DNA of 64,000 nucleotides, taken from a virus. The DNA lies in IMG/VR virus record IMGVR_UViG_3300038312_000193. One strand, written 5' to 3'. Numbering within the stretch: position 1 is the stretch's first letter; every line of letters begins with the position of its first letter. A program made the translations under genes and the position numbers. The notes under the pieces were generated by a model, which was not told the DNA's origin, did no database searches, and worked only from the letters and a program-made list of their open reading frames with translations. Shown one piece after another: positions 1 to 64,000 of the stretch.

Positions 1-825
1 GTATGTTAAATACCTATTATCACATGCTTCTTGAATCTTTCTCATCCTAGAATTTAATAAACTAGGTGTAAATATTTCAAACTTATTTTTCCCTGGTTTT
101 CTAAGAACATATCTATTTATTAATTCATCTGTTTTTGACTTCCCAGTTTTATTGATAATACTCTTTCTAGGATCGGGTATTTTAGGGTTATTAGTCATTT
201 CACCATTATTTTCTATATAATACTCTTGTTCATATGCCTCTCTAATTACATCAAAAATAAAATTAGGAACATTATCTAATATCCTAGACACACCATCATT
301 TTGTCTTAAAATAAGAATATTTTCTTTTTCATTAATATCATCAATTGTTAAATTAATCACTTCTTCCATTGTACCATCGTCTATAGTTCTACCTCTTACG
401 CCTATATAAGGCAACCATAAAATTAGTTGGTCTTGATAATTAAATAAGGTGTTTTGGTACTGAATCATCTTTTCTCTAGGGATATATTTGCTTAACAATG
501 CTTGACGATGAACAAAATCATTAATGTCTATATATCTTGCTCTATTTTCCATGTGAGATACAATTTTTTTACTCACGCAAAAATCAATATAATTCACCAG
601 AATAGATTTATTCTTACCTGCGCCACGTTTTGAAGTGTTACGCAAAGTGGCAAACATTTCATTTAACTCAGGAATACTAAGATTATAAACTTGTTTACCA
701 ACTTGATTCTCGTAATTATCAAATTCACGCAACACAAAAGCATCAGAATCAGCAGTTCCAGTTGGTTTACTTTGTAGATATTCTTGTTTAATTTCGTTAT
801 TAACAGAAAATTCAATATTTGCCAT
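1..825 (-). CDS. Tyrosine-recombinase-fold protein, SPbeta YopR/MrpR-like repressor (3' end outside window)
   Basis: Missed by the ORF track. AAGGAGG SD, then ATG at 825; reads MANIEFSVNNEIKQEYL...QLILWLPYIGVRG...EEVINLTIDDIN (degenerate box I), open to the window edge. Directly follows the DGQHR gene, as yopR follows yopQ. Confidence 0.7.
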   Translation of the reverse strand, partial: MANIEFSVNNEIKQEYLQSKPTGTADSDAFVLREFDNYENQVGKQVYNLSIPELNEMFATLRNTSKRGAGKNKSILVNYIDFCVSKKIVSHMENRARYIDINDFVHRQALLSKYIPREKMIQYQNTLFNYQDQLILWLPYIGVRGRTIDDGTMEEVINLTIDDINEKENILILRQNDGVSRILDNVPNFIFDVIREAYEQEYYIENNGEMTNNPKIPDPRKSIINKTGKSKTDELINRYVLRKPGKNKFEIFTPSLLNSRMRKIQEACDNRYLTY

Positions 826-828
826 TGA

Positions 829-2148
829 TTACACCTCCTTAAAGAGTTTGTAGATTTTGTTTTTAGTGGATTTACCAATCTTATTGTCTTTGATTATCCC
901 TATTTCACGCCACATAGGATTGTCTGTACTAAAATTGATAAGCTTAATTTTTTCTTTAAGAATTTCTTTCCAATCCTTATTATCCTTTAGTATCGCTGAC
1001 AATGCAATATATCCATAGAACATATTCATGTTATTGATATAAGAAATTTTCTTTATCTCATAAGGGTTAGAAATAAACTCTTCTTGATAATAACCCATAA
1101 GATAGTTTGTGAATTCAGTTATCCATTTTGCTATATCATCACGATTCATTGCTGAGTCTAGGTCTGTATAGTTGTCTTTGATTGCTTCAGCAAGGATTGG
1201 TTTAGTTGTTAAGGCACGATCTGATTTTACGAATGCATCAGTATCTTTAGCAACATTGGATAAGTCTCCACGACTATCCATTATTTTATCTAATACAAGA
1301 TTTTCAGGTTTAGAATAGTCTTTAGTAGTTATTACTTCAGTTTTAATTTTTGTCTGCTTGTTGATCTGCACCATTGCAGAATGACTTTCAATTTCTGATA
1401 GATTAGTAATATCAATAGGCCAAGTAAAATCTATATCAGGATTTTTTGACATTACTAAGGCTGAAGCAGACTTGCGATGCTGACCGTCAAAAAGATTCAA
1501 CACCGTTCCTTCTCTCAGAGTTAACATTCTAGTCTTAGGATTATAGATAGGTTTATTTTCATCTTTTACAATGTTAATTTTAATATGATCTGGATAATAT
1601 GTTCCAGCAAGCATATTTTCCGCAATCTCTTCAACCTTTTTAGGGTCTTCATTTATCCTAGTTGATTTCTTTGTTACTTTCAGCCCACGCTGTGCGTTAG
1701 GGTTCCAAAGTAATACATTATATAATTCATTAAATTGCTGTATAGTAAGTTTAGTCTGCCACTGTTTACCAGGAATAATCTCTTGTACATCTTTTAAATT
1801 ATATGGGAAAATTTCATCTGATTCTTTTTCTTCAGAATAATTTTCCCACTGGCTGATTTCAACTGGAGTAAAGTAATTTTGATAATCATTTAATACATTC
1901 ATATTTTTTTCTTTTAATGCTTTGTTAAGAGCAAGGGTAAAGATAAAGAGTAATTGAATATCCTCTTCTGAATCTGTTAAGACATCTAAATCAAGGTTCT
2001 CAGAAAAAAGCCAAGCAGCTCTTAACGATGATAAGTTGCGATTTTTAAACTCATCCATCACGAACTGTTTGACATCATTCATATACCCTACTTCACGCAG
2101 GATGCCCCTAAGTTTATTTTTTAATTGCTGTTCTTTATCTTTTAACAT
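829..2148 (-). CDS. DGQHR (DndB/ParB-like) domain protein, YopQ-like
   Basis: Motifs NPNAQRG and LFDGQHR; 439 aa; strong SD. Confidence 0.75.
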   Translation of the reverse strand: MLKDKEQQLKNKLRGILREVGYMNDVKQFVMDEFKNRNLSSLRAAWLFSENLDLDVLTDSEEDIQLLFIFTLALNKALKEKNMNVLNDYQNYFTPVEISQWENYSEEKESDEIFPYNLKDVQEIIPGKQWQTKLTIQQFNELYNVLLWNPNAQRGLKVTKKSTRINEDPKKVEEIAENMLAGTYYPDHIKINIVKDENKPIYNPKTRMLTLREGTVLNLFDGQHRKSASALVMSKNPDIDFTWPIDITNLSEIESHSAMVQINKQTKIKTEVITTKDYSKPENLVLDKIMDSRGDLSNVAKDTDAFVKSDRALTTKPILAEAIKDNYTDLDSAMNRDDIAKWITEFTNYLMGYYQEEFISNPYEIKKISYINNMNMFYGYIALSAILKDNKDWKEILKEKIKLINFSTDNPMWREIGIIKDNKIGKSTKNKIYKLFKEV

Positions 2149-2180
2149 ATCGACACCTCCTATATACTCATATGTAATAT

Positions 2181-2209
2181 ATTATATTAAGAGTATATAC
2201 GAAAGTCAA
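2181..2209 (-). promoter_or_regulatory. sigma-A promoter for the DGQHR/repressor pair
   Basis: TTGACT-17-TATAAT on the minus strand. Confidence 0.7.
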
Positions 2210-2242
2210 TAATTTTATACATGTTTATATTTATTTTTTTTA

Positions 2243-2470
2243 TTAATCATAATAAATTCGTTTTCCTCTTGGTATGTCTTTTAAATTTATGTATTCTGAA
2301 TAGTGTTTATCATTTAATTTTTTTAAATCTTGCTTGATTATATCTTTATTATTATAAAAGATAAATCCACTCGTAATTCCGCTAAACAATGCTCCGAATT
2401 TTGGATTAACATAATACCCATTTTCATTCTTAATCACATACACCATTTTATCCTGCATTGACATAAACAT
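2243..2470 (-). CDS. hypothetical protein
   Basis: ORF; start moved to the ATG after AAGGAGG. Confidence 0.6.
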   Translation of the reverse strand: MFMSMQDKMVYVIKNENGYYVNPKFGALFSGITSGFIFYNNKDIIKQDLKKLNDKHYSEYINLKDIPRGKRIYYD

Positions 2471-2716
2471 AAACCCTCCTTTATGTAAATTAATTTTATA
2501 TCTTATTAATAAAATATACAAACACTAGTTCTTTTATTATAATAGCTAAATTAATACAATAAAATTTAAGAAATAATTAAAAATAAACTCTTAATTATAT
2601 ATTCTATTTTAAAACTCTTTATTTGATAAAACAATTTAAACTTATCCTCTTTATCTTCTTTTATTTTTTATTATTCGACAAAGTTTTTAAAATAATATTT
2701 TTATTTATTATTTTTT

Positions 2717-3001
2717 TCATTGCATATTGGATTTATTAAGTATAGACATTAATCCTTTGTGAGTATAAATAGCATTATATGCATGATATAAACATGTCTT
2801 CCAAGATTGTATGTGATATTTATTTATTTTTCCAAATTTATTTTTATGTAAAAGGCAATAAGGTTTAATTTGTCTATTTATAACCTTTATCTGCCAAGAA
2901 TCAAGCGGAGATTCTATAATAATTGTATTTGTACATTTAAAAACTTTTGATCTTGTACCAAACATTTTGTCATATTTTTTTATTTCTAATTCATTAATCA
3001 T
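2717..3001 (-). CDS. hypothetical protein
   Basis: 94-aa ORF directly after the TnpB element end. Confidence 0.6.
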   Translation of the reverse strand: MINELEIKKYDKMFGTRSKVFKCTNTIIIESPLDSWQIKVINRQIKPYCLLHKNKFGKINKYHIQSWKTCLYHAYNAIYTHKGLMSILNKSNMQ

Positions 3002-3009
3002 TTAAAACA

Positions 3010-3176
3010 CTGCTACTCAAAATATAGACAAATATACTCATTATCCATATCGAGATTTTTACTGCTTCTTCCTGTATGCTTTCATACTGATAAATCAGAT
3101 ACTACTCACAAGTTCTTGTACAGTCCACAGTCGTAAATTCCCGACTAGCCATCGGTACACACTTATGATAGCTTTA
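3010..3176 (-). ncRNA. TnpB omega-RNA scaffold / IS607-type right end
   Basis: GTACCGATGGCTAGTCGGGAATTTACGACTGTGGA...GAAGCAG...TTTTGAGTAGCAG immediately 3' of tnpB. Confidence 0.75.
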
Positions 3177-4338
3177 TTATGCTATTTTATAAGTTTTAAC
3201 ATCTCTCAAATTAAGACTTGCATTATAATCTCTATCTGCATGATATCCACAATCACAAATATATTCTCTATCAGATAATTTTAAATCTGATTTAATTTGA
3301 CCACATTCATGACATAATTTACTTGATGGATACCATCTATCTACAATTCTTAATTCAATACCATTCTGGTTACATTTGTTTTTTAGTTTAACTCTAAATA
3401 TATTAAACCCTTGCTTAGATATTGCTTTTGAAAGATGTCTATTCTTCATCATTCCTTTAACATTTAAATCTTCAATTGTAATATAAGAAGGTTTGGTTTT
3501 TACCAACTCACTTACAGTTTTATTTAAATAATTTTCTCTGATATTAGATAGAGTTTGATGAATTTTTTGTACTTTGACTATTTGTTTTTGAATATTTTGC
3601 CTAGTAGCAGTACCTCCTTCCTTTTTATTTCTTAATTTTAAACTCTCATATTTCCTTGAAAGTTTTGTTTGTTCTCTTTTTAATTTCTTTTCTAATCGTT
3701 TTACTCTTTTAGTTTTATTAATGTTGGGTTTGATAATACTATTAGATATCACCGCAAATTCTTTTAATCCAAGATCAATTCCTAACCCAAAATTATTAAG
3801 TTGTGGTTTGATAATTTCTTCTACTTCAATTAAAACTGACACATAATACCTATCTACTTTCATTGATACAGTGCCACTAATAACTTTTGCATTTGTAGGT
3901 ATATACGCAAATTCCTTAACTCTTACCCATTTTAAAGTAGGTATTTTTATTCTATGCCTTTCAATAGTCCAATCAGTTATATTATTTTTAGGGAAATAAG
4001 CTTTTATATTTTGATCTTTTTTCTTTTTAAATCTAGGAAATCCAGATTGTTTCTTAAAAAATCTCTTAAAAGCCTTTTCTCCGTTCATAATTGATTGTTT
4101 TACTGCCTTACTACCAACATTTTTAATCCATTTATATTCTGGATTATTAGGTATATATTCATTATTTAACCACTTAGAAAACTCTATTCCTGAAACAAAA
4201 CGTTTTTTCTTTTTCATAAACCTCTTTATTATATGCTAAGTAGAAATTATAAACAAATCTACATACTCCAAGAGTGTGATGAATTAATTGCTTTTGCTCA
4301 TGAGAAGGGTTAATTTCTACTTTATAGGTTTTGAGCAT
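3177..4338 (-). pseudogene. tnpB: TnpB (IS200/605/607 OrfB) RNA-guided nuclease, frameshifted near codon 45
   Basis: RuvC motifs GIDLGLK, ITIEDL and DRDYNAS; Zn finger CHECG/CDCG. The N-terminus MLKTYKVEINPS...GVCRFVYN (ATG 4338) is in another frame because of one extra A in the run at 4203-4208. No tnpA. Confidence 0.85.
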
Positions 4339-4403
4339 ATTTCATCTCCACATTCATGAATAAAAAGTTTAGACATTTTAATTCCTCCTTAATATTTTAT
4401 ATT

Positions 4404-4432
4404 ATAGTAAACCATTATTATATATTTGTCAA
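4404..4432 (-). promoter_or_regulatory. sigma-A promoter
   Basis: TTGACA-17-TACTAT. Confidence 0.65.
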
Positions 4433-4443
4433 CATTTATTTTA

Positions 4444-5067
4444 TTATTTTAATAATTCATTTTTAATTTTGTTTACTTTTCTGGAATATTTACTTTCATA
4501 TGTTCCACTTCTACTAGCATACTGTTTCGCACCGTAGACACCCCTGTTGTAGCTGGTAAATAAACTATGCTCTTCTAAATTATGATTGTTCTTTAAGTAA
4601 GCAATCCAATATATTCCTCCGGCAATATTAAATTCTGGATTATTTCTATCCCAAGAATTAAAATTTCTATCTTCTGCCTTTAATTGTTTTACTATTTCTT
4701 TATAAGTAATATCGTTGAGTTGAAATAAACCACCATCTGTTGATCCATCTTTATTAGTATGTATTGCATCAAATCTATATGTACCTCCGCTCTCTATACA
4801 AGCAATTGGTAATGCTTCATCGAATACTTTAACTCCTCTGCCCTTTGCTTGTTCTACAAAGTATGTTGATGTTTCTAAATCCCAATTAGTGATTTGTTGT
4901 ACTTTGAGAATGTCTGGGTCAATAGGTTGTGGTTTAACTTGTAATTCTGATTCTGGTTTATGTTTTACTGTATTTATATTTTGCGTTTGTATTTGTGATT
5001 GAACTCGACATGATCCTATTGTCACCATTAATGCTACTAATAATAATGTTATAATATACTTTTTCAT
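4444..5067 (-). CDS. Secreted or lipoprotein lytic transglycosylase (SLT domain)
   Basis: Signal peptide ending IGSC; motifs IESGG, GLFQL and SYNRG. Confidence 0.85.
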   Translation of the reverse strand: MKKYIITLLLVALMVTIGSCRVQSQIQTQNINTVKHKPESELQVKPQPIDPDILKVQQITNWDLETSTYFVEQAKGRGVKVFDEALPIACIESGGTYRFDAIHTNKDGSTDGGLFQLNDITYKEIVKQLKAEDRNFNSWDRNNPEFNIAGGIYWIAYLKNNHNLEEHSLFTSYNRGVYGAKQYASRSGTYESKYSRKVNKIKNELLK

Positions 5068-5086
5068 TGTATTGTGCTACCTCCAT

Positions 5087-5248
5087 TTATCTAATATTTG
5101 TTAAATCAAGAGATATTATTTCTCCTGTATTCTTATCAACAAATATTATTGTATTTGTTCTTACCTCCATATGTATATTATTATTTTTTGCATCTCTGAT
5201 TAACTTCTGTAATTTGTCACTATAGTAAGATACATTTTGTTGTTTCAT
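5087..5248 (-). CDS. small hypothetical protein (53 aa)
   Basis: GAGGTG SD; MKQQNVSYYSDKLQKLIRDAK... Confidence 0.5.
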   Translation of the reverse strand: MKQQNVSYYSDKLQKLIRDAKNNNIHMEVRTNTIIFVDKNTGEIISLDLTNIR

Positions 5249-5453
5249 TATGATTTCACCTCTTACATAAAAGTGTTCAAAAAGATTATTTGGTTATTAT
5301 TTAATCCACAACCATTCTTTATTTTATAACTTCCATGCACAAAGAATATTTAATTCTTTACTTAGAAATTCATTAATTTCTTTTTCTGTGTAAAAATTTT
5401 TATAATAAAGTTCTTTATTTTTAGAAAACCTAACCGTAATCATTTATAACCTC

Positions 5454-6044
5454 CTAATTTAATTTTATTTCCTCCAATATTTCTATCTGATTATTACTAA
5501 ACACCACAATAGTCTGTTCTTGCAAATTTAAAAAATCTTCTAAATCACAATATCCAGTTATGTAATTTTCATAACCATAATAAGAAATACTATATAAATC
5601 AATTCCATCTTCTTCTAATTTTAATTTATATTTGTGACCTCTAGGGGTAACATAGGTAGTCTCACCAGTAGAATATAATTCTTGCTCATTTATTTGTGGA
5701 ATATCATTAAATATAATGCCATCATAACCCATAGATTGAAGGCGTAATCTTGTAGCATCAGCTACACTTCTATAACCTTCTAAATTAGATTTCCATAATT
5801 GTTTTACTAACTTATTAATAACTTCATGTGGTGCAGGGTTATTTAGTGTTACTATACACTTCTTTAAATAATTAGGATTTCTAAATGAAGGAGATGTATA
5901 TTTATCGCTGCTAAACCAGAACCCATTATAGTAAGCATCTGTTTCTTCAGCTTTGATTTTATTTACGTCAAAATATGTAAATGATTCTACAGAAGCATGG
6001 TATAAGGTATATTGCATTTCCTCACTCCTTTTTATTTTTGACAT
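5454..6044 (-). CDS. ADP-ribosyltransferase-like protein (ART-PolyVal-like)
   Basis: Pattern LYHAS..F..FD, GFWFS, GYDGIIF and VVFSNNQI. The start is probably the second Met (6017). Confidence 0.6.
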   Translation of the reverse strand: MSKIKRSEEMQYTLYHASVESFTYFDVNKIKAEETDAYYNGFWFSSDKYTSPSFRNPNYLKKCIVTLNNPAPHEVINKLVKQLWKSNLEGYRSVADATRLRLQSMGYDGIIFNDIPQINEQELYSTGETTYVTPRGHKYKLKLEEDGIDLYSISYYGYENYITGYCDLEDFLNLQEQTIVVFSNNQIEILEEIKLN

Positions 6045-6136
6045 TCACATATTTGGAAAGTCTCATGTAATCTTTCATCTTCTTCTACAATAATCGTTAT
6101 AACTCCTTCTCCATTGCAAACTGGACAAGTTTTCAT
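6032..6136 (-). CDS. small Zn-finger peptide (34 aa)
   Basis: AGGAGTG SD; MKTCPVCNGEG...ICECQK. Confidence 0.5.
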   Translation of the reverse strand: MKTCPVCNGEGVITIIVEEDERLHETFQICECQK

Positions 6137-6185
6137 TTAAATATCACTCCTTTCTTTATATTATATTATACTTTTAATAGTTTAA

Positions 6186-7160
6186 TTAATCAAGTTGTTT
6201 CAAATAATTATCAATCTCTTTTTTAATTTGTGTTGCAATTGCTTTGGATAATGGAACTGGTACTGCATTAGCAACCATTTGTATTTTTTCATTTAAAGTA
6301 CCAACAAAAACATGATCATCGGGGAAACCTTGAATCCTAGCCCCTTCTCGGACTGATATAATCCTATTTTCTTCTGGATGAATTATTACTGACTTACCAA
6401 AATGCACTAAAGTATTTGACGGTTTATCATTATGTAGTCTACTATATAAAGTAGATTGAGTCTTTGATTTATGCAAATTTATTTTATATTTTTCAGGTAA
6501 GCATTCCCAATTACCACCAGGAGGAATATAAGAAATTTTATGTATAGTCTCTTCTTTACTGTTTCTTCTATCTAGTTGATTAGAAACATTATCATTTAAT
6601 CCTTTGAACGCATCTCTTATAGTCAAATATTTAATTAATGGCTCTGGATGTTTTATAATTCCTATCCTGCTGCCAATAAATATAGCTCTCTTTCGTATCT
6701 GTGCTACTCCATAATCATAAGCATTTAAAACTTTAACTTCAATATGATAATCTGGCAATCGTTCTTTAAACTCTTTAATAAATAGACCATCTAAAGCAGT
6801 TATTACTTGGGGAACATTTTCATAAACAAACACCAAAGGATTAACTTCTTGAACCTTATGTATATAACTTAAAACTAAACTATTTTTAGGATTATCTAAT
6901 AATTTTGAACCATTCTTTCTATTGGTATTAGATAAACTCTGACATGGTGAACCTCCTATGACAACATCAGCGAATCCTTTATTAAATTTTAAATTATTAA
7001 CATCATCACAAATAACTTTATGATTAAAATTATGTTCTAATGTCTTGCAGCAATCTTTATTAAAATCTGTACTTAGTATCAAGTTAAATCCTGCCTGTTT
7101 AAAACCTAGATCAAGGCCACCACCTCCTGAAAATAGTCCTAATACTGTATATTTTTTTAT
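6186..7160 (-). CDS. DNA cytosine-C5 methyltransferase (AUA start)
   Basis: Motif I LFSGGGG lies upstream of the called start; also GSPCQ, ENV, QIRKR, RIQGFPD and NAVP. Confidence 0.9.
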   Translation of the reverse strand: MKKYTVLGLFSGGGGLDLGFKQAGFNLILSTDFNKDCCKTLEHNFNHKVICDDVNNLKFNKGFADVVIGGSPCQSLSNTNRKNGSKLLDNPKNSLVLSYIHKVQEVNPLVFVYENVPQVITALDGLFIKEFKERLPDYHIEVKVLNAYDYGVAQIRKRAIFIGSRIGIIKHPEPLIKYLTIRDAFKGLNDNVSNQLDRRNSKEETIHKISYIPPGGNWECLPEKYKINLHKSKTQSTLYSRLHNDKPSNTLVHFGKSVIIHPEENRIISVREGARIQGFPDDHVFVGTLNEKIQMVANAVPVPLSKAIATQIKKEIDNYLKQLD

Positions 7161-7254
7161 AAATAATCACTCCATTTTAATTATTTTATTCTTTTTATCG
7201 ACTATTTATCTCACCTCCTTGTTTGAAATATTTGAATGAATCCTCCATTTGGAT

Positions 7255-7527
7255 TTAAATTGTATAAAAATTTCCATATCCATGTTCTTCCCTAACTCTA
7301 TTACCATTTTCATCTAGTCTATACCAATACCAAAAATTACTTAAACCATGATTCCCCCAAAATTGACCATTAATTATTTCTATCTTATATATTTCTCCAA
7401 TTTTATAATGTTCACTATTATGAAAAGGTATAAATAATACTATTTGACCATTATTAGGTTTATTTATTTTATTTGGTTCAGTATTAAATTCTTCCATAAA
7501 ATCTTTTGCCCATTGTTGAACCGCCAT
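7255..7527 (-). CDS. hypothetical cassette protein
   Basis: ORF with GGAGG SD, bounded by 18-bp sites. Confidence 0.65.
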   Translation of the reverse strand: MAVQQWAKDFMEEFNTEPNKINKPNNGQIVLFIPFHNSEHYKIGEIYKIEIINGQFWGNHGLSNFWYWYRLDENGNRVREEHGYGNFYTI

Positions 7528-7741
7528 AATCTATAACCTCCTGTTAAAACAAAATCAAAGTTTTGTGTTATATTCTTTTAATTGATATAGAAATTCCTCA
7601 TCATTACCACTAACAGATAGCATTTTCTTTAATTCTTGAATTGTTCCTCCATTGTTAATAAAGTATTCTAATTGTCGCACTATCACATCATTAAACAACT
7701 TAATATTCCCCCTTTCATTATAAACTCTTCGTTTTATTCCA

Positions 7742-7912
7742 TTATATGTTTTCTAATTCCATTTCAATATCTTTCATTAAACAATAACCATCACAATCTG
7801 CTTCATCGTAATATACTGTTTCAGATAATAAGTTAAGTACATAATGAGAATCTTCTTGTTTTTGTAATAATTCCAAGCAAGCCTTTAATAATGTAATTTT
7901 TCTATCTTCCAT
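7742..7912 (-). CDS. small hypothetical cassette protein (56 aa)
   Basis: MEDRKITLLKACLELL...YYDEADCDGYCLM; SD present; bounded by 18-bp sites. Confidence 0.6.
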   Translation of the reverse strand: MEDRKITLLKACLELLQKQEDSHYVLNLLSETVYYDEADCDGYCLMKDIEMELENI

Positions 7913-8305
7913 AACTATTTACCCCTTCCTATTATATTGATTTAAATCTACAGTTTTATGCAGACTTCTCTTTCAATTGTTCTAACAGCTCTATTGTACT
8001 ATCAATTTCTTCTTTCTTAATCACATTCCCTGCTGCAAACTTATGTAATTTACTTGTTATTATTTTAATTTGATGCCAATAATCTTTGGTTTTTTAGGTA
8101 GAACTTCGCCATATTTAATGCTTCTTCAGGTGTATTTCCTTGACTACTACAAATTATTCCATCATTAACCTATACATCACAAATCCAACCTACTTCATTA
8201 TTAAAATAAATTTTATAAGTTTTATGTTTCATGCTCTTACCCCTCTCTGTTATTATATTTTTATTTTAATGCAATATGTGTTAATTTGTCAATGCTTAAC
8301 TTAAT

Positions 8306-8503
8306 CTAACTTACTATCTTTATTGCCGGATTTCTACCTGTTATAGCAATTACTCCTTTTTCTGTAATAATGGTTATAATATGTATTTTGTTATTCTGAA
8401 TGTCTGCTACTATCGTGTATGACAAGGTTCGGTCTGTTATGTAAACTTTTCTGTTTTTAATGCTGTTTAGATTATTTAATTTGTTAATAGTTTGCCTTAT
8501 CAT
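8306..8503 (-). CDS. DUF4258/RelE-fold-like remnant, related to 26142-26513
   Basis: Similar C-terminal pattern (VYITD..SYTIVADI...IHIITII); appears 5'-truncated at an 18-bp site. Confidence 0.4.
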   Translation of the reverse strand: MIRQTINKLNNLNSIKNRKVYITDRTLSYTIVADIQNNKIHIITIITEKGVIAITGRNPAIKIVS

Positions 8504-8557
8504 CTGTTCTGTTATTTGACGTTGTTTTGTTCTCTCCTTCCAAATAAAACTCGCATT

Positions 8558-8716
8558 TTATAGATATTTTTTATCGGTTTTCTTATACCAGCCCAATACC
8601 GAATCAGGTTTGATAACATAGCATTTCTCTTTATCACCATCATCCTGAATCCATATAATCATATTTTCAGAAGCTCTTTTTAATGTTTCAAATGCCTTTT
8701 CTATTGCCATATCCAT
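8558..8716 (-). CDS. small hypothetical cassette protein (52 aa)
   Basis: AGGAGAGG SD; stop codon lies inside an 18-bp site. Confidence 0.55.
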   Translation of the reverse strand: MDMAIEKAFETLKRASENMIIWIQDDGDKEKCYVIKPDSVLGWYKKTDKKYL

Positions 8717-8756
8717 GTTAACCTCTCCTTTTTTTAGATAAATCTCTTATTTGGTT

Positions 8757-8993
8757 TTATTTCTTCAGTATAGCCATTATTTTCTTTTGTGCCATACCTT
8801 TGAATTCTGCCTTAACTTCATCTATTACCTCTTCAAATGCTTCGTTTACCATATTTTCAATCACGTTTGGATCAAACATGTAAAAATCATACTGCTCCAA
8901 GTCGGTTTGAAATTGTTCTTTAATAATTTCTTTGAATGCTTGCCTTAACTCGTCCTTATCTTCCGATGTGAATAAGATACCTATATTATCCAT
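8757..8993 (-). CDS. hypothetical cassette protein
   Basis: ORF with SD, between 18-bp sites. Confidence 0.65.
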   Translation of the reverse strand: MDNIGILFTSEDKDELRQAFKEIIKEQFQTDLEQYDFYMFDPNVIENMVNEAFEEVIDEVKAEFKGMAQKKIMAILKK

Positions 8994-9090
8994 ATATAAC
9001 TTCCTTTCTGTTGTGCTAAAATAACCATTTCATGTTGATTTTGAATTTTAACAATGCCTGTATATCGGCATTCATTTTTATAAAAAACAT

Positions 9091-9279
9091 TTATTTGATA
9101 ACAATATCTCTTGCTTGAAATATTTCTATTGCATCATTAACCGTAAAGTCCTTTATATATTCTTTCATATCTTCTATATCTTCAACTAATTCTTCTTCGG
9201 TTTGATACCATTTGTAACCTCTTTCCATCATCCCTTCCATGTTTTCAAATGAATAAAGTAATAGAAATTTATTATCCAT
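9091..9279 (-). CDS. hypothetical acidic protein
   Basis: Start at MDNKF after AAGGAGG. Confidence 0.65.
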   Translation of the reverse strand: MDNKFLLLYSFENMEGMMERGYKWYQTEEELVEDIEDMKEYIKDFTVNDAIEIFQARDIVIK

Positions 9280-9336
9280 TATATCCCTCCTTAATTTAAC
9301 AAAACCCCACATTTATCATATTATTATGTTAATTAT

Positions 9337-9450
9337 TTGAACCTCTCATCACTAAAGTGACGAGATTCCTGTTTCATAGACTTCGTAACCTCCATCTCCA
9401 CAGGCTTAAAATCCGATAGTCCCTACCGTACTAGTATTTAGATCAAACGC
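9337..9450 (-). mobile_element. Orphan IS200/IS605 right end / TnpB omega-RNA scaffold
   Basis: ACGGTAGGGACTATCGGATTTTAAGCCTGTGGAGA...GTCTATGAAACAGGAATCTCGTCACTTTAGTGATGAGAGGTTCAA, with terminal hairpin and TTCAA end. Confidence 0.8.
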
Positions 9451-9714
9451 AAACTGTTATATGTCTATACTAATCCTAATTCCTTTATTTTATTTATACT
9501 ACATATCACCTCTTTATTTTTTGTATTTAAAGGTATTAATTTTGCTTTATTTGATACTATTATTGGTATTTCATATATCGTTTTTATAATATAATCTTCA
9601 ATAAAAAATCTTAAATTATTTAAAGGGAAAGTGACCACAATATTTTCTTTTTCTTCTATTGTTGTTTTTGATATATTGTAATAATATTCAAATATTTTTA
9701 TCATCTCCTTACTA

Positions 9715-10803
9715 TTATACCATTACTTCCTGTTTATACTTCGGACTTTCACCATACATTTCTATTGCTTTATTTATCTGCTCCTGGAATTTTTCTGCCC
9801 CATGTTTATCTATCATTTTCTTTAGCTCTTCAAACACTTGTTTCTTAGTAATTCCATTTACAATTCTCAAACCACTTCTTGCTTCAGATATTTGCCAACA
9901 ATCTTCAAAGTTAGTAATAAACATGTTAAGACCGAATTTGTTATATGCTTCTGCCTGGATTTCTTCAAAGTGAGGAACTGGCACTCTAATATTGCGGTAA
10001 AAAGTTTGGATGTCCTTTTCATGCTTTTGTCTTTTTTTATAAGGTACTATACCTTTATATTGTGATTTTGTTATATTATTTAATATTTCATATGTGCCTT
10101 TATTGGTGGATGGTAGTTTAATCCCTGTTATATGATAAAACACTTTCTTACTGGTTTTATTCCCCAAATGTAACCAATCAATTAAACATTCTTTACACCA
10201 ATGACCATATTTAGAATCGTCAATGTTATCAATATAAACAAGCAACTTAATCATATCACCTTTAAAACTACCTATTTCATCTATCCATATATTTTGCATC
10301 AAAATCATTTTATTATTATCATTATAATTCTTTAATTGTTCATTTGTCCAAGATTGAAATCCAAATACTTTTTCTTCATGTTCTTTCTTCGTTTGCTCCT
10401 GTGCGAGTTTCTCACTTATTTGCTTTTCAATTTCTTTCTGGTTTCTTTCTTGTTCGTCCTTAATGAATGATTCAATTGTTACTTCATTAGTTAACTCCTT
10501 TAATATAAGATACACAGCAAAGTTATATAAAGTCTTTTCAATTGTCCAATATGAATTATCTTTTGTTTTTAAATGGTATTCGTCTTTAGGTTTTGTATTC
10601 CCTCCTATTTTCTTACTATAGTGTGATACATTTTCTTCAAATTTTGGTATATCACCTTCTATAACTTGATTAACTACAAATTGTTTATTGGTTAATACTG
10701 TGCCGTTATAGCGTTTTTTACTATCAAGCAATTTCTCTGCTCTGGCCTTTTCCATTGGTTTCATATTATCAGTAAATCCTAAATATGTATTATCCAAATT
10801 CAT
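9715..10803 (-). CDS. hypothetical phage protein (362 aa)
   Basis: Long ORF with SD AGGAGTGG. Confidence 0.7.
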   Translation of the reverse strand: MNLDNTYLGFTDNMKPMEKARAEKLLDSKKRYNGTVLTNKQFVVNQVIEGDIPKFEENVSHYSKKIGGNTKPKDEYHLKTKDNSYWTIEKTLYNFAVYLILKELTNEVTIESFIKDEQERNQKEIEKQISEKLAQEQTKKEHEEKVFGFQSWTNEQLKNYNDNNKMILMQNIWIDEIGSFKGDMIKLLVYIDNIDDSKYGHWCKECLIDWLHLGNKTSKKVFYHITGIKLPSTNKGTYEILNNITKSQYKGIVPYKKRQKHEKDIQTFYRNIRVPVPHFEEIQAEAYNKFGLNMFITNFEDCWQISEARSGLRIVNGITKKQVFEELKKMIDKHGAEKFQEQINKAIEMYGESPKYKQEVMV

Positions 10804-10816
10804 TTATCCCACTCCT

Positions 10817-11350
10817 TTACTGCTCATACGCACAAATAACTTTATCACCTAAATCAATTCCATATCCTTTCCCACTTGCCAGCGGTTTAATCATATCAAT
10901 AAACTTTGATTTAGTCTTATGTTCATTCCCTGCTATATCAATAAAATCTTGCCAGTAATTCCATGTGTCATATCTATTATTTATTGTTTGTTCTAAATAA
11001 CATACTAATGCTCTGTCGGCTGGTAACGAATATGAAGCATGGTTTGTTATATTCCCCTGTTCATCAATAGATTTAATAATTGAATTTTGATTATTCATTA
11101 TATACACTCCTTTTATATTTTAGTTTTAAAGGGAAGGATATTACACCTTCCCTTATGTAGTTTACTCAAACATTCCTTCTGCATCTTCTAATGCTACTAT
11201 TAAACCATCAAATTCCTCTCCTGGCATTATATCAGCTAACTCTGTAACAATATTCAGAGATATTGAATAATCATCTGCCATATATTTAAGATAATCTTCC
11301 CGGTTCTTATAACCATTTGCCTGAAAATCTTTCTCTGTTAGTTCGCTCAT
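10817..11350 (-). CDS. two small hypothetical genes (10817-11098, 11162-11350)
   Basis: ORFs with SDs, separated by the hairpin AAGGGAAGG...CCTTCCCTT. Confidence 0.6.
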
Positions 11351-11394
11351 TTAATACACTTCCTTTATGTAATATTTGTTTTTATCCTACATTT

Positions 11395-11423
11395 ATTTTA
11401 TACTTATATTGTAATGTTGTCAA
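11395..11423 (-). promoter_or_regulatory. sigma-A early promoter
   Basis: TTGACA-17-TAAAAT; shares TTGACAACATTACAATA with the promoter at 29558-29586. Confidence 0.75.
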
Positions 11424-11600
11424 CAGGAAAATGAGATAAATCATGATACAATGTCCACCATCAACCGTATAATAATTATAGGGTTTTAATTCTTCTGGAA
11501 TATCATCAAAATATTTAATTGGTTTTATCATATGTTTTATATCTTCTAAACTTTTTCTCATATCAAACTCTTCTCCTTTCTTTTCTATTGTTAAAAACTG

Positions 11601-11999
11601 TTACGCTTTAAAAATCGTTCTTCCTATTTTATGATTAATAACCTCTTGAATTTCATCATTTGTAAATACTGCTTCTGTTCCATTTTCTTCAGCCAACGCT
11701 TCAAATAATTCCTCTGATCTTTCTTGTAGTACAATATGCCATTTTTTTAAGGATTCAGGTGTAAATTCATGTAAAAATGTATTTTGTGTAAATATCGTTC
11801 CACTATTCAAAATACCAGAAAATTCATTAATATCATTATAAATATCAACATCAATTTTTTGTTTTCCTTCATGATCTAATCTATATTTTACAATCATAAT
11901 ATTTTTCATTTTCCCAAGCTTACCCGTGTTTTTAATAATTGCACGAGTGTAATTTAAAAATTTATTAGAATTCCCTGTTATTTTCATATTAACCTCCAA
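11601..11999 (-). CDS. hypothetical protein
   Basis: ORF with SD. Confidence 0.65.
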   Translation of the reverse strand: MEVNMKITGNSNKFLNYTRAIIKNTGKLGKMKNIMIVKYRLDHEGKQKIDVDIYNDINEFSGILNSGTIFTQNTFLHEFTPESLKKWHIVLQERSEELFEALAEENGTEAVFTNDEIQEVINHKIGRTIFKA

Positions 12000-12008
12000 C
12001 CTCCTATT

Positions 12009-13049
12009 TTACATTCTAATTTCTTTGCTAATTGGTGGAAACTTACTTAAATAGGCAATTGCTCTTTCTTCAAATTTTGTAAGTTCTCTTACATTATACC
12101 ATCCTTTTTCACTTTCAAACATCTGCCAATATTTTTTACCTGTTTCTTTATCTGCTGTTGCCAGCCCACCCTTTTCTAACCCTTTTCCCACAACATAATT
12201 CGGATTAACTGTATACCCAAAATCAAATATGTTTCTACATTGGAATTGTGCTTTTTCTTCTGTTGCCGGATCAATAATTTCAACTATAGCGTAAGGATCT
12301 TTTTCTTCACCTTGAGAATAACCCTTTTTAATAATTTTAACATTCATTGTTTTCTTTTCTTCTTCGAGTTTTTGTTTTACTGCATCCTCTTCTTTTTTCT
12401 TTTCAATTCTACCTTGCAAAATATCGGTTAATTTTATTTCAAATCCAGTAACAACAATATTTTTATAACCATGATATTTGTGTGATTCTTCGTTATATTC
12501 AGGGTTTAGGACATCTCCAAGATCTTCAATTGTGCCAACAGATTTTTTAATTTTTCTTTCAATGTATTCACAAGAATTTGATACCCATTCATCACTACCC
12601 ATTACCTGTTTAATAGCTTTTTTCATAATTTCTTGTTCAAGTCCATTTAAATCTTCAGGTAAATTTCTTATCCAAGGTTGATAATGAGGCCAATCACACC
12701 CAACAATTCCAAAATGAATATTCCTTTTTCCTTCTACTAATTCATTCACTACTTGATTTATGTTTTGTTCCCTTTCTGCTTTAAATTGTTCAAAAAGATT
12801 TTTAACTTCTGTTAATATGTTCTCTGGTAGTCCTACACCATTAACTTTTTTACCTTTTATTTTTACGTCATATAAACTCATTGCATTATGCTGCGGTAGG
12901 AATTCAGAATTATAATAGTAACCTTCGGGATCATGTTTGTTTTCATGGATACCTTCAATTTTATGCGCCATAACTAATTTACCATACTGATTAAGTCTAG
13001 GATTTTTAAAATAAAATTTAATCCCTTGTTTTTCAAATTCAAAATTCAT
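12009..13049 (-). CDS. hypothetical phage protein (346 aa)
   Basis: Long ORF with SD and a promoter-like sequence at about 13120-13149. Confidence 0.7.
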   Translation of the reverse strand: MNFEFEKQGIKFYFKNPRLNQYGKLVMAHKIEGIHENKHDPEGYYYNSEFLPQHNAMSLYDVKIKGKKVNGVGLPENILTEVKNLFEQFKAEREQNINQVVNELVEGKRNIHFGIVGCDWPHYQPWIRNLPEDLNGLEQEIMKKAIKQVMGSDEWVSNSCEYIERKIKKSVGTIEDLGDVLNPEYNEESHKYHGYKNIVVTGFEIKLTDILQGRIEKKKEEDAVKQKLEEEKKTMNVKIIKKGYSQGEEKDPYAIVEIIDPATEEKAQFQCRNIFDFGYTVNPNYVVGKGLEKGGLATADKETGKKYWQMFESEKGWYNVRELTKFEERAIAYLSKFPPISKEIRM

Positions 13050-13471
13050 TTAAATCATTCCTTTCATTTTGTTTGTTATTCCTGTTTTACTTCCGATTTT
13101 CCTGTTGACCTTATGATTAATTATATCATGTTGGCAATATTAAAATCAAGTGTTTTTATAATATATTTATTTTATTAATTTGATATTGAGTCCAAATGTA
13201 CTTTTTATAATCTTATTACAAAAGCTTCAAAAAAGTAATTAGTATCCTTAATTTCATAGTCTGCTAAATGTGTTACTTGCCTCAAAACTTCGCCAATAAA
13301 ACCAAATGCCACTTCTTTCCCGTCAACAAAAATTGATAAATGACTAGCATTAAGGTTGTTAAAATTTATATCTCTTAGTTTCATTTCTCCTGCCTCCTTT
13401 CAACATGAAATCTCCTTTTAAATCATCATGATAAATGCCTTGTTTGATAATGTTTTTATTTTATTAATATA

Positions 13472-13500
13472 ATTATATACTATCAATTTAATACTGTCAA
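13472..13500 (-). promoter_or_regulatory. sigma-A early promoter
   Basis: Perfect TTGACA-17-TATAAT. Confidence 0.8.
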
Positions 13501-13509
13501 CATGAATTA

Positions 13510-14268
13510 TTAACTTACTTTTCTTTTATTATATTTTCTTTTAGGTTTTCTATTTATTTCTTCAAATTGTTTGTAATCTTCGGTTAACCATTCAAATATT
13601 TTCTCAAGTCTTTCTTGTGTAAAATTTGAATTATTTTCATTATACCATTCATCTAAGGTAAACTTCCATTTCTGATCATTACAACTACCACAAGAAGGAA
13701 TACAATTATTTAACCCATCCCCTCCTTCATGATTAACATGTTCTTTATGTAAATCAATTTTTTGTGGTTCACCAGCATATATACGATAATGATTTTCTAT
13801 AGGAAGTCCACAATAAGCACATTGATAGTTAAAATATTTTTTACAAGCATCCCATTCTTGTTTGGTTATATTATGGTTTTTATGTCTTCTATCTTCATTA
13901 TATTTAATCATTTTTTCAGGATATTTTTCAAAATATCTTTCAAAATACCCTCTTTCTCTTAACCCTTTTTGAATTTTTCTTCTTGCAAATAATCTTTCTG
14001 GTTTCCTATCATATTTTCTTTGATTTTCTAATTGTTCTTCATAATTATCTCTCTGTCTTATATCTGCTCTAATAATTTCACATCTTTTACAAGATGGATT
14101 TAAACCATCTTTTTTATTTTTAACATTTGAATAAAAATATTCATTAGTACATAATAACCAATCATCTTCTTCTGGAAAATAAATTTGATGATTTACACAT
14201 TTTTTATATAAAACTCCATCTATTTCTTTATGATAATCTTCGTAATTATATTTCGTACCTCTTGACAT
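13510..14268 (-). CDS. HNH endonuclease
   Basis: CAYCG...LHKEHV...NCIPSCGSCNDQK; N-terminal Zn ribbon. Confidence 0.85.
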   Translation of the reverse strand: MSRGTKYNYEDYHKEIDGVLYKKCVNHQIYFPEEDDWLLCTNEYFYSNVKNKKDGLNPSCKRCEIIRADIRQRDNYEEQLENQRKYDRKPERLFARRKIQKGLRERGYFERYFEKYPEKMIKYNEDRRHKNHNITKQEWDACKKYFNYQCAYCGLPIENHYRIYAGEPQKIDLHKEHVNHEGGDGLNNCIPSCGSCNDQKWKFTLDEWYNENNSNFTQERLEKIFEWLTEDYKQFEEINRKPKRKYNKRKVS

Positions 14269-14287
14269 TTATTATATAATCCTCCTT

Positions 14288-14584
14288 TTATACTTCTTTT
14301 AAAAATTCTCTCACATCAAAATCAAACGCTACTGCCAAATGTAACGCTTGATCAAACATAGGAATATTATTAGCGGTAGGTGCTAACCAAGAATATACAT
14401 TCGGGGAGGTATATCCTAACTCAATTATTTGTTTTGGTTTAATACCATACTCGGTTAATATTCTTTTGAGATTCTTCTTTATTACTTGCCTATCAACTAA
14501 ATTATACCGATTAATTAATTCTAAAAACTCTCTTTGTGTTTCTAATTTGTTTATCTGGTTAATTCTTGTTTCTAGAGTTTGCAT
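14288..14584 (-). CDS. XRE-type HTH protein
   Basis: NLKRILTEYGI...VYSWL...P.FDQALHLAVAFD. Confidence 0.6.
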   Translation of the reverse strand: MQTLETRINQINKLETQREFLELINRYNLVDRQVIKKNLKRILTEYGIKPKQIIELGYTSPNVYSWLAPTANNIPMFDQALHLAVAFDFDVREFLKEV

Positions 14585-15096
14585 TATTGATACTCCCTTC
14601 TTTGCTTGTAAATTTATTATATCATAAAATTAATAAGTCCCAATATTACGGCATTTCACCTGCGACCAAACCCAGGATTTATAACGATTCTGTTATGCTA
14701 TTTTCTCAATTAACCAAACGCCTGAATGAAACCATGTTTCTTTTGCTATACCTAAATCAAAACAATCTTTAATCATTCTGGCAACATCTAAATCAAAATC
14801 GTTATCCTCTAACCAATTTCCTGCTGATCCCTCAAATACTATTTTATTATCGTTGGTTACTCTTATGTTCATCTGTTATACTCCTTTCAAATTTTATTTA
14901 ATTACCTTTTCGATTATATTTCTCCACTCTTCCACTCTTGATTGATAGGCAATTTTTTCAGCATCTTTTTTATTTTCAAATACATCAATAATCTTTAGTA
15001 CTTCGTTTTTAACTAATCCAATCACAATATAAACTTTTTTATTTTTCATTTTTCAACCTCCTGTTATTATAAAATGATTGATTTATCATGATTTTA

Positions 15097-15900
15097 TTAA
15101 ATATATGCCTCCCACCAAACCATCTCAAAATTAAATCCTCCAATTATAACCCCACATCTATCACAATAAAATTTATTACCTTCTTCACGCAAATAATCTC
15201 TTTGTGTCCAATACGCATCCCAACAATGTTCATTTTCTATGAGATAATCTATCAATTCTTGTTTGGTTTGAAAATGTTTCCACATTATTTATCACTCCCA
15301 TTTAAATTTATGCCATACACATCTTTAACCCATCTTTTAATTGTATGACTATAATTTATAAGTCCTTCCCAATTACAAACTTCATCAAATACCTGGTCTG
15401 GTGATAATTGATTAAATATATTATCTTTACTCTTATCTGTTGCCTCTAAATCTTCTCGTTGTCTTAACTTTTTAAGAATATACTCAGGATATGCCATAAT
15501 ATATCTAACTCCTTTTCATATTTTATTGGCTTAATGCCCATTCCCATTGACAAGTAGGAGAAATTTTACCATAACCATAAGGATGATCTATTAATATTCT
15601 ACTATCAATTATTGTTTTTATATACCTTAAACCTTGGCAGTATTCTGATATTTCTATAATAGGATTATATTCTATGTTATTACGATAAAAAGTACAGTTA
15701 TGAACATTAATACCCTGGATGTAACTTTGTACTATTTCATCTTCTTTAGTAACTTCACCTATACCAATATGATTAAATTGTCCACAAGCTGAAGTAATTA
15801 TATATTTGTTACCATTGTCCTTTTCAAAAATAAAATATGCTTTCTTGTTTATGTACTGGTTATCTAACAACCAATATAAGTATTTTTTTAAATTAATCAT
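15097..15900 (-). CDS. three small hypothetical early genes (15097-15285, 15285-15497, 15523-15900)
   Basis: Co-directional ORFs with SDs, below the promoter at 15934-15962. Confidence 0.65.
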
Positions 15901-15933
15901 TTAAACCACTCCTTTATAATTTATTATAGTTAT

Positions 15934-15962
15934 ATTATAAAGGAGTGTATTCATATTGTCAA
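15934..15962 (-). promoter_or_regulatory. sigma-A early promoter
   Basis: Perfect TTGACA-17-TATAAT. Confidence 0.8.
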
Positions 15963-15994
15963 CATTATTTTCTTATTGTATTTATATTTTTATT

Positions 15995-16738
15995 CTAGTT
16001 ATACATTTCACCAAATGCTTTTGCCATATAAACAGGTACTCCATTACCTATCGCTTCGTATAAATTATAAATCCATTGTCCTTTAGTTTTATTTCTTCCA
16101 GTTTTACTATTAATTTCATTTAACCATTCTTCAGGAACATTATACCATTCTTTAGGTATTATAAAACCTTGATGATAAGCACATTCTTCTAAGGTTAGTC
16201 TTCTACCATAAAATCTACTTGCTCTACGTTTATCTTTAGTGCTACCTTTATATTCTGTTGCGGTAATACACGGACAAATATCTTTAAATGTTTTCTGATA
16301 ATCACTATATATATCGGGTAATTTATAATTCCCACCAATCATTCTATTCCTATTTTGAATTGGATGCTCAAGAAATTGTGCTGCATTAAATGGTTTACCC
16401 CAGGTTGGCATTCTCCCTTGAGGGATTACATTTTCAACCCACAAAATATCTTTTTTAATATTTAAACTCCAATTAAGAAAATCTCCTGCATATTTTGAAG
16501 TTGGTTCTCCTTGTGTTCTAGCGGAACTAAATTGTTGACATGGAGGGGATGCCCAAACAGCATCAAATTCCTTTAAATCAATTTGTGTTGCATCTGCTAA
16601 AATACAATTGCCACTACCTACAAATTTACTTAAATAATGTTTCCAAGGATCAAGTTCATATCCTGTACATTCATGTCCTGCTTGTTCTAATCCTAATCTA
16701 GCAAGACCTGCTCCATCAAATAATACTGCTATTTTTAT
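15995..16738 (-). CDS. Compact DNA cytosine-C5 methyltransferase (247 aa, AUA start)
   Basis: The in-frame extension contains VLFDGAG and WASPPCQ; then ENV, QNRNR, RRLT..ECA.HQGF and IGNGVP. Confidence 0.85.
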   Translation of the reverse strand: MKIAVLFDGAGLARLGLEQAGHECTGYELDPWKHYLSKFVGSGNCILADATQIDLKEFDAVWASPPCQQFSSARTQGEPTSKYAGDFLNWSLNIKKDILWVENVIPQGRMPTWGKPFNAAQFLEHPIQNRNRMIGGNYKLPDIYSDYQKTFKDICPCITATEYKGSTKDKRRASRFYGRRLTLEECAYHQGFIIPKEWYNVPEEWLNEINSKTGRNKTKGQWIYNLYEAIGNGVPVYMAKAFGEMYN

Positions 16739-16912
16739 ATGTATTTCCTCCTTTAATTATTATATTGTATTTTTAATGCATTAAATATTTTACACAATCA
16801 TCACTCCTTTATAAATAAAAATAGTATTAATTTCATTAGTTTTTTAAACTAAATCCACCAATACCATTAAAATATTTGGCGTTTATTATTTAATTATATA
16901 TTTATAATTAGT

Positions 16913-19900
16913 TTATTTAAAATTAACTCCTTGTTTTTTTAATATAGAAAAGATATTTTTTAACTGCCATTTTAAATTAATTCCTAATTCAATGGTCATT
17001 GTGTTATCATCCTCATCTGCAATGCTCATAAAATCCTGATATTCTGGTTGTAGTTTTAATGCTATTACATTTAGTTGTATTTGTAATGCTACATTCTTTT
17101 CATGTTCAAAAATCTTTAATACCTTTTTTGCTTTTTCTATTTCTTGTTTCAATTCATTATTTTCTTTTTTAAGTATTTCTAATTCTGTCATATTAGTCAT
17201 CTCCTTTAAAAATCGTTTATTAACTATATATATTATAGTAGCAATATATATAGATTGTCAATCACATATTTATATTATGTTTATAATTTTTATTTAATTC
17301 CTTAATAACCAGGTTTTAATATTAATAGAATACATTGTTTGAACCAAACGATTCTTCTATGCTGTTATAGGTAATTCCCATTGATAAGTATTTTCAGTCC
17401 ATTTATAACCTAATTCTATTAAGAATATATGAAAAAGTTCTTCTACCTTATCCCATAATTTTTCTTCGTTATCGGTAGTTATTTCTGCACATTTTGTGTA
17501 AATATAATTATATTGTTCATTACTTAAATTTACTTTTTCATAATCTTCGCTATTTTTGGTAGATTCTAATATTTCCGTTGCTCTTTTATTCATTATTAAC
17601 CCCACCTTTCTGTTATACATCAAATACCTATTTGGTTTACTTCCAACTGGCTACACATCCTAAATGAGATATTAAATAATCTTCGTTGGCAAATCTAAGT
17701 GTATAGCTTTTAAAGGATGTATTTTTAAATGATATTTCATTAGAATTTTTTAAATAAGTTAATTTGAAACTTGCGAAACTTCTTGATTTATAATTTCTTT
17801 TTGCAATAATGCTGTTATCTACTATTTCAAAATTATGTGATTTTACATGTTCTTTTAAGTATTCATACATTTCATTTATATTTTTCATTTTATCCTTCCT
17901 TTCAACTCATGACCAACTCTGAATTTTATACTAACACAACATTTATACACTTAGGGTAAATTTTATCTTCTCCAATGACAAGTAATGAGTACCATTTATT
18001 ATTTTTAAACCACATGCCAATATATAAATCCTTTAAAGTTTCAAGTTTCCAGTCTGTTATTATTTTTATGTTATTATTATCTGTCATTTGCAATTCATAC
18101 TCATTAAATTGTTCTTGATATTTATCGTATTTTTCACTAATCATTATATACAGTTCTTTTGCTTTGGTTTTTGATGTAAAAGGTATTTCAAAAACTACTT
18201 TTCCATCAAAGTAATGTAATCCTTGCAGTATATACGATCCTCTTTTAGAAGAATCTTTTATTATGTTAAACATACTTATATTTTTGTTCTGATAGTTAAA
18301 ACCTTTTACCAAACAATTAACTTTATATCCTGCATGATAAAATGGTTTTGTTCCTGCATATATACTTTTACCTTTAATAATATTAATTACTTCTCTAGAT
18401 ATTTCCCTTAATTCCTTTTCAGTAAAAAAATTTAAACCTTCCATTTTTAACACTCCTTCAATCTCTTTTATTCTTACTTATGCTCCATTTTCCAAAACTT
18501 AAATCATGATAAAAAAGTTATTTGGTTTTGTTATATTTAGTATATCATATCCGCAACATGAAAGCAAGTACTAATTTTATATTTTATAAATAATTATGCT
18601 ACTTTTTTGGTTTTATTGGTCTGTTTGTAATCTGCTATTATATTTACATCCTGGTTCTTTATCGGATCATGCCATAAATATTTTACTGTTAAGGCACATA
18701 CACCAATTAATATCCATCCTGCTATGGTATATAAGGTTAATATTGTTGCTGTGTTTATGTAATCCTGCGTTGTAATTATCATCCCTATCATTGTATTTAT
18801 ACCTCCTTATATAAATCCTTCCCAGGTTTTAAACCATTCTGAATAATCATAAAGTAAACCACTTTTGTTATAGCAATTTTTTATTACTATTCTGTTCCAA
18901 TTTACTTCTCCACTTTTAAATAAGTCTATAGATACCATACAATCAAGAATACATTGACGGTCTTTATAGATTAATAAGGATTGAGGTTTTAATGTGTAAT
19001 AATCTGCTACAAGTATGGCCTGTTGTAATTCTTCGGGCAGATCATCCCAATTCTCTGTAATAGTTTTTAATTGTTCTGTGGGATGTGATAAGTTAATTAT
19101 TGTTATTGACATTTGTTATACCTCCATCCGTTTTAATCTTTTTTTAATCAGATTTAATTCATCTTGAAAGAATTTAATCTGGTTAGGGTTATTTTCTTCT
19201 TGATGATATTTAATTGCTCCCTCAGTATAACCTTTACGATATAATAATTCCTCTTTGCTCAAACTTTTAACTGTGTTATATGCATATGAATTTTTATATT
19301 CAATTTTTTCATAACCTATATCATTCATTCGATATACCTCCAATATTTTTATATTAAGGTTTTTGTGCAGAACCTTTAAAACTGCTCTGTTATTGCTTTA
19401 AAACAACCTTGTATATAATCCTGTTACTGAGGTAAAAATGTCTTCTAACATATCGGCATAAACATCTTTGTATTCCTTAATGATTACAATCTCTTCATCA
19501 TAAATTTTAATTCCCATTGCTTTATACTCTGGTGTTTTACATTCAGGTTTTAAAGTCTTTTTAATTCTGCTGAATGTCAAGTTATAGAGATCAAGGCCAT
19601 TAAGTTGTATTTTAAGATACTGAGCCTTTGAATTATTCCTGGTTAGTTTGATGACAAGATATACATACCCTAAATCATCATAACCGTAATACTGGAATTT
19701 ACTGCCTGTCATTATTAAAAACTTACTACCTCCAATTTGTTGAATTATTGTTCTGTAATCACCTATTCTAATTTCATTCTGTTCTGTTATTGCCATTATG
19801 TAAAACCTCCTTATAATCCCCATTTTGCAATTTCAATTTGTGTATGTTTCCGTAGTAAGTAATTAGTACAATCTGTTATTAAACTTTTGAGCCATTTTAT

Positions 19901-20613
19901 CGCCAGTTCTTCATTCCAATCTAATTTTAATTCATAATCTTCAATTTGGTATTCGAGAAATTGCAAGGATTTTAAAACCTGTTCTACGGTCTTGTAATCG
20001 TCTGTTATTTCTCTTTGCATCATTACCTTATAAATAAAATCATCCTTTGTATATACCTGTTCTGCCTGATCATCTTTATATCTGTTATTCCATGATTTAA
20101 CATTCAAGCAATGTAAATAAAATAACTGTTCGGCTCTTTCTTCTGGAAATTCTGTATGTCTTTGTATAAATTCCATCTCACACATTCTAAACATTTGGAT
20201 ACCGTTTAGTAATCTTGTGTATCCTTTTAAATCATCAATCAAAATAACACTCATTGTTATACCTCCTTTTCTATCGCCCAATCTGTCCATGAATCTCTTT
20301 CAATCACAAATAACTGGTTGTTAATCTTTATCTCTATTCCGTCTTTTAACGGACAATCTGGTTCACCTGTAAATGTATTCCAATGATTGACATAAACACC
20401 TTTTGAATATCTATCATTTATATGTCTACTGTACAATCTGCTTGTATTCTTATCTTTGTATATCTCCCTGCAATAACCTTCTTGGTTTTCGATTTTGATT
20501 AAATCTAACATTCGCATACACTCCTTATATACTTTATTTATATTATTAATATGATTAATATATAATAAAATACATACTGTCAACATGTAATTATTTTGAT
20601 TTTTATACTTCAT
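16913..20613 (-). CDS. cluster of ten small hypothetical early genes (16913-17200 ... 20257-20512)
   Basis: Tightly packed ORFs with GGAGG SDs; one membrane protein (18594-18791). No recognisable families. Confidence 0.65.
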
Positions 20614-20655
20614 ATTTAAAGGGATGTTACAACATCATAACACCCCTTATAACTT

Positions 20656-21693
20656 CTATGCTATTTCTTGTTCTCCTTGCACCTGTTCTTGTTTTCCTTG
20701 CCATTCTTCAAATAATTCCTGTAATCCATTTAACCTTCCATTAACTCTTTCTTTTTTTGTTGATCCTGCGCCACAATTATTTTTATAAGCATCTCCTGGT
20801 TTACTGTTTTTACTGTACCATGTAATGAAGTTTGTAGATTCATGTTTACTCTTTTGGGTATTTAAAAATCCTACCATAGACGTTATGTTAATCTTAGTGC
20901 AGAATTTATTATATTTATTGTTAAAGCTATCTGCTATTACTGTAAATAATTCCTCTGTGCGGTTTAATACTTCATCTGTTATTGTGTTGGTCACAAAGAA
21001 TTTTTCAACATCCTTTGCTGCAAAGGTACAAAAATCAAGTCCTGATACTAAGATAATTGATTGAAGTATAGTCATTTGTTTATCTGATTTCTTTATTGCT
21101 CCTGGTGTAAAGTGAGCAACATCGGTAAATAGTTTATGTTCTGTTATCATTCTCTTAACAAATTCTCGTACATTTTTCTTAGCTGATACTAAAGCAAGAT
21201 GCTCTTTACTTACGACTTTACCATTATTCAAACGATAAAAAATATCATTTACGATTGATTCTTCATCATCATTATCGTCAAGTTCGATAAGTTTAAAGGC
21301 CAACATGAAACTTTTGATTTCATCCTGCACTTCTTCTGGTAGTTCTGAAAATTTCTTACCAGAGATATTGAATTTTTCACCTGTAGATTCAAGTTTGATT
21401 TGTGGGAGTTCTGTAAGCTGCCATTCATCGTTAATAAAAGAGTGAATAATAGTAAGACGTTGGAGGCCATCAATAATACTGTAAGTATTCCCTGATTCTT
21501 GTTTCTCTTGTATGGCATAAATATCAGGCACAAACATTTCTAAAATAGAATGGATTAACAATGACTTATCTTCATTTTTCCATTGTCCTGCTGGTCTTTG
21601 CACAGGATTATCAAAAACTATAGTTCCTTTATTAATCATTGTGCTAACCTGCTTTACTGACCATGATAAACTTTTTCTTTGCATTCCGAACAA
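20656..21693 (-). CDS. DUF262 (ParB/Srx-fold, GmrS-like) domain protein
   Basis: FDNPVQRP..W, LLIHSIL, IIDGLQRL and FYRLNNG; no C-terminal HNH. Confidence 0.85.
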   Translation of the reverse strand: MFGMQRKSLSWSVKQVSTMINKGTIVFDNPVQRPAGQWKNEDKSLLIHSILEMFVPDIYAIQEKQESGNTYSIIDGLQRLTIIHSFINDEWQLTELPQIKLESTGEKFNISGKKFSELPEEVQDEIKSFMLAFKLIELDDNDDEESIVNDIFYRLNNGKVVSKEHLALVSAKKNVREFVKRMITEHKLFTDVAHFTPGAIKKSDKQMTILQSIILVSGLDFCTFAAKDVEKFFVTNTITDEVLNRTEELFTVIADSFNNKYNKFCTKINITSMVGFLNTQKSKHESTNFITWYSKNSKPGDAYKNNCGAGSTKKERVNGRLNGLQELFEEWQGKQEQVQGEQEIA

Positions 21694-21723
21694 CTCCTTT
21701 TAATTAATTTCTATCTTATGTTT

Positions 21724-21752
21724 ATTTTATACCTTTGGTTTCATGTTGTCAA
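21724..21752 (-). promoter_or_regulatory. sigma-A early promoter
   Basis: TTGACA-17-TAAAAT. Confidence 0.75.
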
Positions 21753-21783
21753 CATTAAAATAAGAATAAACGATAATTATTTT

Positions 21784-22631
21784 TTATCCTGTTGGTTCAA
21801 GATCATGCGAAATACACCAGGAACAAAATACATCTATATTAGTTCCTATTCCTTGTTGCTGTCTTACTTGTTGGTAATTATTCCAATCACAATACCAACT
21901 ACCAGCTTTGTAATAGGTCTTAATTCCGTTTACATAGCGGATTTTTAGATTACTAGTTGACTTTGTTTTGTTGCTCTTGTTTTTTGTTCTCATTTTATAC
22001 ATCTCCTTTTTATTTTTTGTATTTTAATCCTTCTTAATATGTCGGCTCTGTCATTGTCGGCACATTAAGCAGGATTAAACCTGCTTATAATTTATATTAT
22101 TGTTATGTCAAAATTCCACTCAATACAATCCTTTGTTAAATATCCATTAATATGATCTCCTTCTCTTCCTGTTAATTTCCAGCCTATTTGTTTAAAAAAC
22201 TCATAGTATTTATAAAAATATTCATTATTTGACTTTTTAAATATTTCCCATTTTTTACCGTTTGCTTTATCTGTAATAGTTTTAATCAACATTTTTTAAC
22301 CTCCTCTTATAACTCGTTACCTAATTGTCATTTGGTTTAATTATATTATTTGTTTTGCTAATGTTTCCGTTAATGGGAATCTAACTTGCTTAAATACATT
22401 GTCGTAAAACCTTGGATAATTAATATAGTCTGGAATAATCTCGCTACCATCAGGTAATAAAACTGATTGACTATAACTGCCCAATGACTTGATGCATTCC
22501 TCAATGCTGTTATAGACTTTTATACAATCAAAAGTATTGTGTTCAATCTCATAGGGTGATCTGTTATTCCATGCCCAATCATTAATTTCTCTGATCCGCA
22601 TTTTACCATCATAAAAAGCTTGATAATGCAT
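21784..22631 (-). CDS. three small hypothetical early genes
   Basis: ORFs 21784-22002, 22092-22292 and 22341-22631, each with an SD. Confidence 0.6.
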
Positions 22632-22897
22632 TATTATCCTTCCTTTCCTTCTCCTAAAATTTTACTGTACATGAAATTTGCTTTCTATCATGTTATTTTA
22701 ATGTAATTAATGCCATTCGATTAAGATCAATTGTTAATATATTGAAATGATCTAGTTTTTTAATTAAATCTGCATCATACCAGATAGGTTCTCCGTTTTC
22801 TTCAATCTCTTTTGTTATTCTGTTAATCCAATATTGCTTATTAAATACTTTAGTTTTCAATTTGTTCAACTCCTTATTTGTTTAATTCGTTATATTG

Positions 22898-22926
22898 ATT
22901 ATAAACCCTGCTATTCATATTGTCAA
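22898..22926 (-). promoter_or_regulatory. sigma-A early promoter
   Basis: Perfect TTGACA-17-TATAAT. Confidence 0.8.
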
Positions 22927-23053
22927 TATGATTTTGCTACTATCTTTATATTTTTTATTTAATTCTCTGAAAAATAAATGCCATTATTCAGGCATTCACA
23001 AAACGGCAAATAGTCATAAAATCAATCTTTTGTAATGTTCGGGAATTGTTCTG

Positions 23054-23452
23054 TTATGCTGATTTATTACTTATATATTGATAATATTTATCTGGTAATT
23101 TTACCATTAATAATAACCTGTTTGTTATTTGTCTATGCTTTTTGCAATGTCTCCATTGTTCTATATGTGCTAATTCGTGACAGATTACTTCTTCTAATGT
23201 TTGACCGTTTAATTCCCATGTGCTGGTAATACTATCTAAAATAAAGTATGTATAGCATTCATGGACAAAAAATTCATCAATTGTTATATGGTAAATATCA
23301 AATTGGTTTCTCCAACATATTCCTAATGATTCTTTTGATTTGCCTTTTAAAGTGCTATGATCCATAATTGTTATATTAATATCCATAGTGCATTCGATTT
23401 GAGTTAATGTTTTTTGTACTGTTTGATCAAAATATTCTTGCTCTGTTATCAT
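23054..23452 (-). CDS. SprT/zincin-like metallopeptidase
   Basis: ICHELAH...H motif. Confidence 0.7.
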   Translation of the reverse strand: MITEQEYFDQTVQKTLTQIECTMDINITIMDHSTLKGKSKESLGICWRNQFDIYHITIDEFFVHECYTYFILDSITSTWELNGQTLEEVICHELAHIEQWRHCKKHRQITNRLLLMVKLPDKYYQYISNKSA

Positions 23453-23696
23453 GCTTTTATACCTCCTTTCTTTATAATATCATATTCCTGCTATACTGTT
23501 ATGCTGTTTTACTTAATAATTTCCGTAGTTCTTGTTCTGTTATTTGATGTTGCACAAATAAGGTTATTAATTTAGTTTTCGTCAATGTAGCATTACCTCC
23601 TTCCTGCTGTTATTGTATTTAATTCCTTTTTAGAGTGCTAAACTGTTATTGTTATTTATATTATGTATATGTTTAGCACTCAGGAAAAGAATTAAA

Positions 23697-26127
23697 TTAT
23701 ATTGCTAATCTTTGTTTAATCTCCTGCTCTTTTTCAAATCCTGTTATGTCAATTTCTCCTGATTTAATACTGTTTTTTAAATCTCTGATAGCACACGGAC
23801 AAAAACCTTTTTTATTAAATGTTTCATTTTTTACTTCTTGCCAGAATTTTTTATCTTCCATTCTTTTCTTTTCCTTAATTGTTTTGATTCTATTATTAAA
23901 TTGATTTAAAGTATTTTCTAGTGCTGAGTCAGCCTTTTCTATTCCGTATTCTTCTAATACTTTATTGTATCGGTTTATTACCTCTTCTTTTGTGATTCCT
24001 GTTAGTTCGGCTGTTATTGCTGTTTTAACTATTTGATCAACCAATTTGTTAAATTGTTTTTCTAACATCTTTTATTATTCCTCCTTTTATTATGCTATTT
24101 CACTTTTATATTGTATTCTGTTTATTAGATCATTACATAGTTCTGTTATAGCATTGGCCTGTTTTTCACTCTCCGCATTAAAAGGTATTTCGTCTTTTAT
24201 TAATTCTAAACTGTTAATGTTATACTCAAAAATGTATTCTGGCATACAGTAGGATATTGTCTCAGCTAACATATTAAATCTTCCCAGGATAACAGGGTAT
24301 TCTTGCCAATCAATATTATTTTCAATTTGTATTATATCCTTTGTAGAGATTAAACCAGATAGCATATTTTTTGCTACTCTGACCATTTCTTTTTCTACTA
24401 TATTGTTTTTATATGCCTGATAATAATATGAGTAATTACTAAGTAATTGATCTTTTTCTTTTTTGTTCATCCTGTTATACCTCCAATCTATTTATTGATC
24501 CAATCGGTTATTTGGTGTTATTGTTATACTAATTCTAAAAAATCAATTTTAATATTTCGAGTAACACCATTTACTTTTACTTTAGCAATATTACCAGATT
24601 CTTTTGTATTTATTGCCATTACTTTTCCTTTTTCAATTGGTACTAATTTGATTACAGGATCAAACTTTTTAACTCTGTTATTATATTTTTCATTAGTCTT
24701 TACGGTATCACCTATTTTAATATTCATTTCGTTACCTCCTTCTGTTATTTGTTTTTAAATTGCATGTAGTCATTAATATCTAGCAAGCTGTAAACATAAC
24801 CTAATAAACTGTTATGCTTATATATTGCGTATGTTTTTTCGTTTTGATCGTATATTAAGGTTATGTTATGCTTATTTTCGTAGTGTTTAATTGCTTGGTG
24901 TTTACTCATTTTTATTAACCTCCTTCTGTTATTCTGTTATTAATTTTATCATATCAGTAATATGATAGCAAGATAAATTTATTTTGTTGTTATAGTGTTA
25001 TGCTGTTAATAAATCGTTATATCTTACTACTCCTTTTATATAGCTCCCGATATCTCTAATTTTAGCAGGTAAATAATATGGCAATTCTTTTTGTTGCAAT
25101 GTTTTATTGAGGTTATACCATTTTATAAAATAGTTATGTTGATATTCGGTGAATGATTTTATTAGTTTTTGTATTTCTTCAATTGTGAGTGATCCTTCAT
25201 ATTTTCCGTATATGCTGTTATTGTTTATTAATTTGTCAAGTGATACATATAATTCGTTAATTTTATAACAATAGTCTTTTATTTGTTCTTCAAGTAAAAA
25301 CATATACTGGTTATAGTCTGATTCTGTTATTTCTATCATATTGTTATCACCTCTTTTCTGTTATAGTTTATTATAATCCTTTATAAATAGCACTACAATT
25401 TATTTTATTACTGTAATGCTATCTAAAAAAATTATAATTCCGTATGTAGTAATAACCTAGCAGGATCAAGACGGTTAAATATATCCTGCACATTAACCAT
25501 GTTGTCGCTGTTATAAAATTTTTCAGATTGTAAATACTGGTATAGTTCTGTTATTAGTTCGGCTGATTCTGTTATACGGTTTTTTAGTTCCTGGTTATCT
25601 TCCTGTAATTGTTTAATATAATTCATCGTGTTACCTCCTGTTATTTTAGTTTTCTATAAACTCTACTAAATGTAAGCCTTGATGCCAATTATATTTTGAT
25701 ATCTGACCACTAAAAATATTATAATCAGCATCGACAAACAAGGTAATACCATTTACATCTTTTTTTATTTCTTCCCGATATGGCTTGATATATGTTTTGC
25801 CTAATAGATGATGTGTATCACCTGTTATGTCGTAAACATCCGCAAATAAACCATTATCAGTTAATACGCTTGCTTTAATATCAGTAATATTAATCATTCT
25901 GTTACCTCCTATTTATGTAATATAATTTTATTTTGTTGTTCCCAACCTTTTAACCAGTTATTTGTTATTTGTTCTTTTAATTCGGGAAATGTACTCCATA
26001 ACCATTGACAACATGTGTCAAGTGCTGGTTGCCGATATCCTGCCTTACACCTGTAATTTTTACCACAAATAAAAGCAATATTTTCTGCTTGATTTTTAGT
26101 GGTTTTTAAAAGTGATTGATAATTCAT
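23697..26127 (-). CDS. cluster of seven small hypothetical genes
   Basis: ORFs 23697-24068, 24090-24470, 24524-24727, 24998-25339, 25432-25626, 25646-25897 and 25909-26127, all with strong SDs. Confidence 0.65.
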
Positions 26128-26141
26128 TATATTACCTCCTA

Positions 26142-26448
26142 TTATAATTTTACTGCTATAGTTCCATTACGAACCCAACAATCCGAATTGCCTATAACTG
26201 TTACTATTGTTATAGTTCTGTATGTTATATTGCAGACTACGCTAAAATTATTTTGTTTGTCCATGATGAAAATATCACGGTTAGAACCACTGTAATCTGT
26301 TATGGTTTTTTGGCCTAATGATAGGATTGATCCTGTTACCTGATACAAGTCAATTTGTCTTTCTTGTAGTCGCTGTTCTGCGTGATTTGTTAAGCGAATA
26401 GAGTAGGTTTTGTTTTGGATTGTAAATGACAATATCATTATTCCTGGT
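26142..26448 (-). CDS. DUF4258/RelE-fold-like protein (possible RNase)
   Basis: IRLTNHAEQRLQER...ITIVTV pattern; start placed after AGGAGG. Confidence 0.5.
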
Positions 26449-26637
26449 TTCCTCCTTCTGCTACTGTTATGGGAATTATAGGATTTTTGGGTAATGGTAC
26501 TATTATTATACATTGTTTCACCTCCTTGTATGTTAATAAATCCTTTATTGAGTGCTATATATTTTAATTATATTACTGTTATACTGTTATGCTTTTATTA
26601 GCACTCTAAAAAGATTTAATTATATTGTTATTGTGTA

Positions 26638-26916
26638 TTATGCCTCTACTAATTCAAAATGATGTCCACTATATCCTTTATCTAAAATACTAACAGAATA
26701 TAATTTGCCAGTTTTACATGGTGGCAGGTTATAATTTGGATATTGTACATGATCATGTGGTGGAAAATAAGCAAAATTGTCTTTTGTGGCCTTCAACATT
26801 ATTTTTTTACCGTTGTTGTTCTCATGTTGGTATACTACCTTGGAATTTTCAACGTGTGCAGTTTCAAATACTTCATGAGGTTTGTTATTCATGCCTAGAT
26901 AAATTATTTTTTTCAT
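26638..26916 (-). CDS. hypothetical protein
   Basis: ORF with AGGAGG SD. Confidence 0.65.
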   Translation of the reverse strand: MKKIIYLGMNNKPHEVFETAHVENSKVVYQHENNNGKKIMLKATKDNFAYFPPHDHVQYPNYNLPPCKTGKLYSVSILDKGYSGHHFELVEA

Positions 26917-27041
26917 TATTTGATCCTCCTATACTTCTATTATTTTACTTCTCTGTTATAGTTTTTAGAGGTTATGTTAATACCCTCTATAGAGCCATCA
27001 TTTTATATTACCATTTTATGATGACTCTAACAAGGTACTAA

Positions 27042-27539
27042 TTATGCTATTGCTTGTCTTTGTTCTCTTTCATCTCTGTTAACCATTTCGCTACCATATA
27101 AATTGCGAATTTCTTCTATAGTTAATTCTTTTTTGGATTTTTTGCGGAAAGTTCCAGGTTTCCAGTACCAAGCTAATTTTTTGCCTGAGAAGGTGAAACC
27201 TAACTCTTTTAATATGTCTTTATGTTGTTTGGTTTCGCCTGTTATCCAAAGCCATGTGCCACAAAGTTCTATTGTTATTCCTTCAAGGTTTATTATTTTG
27301 TCTATGATTTCTCTGTATCCATCAAAAGGATCGAAATTTTGTGTATACTCTTTTTTGGTTTCATGGTTGTAACCTGTAAAAGTTTTGTTCTTGAATGCTT
27401 CATACTGTAGGTTAATCTGCTTCATTGTTTCGGTGGTATCATTGTCATGGTTATGGTCTGGATGAAATTTTTGTGCAAGTTCTCTGTAACGTTTTTTAAT
27501 TTCCTCTATTGAGTTACAATCGGAAAAATAGTTTAACAT
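27042..27539 (-). CDS. Phage J-domain (DnaJ-like) protein
   Basis: EEIKKRYRELAQKFHPD...MKQINLQY. Confidence 0.85.
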   Translation of the reverse strand: MLNYFSDCNSIEEIKKRYRELAQKFHPDHNHDNDTTETMKQINLQYEAFKNKTFTGYNHETKKEYTQNFDPFDGYREIIDKIINLEGITIELCGTWLWITGETKQHKDILKELGFTFSGKKLAWYWKPGTFRKKSKKELTIEEIRNLYGSEMVNRDEREQRQAIA

Positions 27540-27631
27540 TTTTATCAATCCTTCCTTATGTTTATTTTATTGGTTTAATATCCTCTATAGAATACATTAA
27601 CTGTTATATGCTAATGTATTCTAACAAGATA

Positions 27632-27997
27632 CTAAATAAAATATAGTTCGTTATTAACTTCCAAACTAATTGCATCCTGGTTTGATATTTCTTTTAATTC
27701 TTCTCCTATTTCTATAGCTGCTTCGATGCTATTTTCTAGGTTATTACTATAACTGAAAACTACTACTATTTTTTCCTTTATCAATTCTCCTGCTACACTT
27801 TTCCAATAGCCTAACGCCTGTGTTGATGTTGCTCCTCCGTTAACTTCACTAAATTTACTAGCTGTTAAGTCTACCATTTTTTGAATTAAATCAGTTGGTA
27901 GTTCCTGGTTGTTTTTGTCTCTGGTTGGTACATATAAACTTACTTTGTGAGATAGTTTAAAAAGGTTTTTTAAGGTTTTTTTGTTTTCGTTATTCAT
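27632..27997 (-). CDS. hypothetical protein (DUF3574/GlnB-like ferredoxin fold possible)
   Basis: GGAT..QA.GYW....GELIKE pattern. Confidence 0.45.
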   Translation of the reverse strand: MNNENKKTLKNLFKLSHKVSLYVPTRDKNNQELPTDLIQKMVDLTASKFSEVNGGATSTQALGYWKSVAGELIKEKIVVVFSYSNNLENSIEAAIEIGEELKEISNQDAISLEVNNELYFI

Positions 27998-28081
27998 TTT
28001 GTTATAATCTCCTTTTTGTTTTTTATTTAAGGGAATAACCCTTATTTTTTGAATCAAATTTCGGTTTGGTGTTGAGTGGTT

Positions 28082-28258
28082 TTATAATCCTGCTAATTTT
28101 AATCTGGTAAACTCTTTTGCTGCCTCGGTATAAGATGTATACTTTTTGTCGTTGAATTTGTTACGGACAATGTATTCACCTGCTTCATTAATTCCTAATT
28201 GTAAGATACCTTTAAAATTAAGTTCACGATTTTTTAATACTTCAATTTTCTCTCTCAT
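28082..28258 (-). CDS. small hypothetical protein (58 aa), first gene of the operon
   Basis: GAGGTG SD; MREKIEVLKNRELNFKG... Confidence 0.6.
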   Translation of the reverse strand: MREKIEVLKNRELNFKGILQLGINEAGEYIVRNKFNDKKYTSYTEAAKEFTRLKLAGL

Positions 28259-28297
28259 TTTATCACCTCTTTCCTTTTAATGAATTCTATATATATT

Positions 28298-28326
28298 ATA
28301 TTCTACATCGCTTTTAAATATCCTTC
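28298..28326 (-). promoter_or_regulatory. sigma-H-type promoter
   Basis: GAAGGATAT-11-GTAGAATAT matches RNAGGAWWW-11/12-RNNGAATWW. Confidence 0.6.
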
Positions 28327-29230
28327 TTTTTTATAAATTTATTTTATATTTTTAATGTGCTAGAAATGCCTATATTACGGGATTTGTAGGGTATGCATAA
28401 ATATTCATAAAAATAATTTTTTATACATTTATATGGTTTAAATGCCTATATAATGGGGTTTGTGAAATATTAGTACGTTGATGTAAGGTATACATTAAAT
28501 CATGTATATTATACAGGTTTATGAATAGATATGCATTGATTGAAGTAGGTTTATGCTCTTTTATACCCTATGAGGGTATGTAGAAATGGCTTAATATTGG
28601 GGGTTTGTGAGGTATGGAAAAATGAGGTTGTGTAGTGCGTTTTAAGGTATGTATATTTATTTTATTGATATAATAGTCGTGAGAGTGGGAATGTTGGGTG
28701 TAGGTGGTATAATGTAGGTATGGTGGGATTTTTGGGGATTTTGGTTTGTACAAGGTTTATGCATCGATAATGTATATTTATATTGTGGGTTTGGTTGTGG
28801 CCTGGATTGATTTATCTAATATCTTACTAACTAATCATTATAATAATATTGTATCGTCTTATATTTATTATATAATAAGTTATTATATTTTTATGTTGCT
28901 ATCTTATTATCTTATTATATTACTAACATATTATATTATTATTATGTGATATTATTATGTTGATATACTAACATCATATTAAGTTTATATAATTGTATCA
29001 ACATATCATATTATAATATTACCATATTATATTCGCATATTAATATTTTATTATTTTAACAATTTAATATCATATTATTATAATAACTTAATATCTTAAT
29101 ATTATAATAACATAACTTTTTATTATCTTATAATTATAATATGATGTTGGTTTAATATGGTACTAATATTATAATATAGTGGTATAGTTAGGTTATATGT
29201 TAGTTAGATTGTAGGATATTAAAATAATAG

Positions 29231-29260
29231 GCAAAAAAAATAAACCCCATGCGGGGTTTA
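29231..29260 (-). terminator. Rho-independent terminator
   Basis: TAAACCCC GCAT GGGGTTTA followed by T8. Confidence 0.85.
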
Positions 29261-29480
29261 TCTAATCATATCCGGTCTTTGCTGCATTGCCTTGTAAACT
29301 CTGCTGTAACCGTAATGATTTGTGATTTGGCCTATTATCGTATCTTTATTGGACTGACGATTAATTGATATGTGAGCTTCTTTTGCTAATTGTAGTAGTT
29401 CGGATTTTTTGCACTTGCTTAATATTTCGGTGCTTGCCTCCCTGGTCATTGATTTTAGCTGATTGATTAATTCTGCCATC
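29258..29480 (-). CDS. small helical protein (possible Rho-N/SAP-like)
   Basis: KKSELLQLAKE.HI......K..II; has its own promoter (29558-29586) and terminator. Confidence 0.55.
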
Positions 29481-29749
29481 AATATACACTCTCCTTTTAT
29501 ATTATTATTTTGTTTTTAAAGATCATTGATTGTGGGTTTATGTCTATCTCTATTATTATTTTATCAAAGTATTGTAATGTTGTCAATATGATAATTGATA
29601 TTTTTTGAGATTTTTTAAGATTAATTTTAGTGAAAAGTTGTCACTTTATAACCTATAATATAAGCATTTTTAAAAATTGACTATTTAGACGGTATATTAT
29701 ATAGTATCTCTATATGTCCTTCTAATTAGTCAATTTTTATATTTCTATT

Positions 29750-30793
29750 CTATTTTAATCTCAATAATAATTCTGCCAGTTCAAATTGAGCATTAAGATA
29801 TTTATCCTCAGTTAATCTGAAGAATTTATTTATTGCTATGCTATTTGGTAAACCTATTATATCATCCATATACTTTTCTATTTGTTGATCATATTCTTTT
29901 TGGCTCTTTTCTAAATTATATTTTGCTTGCTCATTTACTGCATTTATTACTTTATCATTTAACATTATTCGTTGCATATTTAATTCGGCCTGTTGCAACG
30001 CTTGTATTATATGATCCTTGACAAATATTATTTTAATATCAGTATATATATAATTTATATTATAGTTCTCTTTTAATAACTCATTTACTCTATTGTAAAA
30101 TTCTTTATGCTTGAATTTTAAATACACTAAAGTAATGCTATCTAGGTTCATTTCATTAAGTACTATTTTCTTTATTGCTAATATGTTTTTCTTTTCTTCA
30201 TCGGTAGCAGGTCTTATATTATTATGTAATATTTCGTTTATATCTGGCTCAATAATATTAATCATAGTTAATTCTTCATAATCAATTAGACATCTATTTT
30301 TTAGATTACGCAATGTATCAAATAATATCTTCCTTAACTTTTGATAGGTTCGCTGATAAAAATGGTTTATTTGATAGTTTGTAATGATGTCATTTTGTTT
30401 CTTTAGTTCCTCTTTATTTTCTTGTATGTAGTTTGAATTGATCATACCCATTAATAAAAATAGTTTCTTTAGAGTTAGTGTGGTAGTATATCCTTGTTGC
30501 TTAGATAGATAGTTGAGTAATATTAATTCAATATGTTGTATATATTTACTTGTGTTGCCTAATGATCTTTTATCTTCTTTTGGTAATGGTTGGTTGTATA
30601 TCTCAGTAATTATGTATTTTTGTCCTACTTTTTCATAATCAAAGTATCTTTGCCATTCTTTATGTTGTGATTTTTTACTGTCTCCTGCTTTTATTTCTTG
30701 TGATAGTAAAGCGCATAAGGTTTTATAATTTTTGATTGTATCGCCAGGATGTAAAGTTTTTTGGATTTGATTGTATAATTTTGTATCTGGCAT
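29750..30793 (-). CDS. Putative DNA-binding/replication protein, paralog A
   Basis: AGGAGG SD before MPDTK; alignable to 33118-34269. Confidence 0.65.
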   Translation of the reverse strand: MPDTKLYNQIQKTLHPGDTIKNYKTLCALLSQEIKAGDSKKSQHKEWQRYFDYEKVGQKYIITEIYNQPLPKEDKRSLGNTSKYIQHIELILLNYLSKQQGYTTTLTLKKLFLLMGMINSNYIQENKEELKKQNDIITNYQINHFYQRTYQKLRKILFDTLRNLKNRCLIDYEELTMINIIEPDINEILHNNIRPATDEEKKNILAIKKIVLNEMNLDSITLVYLKFKHKEFYNRVNELLKENYNINYIYTDIKIIFVKDHIIQALQQAELNMQRIMLNDKVINAVNEQAKYNLEKSQKEYDQQIEKYMDDIIGLPNSIAINKFFRLTEDKYLNAQFELAELLLRLK

Positions 30794-31292
30794 AATGGTA
30801 TTAGTTCCTCCTTTTATATGGTATATAATTTGTGGCGTATGCATAGCATAGGTAATTATATTATAGCATAGTTGGTTGTGATTTGCAATTTGTTTATATT
30901 ATAGATATAATGGGATTTATAACTGTATTAGTTGAAGTAGTACAGTTAATACAATATTACTTCGATGGCAAATTTCCTGTTATCAAATCCGAATATTTAG
31001 AAGTTTATCTAAATATCTAAATATTATTCGTTTGGGCGTATTCTGGCAGGTTGTGGCCTGATACTATGAGTAGATACCAGGATTAATCAGGATCAATTCT
31101 ATATCATTAGTTTGTGCAGCTTAACCCGTATTTATTCCCTTCATTCCTGCCATAATGCAGGATAACACATATTATCTAGTATTAATTAATAGCTTGTAAA
31201 TGGCTATATATCGGTATTTGTAGCTATATTCAAACATTTATTACATTACCAATATATTATTATCCAGGCTAGACGGGGGTACTTTACAAAAA

Positions 31293-31319
31293 GAACAACC
31301 GTTTGTAGAACAGATGTTT
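31293..31319. promoter_or_regulatory. Tandem LexA-like boxes
   Basis: GAAC-AACC-GTTT and GAAC-AGAT-GTTT, 15 bp apart. Confidence 0.45.
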
Positions 31320-31765
31320 GCCTATCTCTTCTATCAACAGACTATGAAAATTTTTCATACCGACAATCTTAATTCTTTCAACAAATACCCATCGTTCTAA
31401 TTTCGTTTAATACCCCAACCTACAAAACATCCTATAACTCCCAACCATCTTAAAATCAACCTTATCAACTCCTAAACCATCTATATAATCAAAATTCAAA
31501 CCCACTCAAACGCCCAATGAATCAACATTTACAACTATTCCTTTACTCAACTACTACTATATATAATAACAATTTCACCGAATCAACTTTTAACCTATCT
31601 AACCAATCTAAAAACAACATTCTATTAACAACCAAAATTCCTTTAAAATCCTACTATTTAACTAACTCTAACATATAATTAACGCCCACTCTGGATTAAT
31701 TCACCGACAACCAACTATCAAAATAATCATATCTAAAAAAATTTCACATTTATTTTATAATTTTC

Positions 31766-31794
31766 TTGACACTTCTAATATTATCTTGTATTAT
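31766..31794 (+). promoter_or_regulatory. sigma-A promoter of the recombinase
   Basis: TTGACA-17-TATTAT. Confidence 0.7.
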
Positions 31795-31832
31795 TATATT
31801 AATAATTTAACTAAAACAAAGGAGATAACAAA

Positions 31833-32720
31833 ATGATCAATAATAATGAACCCAATCCAAATCCTTTAATCCAATACACCCAACATTTAATCCAACAAAA
31901 TAAATCCACCAATACAATTAAATCTTATACTAAAGATATAACATCATTTTTTGCTTATTTCAACCAAACTCATAACATACCTCAAACATTAACTCGTTCT
32001 CAAATCATCCAATACAAACAACACCTACTTACTACAAAAAATAATGCTAAATCAATTAATCGTACCTTATCATCTTTAAAATCCTATAATGAATTTCTAG
32101 TTTTCACACATCAACAAAATGAAGTGGTTGTATTATCTATAGACTATATTAAAATTCAAAAACAACTTGTATCTCCTACTAACACTTCTACTAAAGATGC
32201 TATTCGTTTTATGGAGAAGGTAAAAAAGAATGAACCTATAAGAAATTACTATATAGTTGCCTTACTATTAAATACTGGTCTTAGAATATCTGAAGCATTA
32301 AGTATTGAATTGGATGATATTAATTTTAAAAAAGAAAATCTAAGGGTTATCGGCAAAGGATCAAAACAAAGAATTATTCCTTTAAATAAGAAAGCAATTG
32401 AAATTATTAAATTGGTGATTGAAGATAGAAAAAATTATAACTATGCTTTGAATAAATTAAATAGTAAGTATTTATTTCTAAGCAATAAAAGTGAAAAATT
32501 AGAAAGTTGCACTATTGAGAGAATATTCAATAAATATAGTAAGACTATTACACCGCACAAATTGCGTCATTGTTTCAGTTCTAATTACTTAGAAAGTGGA
32601 GGTAGCATTCGGGAACTTCAATATATACTCGGACACTCCAGCTTAAATACAACTTCTATTTACCTTAATCCAAATGAAATAAGTATGCACAGGAATATAA
32701 ATAATAGTTGTATAGGTTAA
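31833..32720 (+). CDS. XerC/D-like tyrosine recombinase
   Basis: TGLRISE, GKGSKQR, PHKLRH and LGHSSLNTTSIY: complete catalytic set. Confidence 0.95.
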   Translation: MINNNEPNPNPLIQYTQHLIQQNKSTNTIKSYTKDITSFFAYFNQTHNIPQTLTRSQIIQYKQHLLTTKNNAKSINRTLSSLKSYNEFLVFTHQQNEVVVLSIDYIKIQKQLVSPTNTSTKDAIRFMEKVKKNEPIRNYYIVALLLNTGLRISEALSIELDDINFKKENLRVIGKGSKQRIIPLNKKAIEIIKLVIEDRKNYNYALNKLNSKYLFLSNKSEKLESCTIERIFNKYSKTITPHKLRHCFSSNYLESGGSIRELQYILGHSSLNTTSIYLNPNEISMHRNINNSCIG

Positions 32721-32756
32721 TAATTTAAAATTGATTAACTTTTGCCACAGGCGTTA

Positions 32757-32855
32757 TCATCATTAATTGTAATTTGCTGGTTCAAACTTCCCGACAAGCG
32801 GGTCGCTTTCACCTAGCAAATTTGCACAATTACTGATGAATCGGCTAAAGCCGAT
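32757..32855 (+). ncRNA. Structured intergenic element
   Basis: Long interrupted stem with an inner CCCG/CGGG hairpin, followed by ATCGGC-TAAA-GCCGAT. Confidence 0.45.
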
Positions 32856-32923
32856 ATTGATATTTTTATTTATGGAACCAATTCTAATATTATATGTCTA
32901 ACTAATTAGAGTATATATTTGTG

Positions 32924-32952
32924 TTGACATTTATTTTATTATTTTGTATAAT
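32924..32952 (+). promoter_or_regulatory. sigma-A promoter
   Basis: Perfect TTGACA-17-TATAAT. Confidence 0.8.
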
Positions 32953-33117
32953 ATGATTAGAATATAAAAAAGAAGGAGTAAAATATCTATAAATCCCTAT
33001 TTTATTGAATTATTAAAATAAAAATATAAATGTGTAGCAAAATTTCCATATAATATATATAGAGTGAAAACTTTGCTACACATAACTTAATTTTGCAATT
33101 TATATGAAAGGAATTTT

Positions 33118-34269
33118 ATGAAAATAAAAACAGGTGAAATTAATAATAAACATTTGGTAGAACTTTTTGGAACAGAAAAACAAAAGGAAATTTTCTTTAA
33201 AGATAAAAAATTAAATAGTGGTATTAAAAAACGGTTATTAGAGAAAGCAAAAAGATATTGTGAAATAGAGGATTTAACTCAAGGTAAATATTTAATACAT
33301 AAAATTTATACCATAAAAAATGAAAATTGTTTAATACCTTTATATAAAGGTCTATCTAAATACTTAACCCCTTTGATATTAATTAAACTTTTAGAAGAAC
33401 AAGATGAAAATTATAAAATTACACTTCCCTTTCTAGGATGGGCAAAGAATTTTGAAATGATAAATGATAATTATCCTTTATTAAAATATCATCAAAAAGC
33501 AGGTAGTGAATATTTAAAAATTAATGAAAACATTATGTTTGAATATTTTGAAAAAATGGATGAATGTATTAAATATTATTTAGATAAAATTTTAACAATT
33601 CTTGGAAATAAAAGTGGATTAGATTTAATAGAATTTGATTCAATAACTATGGTTAGAAAATTATATTTAAATCAAGCACTAGACACAAATAAAATTGATA
33701 TTAAAGGCAATTGGTTCGATGAAATTATTTCAGATGAGGATCGTAAATTTGTAATTGATTGTGAAAATAAAGCAAAAGATAAAGCGAAGATTATTAATAA
33801 TCAGGAAAAATTCTATGGTACAAAATCTCATATTTATAAAAATGAATTAAAGAAATTACTTAGTAAAAGAAATATTATATTTACATATTCTGCCTATAAT
33901 ATTTTTTGTAAAAATAAAGGTGAAATAAAAAATATTATAGAACAATTTACTTCTATACTTAGTTGTAATACAAATGATTTAGTACAAACCTTTAATGAAA
34001 CATTTATAGATTATATAGAAAATAAGGCGGTTAATAGACAGAATAGAGAGCAAAATAAATTTAATGATGACAATAATGAAAATATAATTAAAAGATATAG
34101 ATTGGCAGAATCTTATGTGTCTAATTTTAAGGCATTATCTGAATTAACAGTTAAACGAGATGCCAAAGATTTAAAATGTGAATTAAATTTGAATAATCTT
34201 GAAGATATATTAAGTGAATATTCTACTTATAATTTATATATCAATATAGACAAATTAAAGAAAATATAG
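33118..34269 (+). CDS. Putative DNA-binding/replication protein, paralog B
   Basis: Alignable to 29750-30793; preceded by the inverted repeat TGTGTAGCAAA...TTTGCTACACA. Confidence 0.65.
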   Translation: MKIKTGEINNKHLVELFGTEKQKEIFFKDKKLNSGIKKRLLEKAKRYCEIEDLTQGKYLIHKIYTIKNENCLIPLYKGLSKYLTPLILIKLLEEQDENYKITLPFLGWAKNFEMINDNYPLLKYHQKAGSEYLKINENIMFEYFEKMDECIKYYLDKILTILGNKSGLDLIEFDSITMVRKLYLNQALDTNKIDIKGNWFDEIISDEDRKFVIDCENKAKDKAKIINNQEKFYGTKSHIYKNELKKLLSKRNIIFTYSAYNIFCKNKGEIKNIIEQFTSILSCNTNDLVQTFNETFIDYIENKAVNRQNREQNKFNDDNNENIIKRYRLAESYVSNFKALSELTVKRDAKDLKCELNLNNLEDILSEYSTYNLYINIDKLKKI

Positions 34270-34287
34270 AAAGGATTAATAATACAT

Positions 34288-36066
34288 ATGAAAAAAGCAC
34301 TTAACCAATACAATAAACTCATAGATATTATGGAATCAACAAAAAAAGATACATATACCTGCCCCGTATGTAAAGAAATATTGACTAGAAACTTTGGAGA
34401 GAAGTCACAATATTATAGTCATCCTAAAGGGAAAGGGCAAGATTGTGAATTAAAATTAAAACTAATTATTAAAGAAGATAATTTAAACGAACTCTCCCAG
34501 AATCAAATAGACATACTTAAAACAGAGTATTATGAAAAAGCATTTAATGATGTACATATTGAATTATCAGATTATAAATCGGAAGAAGGATATTATTTAA
34601 CCCAAGAACAAAAAAATATTATTTTTTCTAAAGAAAATAAGATAAAAATATCTGCCCTTGCAGGTTCAGCGAAATCCTCAACACTTTATTATTATGCAAA
34701 AGAAAGACATTATAAAAAAATTCTTTATTTAGTATATAATCGTGCAATGAAAGATGAGGCAGATCAATCCTTCGGTAAATTATCAAATGTCACTATTAAA
34801 ACCACTCATGGATTAGCATTTGGATATGTAGGTAATTTATATAAGAGGAAACTTACTAATAGTTATAAACCAGTTGATATAATTAAAGATTTAAAATTAA
34901 ATTGGAATACCGATATGGAATTAGCAAATAAAATACATTATATGATGAATCAATATATGTTATCTAATGTTAAAGAATTTGAAGAATTAGATTTATATAA
35001 AGATGAATCTGGTAATTCTACAGAAGAGAGAGAATTAATAATTAATAAATGTAAACAATTATGGGAATTAAAAAAAGAATACAATAATAATGTAAAAGTT
35101 GAACATGATTTTTATTTAAAACTATTTCATTTGGGACAAAAAGATTTATCTCATAAATATGATATTGTAATGATTGATGAAGCGCAGGATAGTAACCTTA
35201 TAGTTTTAGATATAATTAAAAATTCAAGAATTAATGGTGTAGCAGTTGTCGGCGATCCCCTACAACAGATTTACAGTTGGCGTAATGCAACTAATATAAT
35301 GCCTTTGTTTGAAGGTAAAGAATATACTCTAACTACTTCGTTTAGGGTAAGTCAAAATATTGCTAATATAGCAAATATAATTGTTCAAGATATTAACAAT
35401 AAAGAAATTAATATGAAAGGATTTAATAGTAATCAAAAAATAGTAAGTGAAATTAATAAGAATGAACCATATGTTTGTTTATGTAGAACTAATGCTTATA
35501 TTTTTGCTGAAGTATTTGAAACATTAAATAAAAATAAAAATGCAAAATTATTTTTTGAAGGTGGTTATTTCGGTTATGCATTTCAAAATATTAAAGATGC
35601 ATGGTTTTTTTCTTTAGGTTATCAAGTAAAAAATCCAATGTTTAATAAATTTAAAGATTATTATTCTATGATTGAATATGCTAAAAATATAGAAGACCTA
35701 GAATTAATAGCATTAGATAAAATGATTAATAAATATGGACATAAAATACCTCAAATTGTAGATGGTATTAAAAATAATACTGTGACAAAGAAAGAAAATG
35801 CCGATGTAATATTTAGTACGATCCATCGGTCTAAAGGCCAAACTTATACAATCCCAGTTTATATTAGTGATGATTGCATAGATTTATCAAATATCTTTAA
35901 AAAAGCATATATAGATAAGGAAAATATTAATCTTAATAATTATTATGAAGAACTTTGCATTTTATACGTTGCTATTACTCGTGCTGCCGGTGAAATTCAA
36001 TTAAATGATAATTTAAAAAAATATTTAGTATTAAAATGGAAATATTTTAATAATCAGAATAATTAA
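34288..36066 (+). CDS. SF1 UvrD/REP-type helicase with N-terminal Zn finger
   Basis: ALAGSAKS, IDEAQD, VGDPLQQIY, TIHRSKG and YVAITRA. Confidence 0.9.
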   Translation: MKKALNQYNKLIDIMESTKKDTYTCPVCKEILTRNFGEKSQYYSHPKGKGQDCELKLKLIIKEDNLNELSQNQIDILKTEYYEKAFNDVHIELSDYKSEEGYYLTQEQKNIIFSKENKIKISALAGSAKSSTLYYYAKERHYKKILYLVYNRAMKDEADQSFGKLSNVTIKTTHGLAFGYVGNLYKRKLTNSYKPVDIIKDLKLNWNTDMELANKIHYMMNQYMLSNVKEFEELDLYKDESGNSTEERELIINKCKQLWELKKEYNNNVKVEHDFYLKLFHLGQKDLSHKYDIVMIDEAQDSNLIVLDIIKNSRINGVAVVGDPLQQIYSWRNATNIMPLFEGKEYTLTTSFRVSQNIANIANIIVQDINNKEINMKGFNSNQKIVSEINKNEPYVCLCRTNAYIFAEVFETLNKNKNAKLFFEGGYFGYAFQNIKDAWFFSLGYQVKNPMFNKFKDYYSMIEYAKNIEDLELIALDKMINKYGHKIPQIVDGIKNNTVTKKENADVIFSTIHRSKGQTYTIPVYISDDCIDLSNIFKKAYIDKENINLNNYYEELCILYVAITRAAGEIQLNDNLKKYLVLKWKYFNNQNN

Positions 36067-36344
36067 AACTATAATATAAATATATTGCTTTTTCCCATAC
36101 TATTTGCTATAATATAATTAATAAAACGACCAACTAACTAATACCAAAAAAGAAAGGAGGAATATCCATGCTATCGTACTTTGACAAAAATAATATAATC
36201 AAAATAAACAAACGTACTTTCCTGGTTATAGACGGGAAACTAACAAGAGCAGGTAAAGAGTTTTTGAAGATGTTTAAATATATAAAATAAATATATTTGT
36301 AGTTTTATTAAATATTATTATATAAGGAAGAAGGAATTATATAT

Positions 36345-38230
36345 ATGTCATTAGAAAAATCCGAGCGTTATTTACTTATAGGTATTGATGAAGATTCTGA
36401 ATGGGCACAAGTTACTTCGTTTATTAGAAAATATACTACTTTCCTTGATAAGCGTTGTGAACAGTATCCAGAATCTTATAAAAAAGAATCAGATCAATTT
36501 GATGAAGATGAAATTGTGGGTAGAGAATATATTGTAAAGAAAAGATTATTACCTCCTACATTATTTAAAGCACCAAGCAAGAAGAAGTTAACTGAAGAAC
36601 AGAAGCAAGCGGCCTCTGAACGAATGAGGAAGATGCAAAAAGCAAGACAAAAGAAAGTTAAAGATAAAGGTTAAACACTAATACATATTTTACAATAAAA
36701 TTTGCTTCTAAAAACGCTTTAATATTCTCTAAGGTAGTTTCCCTCTACCTTACTCCTAATCGTTCAATCTTGAAGCAAATTATAGATTAAATACATATAA
36801 AATTGCCCTATTATTTTTAGGGGTTGACCCTATATTTTAAAACTATAAAATCAAGTTAGAAAGAAGGATAAAAAAATATATATATGATAACCAAAGAAAC
36901 TTTTACAAAATATATAAATAGAATTCAAGAATTTCAAGAAGCAGAAGATAAAATAAATTTAGCGGGTGAAATATTAGAATTTTCAATTTCATTTGCGGAA
37001 CATGAACAATTAATTGTAAATATTTTAGAAGATGTGTTTGATGATCGTGAATCTAATTGGATTTCATATTTCATTTATGATTTGTCATTTGGGAATGATT
37101 GGCATGAGGGATGTATTAGAGAAAAAGATGGTACAGATATTTCATTGAGAAATGCTGGAGAGTTGTATGATTTATTAATGAGTGAATTTAAGGAGGATTA
37201 TTAATATGAATTTATCTGGTAGATTATTTATAGATGAAGATAATGATAAAGGTGAATTTGAATTAGAAACTGAAACTGGTGTGGTTAATATTTCGCAATT
37301 ATTGGATGGGGTTTATAGTTCTAGGTTAAAACCGCAGGTTTATATTAGGATTGAGAAGAATGGAAGTTTGCTTATGGAAGAAGATGGAGGAATTTTCTTA
37401 AATATTGATGAGCAGAAAGTTGAATCATATTTTGTGTGCGGAATTAATTTAAGTAAGTTATTATGGGACAACACTGATGAATATTTACAAATTACTATTA
37501 GAAAAGAGAGGAAGACGAAGGATTTATATGGTAAAAGTTAATAAAAATGATGTAAAAACGAATAAAAATGATAGAAATAATATTATAAATACATATATAT
37601 ATCATAATGTTAAGGCGAAATTATTTAAGTATTGCATTAAGTGTGGCAAAGACTTCCCTACCCCATCACAAGATCAATTTTGCTGTTGGGAATGCAGAAA
37701 AGAATATTATCAAGAATTGAGAGCAGATATGGATGATGTAATTAATGAGGTATGGGGTCGAGATTAATTAATAATGAAAGGATAAAATATTTATGAGTGA
37801 TAAAAATTTTTTAATAACTAAATATAATTTAGATGAAATTGAAACAATTATGGAAGAAAAATTAAATAATTTTATAATTGATACTTTTGGTAAAGATGTT
37901 GTGGATAATATTAAGACTAAAGCTGAATATGTAGAATATATGGACGAAGATATGAAATGTTTTAAAGATGAATTAAGATGTGAACTTTGGTTAGAAATTA
38001 CATTCCCACAATATAGTTATTTAATTAAAGAACATGGTATACACAATGAAAGTGTTGGTATGATTTTAGAATTTAAAGGTTCTCAACCTTTTTATATTGA
38101 TGGTAGATTTGAAAGTAGAAATGTTTTTGAATGGATTCAAGGTATGCCGATACAGAAGTGTGAAAAGATTTATGGAATTAATAAAGATGAATTGTATGAT
38201 AGGTTTAATGAATATATATTAGATTGTTAG
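36345..38230 (+). CDS. five hypothetical genes (36345-36674, 36884-37204, 37206-37541, 37528-37767, 37793-38230)
   Basis: Co-directional ORFs; the fourth has CxxC..CxxxC. Promoter TTGCTT-17-TATAAT at 36085-36113. Confidence 0.6.
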
Positions 38231-40044
38231 GGAGGAAATTAATATTGAATTTTGAAAATATACAAATGGCAGTAGTTAGAAAGAAAAATGATGGTAATAA
38301 AATTAATATTAGTCAAATTAATGATACAAATAGAAATGATGATTATGAATGTATTGTATGTGGATCAGAAGTTATTCCTGTTGTTCCTAATGGTAAAACT
38401 ATAACTGGAGAAAATGCAAAGGTAACTCCTCATTTTAAACATTTAAATGCAGAAAATTGTGGACAAGAATCTTTCGTTCATTTTTGGACTAAAACAGAAT
38501 TAATAAAAATAGGTGATAAATTTAAAGTTATTACGGATAAAGAAAATGAATACATAGCTAATCAAATATTTTTTGAGAAAACCATAGATATAGATGGCAA
38601 AAAATATATACCAGATGCTACTATACATACTTCTTGCGGTAATATTATTCATTTTGAATTTAATCATAGTAATAATAAAAGAATTAGAGATTATATTGAT
38701 AAATGGAAAAAGTTAAATCAGATTATAGTTGAAGTTAATATAAATTCAATGATGTGTGTTTTTGAGGATTCCATTCCAACCTTTAAAGCACTTTATTATG
38801 AAGGAAAATGTTTTAATCTTAATGATGAAGATAAATTGTATTATGATACAATTGGAGAATATAAATTAACTAAATCTGATAAAGAAACTCTTAAAATAAG
38901 AGAAAAAGAAATAAAGAATTTAGATTGGCTTTGGGACGAAATTAGAAAAATCAAATATGAAAATAAAGATTATGAAGGTATTGGTAATCTTATACGTTCA
39001 ATATCTACGGAAGAAGGAAGACAAATTGCAATTAATATATTATCAAGAGTAAAATGTGGAGGAAGTATTCTTTATAACTATGTTATGTTTTTGAAAGATA
39101 AGGTTGATAGACGTTTAAAACATTTAAACCTTAAATATAATGGATATTTAATAAAATATGAAACAGAAATTCCTAGATTAATTTATGATAGAGTTTTTAA
39201 AGGAATAACTATTAAATTTTATGTTTTAGATGATGACATACCTGAAATTTATCACACTTATAAGTATGATTTTAAAGAAGAAATATTAAGTAATAAATTA
39301 AAGGAAAGAATTGATTATGAAATTAAAAAATTGTCTAACAATCATGATTTATTATTGCACATTTTAGATATTTTAAAACTAAATAATAAAATAGTAGATT
39401 CTAAACTACATTATAAAGATAATACAGATTATGTTGATGCAATATATTTTACTGATTATAGGAATAATAATTACTTAATTTATAAAGATTATTATTCATT
39501 AGATGATATTAATAGTATTTTTATAGCTGAAAATATAAAATTAATAAGATTGGGTTATTTATCATCGTTAAATATTTTTATTGTAGAAACACAGGACTCT
39601 TATGAATTTAAAAATCGAATTACTGTGAAATATAAATACAACCAAATATTTAAACAAAATAATATTAATTTAACTTATTTAAATATAGATAAATCATATA
39701 AATTTTTACCTAGATATGATTTTGTTAAAAAAGTAAAAGAACTATTAGAAATACAAATTAATATTACTGATTTTATAAATAATTATATTACTGATGAACA
39801 TTATTCGAAAATATATAATGAATCCGTAATTGAAATATCGAATTCAGAAATTGATAAAAAGATTGAACAATTATTATATCCAATGATATATATTTCAAAT
39901 CAATGTAATACTGAAACATTAAATATTAGATTAAATAAAGATTTTACAAAGGGTTCGGAAGGATTTACTCAAGGTTGGTTAATAAAAGATTTTATTGCGG
40001 TACTTTATGGATTAGATATTAAAAACATAAATAATATAGAATAG
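38224..40044 (+). CDS. CoiA-like Zn-finger plus PD-(D/E)XK nuclease-family protein
   Basis: YECIVCG...PHFKH...C, ES.VH..TK and IPDA....IHFE. Confidence 0.6.
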   Translation: MLGRKLILNFENIQMAVVRKKNDGNKINISQINDTNRNDDYECIVCGSEVIPVVPNGKTITGENAKVTPHFKHLNAENCGQESFVHFWTKTELIKIGDKFKVITDKENEYIANQIFFEKTIDIDGKKYIPDATIHTSCGNIIHFEFNHSNNKRIRDYIDKWKKLNQIIVEVNINSMMCVFEDSIPTFKALYYEGKCFNLNDEDKLYYDTIGEYKLTKSDKETLKIREKEIKNLDWLWDEIRKIKYENKDYEGIGNLIRSISTEEGRQIAINILSRVKCGGSILYNYVMFLKDKVDRRLKHLNLKYNGYLIKYETEIPRLIYDRVFKGITIKFYVLDDDIPEIYHTYKYDFKEEILSNKLKERIDYEIKKLSNNHDLLLHILDILKLNNKIVDSKLHYKDNTDYVDAIYFTDYRNNNYLIYKDYYSLDDINSIFIAENIKLIRLGYLSSLNIFIVETQDSYEFKNRITVKYKYNQIFKQNNINLTYLNIDKSYKFLPRYDFVKKVKELLEIQINITDFINNYITDEHYSKIYNESVIEISNSEIDKKIEQLLYPMIYISNQCNTETLNIRLNKDFTKGSEGFTQGWLIKDFIAVLYGLDIKNINNIE

Positions 40045-40060
40045 GAAGGTGTAGTATTTA

Positions 40061-42874
40061 TTGCATAATAGACAGTTTTATACATATAAATTTAAATCTT
40101 CTAGGTTAAAAGAATTTAATTATAATATTAATATAAATTTTGATATAGCAAAAGAATTAAAAGAAATAGTAGCTTTGGCTGATAATCAAATCCTTAGAAG
40201 TATTCGTGATATTAGAAAACATACTATAAAATATGATCATATTGAAAAACTTTATCAAGAAAGAGATATTAGAAAAAAGAAATATCATTCTATTGAAAAT
40301 TCACAAAGAATTAATCAAATACAGAATAGAATAAATAGAACGATGTTTATTCCAGATTACATAACTGTAGTAATGGAACATCGTTCTCATTACAAAAAAA
40401 TATTTAAACAAGGAATAATTATAAACAATAAACGGTATTTTAGATTAAGCTGTTCGTCTGGACAAGCCAGAGTTTCAACAGTAGTCTTATGTTGTGAAGA
40501 AATAATTGATGAATTAAAAAAGAGATTAAACAATGATAGAGATTTAACTAAGTCTTTTGCACCGAGTAAGTTTAATGCTTATTTTGGTCTATCAGGGTCA
40601 TCAACATATTTAGTAAGTGAACCTAAATTTATTGTAGTAAAAGATTTTATTAATATTGATAAATTTAAAGCAAATTATGTTATAGAAAAAGATTGGGATA
40701 TTGATGATGAAATAAAAACACGTGAAATTGAAATGGAAATGAATAGAACTGATGGTATGGGGTTGATAAGTCCAACTCAAGCAGAAAAATGGGCAAAAGA
40801 ATTAGGGTTAGATTATATCCCCTCTCAGTTTTGTGTACGTCAGAGTTTCGTGAAAGGGATGCTCTGCACTTTCCCCATACATCAATTTTGTGAAGAAATT
40901 AATAATGGTAATTATATAGTAGATACTATATATAAAGATTCTGAGGATAATTATATTAAAGCTGATTTAAGAGATTATGATGTAATTATCACAGAATCAC
41001 AATTCAAATTATGGGATAGTTATTCGGATATTGATACTTATATTAATAATTGTCATAAGAATAAATTATATTGGGGGGTGGCACAGTATACTCCTAAAGA
41101 AGCAAAACATATTTTAAAACTTAATTACCAATTTATTCAAACTTTAAATTTAAAACAAGAAAGCATAGAAAAATTAGCACAGCAATTTGTAGATTGGATA
41201 TGTGGCGTTTCTTATGATGATATCTATTATACGTTACTGTTTTTACTTGGAGTAAATAATAGTGAATATAGTATTAAGAAATACTTACAAAATAGTGATA
41301 ATTATTGGATTAAAAGTTTATTAATTAATCCAGAATTAAAGAATGATAAATATATTCGTACAAAAATTCGAGAATTATTAAAGATTAGAATTCAAAATGG
41401 ATGTATGGGTGATATTTTTGTAGATGGTAACTTTCAGGTTTTAGTATATGATCCCTTTGGATTTATGCAACATGTTTGTGGATTAGAGGTTACAGGGTTA
41501 CTTCAAAAAGGAGAGTTTTATTCTAATTATTGGAATGAACGTGGTGTAAAAATAATTAATGGTATGCGTTCCCCTTTAACTTATCGTAGCGAACATGTAA
41601 TTATGAATTTAAAACAAGATGATTTAACTGAAAAATGGTATAGATATTGTAAATTAGGTATTATTTTAAATTATCATGGTCATGAAGTTGTAAATTTTGG
41701 AGGAGCAGATGTTGATTTTGATATTTTAGCTACAACATCTAATCAGGAGATTATTAACGGAGTATTCAAAAATGAACTGCCAGTTGTTTATGATCCACCC
41801 ACTCCTGAAAAATTAGTATTTACAGATGAAGATTTATATAGAGCAGATACATTCTCTTTTGGTTCTATAATTGGGTCAATAACTAATAAAAGTAGTAATG
41901 GATATGCTTTATTATCTAATATAGAAAAACAATATGGTATAGATAGTAGAGAATATAAAATGACATTATCTCGATTAAAACAATGTTGTAAAGCACAGTC
42001 AGCTCAGATTGATAAAGCTAAAATTGGCAGAGAAGTAAAAGGTATTCCTAAGTTGTGGGTATATAAGCAAAAAATTAACATGGATGAAAATGGTAACATA
42101 TTAGATTCTGATGAAGAAATAAAGGAAAAATTATTTTATAATAGTATTTTGCTTAATAAATATCCTTACTTTTTTAAGTATTTATATAAAAATGCAAGAA
42201 AGAAATATAATAAATATTGCGAAGTAAATGAAATTACATGTCATCAAAAGTTTAAAATGTCATTTAAAAAACTTAAAGAGTTAGATAGATTATCATTTGA
42301 GCAAAAAGAGTTTATTGAAAATTATTACAAGTATATGCCTTTAACTTATAGTGATAGTCCGATGAATTTATTGTGCAGATATATCGAGGGTATTAATTTT
42401 GAGATTAATCAAAAAATAAAATCTTTAGATAATAATGACATAATTAATTTTTATAAAAGTAAAGATCATCAATATACTGTTGAGCAGTATGAAGAAATTG
42501 TAAAAATATTAAATCAACATATAAATAAAGTTAAATACAATAAAATTTTATTTGACCAAGATATTGCTGATTATAATTTTGATGAAAACTCTATACAAGA
42601 ATTTAAAACAGATAATGATATATTAGAACAAGATATAAATAATGTTTGTAGTGATGTTTATTTAGTTACTAATGTTTTATTGGATTATTTTTATAAGGAT
42701 AAACCAAGTGCAAATAAAGATGTTTTATGGAGTACATATGGTAAATATATTTATAATAATGTAAAAGGAAATATAGTGGATACTCCCCTATTCCCTTTCC
42801 CTGATAATAAGGGAGAAATAAATTATCTAGGGTTAAATTATTCTTTAAAGGAGTTAAATATTGATGAATTATAA
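40061..42874 (+). CDS. yonO: YonO-like single-subunit double-barrel RNA polymerase
   Basis: TDGMG, KGML, MRSP, GGADVDFD (DxDxD), IGSITN and QIDKAK; lies just upstream of the late genes, as in SPbeta. Confidence 0.85.
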   Translation: MHNRQFYTYKFKSSRLKEFNYNININFDIAKELKEIVALADNQILRSIRDIRKHTIKYDHIEKLYQERDIRKKKYHSIENSQRINQIQNRINRTMFIPDYITVVMEHRSHYKKIFKQGIIINNKRYFRLSCSSGQARVSTVVLCCEEIIDELKKRLNNDRDLTKSFAPSKFNAYFGLSGSSTYLVSEPKFIVVKDFINIDKFKANYVIEKDWDIDDEIKTREIEMEMNRTDGMGLISPTQAEKWAKELGLDYIPSQFCVRQSFVKGMLCTFPIHQFCEEINNGNYIVDTIYKDSEDNYIKADLRDYDVIITESQFKLWDSYSDIDTYINNCHKNKLYWGVAQYTPKEAKHILKLNYQFIQTLNLKQESIEKLAQQFVDWICGVSYDDIYYTLLFLLGVNNSEYSIKKYLQNSDNYWIKSLLINPELKNDKYIRTKIRELLKIRIQNGCMGDIFVDGNFQVLVYDPFGFMQHVCGLEVTGLLQKGEFYSNYWNERGVKIINGMRSPLTYRSEHVIMNLKQDDLTEKWYRYCKLGIILNYHGHEVVNFGGADVDFDILATTSNQEIINGVFKNELPVVYDPPTPEKLVFTDEDLYRADTFSFGSIIGSITNKSSNGYALLSNIEKQYGIDSREYKMTLSRLKQCCKAQSAQIDKAKIGREVKGIPKLWVYKQKINMDENGNILDSDEEIKEKLFYNSILLNKYPYFFKYLYKNARKKYNKYCEVNEITCHQKFKMSFKKLKELDRLSFEQKEFIENYYKYMPLTYSDSPMNLLCRYIEGINFEINQKIKSLDNNDIINFYKSKDHQYTVEQYEEIVKILNQHINKVKYNKILFDQDIADYNFDENSIQEFKTDNDILEQDINNVCSDVYLVTNVLLDYFYKDKPSANKDVLWSTYGKYIYNNVKGNIVDTPLFPFPDNKGEINYLGLNYSLKELNIDEL

Positions 42875-43658
42875 ATATAGAGAACATGAATATGCTGAAT
42901 TGATATATAACAATGGTTTTCAATCAAAATATATTCCTACAGAATTAAGATTGCTAGTATTATATTTTAGAGATGTATTAGAGATGAAACCTAAAGAACG
43001 TGAATATAGTTTATATAAATTTTGTAATAAATATATTCCTGATTTCAAAAAAGAAAATTATTATAAGTCTATTAAAACAGCGTTAAGAGCAGGATTAAAT
43101 AAGGAACAAAAATTAGTTACTATTAATAAAATTGATATATATCAATCAGAATTAGATTATATTAATTCATTAGAAATTAATCAAGAGTATAAGAAGGTTA
43201 TATTTACATTTCTGGTTCAGTTGAAGTTAAATAAAATAGTTTATGAATATAAGCGAAATAAAGAGTATGAGATGTTGTATTTTTATGGTGGTAAAATTAA
43301 ATATAACATGATTAAAAATATGTCAAACATACCTAAAGTAATATCTTTAAATGATGAAGTAATTAATACTTTAAACGAGTTGGGGTTAATTACTATATTA
43401 CATAGAGGTAAGATTAGTCTTGATTATATTAAGAATTGTATATCAGAGGGTGAAGTAGTAATTGAGATAACTGATTTTGAAAATGTGGGTTTGCATTTAG
43501 ATTATTATAATGGGGTTAAGGGAGTAATTAAGTGCGGTGGTTGTGAAAAAATTATAAAAACTAAAAATAACAGACAATTGTATTGTAAAGAATGTGCGAA
43601 GGAAATAGATAGAATAAAAGCAATAGAGCGTATGAAAAATATAAGATGTTCGATTTAG
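42864..43658 (+). CDS. RNAP-adjacent protein with C-terminal Zn finger
   Basis: Overlaps the RNAP stop; CGGC...YCKEC. Confidence 0.6.
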   Translation: MNYKYREHEYAELIYNNGFQSKYIPTELRLLVLYFRDVLEMKPKEREYSLYKFCNKYIPDFKKENYYKSIKTALRAGLNKEQKLVTINKIDIYQSELDYINSLEINQEYKKVIFTFLVQLKLNKIVYEYKRNKEYEMLYFYGGKIKYNMIKNMSNIPKVISLNDEVINTLNELGLITILHRGKISLDYIKNCISEGEVVIEITDFENVGLHLDYYNGVKGVIKCGGCEKIIKTKNNRQLYCKECAKEIDRIKAIERMKNIRCSI

Positions 43659-43817
43659 AAAATCTTTCAAAATGCCTATTTTACTATGTTTATAATAGAA
43701 TATATTTTTTCTTAACTTATGATATATTAGTAATATAAATTTTATAGGCATTTTGGTCGATAATGCTATCCCCTATTTTTAGAATTAATTAACAAATAAA
43801 AGGAGCAAATTTATAAC

Positions 43818-43994
43818 TTGCAATTAATAAGTAAATCACAATTTTTAGAGATGTTCCAATTAGGAATACTTAGTGGATCACGGAAAAGTAATAAAGAATG
43901 GACAGTAACTTGTGTAAAGAAAAAGAGTAAGAGAAAGAAACACTATGTCCATGATGCAGATTATGCGAAATATATTAGAGCAAGATATCCCTAG
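43818..43994 (+). CDS. small basic protein (58 aa)
   Basis: AAGGAG SD, TTG start; ...KKKSKRKKHYV... Confidence 0.55.
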   Translation: MQLISKSQFLEMFQLGILSGSRKSNKEWTVTCVKKKSKRKKHYVHDADYAKYIRARYP

Positions 43995-44009
43995 AAAGGA
44001 TGTTTATAT

Positions 44010-45221
44010 TTGAAAGTTTTTGTAGATACAAATGTGCTTATGTCTTACTCTACAGAATTATTTAGTACATATGATGAACTCTTTATTTGTGATGTGGTTT
44101 TGTCCGAACTTGATAAACATAAAACTTCATCTGATTTAAATAAGCAATTTCAAGCAAGACAAGCACATAGATTAATTAAACAAAATAAAAATAAAATTAA
44201 ATATTGTATGAAAAATGGTGATTTTAAATTACCTGATTCTTTTGATTTAAAAGATAATGATAATAAAATTATTAGTATATTAGGTGATTTGTACAATACT
44301 GATAATAGTGTTATTGCTTTATCAAATGACTCAAATTTTCAATTTAAATGTGAGTGTTTGGGATTGCCAGTTGAAGAGTTTGGTGATGATTGTAAACAAG
44401 ATATCTATAAAGGTTATAAGATTTTAAGAGGAGATACGGATTTTATTAATAATTTATTTCATGAAATTGATAAAGGTATTAATTCTTATAATTTTTTAAC
44501 TAATGAGTACCTTATTTTACATAATGAAGATGTCAAAGATACTTTTGAATATAGGTTTGATGGAAATAAATTTGTTGAATTAAGATTACCTCCATCAAAA
44601 GTTATTAAAGGGCGTAATAGTTTGCAAAGATGTTCTTTGGATTTATTGAATAATCGTGATATACCAATAAAGATTATTGCAGGAGGGTTCGGCACAGGTA
44701 AAAGTATTTCTTCAGTAAAGGTTGGATTATATCATACTCTTGATAAAAATTATTATAAGACCTTGGCATACATAAGAAATCCTATACCTGTTGATGATAC
44801 AGATATTGGTTTTCTCCCAGGTAGTAAGGCTGAAAAAATTTCAGATTATTGTAGACCATTTTTACAATATGTTAATAATAAAAAAGACCAACTTAGTGTT
44901 GATGAATTAATTAAAAATGGAAAAATAAAAATGGATGCAGTTTCATTCCTTAAAGGAGTATCTATTGAGGATAGTTTTGTAATTATGGATGAAGCTGAAG
45001 ACCTAAATTTAAAATTACTTAAAACAATTGGAAGTAGAATTGGTGAAAAATCATGCATTGTATTTACTGGTGATTGGGAGCAAAGTGAAGGTAAATATAA
45101 ATATGATAATGGATTACTTAAACTAATTCAGCAAAAAAAGGGTGATCCTCTTATGGGTGTTGTAGTATTAGACGAAGTTTTAAGAAGTCCTGTAAGTAAA
45201 TTATTTAATGATTTGAAATAA
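44010..45221 (+). CDS. phoH: PIN-PhoH protein
   Basis: PIN motifs VDTNV, ELD and ND.KII; PhoH motifs GGFGTGKS, IGFLPG, DEAE and TGD..Q. Confidence 0.9.
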   Translation: MKVFVDTNVLMSYSTELFSTYDELFICDVVLSELDKHKTSSDLNKQFQARQAHRLIKQNKNKIKYCMKNGDFKLPDSFDLKDNDNKIISILGDLYNTDNSVIALSNDSNFQFKCECLGLPVEEFGDDCKQDIYKGYKILRGDTDFINNLFHEIDKGINSYNFLTNEYLILHNEDVKDTFEYRFDGNKFVELRLPPSKVIKGRNSLQRCSLDLLNNRDIPIKIIAGGFGTGKSISSVKVGLYHTLDKNYYKTLAYIRNPIPVDDTDIGFLPGSKAEKISDYCRPFLQYVNNKKDQLSVDELIKNGKIKMDAVSFLKGVSIEDSFVIMDEAEDLNLKLLKTIGSRIGEKSCIVFTGDWEQSEGKYKYDNGLLKLIQQKKGDPLMGVVVLDEVLRSPVSKLFNDLK

Positions 45222-45248
45222 AATATTAGAATAAAAGGAGATTAAATT

Positions 45249-45524
45249 TTGAATAAAACTGAATTTGTAAATGCTTACGCAACTAAGACAAAACAAACAA
45301 AAAAGGCATCAGGAGAACAAGTGGATGCATTTTTACAAACATTAACAGAGGGGTTAGTAGAGAAAGGTAAAGTTGCATTTATGGACAATTGGAGTTTAGA
45401 AATAACATCTACAAATGAACGTAAGGGTCATAATCCTGCAACTGGTGAAGAGATTACTATACCTGCCGGAAAGAAAGTTAAGTTTAAAGCATCTAAGAAT
45501 TTTAAGAATGAAGTCTTAGGATAA
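45249..45524 (+). CDS. hup: HU-family DNA-binding protein
   Basis: MNKTEF...RKGHNPATGEEITIPA..VKFKAS. Confidence 0.92.
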   Translation: MNKTEFVNAYATKTKQTKKASGEQVDAFLQTLTEGLVEKGKVAFMDNWSLEITSTNERKGHNPATGEEITIPAGKKVKFKASKNFKNEVLG

Positions 45525-45625
45525 TATATATTTTTTTACATTATTTTAATAATATAATTATTTTGGATAATTGCCTTTTGTGGCATTATCATATATTTTA
45601 ATTAATTTTTTAAGGAGGAATTTTT

Positions 45626-46030
45626 ATGAGTAAATTTTTTGATCGGACAGGTATTTATTGTGATTCTATTTTTGGTGATTTAGTCTTAGGTTTTGGTAGA
45701 CCAACAAGGATTGTATTTAACTCAGAAGTTAAGGATATGCTTCCGTCATTCTGGAAGAAAAAGGATGATAAAACTTATCTTTGTACCGTAAAGACATTAG
45801 GAATAAACAGTGAAGATATTATTGTTGAAACTACAGATTATGGTATTAAAGTAAGTGGTTCTTCAGTAGTAAATGATTTTACATATGATACTGATATTGA
45901 ATTACCAATAGCTGAAAGTATTATGAACGAGGTCGAGAAAATTAAAGTAGTAAGTAAAAATGGTTTAACATTTATTACTTTGATATTAAATAAACCTGAA
46001 AAGAAAAAGGTTTTGATTGAAAAAGAGTAA
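45626..46030 (+). CDS. Hsp20/alpha-crystallin-like protein
   Basis: GI..EDI.V....I.VSG, ELP and KNGL..I.L.K pattern. Confidence 0.6.
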   Translation: MSKFFDRTGIYCDSIFGDLVLGFGRPTRIVFNSEVKDMLPSFWKKKDDKTYLCTVKTLGINSEDIIVETTDYGIKVSGSSVVNDFTYDTDIELPIAESIMNEVEKIKVVSKNGLTFITLILNKPEKKKVLIEKE

Positions 46031-46482
46031 TAAATTAAACAAAAATACTGCTTACGAGTGAGGCAGTTTGTATATTAATTCAAATATGGGGAGTCTGTTG
46101 ATTCCCCGTTACCTAAATTAATGGGAACTGACTACCTACAGGAGCAGTTACCTATCTAATTCTACTTAACAATGCGCTATAGGCGTAATAATCTAGTAAC
46201 CAATAGGATGTACACAAAACTTAACAGGTGTAATTCTATATTACATGGCTCTTCATAAACAGAACTAAACAAGCCTCTTAATAATGCTGAAATAGTTTAG
46301 TCGGAAGGATAGTTTTGCCTTGAGGTTATATCGAAAACGGGAATTGACTTATTTATATAGGCAGTTACCCGTTTTTTAAATTGAATAGGGTTGAAATCCC
46401 GAACAAAGAAGAAGTGGGAGATGACTTTTGCATTTACCCACTTTTATTATTTATAACTCCAATTTAATTAAAGGAGAATTAT

Positions 46483-47676
46483 ATGGATGTAAATAAAAAA
46501 GAAAATGAGAGTAATTTTGATTATATTATTCGGCTTGTAGATGGTAAATCAAATGGTTTGTACGATATAGATTATACTGAATTATTTAAATTGGGGTTCG
46601 GTGTTGAGTTAAACCCAGACGAATGTAGAAAAAGGTACTACGGGTTAAAAATGATACTTCCCTATTTGGATAATGAGAAAGTTAAAAATATTACTGAAGA
46701 TGATATTTTAAAAGAATATGAATTAAAGAAAATTAACTTTGAGAAAGAGAAAATAAAATTCCAAGACCAAAGGCGTGAATATTTTAATCTTCTAAGAGAA
46801 AGTGCTAGATTAGACCATATTAAAGAACACATAGAAAAAGTTGCTTTAGATGTTTCTAAACAAAAACCTTTAGAATGGGAACCAATTTATAAATTTGGTA
46901 AATATAAAGAAGGTATACTTTTAATTTCAGATTTTCACTTTGGTTTAGAAATTGAGAATTTTTTAAATACATATAATAAAGAAGAATTTTTAAAGAGAAT
47001 TAATAGATTGACTATGAAAACTATAGAATATGGTAAATTTCATGGTATTAAAACACTTCATGTTGTAAATCTTAATGATCTTGTATCAGGATTAATTCAC
47101 GTTACCGTTAGAATTGCAAATACTGAAGATGTGATTGAACAAACTCAATTTATTTCAGAGATTTTAGCAGAAGTATTATGTAAATTTGCAAATGAATTTG
47201 AAGAAGTTAATTTCTATAGTGTTTTAGATAATCACAGTAGGGTCACACCTAATAAAAAAGAAGCAATAGATAATGAATCTTTTGCTCGTTTTATTCCTTG
47301 GTATTTGAAACCTAGATTAAAAGATATACCTAATATTTCTATTATTGAAAACGAACTGGATAGTAGTATTGGGGTTATTGATGTTTGTGGGTATACTTGT
47401 TTTGCGGTGCATGGGCATCAAGATAGTGTAAAAAGTGCTACTTCTGATTTAGCAATGATGGTTAAACAATTTCCTGATTATGTGTTTTTAAGTCATTATC
47501 ATCATAGTCAAGAAGATGAAATACATAGTTGTGAAGTTATCGTAAATTCTAGTCTATGTGGAACAGATGAATATGCTAAAAGATTAAGAAAAACTAGTAA
47601 ACCAGCACAAAAATTCATGGTTTTTAATGAAGAAGAAGGAAGAGAGTGTACTTATTCAATTAGATTAGATAGATAA
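46483..47676 (+). CDS. Calcineurin-like metallophosphoesterase
   Basis: SDFH, ND, NH, HGH and HYH. Confidence 0.85.
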   Translation: MDVNKKENESNFDYIIRLVDGKSNGLYDIDYTELFKLGFGVELNPDECRKRYYGLKMILPYLDNEKVKNITEDDILKEYELKKINFEKEKIKFQDQRREYFNLLRESARLDHIKEHIEKVALDVSKQKPLEWEPIYKFGKYKEGILLISDFHFGLEIENFLNTYNKEEFLKRINRLTMKTIEYGKFHGIKTLHVVNLNDLVSGLIHVTVRIANTEDVIEQTQFISEILAEVLCKFANEFEEVNFYSVLDNHSRVTPNKKEAIDNESFARFIPWYLKPRLKDIPNISIIENELDSSIGVIDVCGYTCFAVHGHQDSVKSATSDLAMMVKQFPDYVFLSHYHHSQEDEIHSCEVIVNSSLCGTDEYAKRLRKTSKPAQKFMVFNEEEGRECTYSIRLDR

Positions 47677-47712
47677 TATAAATTAACTTTGGAAGGTTAA
47701 ATTGGTGTGTCT

Positions 47713-47976
47713 ATGCCTGATTTATTAATAGGATTATTTAGTGGATTATTGCTCGGAATCATTATTGAAAAGTATATATTCCCTGCTTTAGATATATTGT
47801 TTGAAATATTTACTGCAAAAACCTCTAAAGAAATAACAGAACATAATTTAAATATACAAGAAATGTCATGTGAATTGCTTAGAGCATATCCTGAGTTGAA
47901 AGATGGTAATGTTGTAGAACAAACTAATGCAATAGGTTTTAATATTATCGATGATTATGAATATGAAGAAGATTAG
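47713..47976 (+). CDS. small membrane protein
   Basis: N-terminal hydrophobic helix. Confidence 0.55.
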   Translation: MPDLLIGLFSGLLLGIIIEKYIFPALDILFEIFTAKTSKEITEHNLNIQEMSCELLRAYPELKDGNVVEQTNAIGFNIIDDYEYEED

Positions 47977-48191
47977 TTTCTTAATTAAAATGATATTACA
48001 ATTTTAAAAAAGTAATAATTTATTTCATTAATATAATTTAAAAATTAGTTAATAGAAGAAGGTAGATTTAAGTAAATTTAATAAAAATAGGTTGAGAGTC
48101 GCTATCTTAACTGACAAGAGTGGGATACCTTACACCCACTCTTTTTTATTATAAAAATGTAAGGGGTAATACTGGTAAGGAGTGTTGGAGA

Positions 48192-49121
48192 ATGGGTAAG
48201 TGTTTAACATTTGAAGAAGTGAAATATTATATTGAAAGTTTAGGTTATATTTTAATTGATATAATATATATTAATATTTTTTCAAAAATAACTTTTAAAG
48301 ATATAGACGGTTTTTATTATTATTTACATATAAGTAATTTAAAAAAGGGATTTATTCCCAGTAAATTTCACAAATCTAATCCTTATACAATTCAAAACAT
48401 AAAACTATGGTGTAAATTAAACAATAAACCATTTGAATTATTAAGTGAAGAATTTAAAGGTGCAAATAAAAACCTTAAATGGAGATGTTTAAAAGAAGAT
48501 TGTGGAGAGATATTTGAAGCAAACTGGAATAAAATCATAATAGATAGAGGTTGTCCTTTTTGCGCAGGACATCAAGTAGGTTTATCTAATTGTCTAGCAA
48601 CTAAAAATCCAGAACTTGCGTCTGAATGGCATCCAACCAAAAATGATGATTTAACTCCATATGATGTGACTTGTGGAAGTAAAAAATACGTATGGTGGAA
48701 ATGTAAAGAGTGTGGTTTTGAATGGGATGCAAGTATTGTTAATAGAAGAAATAATGGTTGCCCAAAATGTGCTGAATCAAAAGGTGAAAAAAGAATAAGT
48801 AAATGGTTGAATTTAAATAATATATCCTATTGTAGAGAATTTGTTTTTAATAATTTATTAAGTGATTTAGGAAATCCATTGAGATATGATTTTGCTATAT
48901 TTGATAATGTAGATAAAACACAATTAAATATGTTAATTGAATATGATGGGAAACAGCATTATGAATGGGTTAAAGGCTTTTATACAAAACAAGATTTTAT
49001 AAAAATACAATATCACGATAAATTAAAAAATGATTATTGTATAAATCATAATATAAAATTATTAAGAATTCCTTATTGGGATTTTGATAATATTGAAGAG
49101 ATTTTAGATAAGGAATTCTAA
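48192..49121 (+). CDS. Free-standing Zn-ribbon plus PD-(D/E)XK/Vsr-like (homing-type) endonuclease
   Basis: LASEWHPTKN...WWKC, SKGE, RYDF, IEYDGKQH and LLRIPYW. Confidence 0.8.
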   Translation: MGKCLTFEEVKYYIESLGYILIDIIYINIFSKITFKDIDGFYYYLHISNLKKGFIPSKFHKSNPYTIQNIKLWCKLNNKPFELLSEEFKGANKNLKWRCLKEDCGEIFEANWNKIIIDRGCPFCAGHQVGLSNCLATKNPELASEWHPTKNDDLTPYDVTCGSKKYVWWKCKECGFEWDASIVNRRNNGCPKCAESKGEKRISKWLNLNNISYCREFVFNNLLSDLGNPLRYDFAIFDNVDKTQLNMLIEYDGKQHYEWVKGFYTKQDFIKIQYHDKLKNDYCINHNIKLLRIPYWDFDNIEEILDKEF

Positions 49122-49156
49122 TTAAAATATTAAAAGAATAAAAGGAGATTAATATA

Positions 49157-49525
49157 TTGAAATTAACAATTAGTACCTATTATAATAATGAGTCTGGTGA
49201 GTATCTTACAACTAAATTCTATATAGATGGTGAAGAATGTAGCGAAGAAGAATATTGCGAAATATTAGAAGATTTGAATAATATAAATAATGAAGTTGAT
49301 TGTGATGGTAATTGTGAAGAATGCCCTAACAATAAATATGAACAGGAACAAGAAGAAAATCAATTTCTTCGTGCAGTAACAGATGCAGTTAATGATACTT
49401 TAGAAATGTTTGAAGATGAAAATACTTGTGATGATTGTAAATTTGAAGCATTGATGGGGTTAGTATTTTTAGGTGTAAACGGTGCATTACAAGGATGTGT
49501 GATAAAAGATAGTGGTTTTAATTAA
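49157..49525 (+). CDS. acidic Cys-rich hypothetical protein
   Basis: AGGAG SD; CDGNCEEC. Confidence 0.6.
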   Translation: MKLTISTYYNNESGEYLTTKFYIDGEECSEEEYCEILEDLNNINNEVDCDGNCEECPNNKYEQEQEENQFLRAVTDAVNDTLEMFEDENTCDDCKFEALMGLVFLGVNGALQGCVIKDSGFN

Positions 49526-49535
49526 ATATTGCTTA

Positions 49536-49570
49536 AATGCCCTGTTGGTTTACTAACCAGGGCATTTTGT
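49536..49570 (+). terminator. hairpin, probable terminator
   Basis: AAATGCCCTG...CAGGGCATTTT. Confidence 0.55.
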
Positions 49571-49745
49571 CATGCATTTAATTATGAAATGCCATGAAAT
49601 TATGGTTTGATGATAATATTTAGAAATATAAATATGTTTATTTTAGAAGAGAGGTTTTTAGGGGTCGCTCCCCTATTCTCCGTACCCTCTCTTCTATTTT
49701 TATTTAAAGGGTTAGTACGGAGAAATAAAAATGTACGGAAAGAGG

Positions 49746-51068
49746 ATGATAAAGATGCTATTAACAAAAGAAGTTGAGGTTCAAGTAGTTGGAGGTACTT
49801 TAAAATACTATAGATCATTGGGTTATGATGTAAAGTGTAATGATAAAATATTAGTTAGTGTCTCAGATTTAAAGAAACGTTCAAAAGAAATGGTAAAAGT
49901 ACAATGTGATGATTGTGGTAAAGTGTTTGATTTTCATTTTGATGCTTATCGTAAATATAGAGATGATTTTATTAATTGTAAATATCAATGTAGAGATTGT
50001 GAAATAAAAGAAATATGGGATAGGGTTAAAGATGAATGTGTTAATTTGAATTTTACTTTAATTAGTGATATATCACATTATAAAACACATAAAAGTGAAG
50101 TTAAATTTATTTGTAATAATCATAAGGATTATGGAATTCAAAAAGTTACAGTTAATACTTTATTAGTTAAACATTGTGGATGTAAATTATGTGCTAATGA
50201 GAAAAAAGCGAAATCTAAAGTATTAGAATTTGAGTTAGTTAAATCTAAATTTGATGAAGTAGGATATATTTTATTAGAAACAGAATATATTAGTGCAAAA
50301 ACTCCGATGAGATATATTTGTCCTAAACATCCTGATATAATTCAGAAAATAACATATGATAAACTAAGTCATGGGCAAGGTTGTAAATATTGTGGATACG
50401 AGAAAATAGGTAAACATTTTAGACATTCATTTGAATATGTTTGGGATTGTTTTAATGATAAAAATTTAATCCTTATAGATGATGACTATAAAAATGACAC
50501 ACTTCCTTTAAGATATATATGCAAAAAGCATAGAAATAAAGGGATTCAAACAATTACTTTTAGTAGTTTAAAGGTAAGTGATTTTGGTTGTAAATATTGT
50601 GCCATAGAATATAGAGCATCTTTAATGAGTAAAGGTGGTGTAACCCCTTTACATAATTATTTACGAGAAAGAATTAATTCTTGGAAAGAAGATAGTATTA
50701 AGAATTATCATTACAAATGTGTATTAACGGGTGGACGATTTGATGTGATTCATCATTTATATGGATTTAATATGATTTTATTAGAAACATTAGATAACTT
50801 ACGTTTATCAATTCATCCGCAAGTAGGTTTATATACAGACAATGAATTATTATTAATTGAACAAGAATGTTTAAAGTTACATTATAAATATGGATTAGGT
50901 GTATGTTTGTGCAAACCTTTACATAATTTATTTCATAAATTTTATTCTAAAGGAGAAAATACTCCAGAACAATTTGAAGAATTTAAACAAAGATATTATA
51001 ATTTTGAATTTGATGATTTATTAGACAATAAATATAAATATAAGAATATCCTGTCTAAAGTTAGTTGA
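49746..51068 (+). CDS. Free-standing HNH endonuclease with repeated Zn ribbons
   Basis: Repeated C..H/GC..C units; C-terminal VIHHL...GVCLC..LH..FH. Confidence 0.8.
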   Translation: MIKMLLTKEVEVQVVGGTLKYYRSLGYDVKCNDKILVSVSDLKKRSKEMVKVQCDDCGKVFDFHFDAYRKYRDDFINCKYQCRDCEIKEIWDRVKDECVNLNFTLISDISHYKTHKSEVKFICNNHKDYGIQKVTVNTLLVKHCGCKLCANEKKAKSKVLEFELVKSKFDEVGYILLETEYISAKTPMRYICPKHPDIIQKITYDKLSHGQGCKYCGYEKIGKHFRHSFEYVWDCFNDKNLILIDDDYKNDTLPLRYICKKHRNKGIQTITFSSLKVSDFGCKYCAIEYRASLMSKGGVTPLHNYLRERINSWKEDSIKNYHYKCVLTGGRFDVIHHLYGFNMILLETLDNLRLSIHPQVGLYTDNELLLIEQECLKLHYKYGLGVCLCKPLHNLFHKFYSKGENTPEQFEEFKQRYYNFEFDDLLDNKYKYKNILSKVS

Positions 51069-51087
51069 TTAAAAGGTGGTGGTGATA

Positions 51088-52122
51088 ATGCCAAAATTAG
51101 GTAAAAAACCTTATATTCCCAAAAAGGATTTAAACTTAACTTGTGCAGCATGTGGGGAATTAAAAAAGGAAACAAATTTTTACACTAGTTATAATCCTAT
51201 TCATCAAACTGGACGTATCCCTTACTGCAAGTCTTGTCTTAAAAAAATGATTAGTGATGAAAAAGGAAATGTAACAATAGATAAATTACAGTCCACTCTT
51301 CAATTAATGGATCGTCCGTTTATTTTTGATCTTTGGAAAATATCTTTAGAAGGTAAAATGGATAGTTTTGGTTGCTATATGAAAAATTTAAGTCTTAAAC
51401 AAAATCGTGAACTTACATGGAAAGATTCTGAATTTAAACCTCAGTTAAATAGTGGATTAAATTATGATAAAACATTAGATGTAGATATTAATAATAATGA
51501 TAATAATGATGTTAATATATCAGAAGATTTAATTGAAAAATGGGGTTTTGGATATACCGAACAGGAATTATCTTTATTTGAAAAGAAATGGAAACAACTT
51601 ATAGATAATTACGGTGAAAAAACATCTTTTCATATAGAAGGATTAAAAACATATATAAGATTTAGAGTTAAAGAAGAATTGGCAACCGCAAAGGGTGAAG
51701 TCAAAGATGCAAAAGAATGGGCAGCAATGGCTAAAGATGCTGCTACTGCTGCAAAAATTAATGTTTCACAATTATCAAAATCTGATATTAGTGGTGGAGT
51801 AGATTTACTTCCACAATTATTTGAGGCAGTTGAATCAGAAGTAGGTATAATTCCTATACTACCTTATTTAAAAGAACAACCTTATGATGATGCAGATTTG
51901 ATTATTTGGACTATTGTTAATTATATAAGAAGATTGGAAGATAAACCAAGAATTGAATATAAAGAAATTTGGAATTTTTATGATCAAATGCTTTCAGATT
52001 ATTATAACCAAAAGGGTTATTCAAATGAAATGGTGCAAAAAGAAAAAATAAAAAGAAATAACGTATTTAGAGATTTAGGAGAAGTTTATAAAGAACCTGT
52101 TTATGAAGATGGTGATAATTAA
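51088..52122 (+). CDS. Putative terminase small subunit
   Basis: Overlaps TerL; N-terminal CxxC...CxxC; position as in SPbeta. Confidence 0.55.
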   Translation: MPKLGKKPYIPKKDLNLTCAACGELKKETNFYTSYNPIHQTGRIPYCKSCLKKMISDEKGNVTIDKLQSTLQLMDRPFIFDLWKISLEGKMDSFGCYMKNLSLKQNRELTWKDSEFKPQLNSGLNYDKTLDVDINNNDNNDVNISEDLIEKWGFGYTEQELSLFEKKWKQLIDNYGEKTSFHIEGLKTYIRFRVKEELATAKGEVKDAKEWAAMAKDAATAAKINVSQLSKSDISGGVDLLPQLFEAVESEVGIIPILPYLKEQPYDDADLIIWTIVNYIRRLEDKPRIEYKEIWNFYDQMLSDYYNQKGYSNEMVQKEKIKRNNVFRDLGEVYKEPVYEDGDN

Positions 52123-53876
52123 TGCCCTCTTATGCTAATTTTGAGAGTAAAAATAAAAAATATACTAAAAATAGATATGATATTTATGAACCAGCTTTTG
52201 AAACTCCTTTAAAAGCATCTGAATATAATTCAAATATAATTACAAGAAATATACAGGACTTTTCTGAAGTATGTTCTTTTCTTCGTTGGATGCCAGATAT
52301 TTTTTGGGATATGTATAAACCTGAAAATGGTGGTTTAGTTTTTGATTTACACCAAAGAGTAATGATTAGATTATTAGCAAGATTTCCCGAAAATTATTTT
52401 TGCGCTCCTAGAGGGATTAGTAAAACATTAATTCATGTAATGAACCAATACTGTACGGCCTGTTGTTTCCCTGGAGTGTCTCTCTCGATCACAGCTTCAA
52501 CCAAAGAACAATCGGTTAAGATTTGGAAAGATAAACATGATGAAATTCTAAGATTTTATCCTTCGTTTGCTGAAAATATTAGATCGGCAACCTTTTCCAA
52601 AGACTCTGGAAAAGTTGAATTTGTAAATGGAAGTGTGGTTGATAATCTTGCAAATTCCCAACAGAGTAAAGGTTTGAGGAGGCACAGAGGTGGTCTGGAA
52701 GAAAGCGCATTAATTGATAAAGATACATATGATGATTGTATTGAACCAATTTTTAACATTGGTAGAACTACAATGACTAGTGAAAATGATCCAGAAGAAT
52801 TGAATGGACAAATTAATAGATATAGTACTTCAGGTTATAAAAATAGTGATGAATATGAAAAAATTATAACTATTGCAAAAAATATGGTTGATTTAAAAGG
52901 GTCATTCGTTTTTGGTTCAGATTGGTTTATACCTGTTCATTTTGGTAGACAAAAGAAATCAACTATAGATAAAGCAAGAAAAAGTAATATAATTCGTTTT
53001 AAACAAAATTACTTATGTGATTGGGTAGGAGTAAGTGATGGTGGTTTAATTAATATTAGTAAATTAATTAAAGCTAGGACTATTACTTTACCCGAATTAG
53101 AATGTCCAAGAGATAAAAGAGGAAATTATGAATTATGTGAATATGTATTAGGTGTTGATGTAGCAAGAAGTTCTTCAGAAAATAATAATAAATCAGCTAT
53201 AGTTGTTTTAAAAATTATTAGAAATCAATCAGGATTAATTAGGCAAATTCATATTGTCAATATAATAACACCCCCAAATGGTTTGAATTATGAAGAACAA
53301 TCGGTAATAGTTAAAAGAGTTTTTTATCAATATGGTGGTAATTTAGATATTGGCAAATCTAGAGTAAAAGCTATCGTGGTCGATGGGAATGTAATTGGGC
53401 AGGGGTTAGTTGAAAAATTATTGGAAGATGTAACCGATTTTGAAACTAATCAAGAATTAGGGTGTTTTGCAACTATTAATACAGATGATAAACCGAAAGT
53501 TAAAGATGCACCTCCTTTTGTTTATGTTTTAAAAGCACAAGGTATTAATGGTGATATTATTAGAGAGTTTATAAATTATGTTGAGTCCAATAAATTAAAA
53601 TTAGTGAAGTCTTTTGATGATATTAAACAAAATATACCAAAGGAGATTAATGAAGAAATAATAGAAACTATTTGTTTACAAACACAATTATTAATAGATG
53701 AAGTAGCAAATTTAAAACTAAAAAAAACGCAAAATTCAATAACCGTAGAGCAAGTAGTTAAAAGGGTCGATAAAGATAGGTATTCAGGACTTGTTTATGG
53801 TTTGTATTACATATCTATGTTTTTAGAAGGAGAACAAGATGATTCTGATTATGATTTTGTTTTTGCATCATCGTAA
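52122..53876 (+). CDS. terL: Terminase large subunit
   Basis: APRGISKT, KGLRRH..LEESA, STSG, LGVDVAR and DKDRYS. Confidence 0.9.
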   Translation: MPSYANFESKNKKYTKNRYDIYEPAFETPLKASEYNSNIITRNIQDFSEVCSFLRWMPDIFWDMYKPENGGLVFDLHQRVMIRLLARFPENYFCAPRGISKTLIHVMNQYCTACCFPGVSLSITASTKEQSVKIWKDKHDEILRFYPSFAENIRSATFSKDSGKVEFVNGSVVDNLANSQQSKGLRRHRGGLEESALIDKDTYDDCIEPIFNIGRTTMTSENDPEELNGQINRYSTSGYKNSDEYEKIITIAKNMVDLKGSFVFGSDWFIPVHFGRQKKSTIDKARKSNIIRFKQNYLCDWVGVSDGGLINISKLIKARTITLPELECPRDKRGNYELCEYVLGVDVARSSSENNNKSAIVVLKIIRNQSGLIRQIHIVNIITPPNGLNYEEQSVIVKRVFYQYGGNLDIGKSRVKAIVVDGNVIGQGLVEKLLEDVTDFETNQELGCFATINTDDKPKVKDAPPFVYVLKAQGINGDIIREFINYVESNKLKLVKSFDDIKQNIPKEINEEIIETICLQTQLLIDEVANLKLKKTQNSITVEQVVKRVDKDRYSGLVYGLYYISMFLEGEQDDSDYDFVFASS

Positions 53877-53909
53877 TATAAATATCTATAGAAAGGAGGT
53901 TTCCTTTTA

Positions 53910-55496
53910 TTGAGTGAAAAAGAAAGTGGTTTTGATATTGAAGTGAATTCATTAAGAGATATGAATTATTATTTATCTGATACAACTTCTAATCCAAAAT
54001 ATTCTATGGAAAACTTAAAACAATACATTAAATATCCTATGATTTATAACAGGATTTTAAGAGTTATATCAAAACAAGCATATTATTCTAATGGATTATA
54101 CGGAGAATCAATAGATAGAATGGTATCTTTACCTACATTATCTTATATAACTACTTTACGAAATAAAATAGGTAAAATGAAAAATTTCAAAAGTAGATTT
54201 AATTATGTGCTTAAATTATTAAATATTGATAGGTCAACTAGGGATATTCTTAGAAATTTATTTATAGAAGGTATGTCAGTTAGTATTTTACGGGATACAA
54301 CTGCATCAAATAAAAATATTGATACTTCATCTGGTTCAATTGAAACAATAGATAGATTAGAAGGTTTATCACTTAATGATAATTTTATGCTTCAACCATT
54401 AAATAACGATTATTGTAAAATTGTAGGGTTTCAAAATAATGTAAGTATTGCAGCGTTTGATATGCAATACTTTGATCAATTTAAACATGGTGGATTAGTG
54501 CATGAAATTAAGAATTACCCAAAGGAATTTATTAAGGCATATACCGAATATAAAAGAGATGTAAGTAAAAGATGGTTTATTCTTGATTATAAAAAGACTA
54601 TTGCTTTAAAAGCAAAAGCTAGTGAGTTAGATGCTTTTGGAATTCCTTTTGGAATATCGGCTTTTGTTGATATAAAAATGAATGATGAATATGGTAATAG
54701 TCAATATAAATTAATTCAAGAGTTAGCTAGTAGTATATATTATTTAATACTTCCTGAAGGAGAAAAAGCAGGATCGTGTAGTCTTAATAAAACTCAGCAG
54801 GAAAATGTAATTAAAGCATTTGAAAATGCAGTTAAATTAAACACAAATGCTAATAGTAGTGCAAAAATTTCTACACTATCACTAGCACCAGGAACAAAAA
54901 TAGATAGATTATCAAAAGACAGTTCGTTACTTAAAGATACATTAAATGAAGAAAATATGAAAAAAATATCTACAAATTTAGGTTTTGCTATATCTGCTTT
55001 AAATGCAGAAAGTCAAAATGCTAATTTAGGAAGTTTACAGATTAATTTAGATTTAATATCTGCACAAATATTTCAATATGTAAACGAAATAGCAAAAGAA
55101 CAAACTAGGGTGATTAACGAGCATTTAGGTGTTTTACCTAGAGATTATATTGATATTAAATACTTACCTATAACTTGGCTAAATAGAAAAGATGTATATG
55201 AAAAAGCAAAAGATTTATATATGACTACTGGTGGAAGTAGAATGTTTTATATTGCAAGTGCAGGTTTTGATCCTGATGATTATTTAAGTATTTGTGACGA
55301 AGAATTTGAGGCAGGATTAGATGAAAAATATCTCCCTCATATTACTAGTTATACTGCAACAGATAGTGCCGATAAAGTTAATCCTGAAGGAAATTTTGGA
55401 GGAAGACCGTCAAAGGATATCAAAGATTTGAAAGATTCTGGTTTGAAAACTAGAAATTTTAAAAATAATGAACAAAAAGTTAAAAATAAAAAATAA
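53910..55496 (+). CDS. Portal protein
   Basis: Size and position after TerL; FGIPF motif; C-terminal GGRP. Confidence 0.75.
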   Translation: MSEKESGFDIEVNSLRDMNYYLSDTTSNPKYSMENLKQYIKYPMIYNRILRVISKQAYYSNGLYGESIDRMVSLPTLSYITTLRNKIGKMKNFKSRFNYVLKLLNIDRSTRDILRNLFIEGMSVSILRDTTASNKNIDTSSGSIETIDRLEGLSLNDNFMLQPLNNDYCKIVGFQNNVSIAAFDMQYFDQFKHGGLVHEIKNYPKEFIKAYTEYKRDVSKRWFILDYKKTIALKAKASELDAFGIPFGISAFVDIKMNDEYGNSQYKLIQELASSIYYLILPEGEKAGSCSLNKTQQENVIKAFENAVKLNTNANSSAKISTLSLAPGTKIDRLSKDSSLLKDTLNEENMKKISTNLGFAISALNAESQNANLGSLQINLDLISAQIFQYVNEIAKEQTRVINEHLGVLPRDYIDIKYLPITWLNRKDVYEKAKDLYMTTGGSRMFYIASAGFDPDDYLSICDEEFEAGLDEKYLPHITSYTATDSADKVNPEGNFGGRPSKDIKDLKDSGLKTRNFKNNEQKVKNKK

Positions 55497-55529
55497 TAAT
55501 ATGATCAATTAAGGGGGTGAGTGTATTTT

Positions 55530-57050
55530 GTGAGTAAGTTTATATTAAATAATCAGTACATAGAAATATGCGAAATGCCTGAAGAAGAATTGGCAGGACG
55601 CAGTAAAATCAAAATGTCAGCCCTAGAAATAGTGCCAGATAATTCTTCTTATAATGATAATGGTATAACATGGTTAAGAGAATATATAGATGCAAATATT
55701 AAATCCGCAATTGGAATGCCCTATGTTGTTTCGTGGTTAGATGAAGAAAATCAAATTCCTTCAGATCATGGAATAATGAATTTCGATGATGAAGGTAATG
55801 TTGTTTTTGATGGTGTAACCGTTGGAACTGTGCTAGATGCTTATATTGAAGATATTGAAATTGATGGTGAAACTAAAACTTTATTAATGACAGAGGGATT
55901 TATATATCGTCAAAGATATCCTAAATTTGTTGATTGGTTAAAAACTGAAATTGAAAATGGTAAAATTTATGGTTCTATTGAAATCAATGGTAAAGGTGAA
56001 TCTAAGATAATTGAATATTTAGATGGTTCTACTAATTCAGATGGTACAAAAAAAATGGGTCGTATACCTACAGAGTTTGATTTTTCAGGATTAGCCATAT
56101 TATATCTCACTGATCCTGCTGATAAAAATTCTATTGTTTTTGAAGTTAATTCAAAAGAAGGTGAAAATAAAAATATGGATATAGTAAATAAAGGTGTAAC
56201 TATTGAAATGAATAAACTTAATTATTATGATATTTGCACGTTAATTACACGTGCTTTTAATAAAGCAATGGGTTGTGATGATTGCTACTGTTGTGATTAT
56301 GATATTTATAGGTTTTATCCAATTGAATCACAAGTTATTTTTAACAAATGGCGTGAAGTAGGTATTTATTATTCAACTACATATAAGATTGAGAATTCAG
56401 CAGTTACAATTGGGGAAATAATTAAAGTACAAGAAGATTGGACTCCAACTGCCGATTCTCAACCTGTAGAAATAAATATAAATCAGATTAAAAAAATAAT
56501 TGCTGAACAAAATCAAAAAGGAGGAACAGAAGTAATGAATGTTGAGGAATTAAATGCTAAAATCGCTGAATTAAGTTCACAATTAACTGAACTGAATAAT
56601 AAGGTAACTGAACTTAATTCTGTGAATGTTGAAAAGGATAATAAAATAGCAGAACTTAATGAAGCACTTGTAACCGCTAACAAGTCACTTGAAGAAGTTA
56701 ATGCTAAATATTCTACACTTGAAGTAGAAACTAATGAATATAAGGAAAATTTAAATAAAATTGAAACTGAAAAGAAAAAAGCAGAAGTAAATTCTTATTT
56801 TGAGGTTGAAATTCCTAAAAATAAATTTGATGAAGTAGAAGTTAATTCTCTAAAAGAGTATGTTGAAAAATGTGATCTTGAAGGATTAAAGAAAGCTGAA
56901 GCGGATTTAATTGTTAAAAGGTTTAAAGAAGGAAAATTAACTGGTATTGAAACTAATTCAACAAAAGAAGAAAATAATATTTTCTTCCATACTAAAGAAG
57001 AAAAGATGGATGAAAACTTAGTAGATGCTGGCAAAGCATTATTTGTTTAA
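55530..57050 (+). CDS. Prohead protease/scaffold protein
   Basis: YNDNGITW, DHG and GSIEI, followed by a long coiled coil. Confidence 0.7.
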   Translation: MSKFILNNQYIEICEMPEEELAGRSKIKMSALEIVPDNSSYNDNGITWLREYIDANIKSAIGMPYVVSWLDEENQIPSDHGIMNFDDEGNVVFDGVTVGTVLDAYIEDIEIDGETKTLLMTEGFIYRQRYPKFVDWLKTEIENGKIYGSIEINGKGESKIIEYLDGSTNSDGTKKMGRIPTEFDFSGLAILYLTDPADKNSIVFEVNSKEGENKNMDIVNKGVTIEMNKLNYYDICTLITRAFNKAMGCDDCYCCDYDIYRFYPIESQVIFNKWREVGIYYSTTYKIENSAVTIGEIIKVQEDWTPTADSQPVEININQIKKIIAEQNQKGGTEVMNVEELNAKIAELSSQLTELNNKVTELNSVNVEKDNKIAELNEALVTANKSLEEVNAKYSTLEVETNEYKENLNKIETEKKKAEVNSYFEVEIPKNKFDEVEVNSLKEYVEKCDLEGLKKAEADLIVKRFKEGKLTGIETNSTKEENNIFFHTKEEKMDENLVDAGKALFV

Positions 57051-57072
57051 TTAATAAAGGAGGATAATAAAT

Positions 57073-57918
57073 ATGAGTCTTTTTAAATTTCAAAATTATA
57101 GTGCAATAAAAAATGTTAAAGATAATCCTAGAGTAAAGGCAACTCAGATTACCAAGAATGGTTATGCTTTTGGTATTGCCGCTTATACTTCTGGTGGAAC
57201 AAAATCTAAGGTAGAAATTACTGTTGCTGGTACTACTCCTGCGGATGGTAATATCATATTTGATATTGGTGGGCAAAGAGTATATACAAATATAGCAGGA
57301 TCAACTCAAACTACTGCTGCCTTGGTAGCTGCTGAAATTAAAGCCTCTTTAGATGCAGTGTTACTTGGTTTATCATATACAGTTGCTATTTCATCTGCAA
57401 AGATTACTGTAACTGCACCTGCAAACGGAGTTAGTATTATTCCTGTAACTGTTGATGGTGTAAATATGGGATTAAGTGCATGTACTCTTTCGATGACATA
57501 TACTGCTGGCACTGATGCCGTATCTTATGACGAAGCTGCCGTTCCTTTTGCTGATGATGCCGCAACTAAAGCAGGGCAGGTTTATGTTGCTATGAATATA
57601 ATTGATAAACCTGAAACTATTAATACTTCTGATTATCAAGTTGAAATTGGAGAATATGTTAGATCAATCAATCTTAACAATATGATAGATGAATATGTTG
57701 AAATATCTAGTGATTTATGCACAACTGCTTTTACTAGTGTAAACGTTGGAGATATTTTAGTTCCTATTCCTTCTGGTACTAATAATATGAAATGGGAAGT
57801 AACTAGTGCCACTGGTTATAATGTAGTATTAGTGGTTAAAAAGAAAACTCCTTTTGGAGCATTTACTATTGATGGTTCTTCTGATGGTGGGTATCTCTGT
57901 CAGATTTCGTCAAATTAA
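57073..57918 (+). CDS. Head decoration-like protein with an inserted beta-rich domain
   Basis: Between scaffold and capsid genes; A/T/G/V-rich middle. Confidence 0.55.
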   Translation: MSLFKFQNYSAIKNVKDNPRVKATQITKNGYAFGIAAYTSGGTKSKVEITVAGTTPADGNIIFDIGGQRVYTNIAGSTQTTAALVAAEIKASLDAVLLGLSYTVAISSAKITVTAPANGVSIIPVTVDGVNMGLSACTLSMTYTAGTDAVSYDEAAVPFADDAATKAGQVYVAMNIIDKPETINTSDYQVEIGEYVRSINLNNMIDEYVEISSDLCTTAFTSVNVGDILVPIPSGTNNMKWEVTSATGYNVVLVVKKKTPFGAFTIDGSSDGGYLCQISSN

Positions 57919-57944
57919 TAAAATAAATGTAGGAGGTAAACAAT

Positions 57945-59315
57945 ATGTTTGACATAAAGAGTATTAAAGTTGAAGCACAAAATGTAGAAGTTAATTCTGC
58001 AATGAAGAAAACTCAACCTAAAAACGAAGGAGTAGAAATATTCTCTGCTATTTGTACTGGTAAAGATTTAAGTAGATATGGTAAAAAAGTTGATTCAGTT
58101 ATGGCATATATGACAAATTTAGGACAAAAAGCAGTTGATGGAGATATCCAGGCAAAAGCCGAAATAAATGCAATTAGAACTCTAATGATTGAAGCACCTT
58201 TGGTAAAAAGATTAAATATTTTTGATTTTATGGGTGAAAAAATTAGTGTTGGTTTCGATGAAGAAGTAAGATTTAAGGTTTATCAACTTCAGGGAACTAA
58301 ATCTAGTACTCAGGCTAATAGTGGTAGTTTCCCGTTTGCAACTTATAATTGGAGAACCCAAGTAATGGATGAATTTAAGACTATTACTGGTGGTATTTTA
58401 GTTGATTATAGAGAAGTTGCATCTGGTAATACTGATGCTATTAATGTAGCAAACGAGCAAGTTATTACTGATATGTTAAATCAGATGTTTTATCAGGTAT
58501 TGGTTGCTTATTACAATGGTATTAAAGGTGCTACTAGTTTGAAAAATTTTGTTGAAGCATCAGGTATAACTAAATCTGCTCTTGACGCAGTAATTAAGAA
58601 AGCACGTAGATTTGGTAATTTAACTATTACTGGTGATTATTCTGTAGTTTCTCAACTTGAAGATTTTGTTGGATTTACTACTACTACTAATACAGTACAG
58701 TTCTCTGAAGCAGTTATGGAAGAAATACGCAAAACTGGTATGCTGAAATTCTATAGAGGTTTAGGAGTTGTTGAAATTCCTAATACTTATAATTTGACTG
58801 AACTTAATAGTGGTGCAGATTTCTTTGAAACTTATCTGCCTGAAGGTTTACTTTTAGTATTGCCTACTGGTGCAATTAGTCCTTTGAAGATTGGTGTAAA
58901 GGGTGGTTTAACTTCATTGTCTGCTACTGATATTAATCTTAAATCAGAAGTCACACGTTTCGATATGGAATTCGGTAGATTTTGTGCCGCTTAATACAGT
59001 AATGTATTAATGATAATCCCTGAAAAAATCTGGAACCCTAAGTCGTAATTTGATATGGGAATCAGAGGTGAAGGTTAATTTTCAAAGATTAACCAGCCGC
59101 AACGCATACGGATTGAAACTACAATGTAGAATATAATATCCGCAAGAGGCAGGGACATCCCATGTGGATGAAAAGATATGCTGAACTTATAGGAAACTAT
59201 AAGAACTAGAGGATAAAAAACCTTTAGGATAACAAAATTGACAGAATTAATAAAAGAGTATATACCTATGGTTGGGTTAATATCTGATTCAGATTATGCC
59301 GTAGATAAAAGATAA
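57945..59315 (+). CDS. Major capsid protein, spliced: join(57945..58976,59241..59315), 368 aa
   Basis: Exon 1 ends ...RFDMEFG; exon 2 is TELIKEYIPMVGLISDSDYAVDKR*, in phase 0. Confidence 0.85.
58977..59240 (+). ncRNA. Group I intron (264 nt, no ORF)
   Basis: U at the 5' splice site. P1 CGGU/GCCG, P10 UUUUGU/ACAGAA, P3 UCCCUG/CAGGGA, P4 UCUG/CAGA, P7 GCAUA/UAUGC after AAGA; terminal G. Confidence 0.9.
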
Positions 59316-59425
59316 TTTAATAATGTAATTATTTTTAGAGGGATAGGGTAGCTCCCGAAAGTGTAATCTCCAATACATTTCCCTCTTTAATTATTAATTG
59401 GAGTTTATTATATGGAGGTAATAAA

Positions 59426-60529
59426 ATGTCTAAAAAACTTACGTATGAATATGTAAAAAATTATATTGAGCAATTTGGATATAAATTAATTAGTATAGAG
59501 TATTTAAATGCTCATCAACTTTTAGAAATTGAATGTGATAAAGAGCATAGATATTTCGCAAAATTTAATAATTTTAAATCAGGTAAAAGATGTCCAGAAT
59601 GTGCAAAACTTAATAGAGGTAATAATAGAAGATTGTCATTTGAATTTATTAAAAGTGATATAGAATCAAATGGAATTTTAAAATTATTATCGGATAATTA
59701 TAAAAATAATACTACTTTATTAACTATTAGATGTTTACATGGACATGAATTTAATATTAGATATTGTGATTTAAAAAGAAACCATATACAATGTCCTATA
59801 TGTAGGAAAGAACAAATTGCTAAAGATTATGCGTTTACTTATGAAGAAGTTAAAACGTATATTGAAAGTCAAGGTTATGTATTATTATCTACAGAATATA
59901 AAAACAATACTATCCCATTGTTAGTAAAATGCCCTAATGGTCATATTTACTATGTCAAATACAGTAATTTTAGAGATGGTAAAAGGTGTAGGATTTGTTC
60001 TATGAAAGAAGCAGGATATAAAAAAAGACTTACTTTTGAACAAGTTAAAAAATATATTGAATCTTTTGAAGGATATAAATTATTATCTACTGAGTATAAA
60101 ATTGCCAGTAGTAAATTATTAATTAAATGTCCAGAAAATCATATATTTGAATGTTCTTTTAATAAATTTAGAGATGGTCAAAGATGTCCAATTTGTAAGG
60201 AATCTAAAGGTGAACAAAGAGTAAGAGAATATCTTGCCAATAACAATATACCATTTAAAAGACAGTATATATTTGAGGATTGTAGAAATATTGAACCATT
60301 AAGATTTGATTTTGCGGTGTTTGATTCTGAAAAGAATTTAGTCAAATTAATTGAATATGATGGTGAGTTTCATTATTTACCAATAGAAAGCAAGAGTAAA
60401 TTAAGGTATCAACAAAAATTAGATTCAATCAAAAATAATTATTGTCAAAATAATAATATAATATTATTGCGTATCCCCTATTGGGATTTTGATAATATTG
60501 AAAATATCTTATTAAAAGAAGTTAGTTAA
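59426..60529 (+). CDS. Free-standing Zn-ribbon-repeat plus PD-(D/E)XK/Vsr-like endonuclease
   Basis: Four TYE.VK.YIE...C..GH...G.RC..C repeats; SKGE, RFDF, IEYDGEFH and LRIPYW. Confidence 0.85.
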   Translation: MSKKLTYEYVKNYIEQFGYKLISIEYLNAHQLLEIECDKEHRYFAKFNNFKSGKRCPECAKLNRGNNRRLSFEFIKSDIESNGILKLLSDNYKNNTTLLTIRCLHGHEFNIRYCDLKRNHIQCPICRKEQIAKDYAFTYEEVKTYIESQGYVLLSTEYKNNTIPLLVKCPNGHIYYVKYSNFRDGKRCRICSMKEAGYKKRLTFEQVKKYIESFEGYKLLSTEYKIASSKLLIKCPENHIFECSFNKFRDGQRCPICKESKGEQRVREYLANNNIPFKRQYIFEDCRNIEPLRFDFAVFDSEKNLVKLIEYDGEFHYLPIESKSKLRYQQKLDSIKNNYCQNNNIILLRIPYWDFDNIENILLKEVS

Positions 60530-60566
60530 CAAATTAAATTTTTATGATTAAAAGGAGACTTATTTT

Positions 60567-61725
60567 ATGAGTATTAATATGGATACACGTTCATCAATTA
60601 AAAATTTATGTCCTTGGGCAGTAAGTTTTAGATTGCCTAATTCAAATGGTGATGTTTATTTAGAAGCAAATAAAAAAACAACTATTAATAATGGAGAATT
60701 AGTTACTTTAATAGAAAATAATAATGTTCTTTTTGTTGGAACTGGAAATGGTAATCATGCTCGTATTTATGTTGATAACCCTGAAGTACGAGTATATGTT
60801 GGTTTTGAGTCAGAAGATGGTAAAGAAAAACAATTTGTTTTAACCGATGAAGAATGCCAAAAATTATTTGATTACAAAACATTTGGTACTTTTAAAAAAC
60901 ATATAGAAGAAAATGTTGTTGCCAATCATGAGAAACATAAAATAATGGAATATGCAAGAAAAATTAAACTAAATGACTATGATAAGATCAGTTTTTTAGA
61001 AAGTCATTGTGGTATCCCATTTAAGGAATAAGGAGGTTATCACTTATGGGTACACCTCTTCAAACTTTATATACAAGATTTCAAACAAAAGTAGACGAGG
61101 ATTTAACTGGAAAAGAATCTTTAATTTTTGCTTTAGTGGATGTTGCTATAAGTAAATCCGATAAAACATGTATTCATGGTTTAACTTACGTTTTAACTGA
61201 TCCAGAAGCAAATCCATTAACTTATGATGGTAATTTTGATGAAAGTTTAAATAATGATGAAATAGAATTGCTTTCTTTGTGGATGAAATATGAATGGAAA
61301 AATAGAAAAGTATCTAAACTTGAGGCACAAGAAAGAGATATTGGCACTAGTGATTTCAATAGATTAGAAAATAAAGCAACTTTACTAAAAGAATTACGTT
61401 CAGGAGTAAAAGAAGTTTTAGACGAAATAAATTCTTTAAAAAATGATATGAATACTTATCAATATAATTAAGGGGTGATATTTTGAAAGAAAGCATACTT
61501 ATACAAGTGCCTGTATCTGGTGAAATGACATTATCGGATGTATGTGATAAAGAATGCCGTAAATTGCGCTCCTTATTATATTTACTTGAAAAAGAATTTA
61601 ATACAAAAATGATTGAACATTCTGAGATTAGAAAATTTATATTAGATTCATCTAATTTTATTCAACGTATTCCAGATATGGTTTCTGAGATTGTAAAGGT
61701 TGATGTAAATGGAAATAAAAAATGA
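60567..61725 (+). CDS. three head-completion-region genes (60567-61031, 61046-61471 adaptor-like, 61483-61725)
   Basis: Position after the capsid gene; SDs present. Confidence 0.55.
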
Positions 61726-62893
61726 ATGGATGACTGATTATAGTTATTTTGGAACAGATTATCCAAATAACAAATTATTAGATGATGCTAAATATAGATT
61801 TGAATTACAAAAACAATCTTTAGAAGGTAAAGATGCTTTAATTGATGGAGTTTCTGAACGTATAGTTGCTCAAAATCATACTAATCCTTTAAATCAAGAA
61901 AAGTATGATAAGAAATTATGTTTTGATATAAGTAGTAATGTGCATACAGGTTCAATTATTGAATTTGATAGTAAAACTTATTTAGTTACAAGTCAAATAT
62001 TTAGTAAACAGGCATATAAAATTGGTAGTGTATTGGAATGTGTAAATACGTTGAATGTTTACAAAAACAACACCTCTTACCAAATACCTTGTGTCGTAGA
62101 ATCTGGAGTAAGAACTTCACAACTAGGCACAGACAAAAACACCTATATTGAAATACCATCAGGTACTATTACTATGAGATTGCCTAATACTGAAATTACT
62201 AGGTTGATTGCTAGGGATGAGGTTTATCAGATAGGATTGCAATCATGGCAGGTCAAAGACATTAACGATATTATTGAACCTGGATTATTGGTTTTTAAAT
62301 TAGAATACAGCCAAGTGGCACAAGAAACTCATGTTTATGGGATTACTATACTAAATGGATTGTCAATAAGTATTCAGGAAGGTAGTAATCTTCAGTTAAA
62401 TGTACAGGCCACAGATAATTCAGAAATTGTATCTTCCCCTACACTATCTTATGCTAGTAGTAATGAATTGATTTGCACTGTTGATTCTAGTGGATTGGTG
62501 AGTGCTATTGATGGTGGTAGTTGTGTGGTTAGTGTTAGTTTTAATGGGGTGAGTGCAAGTATAGCAATTAATGTGATTGAAGCAGTTCAACATAATATTA
62601 CAGCAGAAATTAATAGTGGAAGTTCTACAATTGTATTAAATAAAACATCTAATTATACTTGTGTATTTAAAGATAACGGTGTTGTAGTGCCAGGTACTTC
62701 CGTATTTTATTTAACTGCTGACGATGGTACAAGTAATACTACTTTAGCAACAATATCGGTACAAGATAGTGCGTTGAATACTTGTACAATAACTGCTGGA
62801 AATACTCTTGGATATGTGAAACTTTGGGTAAGAAATGAAAGTGGAAGTATTGTATCTCAACCGTTTAGAATACAGATTAAGAATTTGTTTTAA
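61709..62893 (+). CDS. Head-closure-like virion protein with C-terminal Ig-like (Big_2) domain
   Basis: YASSNELICTVDSSGLVSAIDGG motif. Confidence 0.65.
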   Translation: MEIKNEWMTDYSYFGTDYPNNKLLDDAKYRFELQKQSLEGKDALIDGVSERIVAQNHTNPLNQEKYDKKLCFDISSNVHTGSIIEFDSKTYLVTSQIFSKQAYKIGSVLECVNTLNVYKNNTSYQIPCVVESGVRTSQLGTDKNTYIEIPSGTITMRLPNTEITRLIARDEVYQIGLQSWQVKDINDIIEPGLLVFKLEYSQVAQETHVYGITILNGLSISIQEGSNLQLNVQATDNSEIVSSPTLSYASSNELICTVDSSGLVSAIDGGSCVVSVSFNGVSASIAINVIEAVQHNITAEINSGSSTIVLNKTSNYTCVFKDNGVVVPGTSVFYLTADDGTSNTTLATISVQDSALNTCTITAGNTLGYVKLWVRNESGSIVSQPFRIQIKNLF

Positions 62894-62907
62894 AGGATGT
62901 GTTTTGA

Positions 62908-63408
62908 TTGGAGAAATCATTTAAATTTAAAAATATAGAGAGTAACTTAACTAAACTATTTATGTTGATTTATGAAAATCAAAACATCAATAAATATATA
63001 TACTATTTAAATGATGATCCCCTCTCCTCTCCTGCTGTACCTGTTGACCTTTATGAAAACGGCAATTTTATCTTAGGTTTTTATGATGGAAGTATACCTA
63101 CAGAAGAAAAAATAAGATTCTTCCTTAATGTATCATCTGGCAATCTTGCTAAAAATCCAATGGATAAAATTGTATATCCTGTCCAAGTTATAATTCCAAG
63201 TAGATGGGAAATTCTTCATGGTCGTGGTGAGATAAGAGCAATTAGAATTTTCGATGAAATTTCACAAATGATAGATCAACAAAAAGTAGCAGGAATGACA
63301 GGAGCAGAAGTAATTAACTATAGGGCAGGTAGAATGTCTGGTACAGAATATTCTATATTTTCTGTTGAAATAGTTATTAAATCTGCAACAACAAAAGGGT
63401 TGAGATAA
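62908..63408 (+). CDS. Tail-completion-like protein
   Basis: Position and size; R...I.DEI..MI pattern. Confidence 0.5.
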   Translation: MEKSFKFKNIESNLTKLFMLIYENQNINKYIYYLNDDPLSSPAVPVDLYENGNFILGFYDGSIPTEEKIRFFLNVSSGNLAKNPMDKIVYPVQVIIPSRWEILHGRGEIRAIRIFDEISQMIDQQKVAGMTGAEVINYRAGRMSGTEYSIFSVEIVIKSATTKGLR

Positions 63409-64000
63409 TGGATAATACTAAATATATTTTTGCTCAACCTGATTATATAGAAGGAATTGGGAACATATATCCTATTAAATTAAAGGATTATGATAAATTT
63501 CAAGAATGTTCAAAGTTATTATATATATCTAAAGGTAATTTTATTGAATGTGATGATGTTCCTTTATTGGCCTTAATATTTATTTATTTTGAACAATTAG
63601 GTTTAACTGAAGAAGAATTAGTTACTTCTTTAGAAAACTTGTTTTCATTAGTTTTAAAAGAAACAGTTAAATTAAAAACTGATGAGAAAACAATTTGGTT
63701 TGAGATAAATAATAATGATAATATAATTAATTTTAATAATTATGATGTTTTGCGGTCAGTAATTATGAAACAAAATTTAATGCATGAACCTAAGATTTAT
63801 AAAACAAAACTTATGAATCAATGGGCAGAAAAAGCATTAAAAGCAAAACAAAAAAATGCTCCTAATATTACCTTAGAAGATATTGTTTCAACCGTATCTG
63901 TTGGGTGTCATAAGCATTATTGGGATTTAGAAAATTATACAATTTATCAACTTTATTCTGATTTTTATAGATTAAGAAAAACAATTGAATATGATACAAG
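63408..64000 (+). CDS. Morphogenesis-region protein (3' end outside window)
   Basis: ATG overlaps the previous stop (TAATG); MDNTKYIFAQPDYIEGIGNIYPIKLKDY... is open to the edge. Confidence 0.7.
   Translation, partial: MDNTKYIFAQPDYIEGIGNIYPIKLKDYDKFQECSKLLYISKGNFIECDDVPLLALIFIYFEQLGLTEEELVTSLENLFSLVLKETVKLKTDEKTIWFEINNNDNIINFNNYDVLRSVIMKQNLMHEPKIYKTKLMNQWAEKALKAKQKNAPNITLEDIVSTVSVGCHKHYWDLENYTIYQLYSDFYRLRKTIEYDT

Follow-up and report, generated by a model that had tools for sequence, protein, structure and literature searches.

A conserved two-fold-symmetric site at accessory-gene junctions of a Clostridium-type phage looks like a candidate binding site for an Xer-type recombinase

The turnover of the many small accessory and anti-defence genes of large phages is poorly understood, and few examples are known of dedicated junction elements, among them the PeSLs of T4-type phages and the dif modules of Acinetobacter plasmids. 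The window analysed here, a 64,000-nucleotide stretch of viral DNA (IMG/VR record IMGVR_UViG_3300038312_000193), raises the question of what a short site with palindromic arms does at its gene junctions. A preliminary description had listed 21 such positions and read them as integron-like cassette arrays or, alternatively, as operators for an MrpR-like repressor. The phage is SPbeta/c-st-like and of Clostridium type, carries a YonO polymerase, and has the sites throughout its accessory-gene arm, as do its relatives.

The element is built from an inner half-site AYNAAA and its mirror image around a 6-bp centre, with weaker mirror symmetry reaching about 7 bp further outward on each side. Over the whole window, the strict pattern AYVAA-N8-TTBRT matches 24 times versus 15.9 expected, which alone is not significant; 16 of these matches fall within 5–23.5 kb. 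In the intergenic segments of that region, 13 strict matches were found versus 0.85 expected from segment-wise dinucleotide shuffles (maximum 5 in 1000 shuffles). Using an unbiased and unconstrained EM search on intergenic sequence trimmed of ribosome-binding sites, we recovered AtnAAA-N6-TTTtAT as the top motif, with a log-likelihood of 250 versus 62–86 in shuffles. Generic inverted repeats with this geometry showed no enrichment, and the signal therefore lies in a particular sequence rather than in palindromy itself. The related loci agree, with 10 strict matches versus 1.05 expected in L008, 8 versus 0.73 in L009, and 140 versus 19.8 (seven-fold) in 44 further, distant loci. The preliminary description had proposed a check by weight matrix and junction enrichment; a 32-bp matrix trained on relatives only, with the window sequence excluded from its building, gave 12 window matches scoring at least 14 versus 0.2 expected. 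The sites are restricted to the accessory-gene arm, where small genes are co-transcribed, and the late-gene arm of that genome lacks the motif. The junction motif is thus confirmed as real and conserved across the phage and its relatives, and the fixed-length palindromic site described at gene junctions is borne out. That it is a functionless by-product of AT richness, TAA stop codons and T-rich leaders has next to no probability: the non-significant whole-window count and the stop codon often contained in left arms speak for this idea, but an origin in AT-rich composition is refuted by the shuffles, the replication in relatives and the de novo recovery, and the absence from the late-gene arm also stands against it.

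About 15 of the 21 listed positions hold, 4 are weak and 3 fail. Most of those that hold are strict matches, as marked below, and 9016 and 17343 are backed by the independent relatives-only matrix. Positions 5277, 7236, 7942 and 22671 are weak candidates with one mismatch each. Positions 13405, 14726 and 14756 are unsupported as sites, the latter two falling inside an ORF. Two strict matches absent from the original list, 15937 and 22901, were rejected because they only reproduce the -35/-10 spacing of a promoter that occurs repeatedly. The sites are as follows, given without strand assignment, with scores from the relatives-only matrix:

5277–5294: weak candidate ACCAAA-taatct-TTTTGA; score 5.5; L008 homology starts in the left arm.
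7549–7566: junction site ACAAAA-ctttga-TTTTGT, as read on the minus (coding) strand; strict match; score 15.6; L008 homology ends at the 3' edge.
7720–7737: junction site ATAAAA-cgaaga-GTTTAT; strict match; score 16.8.
7942–7959: weak candidate ATAAAA-ctgtag-ATTTAA; score 8.5; L008 homology starts in the left arm.
8544–8561: junction site ATAAAA-tgcgag-TTTTAT; strict match; score 11.4; the left arm holds the stop codon of gene 8558–8716.
8738–8755: junction site ACCAAA-taagag-ATTTAT; strict match; score 14.0.
9016–9033: junction site ATGAAA-tggtta-TTTTAG; one mismatch to the strict pattern; score 14.0; centre TGGTTA recurs in many relatives.
9299–9316: junction site ATAAAT-gtgggg-TTTTGT; strict match; score 17.2.
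13431–13448: junction site ATCAAA-caaggc-ATTTAT; strict match; score 19.0; downstream of promoter 13500–13472.
14665–14682: junction site ATAAAT-cctggg-TTTGGT; strict match; score 15.7; L008 homology starts at the 5' edge.
15069–15086: junction site ATAAAT-caatca-TTTTAT; strict match; score 19.0; left end of the two-gene segment 14660–15090.
17343–17360: junction site ATAGAA-gaatcg-TTTGGT; score 13.6; TAG stop codon in the left arm.
17619–17636: junction site ACCAAA-taggta-TTTGAT; strict match; 18-bp core score 14.8, poor flanks.
17912–17929: junction site ATAAAA-ttcaga-GTTGGT; strict match; score 17.4; the left arm holds the stop codon of gene 17926–18444.
18509–18526: junction site ACCAAA-taactt-TTTTAT; strict match; score 20.0; L008 homology ends at the 3' edge; L096 has no site here.
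23016–23033: junction site ACAAAA-gattga-TTTTAT; strict match; score 15.3; the promoter at 22926 follows about 90 nt downstream.
28053–28070: junction site ACCAAA-ccgaaa-TTTGAT; strict match; score 18.4; beyond the range originally described.

The described placement, at a stop codon and just before the next ribosome-binding site, was also recovered. At short junctions the stop codon overlaps the site or lies at most 15 nt away in 98% of cases, frequently within the left arm, and the end of the site precedes the ribosome-binding site by about 5–10 nt and the next start codon by a median of 24 nt. In long spacers, 28% of sites are near a stop codon and 31% near a start codon, versus 14% and 12% expected. 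Within the sites, neither a promoter hexamer pair nor a stable stem was found. The earlier statement that no promoter was seen is true locally, but the coding strand of the array carries seven sigma-A-type promoters, four of them 12/12 and three 11/12, including one at 8292. The sites avoid promoters: these strong promoters mostly have no site, and most sites lie at junctions lacking a promoter or ahead of one (14682, 23033); only 13431 is placed between a strong (perfect) promoter and the ribosome-binding site of its gene. A fixed position between stop codon and ribosome-binding site, confined to the co-transcribed small-gene arm, would also suit an element acting in the mRNA, as an intercistronic endoribonuclease processing site, a T4 RegA-like translational operator or a re-initiation aid. 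We consider this improbable, as symmetry into both flanks is useless in a single strand without pairing and the arms do not pair, the predicted stems amounting to just 3–6 A-U pairs. Moreover, in long spacers the stop codon and the ribosome-binding site are equally frequent positions for the site, which can also stand upstream of a promoter and thus outside the leader of the downstream transcript, and in the related locus L023 the motif form is unchanged beside genes on the other strand.

The nature of the symmetry bears on what recognizes the element. The two halves of the unconstrained EM matrix have mirror-image base frequencies, with no symmetry imposed. The flanks follow the same rule: Y at -3 has its counterpart in R at +22, and mirrored flank deviations correlate at 0.90 over all loci and at 0.67 in the window's clade. 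Such mirroring upstream and downstream is inexplicable by stop codons, a further point against a functionless by-product. Among 179 unique sites the arms show no covariation (pairs 2/17 complementary in 104 versus 102.3 expected, pairs 3/16 in 83 versus 83.7), and complementarity of the centre pairs is depleted. Since the arms vary independently, a protein dimer on duplex DNA is indicated rather than a hairpin, and a putative symmetric protein dimer most likely binds the junction element in double-stranded form. The tyrosine-recombinase core-site architecture proposed in the preliminary description is upheld, with a 6-bp centre, strongly conserved inner 6 bp and weaker, symmetric outer conservation over about 7 bp further; all sites in the window differ in centre sequence. 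Judged by its sequence, the conserved two-fold-symmetric site looks like a candidate binding site for an Xer-type recombinase.

A protein of this type is encoded in the same window:

31833–32720, plus strand: XerC/D/A-like tyrosine recombinase of 295 aa (Pfam Phage_integrase, E 2.7e-39, with an N-terminal SAM-like domain).

Its alignment shows the catalytic R, K, HxxR, H and Y all present, in keeping with its earlier description as intact. Among solved proteins, XerA and XerD match it best (E 1e-26 to 1e-23), with IntI4 reaching only 4e-14. BLASTP against MrpR (YopR) revealed no similarity (E 2.5), and similarity to YopP is weak (E 8e-7). The nearest junction site is at least 3.8 kb from the recombinase gene, and the array is not adjacent to it. 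We infer that this Xer-like recombinase is a candidate for the protein that binds the junction sites; it might also be just an integrase or a dimer resolvase.

A tyrosine recombinase and sites at the 3' ends of ORFs are also what a strict integron would offer, with folded single-strand attC-like sites, an IntI-type integrase, attI and a common promoter for promoter-less cassettes. We rejected this reading, which is extremely improbable. The sites show no attC structure, as pairing covariation is lacking and centre complementarity depleted, and with 18–32 bp they are shorter than attC sites, which measure roughly 57–141 bp. The array contains at least seven strong promoters, the gene order is collinear with relatives, and the recombinase, far closer to XerA/XerD than to IntI4, does not stand beside the array. 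The integron-like part of the preliminary description thus falls away.

Whether genes are exchanged at the sites was assessed in relatives. Compared with L008, homology starts or ends at the site edges 18509, 14682, 7549, 7959 and 5294. The two-gene segment 14660–15090, with a site at either end, is represented by a single site in the near-identical L096 and in a run contig. Site 17343 is a 20-nt identical island in L096 between unrelated flanks, and the CCTGGG site (14665) heads a promoter-bearing leader, present in L012 and L096, that precedes three different genes in relatives. At the junction of L008, L009 and L022 that is equivalent to site 9299, arms and flanks differ but the centre GTGGGG is unchanged, and the centre of site 23016 also occurs in L095 with an unrelated left flank. 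Within the clade there are 17 same-centre pairs versus 1.8 expected, neither flank being homologous in 7 of them; many of the sites with a common centre are orthologous leaders that have diverged, not shuffled islands. Homology boundaries coincide with sites in 9 of 73 cases versus 6.3% expected (p = 0.04) and, in a larger set, in 60 of 1022 versus 2.7% expected. This enrichment is only about two-fold, and because BLAST ends are pulled toward any short conserved sequence, the positions of boundaries count as soft evidence. The majority of boundaries stop at a ribosome-binding site or a start codon, and so do almost all indels of single genes in the distant clade. Every block shared by the window and L008 is collinear with no cassette transposition seen, and no site-bounded module was seen at a new position in the relatives compared. 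Of the cassette shuffling proposed earlier, and of the breakpoint check proposed with it, what stands is some gain and loss and some mosaic boundaries at sites; the larger part of the boundaries lies elsewhere. The evidence for gene exchange at the sites is real but modest, and a gene-swapping role is only suggested.

Our tentative explanation, to which we give somewhat less than an even chance, is that the junction elements are candidate double-stranded sites for a two-fold-symmetric protein, with an Xer-type core layout, and that their most likely role is as module crossover points. A two-fold-symmetric protein would bind sites laid out like the core of a single-Xer-type tyrosine recombinase, with AYNAAA and TTTNRT inner arms around the 6-bp centre. 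Sites at ORF-module boundaries would serve as crossovers, through which related phages would exchange, gain and lose modules of one to a few genes; each locus would be labelled by its own centre. The candidate enzyme would be the phage's own intact Xer-like recombinase, which, rather than short-homology recombination, would make the crossovers. Counting against crossover are the strongly conserved arm of only 6 bp and the centres that differ among all sites of one genome. Classical tyrosine recombinases require matching centres. A more specific version, which we find rather doubtful, holds that one phage Xer-type recombinase and dozens of shared-arm sites with locus-specific 6-bp centres form addressable junctions for in-register module swaps. 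Matching-centre sites of co-infecting relatives would then recombine in a natural recombinase-mediated cassette exchange, and mismatched centres would prevent deletions inside one genome.

Alternatively, a dimeric DNA-binding regulator that silences or times the accessory-gene arm may use the sites as operators or roadblocks. The binder could be an MrpR-like phage repressor, the recombinase itself as repressor or a host factor, and the association with recombination would be a by-product of a short conserved junction sequence. This is possible, if on the unlikely side. Dyad symmetry without covariation, the restriction to one genome arm, the weak evidence for recombination and the position of site 13431 between a perfect promoter and a ribosome-binding site all fit it. 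In SPbeta, the SPBRE is bound by MrpR, a protein with a tyrosine-recombinase fold (PMC10516654). Derived from seven SPbeta promoter regions, the SPBRE reads AAATACAAAAAATATGTATATAA, with the dyad ATACA-N7-TGTAT; it adjoins the ribosome-binding site at yopM, yopV and yonX and lies 23–29 nt before start codons, the same placement as the window sites. However, an operator is hard to square with four perfect and three near-perfect promoters that mostly have no site, or with most sites being located at junctions that lack a promoter or ahead of promoters. An uncontacted centre should drift, yet GTGGGG and CCTGGG persist at junctions whose arms and flanks have changed. The window yielded no HTH regulator, its recombinase is catalytically intact and does not resemble MrpR, and the window pattern is not enriched in SPbeta. 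Membership of the SPBRE/MrpR system, implied by the operator idea of the preliminary description, was rejected, as the SPBRE differs in sequence and spacing and the recombinase has no similarity to MrpR and retains its catalytic residues. An MrpR-like way of working could still apply, because the SPBRE likewise adjoins the ribosome-binding site.

If the crossover explanation is true, a recombinase-type site at dozens of junctions of uncultured SPbeta/c-st-related Clostridium-type phages would give a testable handle on gene turnover through a single protein, a single short site and a clear matching-centre prediction. If the sites are regulatory, the MrpR/SPBRE principle of a recombinase fold as regulator would be extended to a far denser operator network. 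Either outcome helps to annotate module boundaries in phage metagenomes.

Several known systems share features with the junction sites. Like integron attC, they are recombination-type sites after the ORF of each small unit, in an element with a tyrosine recombinase, but they differ in having no folded-strand pairing, conserved R-box triplets, attI/Pc arrangement or reshuffled order. The PeSLs of T4-type phages consist of a sigma-70 early promoter and a terminator stem-loop and recombine by homology (Arbiol et al. 2010, PMC2839356). They too are short conserved elements repeated in the variable parts of a large phage, where they separate small non-essential genes and mark the ends of indels and replacements between relatives, whereas the junction sites have neither promoter nor hairpin and form a protein-type dyad. 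SPbeta belongs to a related phage lineage, with a YonO-type RNA polymerase of 25–50% identity, and the SPBRE is also an AT-rich dyad element directly before the ribosome-binding site. The SPBRE differs in sequence and spacing and is found in about ten copies, all in promoter regions, and MrpR lacks the catalytic residues that the window recombinase keeps.

Xer/dif-type core sites have two inverted arms of about 11 bp around a central region of 6–8 bp; the junction sites share this layout with a 6-bp centre, though in a sequence that we take to be unrelated to dif. Their arms follow one consensus, implying a homodimer and not a XerC and XerD pair; no more than 6 bp of each arm are strongly conserved, and the centres are all different in one genome. 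The replicon here is a phage with its own Xer-like gene. In XerH-difH, the 6-bp central region is barely contacted, the inner 5 bp of each arm are read specifically and the outer bases are contacted through the backbone (PMC5241119), and the information profile of the junction sites matches this arrangement. In Acinetobacter plasmids, many copies of dif (pdif) bound small accessory modules that are thought to be Xer-mobile (PMC6449649, PMC13141974); the junction sites likewise occur in many copies, in the accessory part of a replicon, flanking small gene modules.

The window (27% GC) has two arms. Small genes occupy the minus strand between 1 and ~31.6 kb, and plus-strand genes begin at 31.8 kb:

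31833-32720, plus strand: Xer-like tyrosine recombinase of 295 aa (Phage_integrase, E 2.7e-39)
From 31.8 kb, plus strand: genes for this recombinase, a UvrD-type helicase, a 937-aa PHROG 8308 protein, PhoH, an exonuclease, an HU-family protein, the large terminase and the portal protein

Of these, the 937-aa protein belongs to the YonO-type RNA polymerases. Its best GenBank matches are from BUCT082 (a Bacillus phage, 49.8% identity), from c-st of Clostridium (31%) and, as YonO, from SPbeta (25%), so the source element is a large phage, SPbeta/c-st-like, whose host is a low-GC Firmicute. One window protein has homologues in Clostridium genomes and in fermentation, groundwater and other metagenomes. 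GenBank phages contained neither near-identical DNA nor a match to the 362-aa protein that served as an anchor for finding relatives. Viral contigs yielded no relatives with the 346-aa protein and a single short contig with the recombinase, exact-protein look-up gave no record for the 98-aa protein, and a tRNA scan of the window found none. The ~1 kb between the divergent arms (30794-31832) is without a called gene; 31260-31700 is C-rich and G-poor, unlike the remainder of the window, and short palindromes lie at 30920-30948 and 30992-31025. Possible identities for this gene-free stretch are an attachment site, an origin or an RNA.

The preliminary description had listed 21 positions of an 18-bp inverted-arm site between the small early genes, of which 15 stand, 4 are weak candidates and 3 are unsupported. 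The strict pattern AYVAA-N8-TTBRT shows no enrichment across the window as a whole (24 observed versus 15.9 expected), and generic inverted repeats of the same geometry are at background level. Sixteen of the 24 strict matches fall in 5-23.5 kb, where the intergenic segments hold 13 versus 0.85 expected when each segment is shuffled separately; the late-gene arm shows no signal (1 versus 0.68). As the pattern had been fitted to the window sequence, we sought support independent of it. A de novo EM search of intergenic DNA, trimmed of ribosome-binding sites, returned AtnAAA-N6-TTTtAT as the top motif, with a log-likelihood of 250 versus 62-86 in five shuffled sets. Close-relative loci were obtained via homologues of the 362-aa protein, and much of their intergenic DNA is non-homologous to the window; it contains 10 pattern matches versus 1.05 expected in locus L008 and 8 versus 0.73 in locus L009. 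Forty-four further metagenomic loci, with 40-70% identity in the 362-aa protein, hold 140 intergenic matches versus 19.8 expected, and EM on these distant loci alone recovered the same motif. A 32-bp matrix built from relatives, with the window and L008 left out, scored 12 window sites at >=14 versus 0.2 expected, all but two of its sites being intergenic and within the early arm. The motif is confirmed as real and is present across a whole group of phages. It is not enriched in SPbeta or in 135-185 kb of Clostridium phage c-st, a stretch of mostly structural genes, and a limited literature search found no description of it.

The site-bearing region encodes C5 methylases, an HNH endonuclease, a GmrSD_N/DUF262 protein, an ART-PolyVal protein and many ORFans. 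The 138-aa ORF at 15995-16411 looks truncated, its similarity to a C5 methylase being confined to the C-terminal part; a 98% identical relative, locus L096, has a 233-aa gene (8694-9395) in place of this C5-methylase-like ORF. In L009 (3502-5454; 4502-6481 in locus L010), a C5 DNA methylase gene is split by an intein with Hint_2 and Intein_splicing domains. A solo TnpB gene (3177-4217, minus strand; OrfB_IS605 and Cas12f1-like TNB domains) has no tnpA, and directly downstream of it lies a RAGATH-18 RNA (70 bits; 3059-3131, minus strand), presumably its guide RNA.

The unconstrained EM matrix shows that the halves of the site mirror each other, including the base frequencies at degenerate positions. 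The symmetry reaches beyond 18 bp: position -3 is C in 35% and T in 50%, with the complements at +22 in 38% and 50%, and positions -1, -4 and -7 agree similarly with their mirror positions. Mirrored flank deviations correlate at 0.90 over all loci and at 0.67 within the window's own clade. Given the mirror-image flank downstream, stop codons are an insufficient explanation, since they could account for the upstream flank only. Arm pairs 2/17 and 3/16 are complementary at chance frequency and the 6-bp centre is depleted in complementarity; since the arms do not co-vary, the element is not a hairpin in either RNA or DNA. It is most likely a pair of independent half-sites on double-stranded DNA, as expected for binding by a symmetric protein dimer. 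A signal acting at the RNA level, in an element that lies between a stop codon and the next start codon, is accordingly given little credence. In the distant clade (L043-L082), many sites have next to them a second near-palindrome, of the type CAATATTTGG / CCAAATATTG, a composite example from L057/L060 being TTTGA ATGAAA cagata TTTGAT CACATTATATGGAAA. Some ATGAAA... sites of that clade can be translated as the first residues of a short conserved peptide, MKQIF..., in-frame stop codons occurring in some cases. Targets of type I restriction, CodY, IHF, parS and homing endonucleases were considered unlikely, each by orientation, spacing or distribution.

In short spacers, the site begins a median of 1 nt past the stop codon, and a median of 24 nt separates its end from the next start codon, which bears out the placement first described, at the stop codon and ahead of the next ribosome-binding site. 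In many cases the left arm includes the stop codon, reading A-TAA-AA or A-TAG-AA. Where the spacer is 100-500 nt long, the site is near the stop codon in 28% (14% at random) and near the start codon in 31% (12% at random). On the coding strand, the array contains four perfect and three near-perfect sigma-A-type promoters:

22926-22898, 17261-17232, 15962-15934 and 13500-13472, minus strand: perfect TTGACA-N17/18-TATAAT promoters with extended flanks in common (TGTTGACAAYATGAA...)
21752, 11423 and 8292, minus strand: further promoters

These promoters bear on whether the sites play an operator-like role, as the preliminary description had offered in the form of operators for an MrpR-like repressor. 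The SPbeta repeat SPBRE, as derived from seven MrpR-bound promoter regions, is AAATACAAAAAATATGTATATAA, an ATACA-N7-TGTAT dyad abutting the ribosome-binding site, and both this placement and its recombinase-fold binding protein are a real parallel to the window's sites. Sequence, copy number, promoter link and protein all differ. The sites do not track promoters, only the one at 13500 having a site after it, and at sites 14682 and 23033 the promoter is downstream of the site. Pfam and PHROG scans of ~50 window proteins gave no HTH regulator and no ParB-like candidate, and the 31833 recombinase has no similarity to MrpR/YopR (E 2.5). We consider an operator-like role unlikely, ranking it after module exchange. 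The promoter stretch 13455-13505 is a 51-bp repeat, with two copies in L008 and one in locus L012, which may be a mobile early-promoter cassette and possibly a true operator region. Separately, the plus strand of 8247-30983 contains 58 copies of the heptamer CTGTTAT (coding-strand ATAACAG) versus 14 expected, most densely at 23051-27607. Nearly all copies share one orientation relative to transcription, ORF interiors included, and they often adjoin junction sites. CTGTTAT is a polar signal, for which a Chi-like function is one idea.

We compared gene content around the sites (named by the coordinate of either end, so that 14665 and 14682 are one site) between the window and its relatives. L008 is 88-98% identical to the window in shared blocks, which are collinear. 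Homology stops exactly at the 3' edge of sites 18509 and 7549, begins in the left arm of sites 14682, 7959 and 5294, and also ends near 9087 at the site-like ATCAAATAAATGTTTTTT. L096 is 98% identical across 6.6 kb; between sites 15069 and 14665 the window carries two additional genes (14660-15090), which correspond to just one site in L096, and a contig from an independent run has the same joint as L096. The 20-nt site ATAGAAGAATCGTTTGGT is identical in the window and L096 with unrelated flanks on both sides, and the site with the centre CCTGGG, together with its promoter-bearing leader, stands before one gene in the window and L008, another in L012 and a third in L096. Because L009 and L010 are identical, that pair offers no recent breakpoints. 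An insertion of ~100 nt (9336-9435) is missing from L008 at the same place. Its raised contig depth in four runs and the loose ends at 9337 suggest a small element in multiple copies; searches for Rfam and tRNA matches gave none, and its RNA fold is modest (z = -2.05).

Within the clade, 17 site pairs have a common centre versus 1.8 expected, 7 of the 17 without homology in either flank. Same-centre families in the distant clade, which at first resembled shuffled islands, were given less weight, as on inspection many are diverged orthologous leaders and some ATGAAA... matches may be gene starts. Homology boundaries fall at sites in 9 of 73 cases versus 6.3% expected (p = 0.04) and, in a second systematic count, in 60 of 1022 versus 2.7%, an enrichment of only about two-fold whose meaning is limited by the tendency of alignment ends to be drawn to any conserved short sequence. 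Breakpoints at the sites are found in some cases (L008 and L096), but most boundaries, and nearly all distant-clade single-gene indels, have their ends at a ribosome-binding site or a start codon. A groundwater run contained a few 'go back' joints of low depth, too weak to be taken for circles.

From sequence alone, site-specific recombination and short-homology recombination at conserved junctions are indistinguishable. Our best reading, still a tentative one, is that the junction sites would serve the exchange of gene modules as recombinase-type sites. Some exchange takes place at the sites, and the recombinase-type architecture first described stands; a dedicated shuffling system goes beyond this partial support. 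The remaining probability is spread over the integron reading, a composition artefact and causes not thought of. The 31833 protein is a candidate binder of the sites. As had been claimed, it is intact: aligned with XerA and XerD, it retains every catalytic residue (Arg, Lys, His-x-x-Arg, His and Tyr). It is weakly similar to SPbeta YopP (E 8e-7), and its relatives in GenBank phages are generic only (<=31% identity). The HU homologue is the only other sequence-specific DNA-binding protein recognised in the window.

Among known systems, the integron-like cassette array proposed at the outset does not describe these sites: attC pairing is lacking, promoters occur within the array, the genes are collinear with those of relatives, and the recombinase is Xer-type and located away from the array. 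In the XerH-difH structure, the 6-bp central region is uncontacted, the inner 5 bp of each arm are read specifically and the outer bases are contacted on the backbone (PMC5241119); the information profile of the window's sites is as that structure describes. By architecture, the closest systems are the Xer/dif sites bounding the dif modules of Acinetobacter plasmids, and by behaviour, the PeSL cassettes of T4-type phages.

Follow-up and report, generated by a model that had tools for sequence, protein, structure and literature searches.

The T4 endoribonuclease RegB acts on GGAG in early mRNAs and times early expression; its GGAG is part of the ribosome-binding site and does not lie in codons. 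Sponge and tag RNAs, such as CsrB and RsmZ with their GGA loops or the eukaryotic AU-rich elements, are non-coding RNAs or untranslated regions that carry many short words, often in loops. On DNA, the stoperators bound by L5 gp71 and its relatives are dozens of asymmetric, transcription-oriented sites, found also outside promoters; they are 13-14 bp long, the same as the repressor's promoter operator, almost exclusively intergenic, and present in both arms. Chi is a signal for the RecBCD or AddAB enzyme of the host itself and varies from one host to another; the sequences known from Firmicutes are GCG-rich and vary with the genus. In phage LLS, 20 of the 23 Chi sites are in active orientation and half are clustered at one end, and in phage MD8 their orientation is 32 versus 0 (PMC12315714). 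MrpR, the master repressor of SPbeta, binds its asymmetric site as a monomer; ten peaks are reported for it, all in promoter regions (PMC10516654). We describe here an array of a seven-letter word for which we found no published description, a full-text search for the word giving no phage paper, and no described phage control system that accounts for it.

The window, a stretch of 64,000 nucleotides from IMG/VR record IMGVR_UViG_3300038312_000193, comes from a large SPbeta-like phage, the group being identified by a YonO-type single-subunit RNA polymerase (40061..42874, plus strand). Its early small-gene block is dominated by ATAACAG on the coding strand, that is, CTGTTAT on the plus strand. 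The dense block (23051..27607, minus strand) comprises about 12 small early genes with their spacers and holds 30 sense copies in 4.6 kb, or 6.5 per kb. All 30 positions listed in the first-pass annotation are exact matches, and the sole inverse copy is the one at 24289. The thinning tail that it had put at about 22 copies down to 8.2 kb proved to contain 23, clustered, in the downstream early operons (8247..22567, minus strand). An isolated sense copy lies at 30977..30983 (minus strand), 133 nt upstream of the gene at 29750-30844. Over the leftward early arm the ratio of sense to antisense copies is 53-54:1. No copy was found in positions 1-8246, which encode MrpR-like repressor, DndB-like, TnpB, SLT and methylase genes, and the 32-kb right arm, for which a handful had been noted earlier, has three sense and no antisense copies.

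Between 22900 and 27800, ATAACAG is the most frequent 7-mer, its 30 copies comparing with 1.1, 1.5 and 3.3 expected under composition models of order 0, 1 and 2. The excess noticed at first stood; it had been set against a rough expectation of less than one copy, where we computed about 1-3. Across the window we counted 58 matches, whereas dinucleotide shuffles gave 14.0±3.6 and none of 100 reached 58; ATAACAG was also the top outlier in a sliding scan. Among all single substitutions of the word, ATAACAA alone was also enriched. We found neither a conserved flank nor a fixed spacing.

Half of the dense copies (15 of 30) lie within coding sequence. Shuffling of synonymous codons in the 12 coding sequences of the dense block left 5.4±1.7 copies and reached 15 in none of 1,000 trials, and shuffling of codon order left 0.9±0.9; the enrichment therefore survives a codon-preserving control. 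Copies occur before the ribosome-binding site, between this site and the ATG, on stop codons and inside codons, and they are denser between genes (17 per kb) than in coding sequence (4 per kb). Within genes, copies keep out of the frame in which the word would be read as TAA and use the other two only; where that frame does occur, at 23051 and 23496, the TAA acts as a stop codon. Ile-Thr dipeptides number 23 in the dense-block coding sequences versus 7.9 expected. The placement described earlier, near Shine-Dalgarno sites, in hairpin loops and in Ile-Thr codons, was seen again. A seven-letter word is thus strong enough to reshape proteins, with Ile-Thr at three times expectation. ATAACAG is selected at the level of the nucleic acid, as an oriented, multicopy site, and on this proposal of the first-pass annotation the shuffles and the arrays of the relatives agree.

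The dense block stops exactly at the start of a new strong promoter and coincides with one transcription unit. This sigma-A-type promoter, with a perfect TTGACA-17-TATAAT (22898..22926, minus strand), directly follows the last dense copy and a weak terminator-like hairpin, and it marks the end of the dense unit. On the upstream side, a strong intrinsic terminator (29238..29263, minus strand) closes a one-gene unit (29258-29482, with its promoter at 29558-29586), and the array operon must therefore start downstream of it. There we found a non-coding stretch (28330..29230, minus strand) whose first part, of about 500 nt, has a C-rich, G-poor sense strand with repeated CATACC-like units, and whose second part, of about 400 nt, is nearly pure A/T. 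Synteny with the SPbeta pac site, among other features, suggests that this stretch contains the operon promoter and the region of an origin or genome end. The first two genes of the operon (58 and 141 aa; 27632..28258, minus strand) are devoid of ATAACAG, as is the homologous operon start in the related locus L004.

The same locus in relatives, where the first-pass annotation had suggested looking for equivalent motifs, contains the same polar word. In at least nine relatives, ATAACAG fills the early arm in the same sense orientation. Two of these carriers belong to cultured hosts, namely, Geobacillus virus E3 (sense:antisense, 15:1) and a Clostridium botulinum plasmid-prophage (21:0). The ratios are 31:0 in L004, 20:0 in L013, 23:0 in L016, and 17:2, 20:1, 12:0 and 8:0 in four others, whereas one to four copies are expected per array. 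The genes of the arrays are mostly nonhomologous between phages, and in those that are orthologous, copies have been gained and lost through point changes. Judging from these comparisons of sequence, ATAACAG is kept in number but not in position across phages with different genes. The presence of many sense copies in relatives although the genes differ indicates a selected control signal. Enrichment is confined to about 10-20 kb; the remainder of the plasmid (210 kb) and of the E3 genome (141 kb) shows none. ATAACAG arrays are absent from SPbeta, BUCT082, c-st, Sundance and WRP3, and L002 and L006 have another lineage-specific word of 7-8 nt, AATACATA.

We looked for RNA structures around the word. 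Five hairpins follow stop codons in the dense block, all on the minus strand. The first (27570..27637; -26.3 kcal/mol in sense and -15.7 in antisense) displays ATAACAG in its apical loop, the second (26976..27042; -26.4 and -14.4) is followed by a copy at 26953, the third (26536..26619) has two copies in a 40-nt loop, the fourth (25372..25435; -22.7 and -8.0) has one 12 nt downstream, and the fifth (23616..23698) has one copy in its 27-nt loop, at the 3′ edge, plus a second 8 nt past the stem. ATAACAG is thus in the apical loop at three of the five and 8-14 nt past the stem at three. The predicted structures are much more stable on the sense strand, with 15 versus 5 G-U pairs, and they are conserved while the upper-stem sequences diverge. 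The same loop display was observed in E3, L013, L016 and the C. botulinum plasmid. When eight arrays were pooled, 20.6% of the copies were in a hairpin loop compared with 12.4% of composition-matched controls (p = 0.002), and 20% of the 97-nt segments centred on the word folded at ≤ -18 kcal/mol compared with 5% of controls, an association that is confounded with intergenic location and to that extent counts against a role of the RNA. Predicted mRNA accessibility was not above that of composition-matched heptamers (0.29 versus 0.27; p = 0.29), and the bias toward sense-strand folding was no stronger around ATAACAG than around control hairpins.

Strand polarity does not separate action on RNA from action on DNA or in replication, because every array arm is transcribed in one direction. 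The sense-specific hairpins, the loop display and the coincidence with one transcription unit make the evidence lean toward RNA over DNA. The arrays are found only in the early lytic small-gene arm and are absent from the lysogeny module at 1-8.2 kb. We tentatively favour, at somewhat less than even confidence, a multicopy word on the early polycistronic RNA that is read by a probably phage-encoded factor. The early sense transcript would carry AUAACAG as a cis-acting, position-independent docking or cleavage site. The word would mark the early polycistronic mRNAs of the lineage for one trans-acting factor, which would set their fate through processing, stability, timed shut-off or translation. 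We infer that RNA rather than DNA is read, with early mRNA coming under control as a result. The reader is probably encoded by the phage, since phages infecting Clostridia and Bacilli share exactly this word.

Like RegB sites, ATAACAG is a short word typical of early sense transcripts, but it runs through codons, and for its cognate nuclease there is a candidate at most. Late genes do not clearly avoid it. The right arm has its three sense copies against roughly six expected by our estimate from composition, E3 has 11 outside the array against about 20, and in the backbone of the C. botulinum plasmid the count equals that of a control word. Outside the arrays, the word is therefore not clearly avoided, unlike what would be predicted for a destructive RNase. 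As in sponge and tag RNAs, copy number counts and position does not; ATAACAG, however, overlays protein-coding early mRNA.

The most concrete candidate for the reader, on weak grounds, is a PIN-PhoH fusion (44010..45221, plus strand), a putative RNA helicase and RNase. Among the window proteins tested, it alone, apart from the marker protein described below, has homologs, and full-length ones, in the plasmid and in E3, the two complete genomes that bear arrays. No homolog was found in SPbeta, BUCT082 or c-st. Its presence in Sundance and WRP3, both without ATAACAG arrays, counts against the link. It may be, although we think it unlikely, that lineage-specific words form a cis-code that time-stamps early transcripts and is read by a phage enzyme binding single-stranded RNA, here PIN-PhoH.

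We also considered that a phage DNA-binding protein might coat, silence or road-block a toxic early lytic arm in the lysogen, which is possible but which we doubt. A candidate is the winged-helix-like marker protein of 364 aa at the head of the arm (29750..30844, minus strand), which has no Pfam family and whose fold gives a weak hint of tandem winged helices and a coiled coil. The first-pass annotation had named this protein and its paralog at 33118 among its candidate readers. For the paralog, a search of two complete genomes with arrays detected no homolog. The 29750 family does co-occur with the arrays, being present in all ten array-bearing genomes or contigs, and in the phage collection searched it was not found in SPbeta, BUCT082, c-st, Sundance or WRP3; this co-occurrence is biased, because all loci were found through the marker protein. 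Moreover, the marker also occurs without an ATAACAG array, in L008, L009 and a B. velezensis prophage, and there the gene lies in replication- or packaging-like contexts. The context of the 29750 protein resembles that of a replication or regulatory winged-helix protein.

Silencing of the arm would have its analogue in cluster A mycobacteriophages, with their stoperators, or in a nucleoprotein filament built head to tail. As with stoperators, the sites are numerous, asymmetric and co-oriented with transcription in a temperate phage. They extend over the early lytic genes but do not reach the MrpR-like lysogeny module, and in the plasmid copies sit in promoter-like spacers. MrpR itself provides a precedent for a monomer on an asymmetric site (PMC10516654), and its operator SPBRE is likewise a repeated asymmetric element of the early arm in the same phage group. 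However, ATAACAG is unrelated to the SPBRE consensus that we derived (about ACAAATACAAAWAATATGTATATAA), whose ATACATA core was antisense to the downstream gene in the sites examined. Seven nucleotides without a conserved flank are very short for a repressor. Unlike stoperators, half of the window's copies lie in codons and the array occupies one early arm only, and silencing leaves unexplained the display in loops of RNA-type hairpins that form on the sense strand only.

Another hypothesis, which we hold improbable, is that of a promoter box: ATAACAG would serve as the upstream (-30) element in early or middle promoters specific to the phage, one per small gene, and recognition would fall either to a phage sigma factor or to the host RNA polymerase aided by a phage activator, as at the T4 MotA box. 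It draws on the C. botulinum plasmid, in which most copies are intergenic and resemble a DNA promoter or operator, a point that also speaks against action on RNA. In this plasmid, a strict TATAAT-like hexamer lies exactly 9 nt downstream of 7 of the 22 copies (1.5 expected), about 12 of the 17 intergenic copies fit a relaxed pattern by eye, and the distances to the start codons would give leaders mostly of 20-50 nt. Sundance also has a polar word, TTACATTA, within a promoter-like element of about 38 bp before early genes. In the window and seven other arrays, however, no -10-like hexamer was found at any fixed offset. Many copies abut or follow the ribosome-binding site or sit deep in coding sequence, and 30 promoters for 12 genes are implausible.

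It is less probable still that the array is a Chi-like signal for end protection or recombination, lying just inside a genome end and facing a helicase-nuclease, the host AddAB or a phage enzyme, that enters there. The word is polar, position-independent, the commonest k-mer and densest beside the divergence region, where synteny places the pac site of SPbeta and the terminal repeats that c-st and Sundance have. LLS and MD8 provide precedents (PMC12315714), and the terminal Chi clusters of Rec-less lambdoid phages and P1 are similarly strongly one-oriented, end-clustered, spread through coding sequence and gained or lost by point mutation (PMC12315714). A polar oligomer over-represented through coding and noncoding DNA, as expected of Chi, is thus present. 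Protection of this type is nevertheless unlikely: phages infecting two bacterial classes, with C. botulinum, Geobacillus and uncultured hosts, share one word, whereas known Firmicute Chi sequences differ from genus to genus. The 6.5 copies per kb are far above known Chi clusters, at three to six times their density, the rest of the plasmid and E3 genomes is not enriched, and the window has its own exonuclease and UvrD-type helicase.

A replication signal is very improbable. On the lagging-strand template, ATAACAG would mark where primase starts or where forks meet a polar barrier, with an origin at the AT-rich 28.8-29.2 kb. The array does start about 0.7 kb from an AT-only patch with iteron-like repeats, and the word would be on the lagging-strand template of a leftward fork. 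Against this, the right arm has no mirror-image enrichment, the array is local rather than genome-wide, and the first copy lies anywhere from 1.2 to 3.7 kb away from the marker gene, depending on the phage. Partition and translocation, both proposed in the first-pass annotation, fit poorly since the array is local and without genome-wide skew; we rejected a KOPS/SRS-type translocase guide as there is no replicon-wide converging skew, the enrichment covering only about 10-20 kb of the 141-kb and 210-kb genomes. An integron attC cassette site, which has an imperfect pair of inverted cores at either end of a cassette, was discarded, the inverse word having one copy in the arm and copies lying inside genes.

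ATAACAG has been kept over the whole divergence of a lineage that infects Clostridia and Bacilli, and it must therefore serve a major step of early infection. As two carriers, E3 and the C. botulinum plasmid-prophage, are in culturable systems, the question is directly testable. Action on DNA would mean a silencing or end-protection array of a new type. If the word acts on RNA, it would represent a new way to give a whole class of early mRNAs a common fate, and if the words are a cis-code read by PIN-PhoH, the widespread phage phoH gene would gain a function.

ATAACAG was the strongest outlier in a sliding 7-mer scan of the window. Matches in the whole window numbered 58, compared with 14.0±3.6 after dinucleotide-preserving shuffling. 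All genes to the left of ~31 kb lie on the - strand, and CTGTTAT on the + strand therefore reads ATAACAG in the transcript sense. The left arm contains 54 sense copies and a single antisense copy, with 30 of the sense copies in the dense block at 23051-27607, 23 in 8247-22561, and 1 at 30977. The dense-block coordinates listed in the first-pass annotation were all exact CTGTTAT matches on the + strand, and the lone inverse copy that it reported in this arm was found at 24289. Three copies, all in sense, lie in the 32-kb right arm, whose genes are on the + strand. In the interval 22900-27800, ATAACAG was the most frequent 7-mer, with 30 copies compared with 1.1 to 3.3 expected under order 0 to 2 models. 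The saturation is real, highly significant, and conserved. A full-text literature search for ATAACAG returned no phage paper, and the dense block showed no DNA similarity to any phage record; as far as this search reaches, the array is not known to have been described.

The window belongs to a large SPbeta-like temperate phage, and its products include the N-terminal domain of an MrpR-type repressor (1-825), a YonO-type single-subunit RNA polymerase (40061-42874), a PIN-PhoH fusion (44010-45221, + strand), a UvrD-type helicase, and, where the two arms diverge, a tyrosine recombinase. The polymerase shares 50% identity with the Bacillus phage BUCT082 enzyme and 31% with its Clostridium phage c-st counterpart. 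Its G+C content is 27%. Its DNA was found in fermentation, landfill, and sludge metagenomes, and none of the sequencing runs listed for this stretch is of RNA. Viral-contig scans using the J-domain protein and the protein encoded at 29750 as queries gave no match, and two scans of genome contigs were likewise empty. A word-free section of the left arm harbors an IS605 OrfB/TnpB gene with a Cas12f-like TNB domain (3177-4217). Between 28330 and 29230, some 500 nt that are C rich and G poor on the sense strand, with CATACC-like repeats, are followed by about 400 nt of nearly pure A/T. The tract may serve as an origin, mark a pac site or genome end, or act as Rho-loading leaders; judging by synteny, the SPbeta pac site would map to this region. 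The adjoining 29258-29586 segment is a one-gene unit with a near-consensus promoter carrying a TG extension, a 74-aa open reading frame, and a strong intrinsic terminator. On visual inspection, the 74-aa product may resemble a Rho_N/SAP-like helix-extended-helix.

The first-pass annotation had proposed that selection acts on the nucleic acid, and the enrichment persisted against a codon-preserving shuffle. Fifteen copies fall within the 12 dense-block coding sequences, compared with 5.4±1.7 after shuffling synonymous codons within each gene, and none of 1,000 shuffles reached 15. Shuffling codon order in the same sequences left 0.9±0.9 copies. Ile-Thr dipeptides occurred 23 times in the dense-block genes against 7.9 expected, and thus the word has shaped protein sequences. 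It is denser between genes (17 per kb) than within them (4 per kb). Intragenic copies use both frames in which TAA is not read; the remaining frame would read TAA, and there the word provides the stop of an upstream gene, at 23051 and 23496. Among single substitutions, ATAACAA alone was enriched, with 25 copies in the arm versus 4 in the right arm. On the 5′ side, the flank is A rich and nothing more, and the copies showed neither favored spacing nor a conserved neighbor from -30 to +45.

Relatives were fetched using as a marker the 364-aa product of 29750-30844 (- strand), at the head of the arm, for which 78 homologs were obtained. In every fetched contig with an early small-gene arm, ATAACAG was enriched on the sense strand, so that the equivalent polar motif that the first-pass annotation had suggested seeking in related phages is the same heptamer, on the same strand and in the same arm. 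Against an expectation of 1 to 4 copies per array, sense and antisense copies numbered 31:0 in L004 (marker identity, 63%), 20:0 in L013 (54%), 23:0 in L016 (45%; 33% G+C), 17:2 in L015 (66%), 20:1 in L006 (67%), 12:0 in L002 (68%), and 8:0 in L010 (48%). Two array carriers come from isolates. In the 210-kb Clostridium botulinum plasmid-prophage NZ_CP022401.1, all 21 array copies, at 15.4 to 25.2 kb, are in sense, and the word is at control-word level in the remaining 200 kb. In Geobacillus virus E3, which is cultured on G. thermoglucosidasius, 15 of the 17 minus-strand copies fall within 15 kb of early arm. SPbeta, BUCT082, c-st, Brevibacillus phage Sundance, and Lactococcus phage WRP3 have no array. 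None was found either in the one 74.6-kb contig of phage D-1873, a partial genome from which the early arm may be missing.

The genes beneath the arrays are mostly unrelated, with a handful shared in tblastx comparisons, and L013 and L016 have no detectable DNA similarity to each other. Of the copies in the few genes that are orthologous, some are retained and others are a single base change apart, e.g., ATAACAG versus ATAATAG. Across the relatives, copy number is kept and positions are not, which is the hallmark of continuing selection for the word itself. The near-identical contig pairs L013/L014, L002/L003, and L006/L007 differ at few positions, too few for a test of purifying selection.

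The best reading, which we hold tentatively, is that ATAACAG is a multicopy RNA word that would mark early polycistronic transcripts for a phage-encoded reader. Its main rival, a DNA-binding array, appears rather unlikely. Strand polarity does not discriminate between RNA and DNA since transcription of each arm runs one way only. We lean toward RNA on the basis of three observations. First, the dense block contains five long hairpins after stop codons (23616-27637; z scores of -3.7 to -7.1), which have a lower stem and an internal loop in common and upper stems of variable sequence. They are far more stable on the sense than on the antisense strand owing to 15 G-U pairs (-26.3 versus -15.7, -26.4 versus -14.4, and -22.7 versus -8.0 kcal/mol). 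The five hairpins are therefore elements of the early polycistronic RNA. They are similar to the RNase III sites in early RNA of T7 and SP82 and are probably RNase III-type processing or stabilizing sites. Second, three of the five hairpins display ATAACAG in their apical loop, which is widened to 27 to 40 nt in two of them, and three have it 8 to 14 nt past the stem. Loop display was seen again in E3, L013, L016, and the C. botulinum plasmid. With eight arrays pooled, 20.6% of the copies were in hairpin loops compared with 12.4% of composition-matched controls (p = 0.002). Separately, 20% of the windows centered on the word folded at -18 kcal/mol or below, versus 5% of controls. Third, the dense block coincides with one transcription unit, with a strong terminator upstream (29238-29263) and, after the last dense copy, a weak terminator-like hairpin followed by a perfect TTGACA-17-TATAAT promoter (22926-22898).

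Other observations count against RNA. Predicted accessibility was no higher for ATAACAG than for composition-matched heptamers, the sense-minus-antisense folding bias around it was no stronger than at control hairpins, and its association with hairpins is confounded with its intergenic location. Most copies in the C. botulinum plasmid are intergenic, with a TATAAT-like hexamer exactly 9 nt downstream, an arrangement that looks like a DNA promoter or operator. Neither the window nor seven other arrays show this spacing, and the fit of a promoter box is limited to the plasmid. At 15400-25200 of the plasmid, the word is set in a longer intergenic repeat, about TCTATATAACAGAAAAGTTCCTATAAT. Other genes of the plasmid include rpsO, which encodes ribosomal protein S15, and one for a PemK/MazF toxin.

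Phages of Clostridium, Geobacillus, and uncultured hosts have an identical word, and its reader is therefore either a product of the phage lineage or a host machine that is universally conserved. Among the window proteins tested, only the marker and the PIN-PhoH fusion have homologs in both complete array-bearing genomes and are absent from SPbeta, BUCT082, and c-st. PIN-PhoH proteins have been reported to be coupled RNA helicase-RNases (PMC4826407). Sundance and WRP3 encode PIN-PhoH yet carry no ATAACAG array, and neither has a marker homolog. Co-occurrence of marker and array is biased, as all array loci were fetched through the marker. The marker is also found without the array, in two small prophage-like elements and a Bacillus velezensis prophage, where it adjoins packaging genes or a 967-aa protein, perhaps part of a replication module. 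In the two small elements (L008 and L009, one of them in Syntrophomonas wolfei), neither of which has the array, the marker homolog (53 to 56% identity, near 10001-11070) has a major capsid protein gene on one side and terminase and portal genes on the other. The early region of the B. velezensis prophage, an arbitrium prophage, contains ATTACATA eight times in sense and never in antisense at 10000-25000 (0.6 expected), together with the marker homolog. The marker protein, whose homolog in E3 is gp200, belongs to no Pfam family and has no solved relative by sequence. Foldseek gave only weak MukE/ScpB-like rows, VIA-align a match confined to the C-terminal helical hairpin, and the Atlas a "transcriptional regulator" lead of less than high confidence; these weak hints would point to a winged-helix fold. 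Neither the 606-aa protein (38224) nor the 141-aa protein (27632) has a detectable homolog in E3 or the plasmid, and the paralog at 33118, a candidate in the first-pass annotation, fails likewise.

A Chi-type cluster at a genome end is a very improbable alternative. By synteny, the array would start close to both the SPbeta pac site and the c-st and Sundance terminal repeats. On paper, it closely resembles the terminal Chi clusters of Rec-less lambdoid phages and P1, in which Chi is the commonest octamer, is concentrated at one end, and occurs at 20 versus 3 or 32 versus 0 by orientation (PMC12315714). However, Chi varies with the host, whereas ATAACAG is unchanged between hosts and absent from the remaining genome. 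Stoperators share polarity and copy number with the array but differ in length, location, and repressor-operator identity. The SPBRE consensus that we derived from SPbeta for the operator of the master repressor MrpR is unrelated to ATAACAG, and no copy occurs between PIN-PhoH and the late genes, which disposes of a YonO promoter. A translocase guide and an integron attC site failed their defining tests, the latter having no inverse partner. Pairing with the tRNA-Asn anticodon loop would involve UUAACAG, and the T-first variant is at background. No complementarity to the 16S rRNA 3′ end is known, and both pairing ideas were dropped.

ATAACAG is not the only polar word in early arms. L002 and L006 have a second sharp one, AATACATA, i.e., (A)ATACATA, with 32 sense copies and 1 antisense copy counted over the entire loci, located before ribosome-binding sites and inside genes and interspersed with ATAACAG. 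ATACATA numbers 21 sense versus 2 antisense copies in the early arm of BUCT082 and 27 versus 15 in SPbeta; many of these lie within homologous genes and could reflect selection or composition. All 18 copies of TTACATTA in the last 16 kb of Sundance, next to the terminal repeat, are in sense, and the word forms part of a conserved element of ~38 bp, TGTGWTTTT-N11-TTACATTAATATATGAAG, ahead of early genes. This element is therefore probably a phage-specific early promoter. Given the additional words of L002, L006, and Sundance, lineage-specific polar words may therefore be a general feature of early arms.

Follow-up and report, generated by a model that had tools for sequence, protein, structure and literature searches.

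Structured leader RNAs resembling the int-alpA motif precede three nuclease genes of an uncultured phage

A homing endonuclease needs enough expression to spread, yet too much would harm the phage that carries it. To our knowledge, little is known outside the T4 group about how this balance is set. The question is raised by the late region of a viral DNA (IMG/VR record IMGVR_UViG_3300038312_000193, analysed as a window of 64,000 nucleotides), in which three free-standing nuclease genes each follow a stretch of DNA that an earlier note, made from the letters alone, read as one shared structured leader RNA. Here we examine whether these leaders are related to one another and to any catalogued RNA, and what they may do for the genes behind them.

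Three leaders, their genes and their cassettes

The three leaders (W1, W2 and W3) lie on the + strand of the 64-kb window, all where the earlier note had placed them, and have a common layout in which helix P1 is followed by UA or AUA, helix P2, GA(N)A, helix P3 and the return to P1. The core of W1 (48083-48150) is a three-way junction with a weak A/U P1, the joining sequence J12 (AUA, 48087-48089), P2 (48090-48112, loop GUCGCUA at 48098-48104), J23 (GAC, 48113-48115) and P3 (48116-48143, loop 48125-48134), with a U run from 48144. W3 (core 59337-59390) consists of P1 (59337-59343 paired with 59380-59386), J12 UA, P2 (GGG-UAGCU-CCC, 59346-59356), J23 GAAA and P3 (59361-59378, loop 59366-59373). 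In W2 (core 49645-49705) P1 pairs 49645-49654 with 49686-49695 and encloses an inner hairpin (49659-49675, loop UCGCU at 49665-49669); a separate P3 hairpin is absent, the P3 arm being reduced to a single-stranded 10-mer (49676-49685) on the junction strand rather than in a loop, and a U run (49696-49705) follows directly 3' of P1. The cores fold far more stably than their shuffles, with z = -4.1 (W1), -5.3 (W2) and -2.1 (W3), and the stems contain G.U pairs on the + strand, which points to an RNA of the sense strand. The three leaders are mutually related structured RNAs.

The genes behind them, all on the + strand, belong to two nuclease families, as had been proposed. The W1 gene (48192-49121, 309 aa; Pfam DUF4379, PHROG 559/9084) and the W3 gene (59426-60529, 367 aa; Pfam DUF4379, CapR and DUF2726, PHROG 559) both have a PD-(D/E)XK-like C-terminus in translation, preceded by treble-clef zinc fingers in the former and by zinc-ribbon repeats in the latter, and the W2 gene (49755-51068, 437 aa; PHROG 681/12131) encodes zinc-ribbon repeats and a C-terminal HNH motif. 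Repeated zinc-ribbon modules are common to all three.

Leader and gene travel together. The W1 cassette (47941-49132) is absent from related phages, whose contigs from three metagenome runs join 47940 to 49133 with 77 other letters between. The W3 cassette (59316-60539) is likewise absent from a close relative, a 3.2-kb metagenome contig of run X2 joining 59315 to 60540 with 56 other letters between, and the same region is skipped in a contig of run X4. In both cases the leader is missing along with the gene.

Relatives and conservation of the fold

Two covariance models of a long-armed homing-endonuclease leader family, R1 and R2, were built from relatives. W1 scores 23.7 bits (E 0.0012) against R1, from whose training it was absent, and 43.9 bits against R2, in whose training set it is included; W3, not in the training of R2, scores 27.2 bits (E 2.8e-4), and W2 is marginal (18.7 bits, E 0.035), with its helices assigned differently. 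When both strands of the window were scanned with R2, filters off, the top three matches were exactly W1, W3 and W2, the next reaching 13.9 bits (E 0.55). P2 is long (6-8 bp, loop 7-10 nt) in W1 and in most relatives.

Covariation in homologs, which the earlier note had named as the check on its proposal, is found. Among 56 distinct relatives 98.0% of stem cells are paired, compared with 74.8% in shuffles and 50-64% with slid partners; changes on both sides occur in 12 of the 15 stem pairs, and none of 500 shuffles reached the observed covariation score. The near-invariant bases are the junction (A)UA, the GA(N)A and the AAG at the start of P3.

In many uncultured phages the same three-way junction stands before homing-endonuclease genes, which represent at least four families. 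HNH, GIY-YIG and PD-(D/E)XK genes occur behind the relatives' leaders, as do one integrase and one TnpB gene; since one leader stands before such unrelated proteins, the earlier suggestion of an RNA partner for the nucleases themselves is unlikely to hold. Self-cleavage, another earlier thought, finds no backing either: Rfam scans of the window and the relatives matched no riboswitch or self-cleaving ribozyme class and gave only chance-level hits to unrelated families, and base conservation is confined to a few junction positions.

Loops, boxes and the int-alpA motif

Each leader exposes a segment that is complementary to two boxes downstream. In W1 the P3 loop segment CCUUACA (48128-48134) matches both box 1 (UGUAAGG, 48158-48164) and box 2 (GUAAGG, 48175-48180), the latter overlapping the Shine-Dalgarno (SD) sequence AAGGAG (box and SD together 48175-48182) before the start codon at 48192. 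In W2 box 1 (49715-49724) is a perfect 10-nt complement of the single-stranded 49676-49685, and could itself be usable as an SD for an in-frame ATG at 49731; box 2 (49733-49739, 7 nt complementary) is followed by the SD AAGAGGA, the two spanning 49733-49746, with the start codon at 49755. The W3 P3 loop segment CUCCAAU (59368-59374) is complementary to box 1 (AUUGGAG, 59397-59403) and pairs less well with box 2 (AUGGAGG, 59412-59418), which is the SD itself (start codon 59426). Box 1 is the better partner in all three.

The window was first considered by itself, as the probability that a dinucleotide-shuffled downstream sequence gives an equal or longer match. This was 0.25 for W1, 0.002 for W2 and 0.095 for W3 by longest match, and 0.09, 0.0004 and 0.009, respectively, when as many boxes were also required, so that within the window the match is significant for W2 only and not individually for W1 and W3. 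The case for the pairing comes from the relatives. Among 54 members the longest perfect complement to the loop in a member's own downstream sequence averages 6.57 nt, compared with 4.47 +/- 0.19 nt (maximum 5.02) when loops were set against other members' downstream sequences, and in 41 of the 54 the P3 loop has two complementary boxes, of which the second is at the ribosome-binding site (RBS) or start codon. Box 1 lies about 10-25 nt 3' of the junction; box 2 begins 12 nt (median) ahead of the start codon, and the two boxes are spaced by a median of 16 nt. The claim that pairing is kept while sequences change therefore extends to dozens of relatives. Box sequences vary widely and are not SD-like in members with the upstream element TAnnTTTG, which argues for selection on complementarity rather than on a purine tract.

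These data bear on an alternative in which each leader would be an ordinary terminator of the gene before it and then an ordinary RBS, with complementarity and shared loop letters arising by chance in AT-rich DNA. W1 and W2 do have good terminator-like stems with U runs, the window-only tests are weak for W1 and W3, and an anti-SD-like pyrimidine loop will pair with any SD. We nevertheless find this reading barely credible: it is contradicted by the compensatory changes and by the return, in dozens of unrelated contigs, of the same junction bases, order of arms and pair of boxes ahead of homing-endonuclease genes, the boxes of many members are not SD-like, leaders are deleted along with the nuclease gene in relatives, and the gene upstream of W2 has a separate terminator of its own (about 49538-49572).

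Across the family the two boxes are balanced, with a mean difference in pairing strength of 0.0 kcal/mol (box 1 is stronger in 16 members, box 2 in 13, and the two are equal in 10). Two balanced alternative pairings resemble an expression platform, and together with the near-invariant junction bases they could suggest that a protein or small ligand (a riboswitch, autoregulation by the nuclease, or a host or phage RNA-binding protein on the junction) chooses the box state. We consider this improbable. The conserved bases are too few for a small-molecule pocket and known riboswitches are unmatched in the Rfam scans; autoregulation is unlikely because the downstream proteins are mutually unrelated, and a shared host protein because the hosts seem to belong to distant groups, as the two kinds of promoter-like element found upstream among relatives suggest.

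The P2 loop was the feature by which the earlier note had defined the leaders, through the letters GU(C/A)GCU; this definition fails for most relatives, which have a different, self-complementary hexamer instead. In 21 relatives found without regard to the loop, 18 have a perfect 6-nt palindrome there (shuffled loops average 3.3), made up of six different words, whereas the P3 loop has none in 21. The typical loop has 9 nt (two bases, the 6-nt word and a closing A, so that the palindrome is placed asymmetrically), its word varying among relatives while self-complementarity is kept, and cassettes of a single phage may differ in both palindrome and box code (L096, L137). The form is that of the kissing loop of the HIV-1 dimerisation initiation site (SL1), a likeness of form only. 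Unlike SL1, the three window loops lack a perfect 6-nt self-complementary word: in GUCGCUA of W1 four of six positions could pair, UAGCU of W3 contains only the 4-nt AGCU, and UCGCU of W2 has no such word.

Palindromes of this kind also resemble protein-binding sites, the element lies at the 5' boundary of a mobile unit, and the box is present three times, once inverted. Such features would suit a signal in the DNA of the cassette, either a recombination or nuclease-recognition site or a three-box operator, rather than an RNA. This is very improbable: the stems have many G.U pairs, which the opposite strand would carry as A.C mismatches, without exception the inverted box falls in a hairpin loop and box 2 at the RBS, the palindromes sit off-centre in their loops, and the unrelated proteins of the cassettes could not all read such sites.

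In its anatomy the fold appears to be a divergent relative of int-alpA (Rfam RF02996), a catalogued RNA motif. The comparison set was 19 genuine RF02996 hits from Gammaproteobacteria, with the layout read on 18 of them: P1, UA, a short P2, GAAAA, P3 and back to P1, as here. The three-way junction of int-alpA, with P3 adjoining the 3' strand of P1, is shared by W1 and W3. The pyrimidine P3 loop of int-alpA is complementary to a box about 10 nt past P1 and to a box at the SD; both are present in L330, L331, L332 and L335, and likewise in W1-W3. The P2 of L335 and L336 is identical to that of W3 (GGG-UAGCU-CCC), that of L340, GGG-UCGCU-CCU, comes close to the window hairpins, and both models detect L341 (33.6 bits by RF02996, 28.9 by R2). 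The Rfam scan that the earlier note had proposed thus gives a divided answer, since the anatomy is of int-alpA type but RF02996 does not match: it has no match at E <= 10 around W1/W2 or W3, none at its gathering score (35.8 bits) in the whole window, and none in the long-armed relatives. Differences are also seen in the helices, which are AT-rich in the window copies unlike those of int-alpA, in P2, which is long in W1 and most relatives and often has a plain GACG or GACA loop in genuine int-alpA, and in the genes, which fall in no Pfam family behind the sampled int-alpA hits and are homing endonucleases behind the window leaders. No published function of int-alpA was found in the literature.

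A proposed translational brake

With box 2 on the RBS, the pairing is most naturally read as masking that site, and this part of the earlier proposal of a pseudoknot switch stands; the switch itself is not supported, no trigger being known. We hypothesize, with a probability of about 0.6, that the leader is a translational brake that keeps nuclease production low, possibly combined with attenuation. Each nuclease gene would be a mobile cassette carrying its own 5' leader RNA, whose P3 pyrimidine loop (in W2 the junction strand) would pair with either of two near-identical boxes. On box 2 it would block the landing of the ribosome; on box 1 it would leave the RBS free. By this alternation the leader may hold translation of a nuclease that could do harm at a low and fixed level.

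The helices end in a terminator-like stem and U run, a feature that the earlier note had not described, any more than the match of the fold to the int-alpA type. By eye, W1 has a 9-bp stem followed by six U, W2 a 10-bp P1 followed by a U-rich run, and W3 a weak tail; a simple terminator scan missed the first two because the W1 loop has 10 nt and the W2 stem is branched. A U-rich tail lies 3' of the junction in 39 of 54 relatives, compared with 7% of random positions. In W1 and W2, P3 or P1 with its U run may act as an intrinsic terminator that would end some transcripts ahead of the gene. Efficient termination within a late operon would have a polar effect on downstream genes, so any such termination must be partial or bypassed.

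Homing endonucleases of T-even phages are limited by RBS sequestration and internal terminators, with RBS-sequestering hairpins or terminators described for I-TevI, I-TevII, I-TevIII, segB, Aeh1 mobE and T4 mobE; in T4 a simple local hairpin contains the RBS, which is freed by a late promoter within that hairpin (review PMC2988022). The kind of gene, the apparent purpose (a selfish nuclease kept low) and the masking of the RBS by RNA pairing are alike, and the T-even terminators, which cut transcript number, are paralleled by those predicted here. Unlike the T-even cases, the loop of a conserved three-way junction would pair at a distance with two alternative boxes, and the RNA belongs to a portable, conserved family that stands in front of nuclease genes of several kinds. 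When the full leaders were folded, the SD fell in no strong local stem.

The translational-brake model leaves the self-complementary P2 loop of the relatives without explanation. Moreover, as box 1 is the better partner in the window copies, a leader acting purely in cis might sit mostly on this decoy and leave the RBS free. In a trans-acting reading, a leader of about 65 nt, released by the terminator, would act as a dimeric antisense RNA, joined through its P2 loops and filling both boxes of a full-length message with its P3 loops; repression would then rise with the level of cassette transcript. This would account for every conserved feature at once, including the promoter-like element directly upstream (about 40 of 54 relatives, compared with 10%), the U-rich tail, two iso-energetic boxes, the P2 palindromes, and the differing palindromes and box codes within one phage. 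It also has precedents of a kind in c4 RNA of phages P1 and P7 and CI RNA of satellite P4, leader-derived small structured RNAs that lie upstream of their target on the same strand, are excised by RNase P and serve immunity by acting in trans; their exposed loops pair with repeated target sites, one of them at the RBS, and their specificity shifts by matched substitutions. The present leaders share with them the upstream same-strand position, a loop complementary to repeated sites that include the RBS, and matched substitutions of loop and box; excision and action in trans would be predictions here. Even so, we judge the trans-acting reading unlikely, as the window P2 loops offer 4 base pairs at best, the plain P2 loop is frequent in genuine int-alpA, the accumulation of a short RNA is a prediction only, and Rfam C4 has no match at E <= 10 around W1-W3. 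That a released leader dimer clamps both boxes, like a dimeric repressor on two operator half-sites, is likewise unlikely; if true, such a dimer would be a private, dose-dependent brake for each cassette, with box sequence and palindrome as its code.

The translational brake remains our preferred reading, in which pairing would repress, termination may contribute, and the purpose would be to limit the dose of nuclease. The leader is a portable RNA module that heads at least four nuclease families, an integrase and a TnpB gene in uncultured phages, and combines a loop, a decoy box and an RBS box of balanced strengths, in most members together with a self-pairing loop. This layout gives a concrete and easily tested functional model for int-alpA-type RNAs, and, if the model holds, the family would be a set of naturally orthogonal translational brakes.

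Leader RNAs of the window and their relatives

The window sequence bears out the earlier note's description of three leader RNAs (W1, W2 and W3) upstream of the late-region nuclease genes, in their positions as well as their features. In W1, a long hairpin (P2, 48090-48112, loop GUCGCUA) is linked by the joiner GAC to a G+C-rich hairpin of 9 bp (P3, 48116-48143), after which comes a U run. In the P3 loop of W1, seven bases (48128-48134) complement 48158-48164, and six of the same bases complement 48175-48180, overlapping a Shine-Dalgarno sequence (SD) 10 nt 5' of the ATG at 48192; such downstream complements of the P3 loop are here called box 1 and box 2. W3 is more compact: inside its P1 of 7 bp (59337-59343 with 59380-59386) are the arm GGG-UAGCU-CCC and a P3 of 5 bp, whose loop (59368-59374) complements 59397-59403 and, with a poorer match, the SD at 59412-59418. 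In W2, GGGG-UCGCU-CCCC and a single-stranded 10-mer (49676-49685) lie within a 10-bp P1 (49645-49654 with 49686-49695); the 10-mer is the perfect complement of 49715-49724, and seven of its bases complement 49733-49739, adjoining the SD. The core folds are far better than those of shuffled sequence (z = -4.1, -5.3 and -2.1 for W1, W2 and W3, respectively). Box 1 of W2 (GGAGAA) also lies 6 nt 5' of an in-frame ATG at 49731, which would allow a protein 8 residues longer, and in W3 an ATG within box 2 (59412) starts an out-of-frame ORF of 14 codons (59412-59456) that overlaps the main start.

The same layout was found upstream of homologous nuclease genes on IMG/VR contigs, where the elements run in the order purine-rich P1 strand, AUA, P2 with a closing G.U pair, GA and one further base, P3, and U-rich tail; P3 begins with AAG and stacks on the P1 return strand, and its loop matches two later boxes. 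A pattern based on the commonest P2 loop yielded at least 118 additional contigs, with both stems present in 54 of the matches listed. Since MAFFT misaligned P3 (alignments A1-A3), a covariance model was seeded from six equal-length members (alignment A4, model R1), realigned with Infernal, and rebuilt as R2 from 61 collected matches, 56 of them distinct (alignment A6). Standard pairs fill 98.0% of the paired cells of A6, versus 74.8% with shuffled partners and 50-64% with slid partners; A6 was fitted to the structure, a bias toward it, but the margin is nonetheless large. Covariation in homologs, whose absence the earlier note had named as counting against its idea, is present: 12 of the 15 pairs changed on both sides, and the observed covariation score was reached by none of 500 shuffles. 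These comparative data exclude a merely chance resemblance among the leaders.

With filters off and both strands of the window searched, the top three R2 matches are exactly the W1, W3 and W2 sites, and the next best reaches only 13.9 bits (E 0.55). W1 scores 43.9 bits with R2, in whose training set it was included, and 23.7 bits (E 0.0012) with R1, which was built without it; W3 scores 27.2 bits (E 2.8e-4), and W2 18.7 bits (E 0.035) with a different helix assignment. W1 and W3 are members of the leader family, and W2 is probably a degenerate member in which the P3 stem has been lost. Because R2 confirmed none of the 100 tested among at least 120 pattern loci in bacterial and archaeal genomes, those loci are chance matches, a result that says little about prophages. 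In the window, a simple terminator scan did not detect W1-W3, a search for tRNA and tmRNA genes found none, and blastn against deposited phages returned no close relative. The idea of a leader peptide was dropped, there being no consistent small ORF among the relatives.

Pairing by the P3 and P2 loops

When each leader is judged alone, complementarity between loop and boxes is clearly above chance for W2 only: when the stretch downstream was dinucleotide-shuffled, the probability of so long a match was 0.25 for W1, 0.002 for W2 and 0.095 for W3, and 0.09, 0.0004 and 0.009, respectively, when an equal number of boxes was also required. Across the family, the loop-to-box pairing appears to be real. 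Over 54 distinct members, the longest run of perfect complementarity to the P3 loop in the same member's following 90 nt has a mean length of 6.57 nt, versus 4.47 +/- 0.19 nt (maximum 5.02 over 300 permutations) when loops are set against the downstream sequences of other members. Two boxes are present in 41 of the 54, with a median spacing of 16 nt, and the median distance from the start of box 2 to the start codon is 12 nt. As box sequences vary from member to member, and are not purine-rich in members with an upstream TAnnTTTG, it is the complementarity, rather than a Shine-Dalgarno look, that is conserved. This fixed placement of the boxes, together with the G.U pairs of the stems, disfavours a signal acting at the level of DNA. 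Neither box is the better partner in general: predicted duplex energies differ by a mean of 0.0 kcal/mol, the stronger box being box 1 in 16 members and box 2 in 13, with 10 equal.

The P2 loop carries a signal of a different kind. In a set collected by protein homology and then by model, a selection blind to the loop, 18 of 21 P2 loops hold a perfect self-complementary word of 6 nt and none of the 21 P3 loops does, whereas shuffled loops average 3.3; the words are of six kinds, each with U as its first base and A as its last. Because its third and fourth bases are neighbours and cannot pair with each other in one loop, the selection of such a word argues for pairing of one leader copy with another. 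The main rival to a leader acting on its own transcript uses the same parts in another way: a terminated leader could work in trans as a dimer, with one P3 loop for each box, which would account for both the P2 palindromes and the balanced boxes. This rival loses weight in the present phage, which departs from the rule in that its P2 loops are not palindromic: the W1 loop could self-pair at only 4 of 6 positions, W3 retains only AGCU, and nothing in the W2 loop is self-complementary. A separate partner for the non-palindromic UCGCU loops was sought in the window, where the complementary AGCGA is rarer than expected and no convincing site was found. Two uncultured relatives each carry a pair of leaders with differing boxes on one phage: L096 has P2 words UAGCUA and UAAUUA (1493-1557, plus strand, and 3945-4007, minus strand), and L137 has UAAUUA and a GUAC-containing loop (8054-8125 and 2599-2672, both minus strand).

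Kinship with int-alpA

The Rfam model of int-alpA (RF02996) gave no match at E <= 10 to the window sites or the long-armed relatives, and in E-value mode Rfam gave only chance-level matches to the three sites and canonical relatives. Genuine int-alpA RNAs (19 matches in 12 of 151 Gammaproteobacteria genomes, 18 of which were read) nevertheless resemble the leaders closely. They have an 8-bp G+C-rich P1, then UA, a P2 of 3-4 bp, GAAAA, and a P3 with a pyrimidine loop; the P2 loop is GACG, UAGCU, UCGCU, UGAUCA or CUAGCUAG, and one box lies about 10 nt past P1 and a second at the SD. The loop letters singled out in the earlier note, U(A/C)GCU, thus recur in them. The anatomy of W3 is exactly that of int-alpA, including GGG-UAGCU-CCC (as in L335 and L336), and the GGGG-UCGCU-CCCC of W2 is near that of another genuine example, L340. 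An RNA in a gammaproteobacterial genome (L341, 1514-1570, minus strand) scores 33.6 bits with RF02996, just below the cut-off, and 28.9 bits with R2, and bridges int-alpA and the long-armed leaders. From this comparison we conclude that the window leaders belong to a branch of the int-alpA type, AT-rich and in part long-armed, that is beyond the reach of the Rfam model. No statement on the function of int-alpA was found in the literature, the main text of the credited paper not carrying its name; searches of the literature gave no account of the leader, which may be contained in a large survey of virus RNAs (PMC10690425), and yielded nothing useful on the P4 CI RNA.

Mobile cassettes and a possible function

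A promoter-like element lies directly upstream of the leader in about 40 of the 54 members versus 10% of random positions (a -10-like hexamer in 21, and in 19 TAnnTTTG, which we take to be the Bacteroidota -7 element), and a U-rich tail follows it in 39 versus 7%. Because of these elements and tails, the leader would usually be the very 5' end of its cassette's own transcript and usually resembles an intrinsic terminator. Contigs of four metagenome runs were compared with 46400-61100. In relatives from three runs, 47940 is joined to 49133 with 77 other letters between, and W1 and its gene are absent; in a close relative, 59315 is joined to 60540 with 56 other letters between, and W3 and its gene are absent. 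Both joints, which prove that such forms exist and not how frequent they are, remove leader and gene together and little else, and in the W1 and W3 cassettes the leader travels with its nuclease gene. A contig of run X2, in which 47670 is joined to 50973 with 21 other letters between, skips a small gene, the W1 cassette, an ORF (49157-49525) and the greater part of the W2 nuclease gene (47671-50972 in all), so that this whole block varies among relatives.

The genes behind W1-W3 encode free-standing nucleases, all with repeated zinc-ribbon modules, and the earlier family assignment was correct: the W2 product has a C-terminal HNH motif, and those of W1 and W3 a PD-(D/E)XK-like end domain. Behind 20 members, Pfam identified HNH_3 with NUMOD4, GIY-YIG with NUMOD3, PDDEXK_5, DUF4379/CapR zinc-finger nucleases, one tyrosine integrase, one TnpB, and several genes without a family. 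The integrase and TnpB genes are headed by leaders in uncultured phages (L113, 5088-5152, and L197, 9119-9178, both minus strand). A leader RNA that partners the nucleases themselves, the alternative raised in the earlier note, is unlikely, since the proteins behind the leader are unrelated to each other.

Elsewhere in the window, a fourth nuclease-like gene (HNH, 13510-14268, minus strand, early region) lacks a leader and directly adjoins the gene upstream of it. It belongs to a minus-strand block that also includes genes for a DndB-like protein (829-2148), a C5 cytosine methylase (6186-7082) and a protein with a GmrSD N-terminal domain (20656-21693). The only Rfam match at gathering score in the whole window, away from the leaders, is a RAGATH-18 RNA (3059-3131, minus strand, 70.3 bits, E 4.9e-12) directly downstream of a TnpB gene (3177-4217, minus strand; OrfB_IS605 and Cas12f1-like TNB domains); the guide (omega/re) RNA of this TnpB may include it. 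A tyrosine integrase gene (31833-32720, plus strand) is preceded by some 600 nt without an ORF of at least 80 aa (31260-31830), by eye strongly skewed in composition, rich in C and A with G very scarce, and followed by a G+C-richer, hairpin-rich intergenic stretch (32740-32870) that holds another GGGUCGCU hairpin (32800-32810) and may represent an attachment site or a small RNA.

The observation of a shared leader is therefore confirmed and its interpretation supported in part: masking of the ribosome-binding site, the earlier note's first proposal, is the best-supported function, because box 2 sits on that site and is kept there despite free sequence change. Judging from the anatomy, box 1, which is transcribed earlier than box 2 and is as good a partner for the loop, would serve as a decoy; the leader would then set a partition between open and closed forms and not a complete shut-off, and the terminator-like end may additionally halt some transcripts ahead of the gene. 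Multi-layered restraint, by hairpins at the ribosome-binding site and internal terminators, has been described for the homing endonucleases of T-even phages (PMC2988022). The leaders of this phage are a diverged form of an RNA type that is catalogued but unstudied, and their anatomy points to a well-defined function for that type that can be put to the test.
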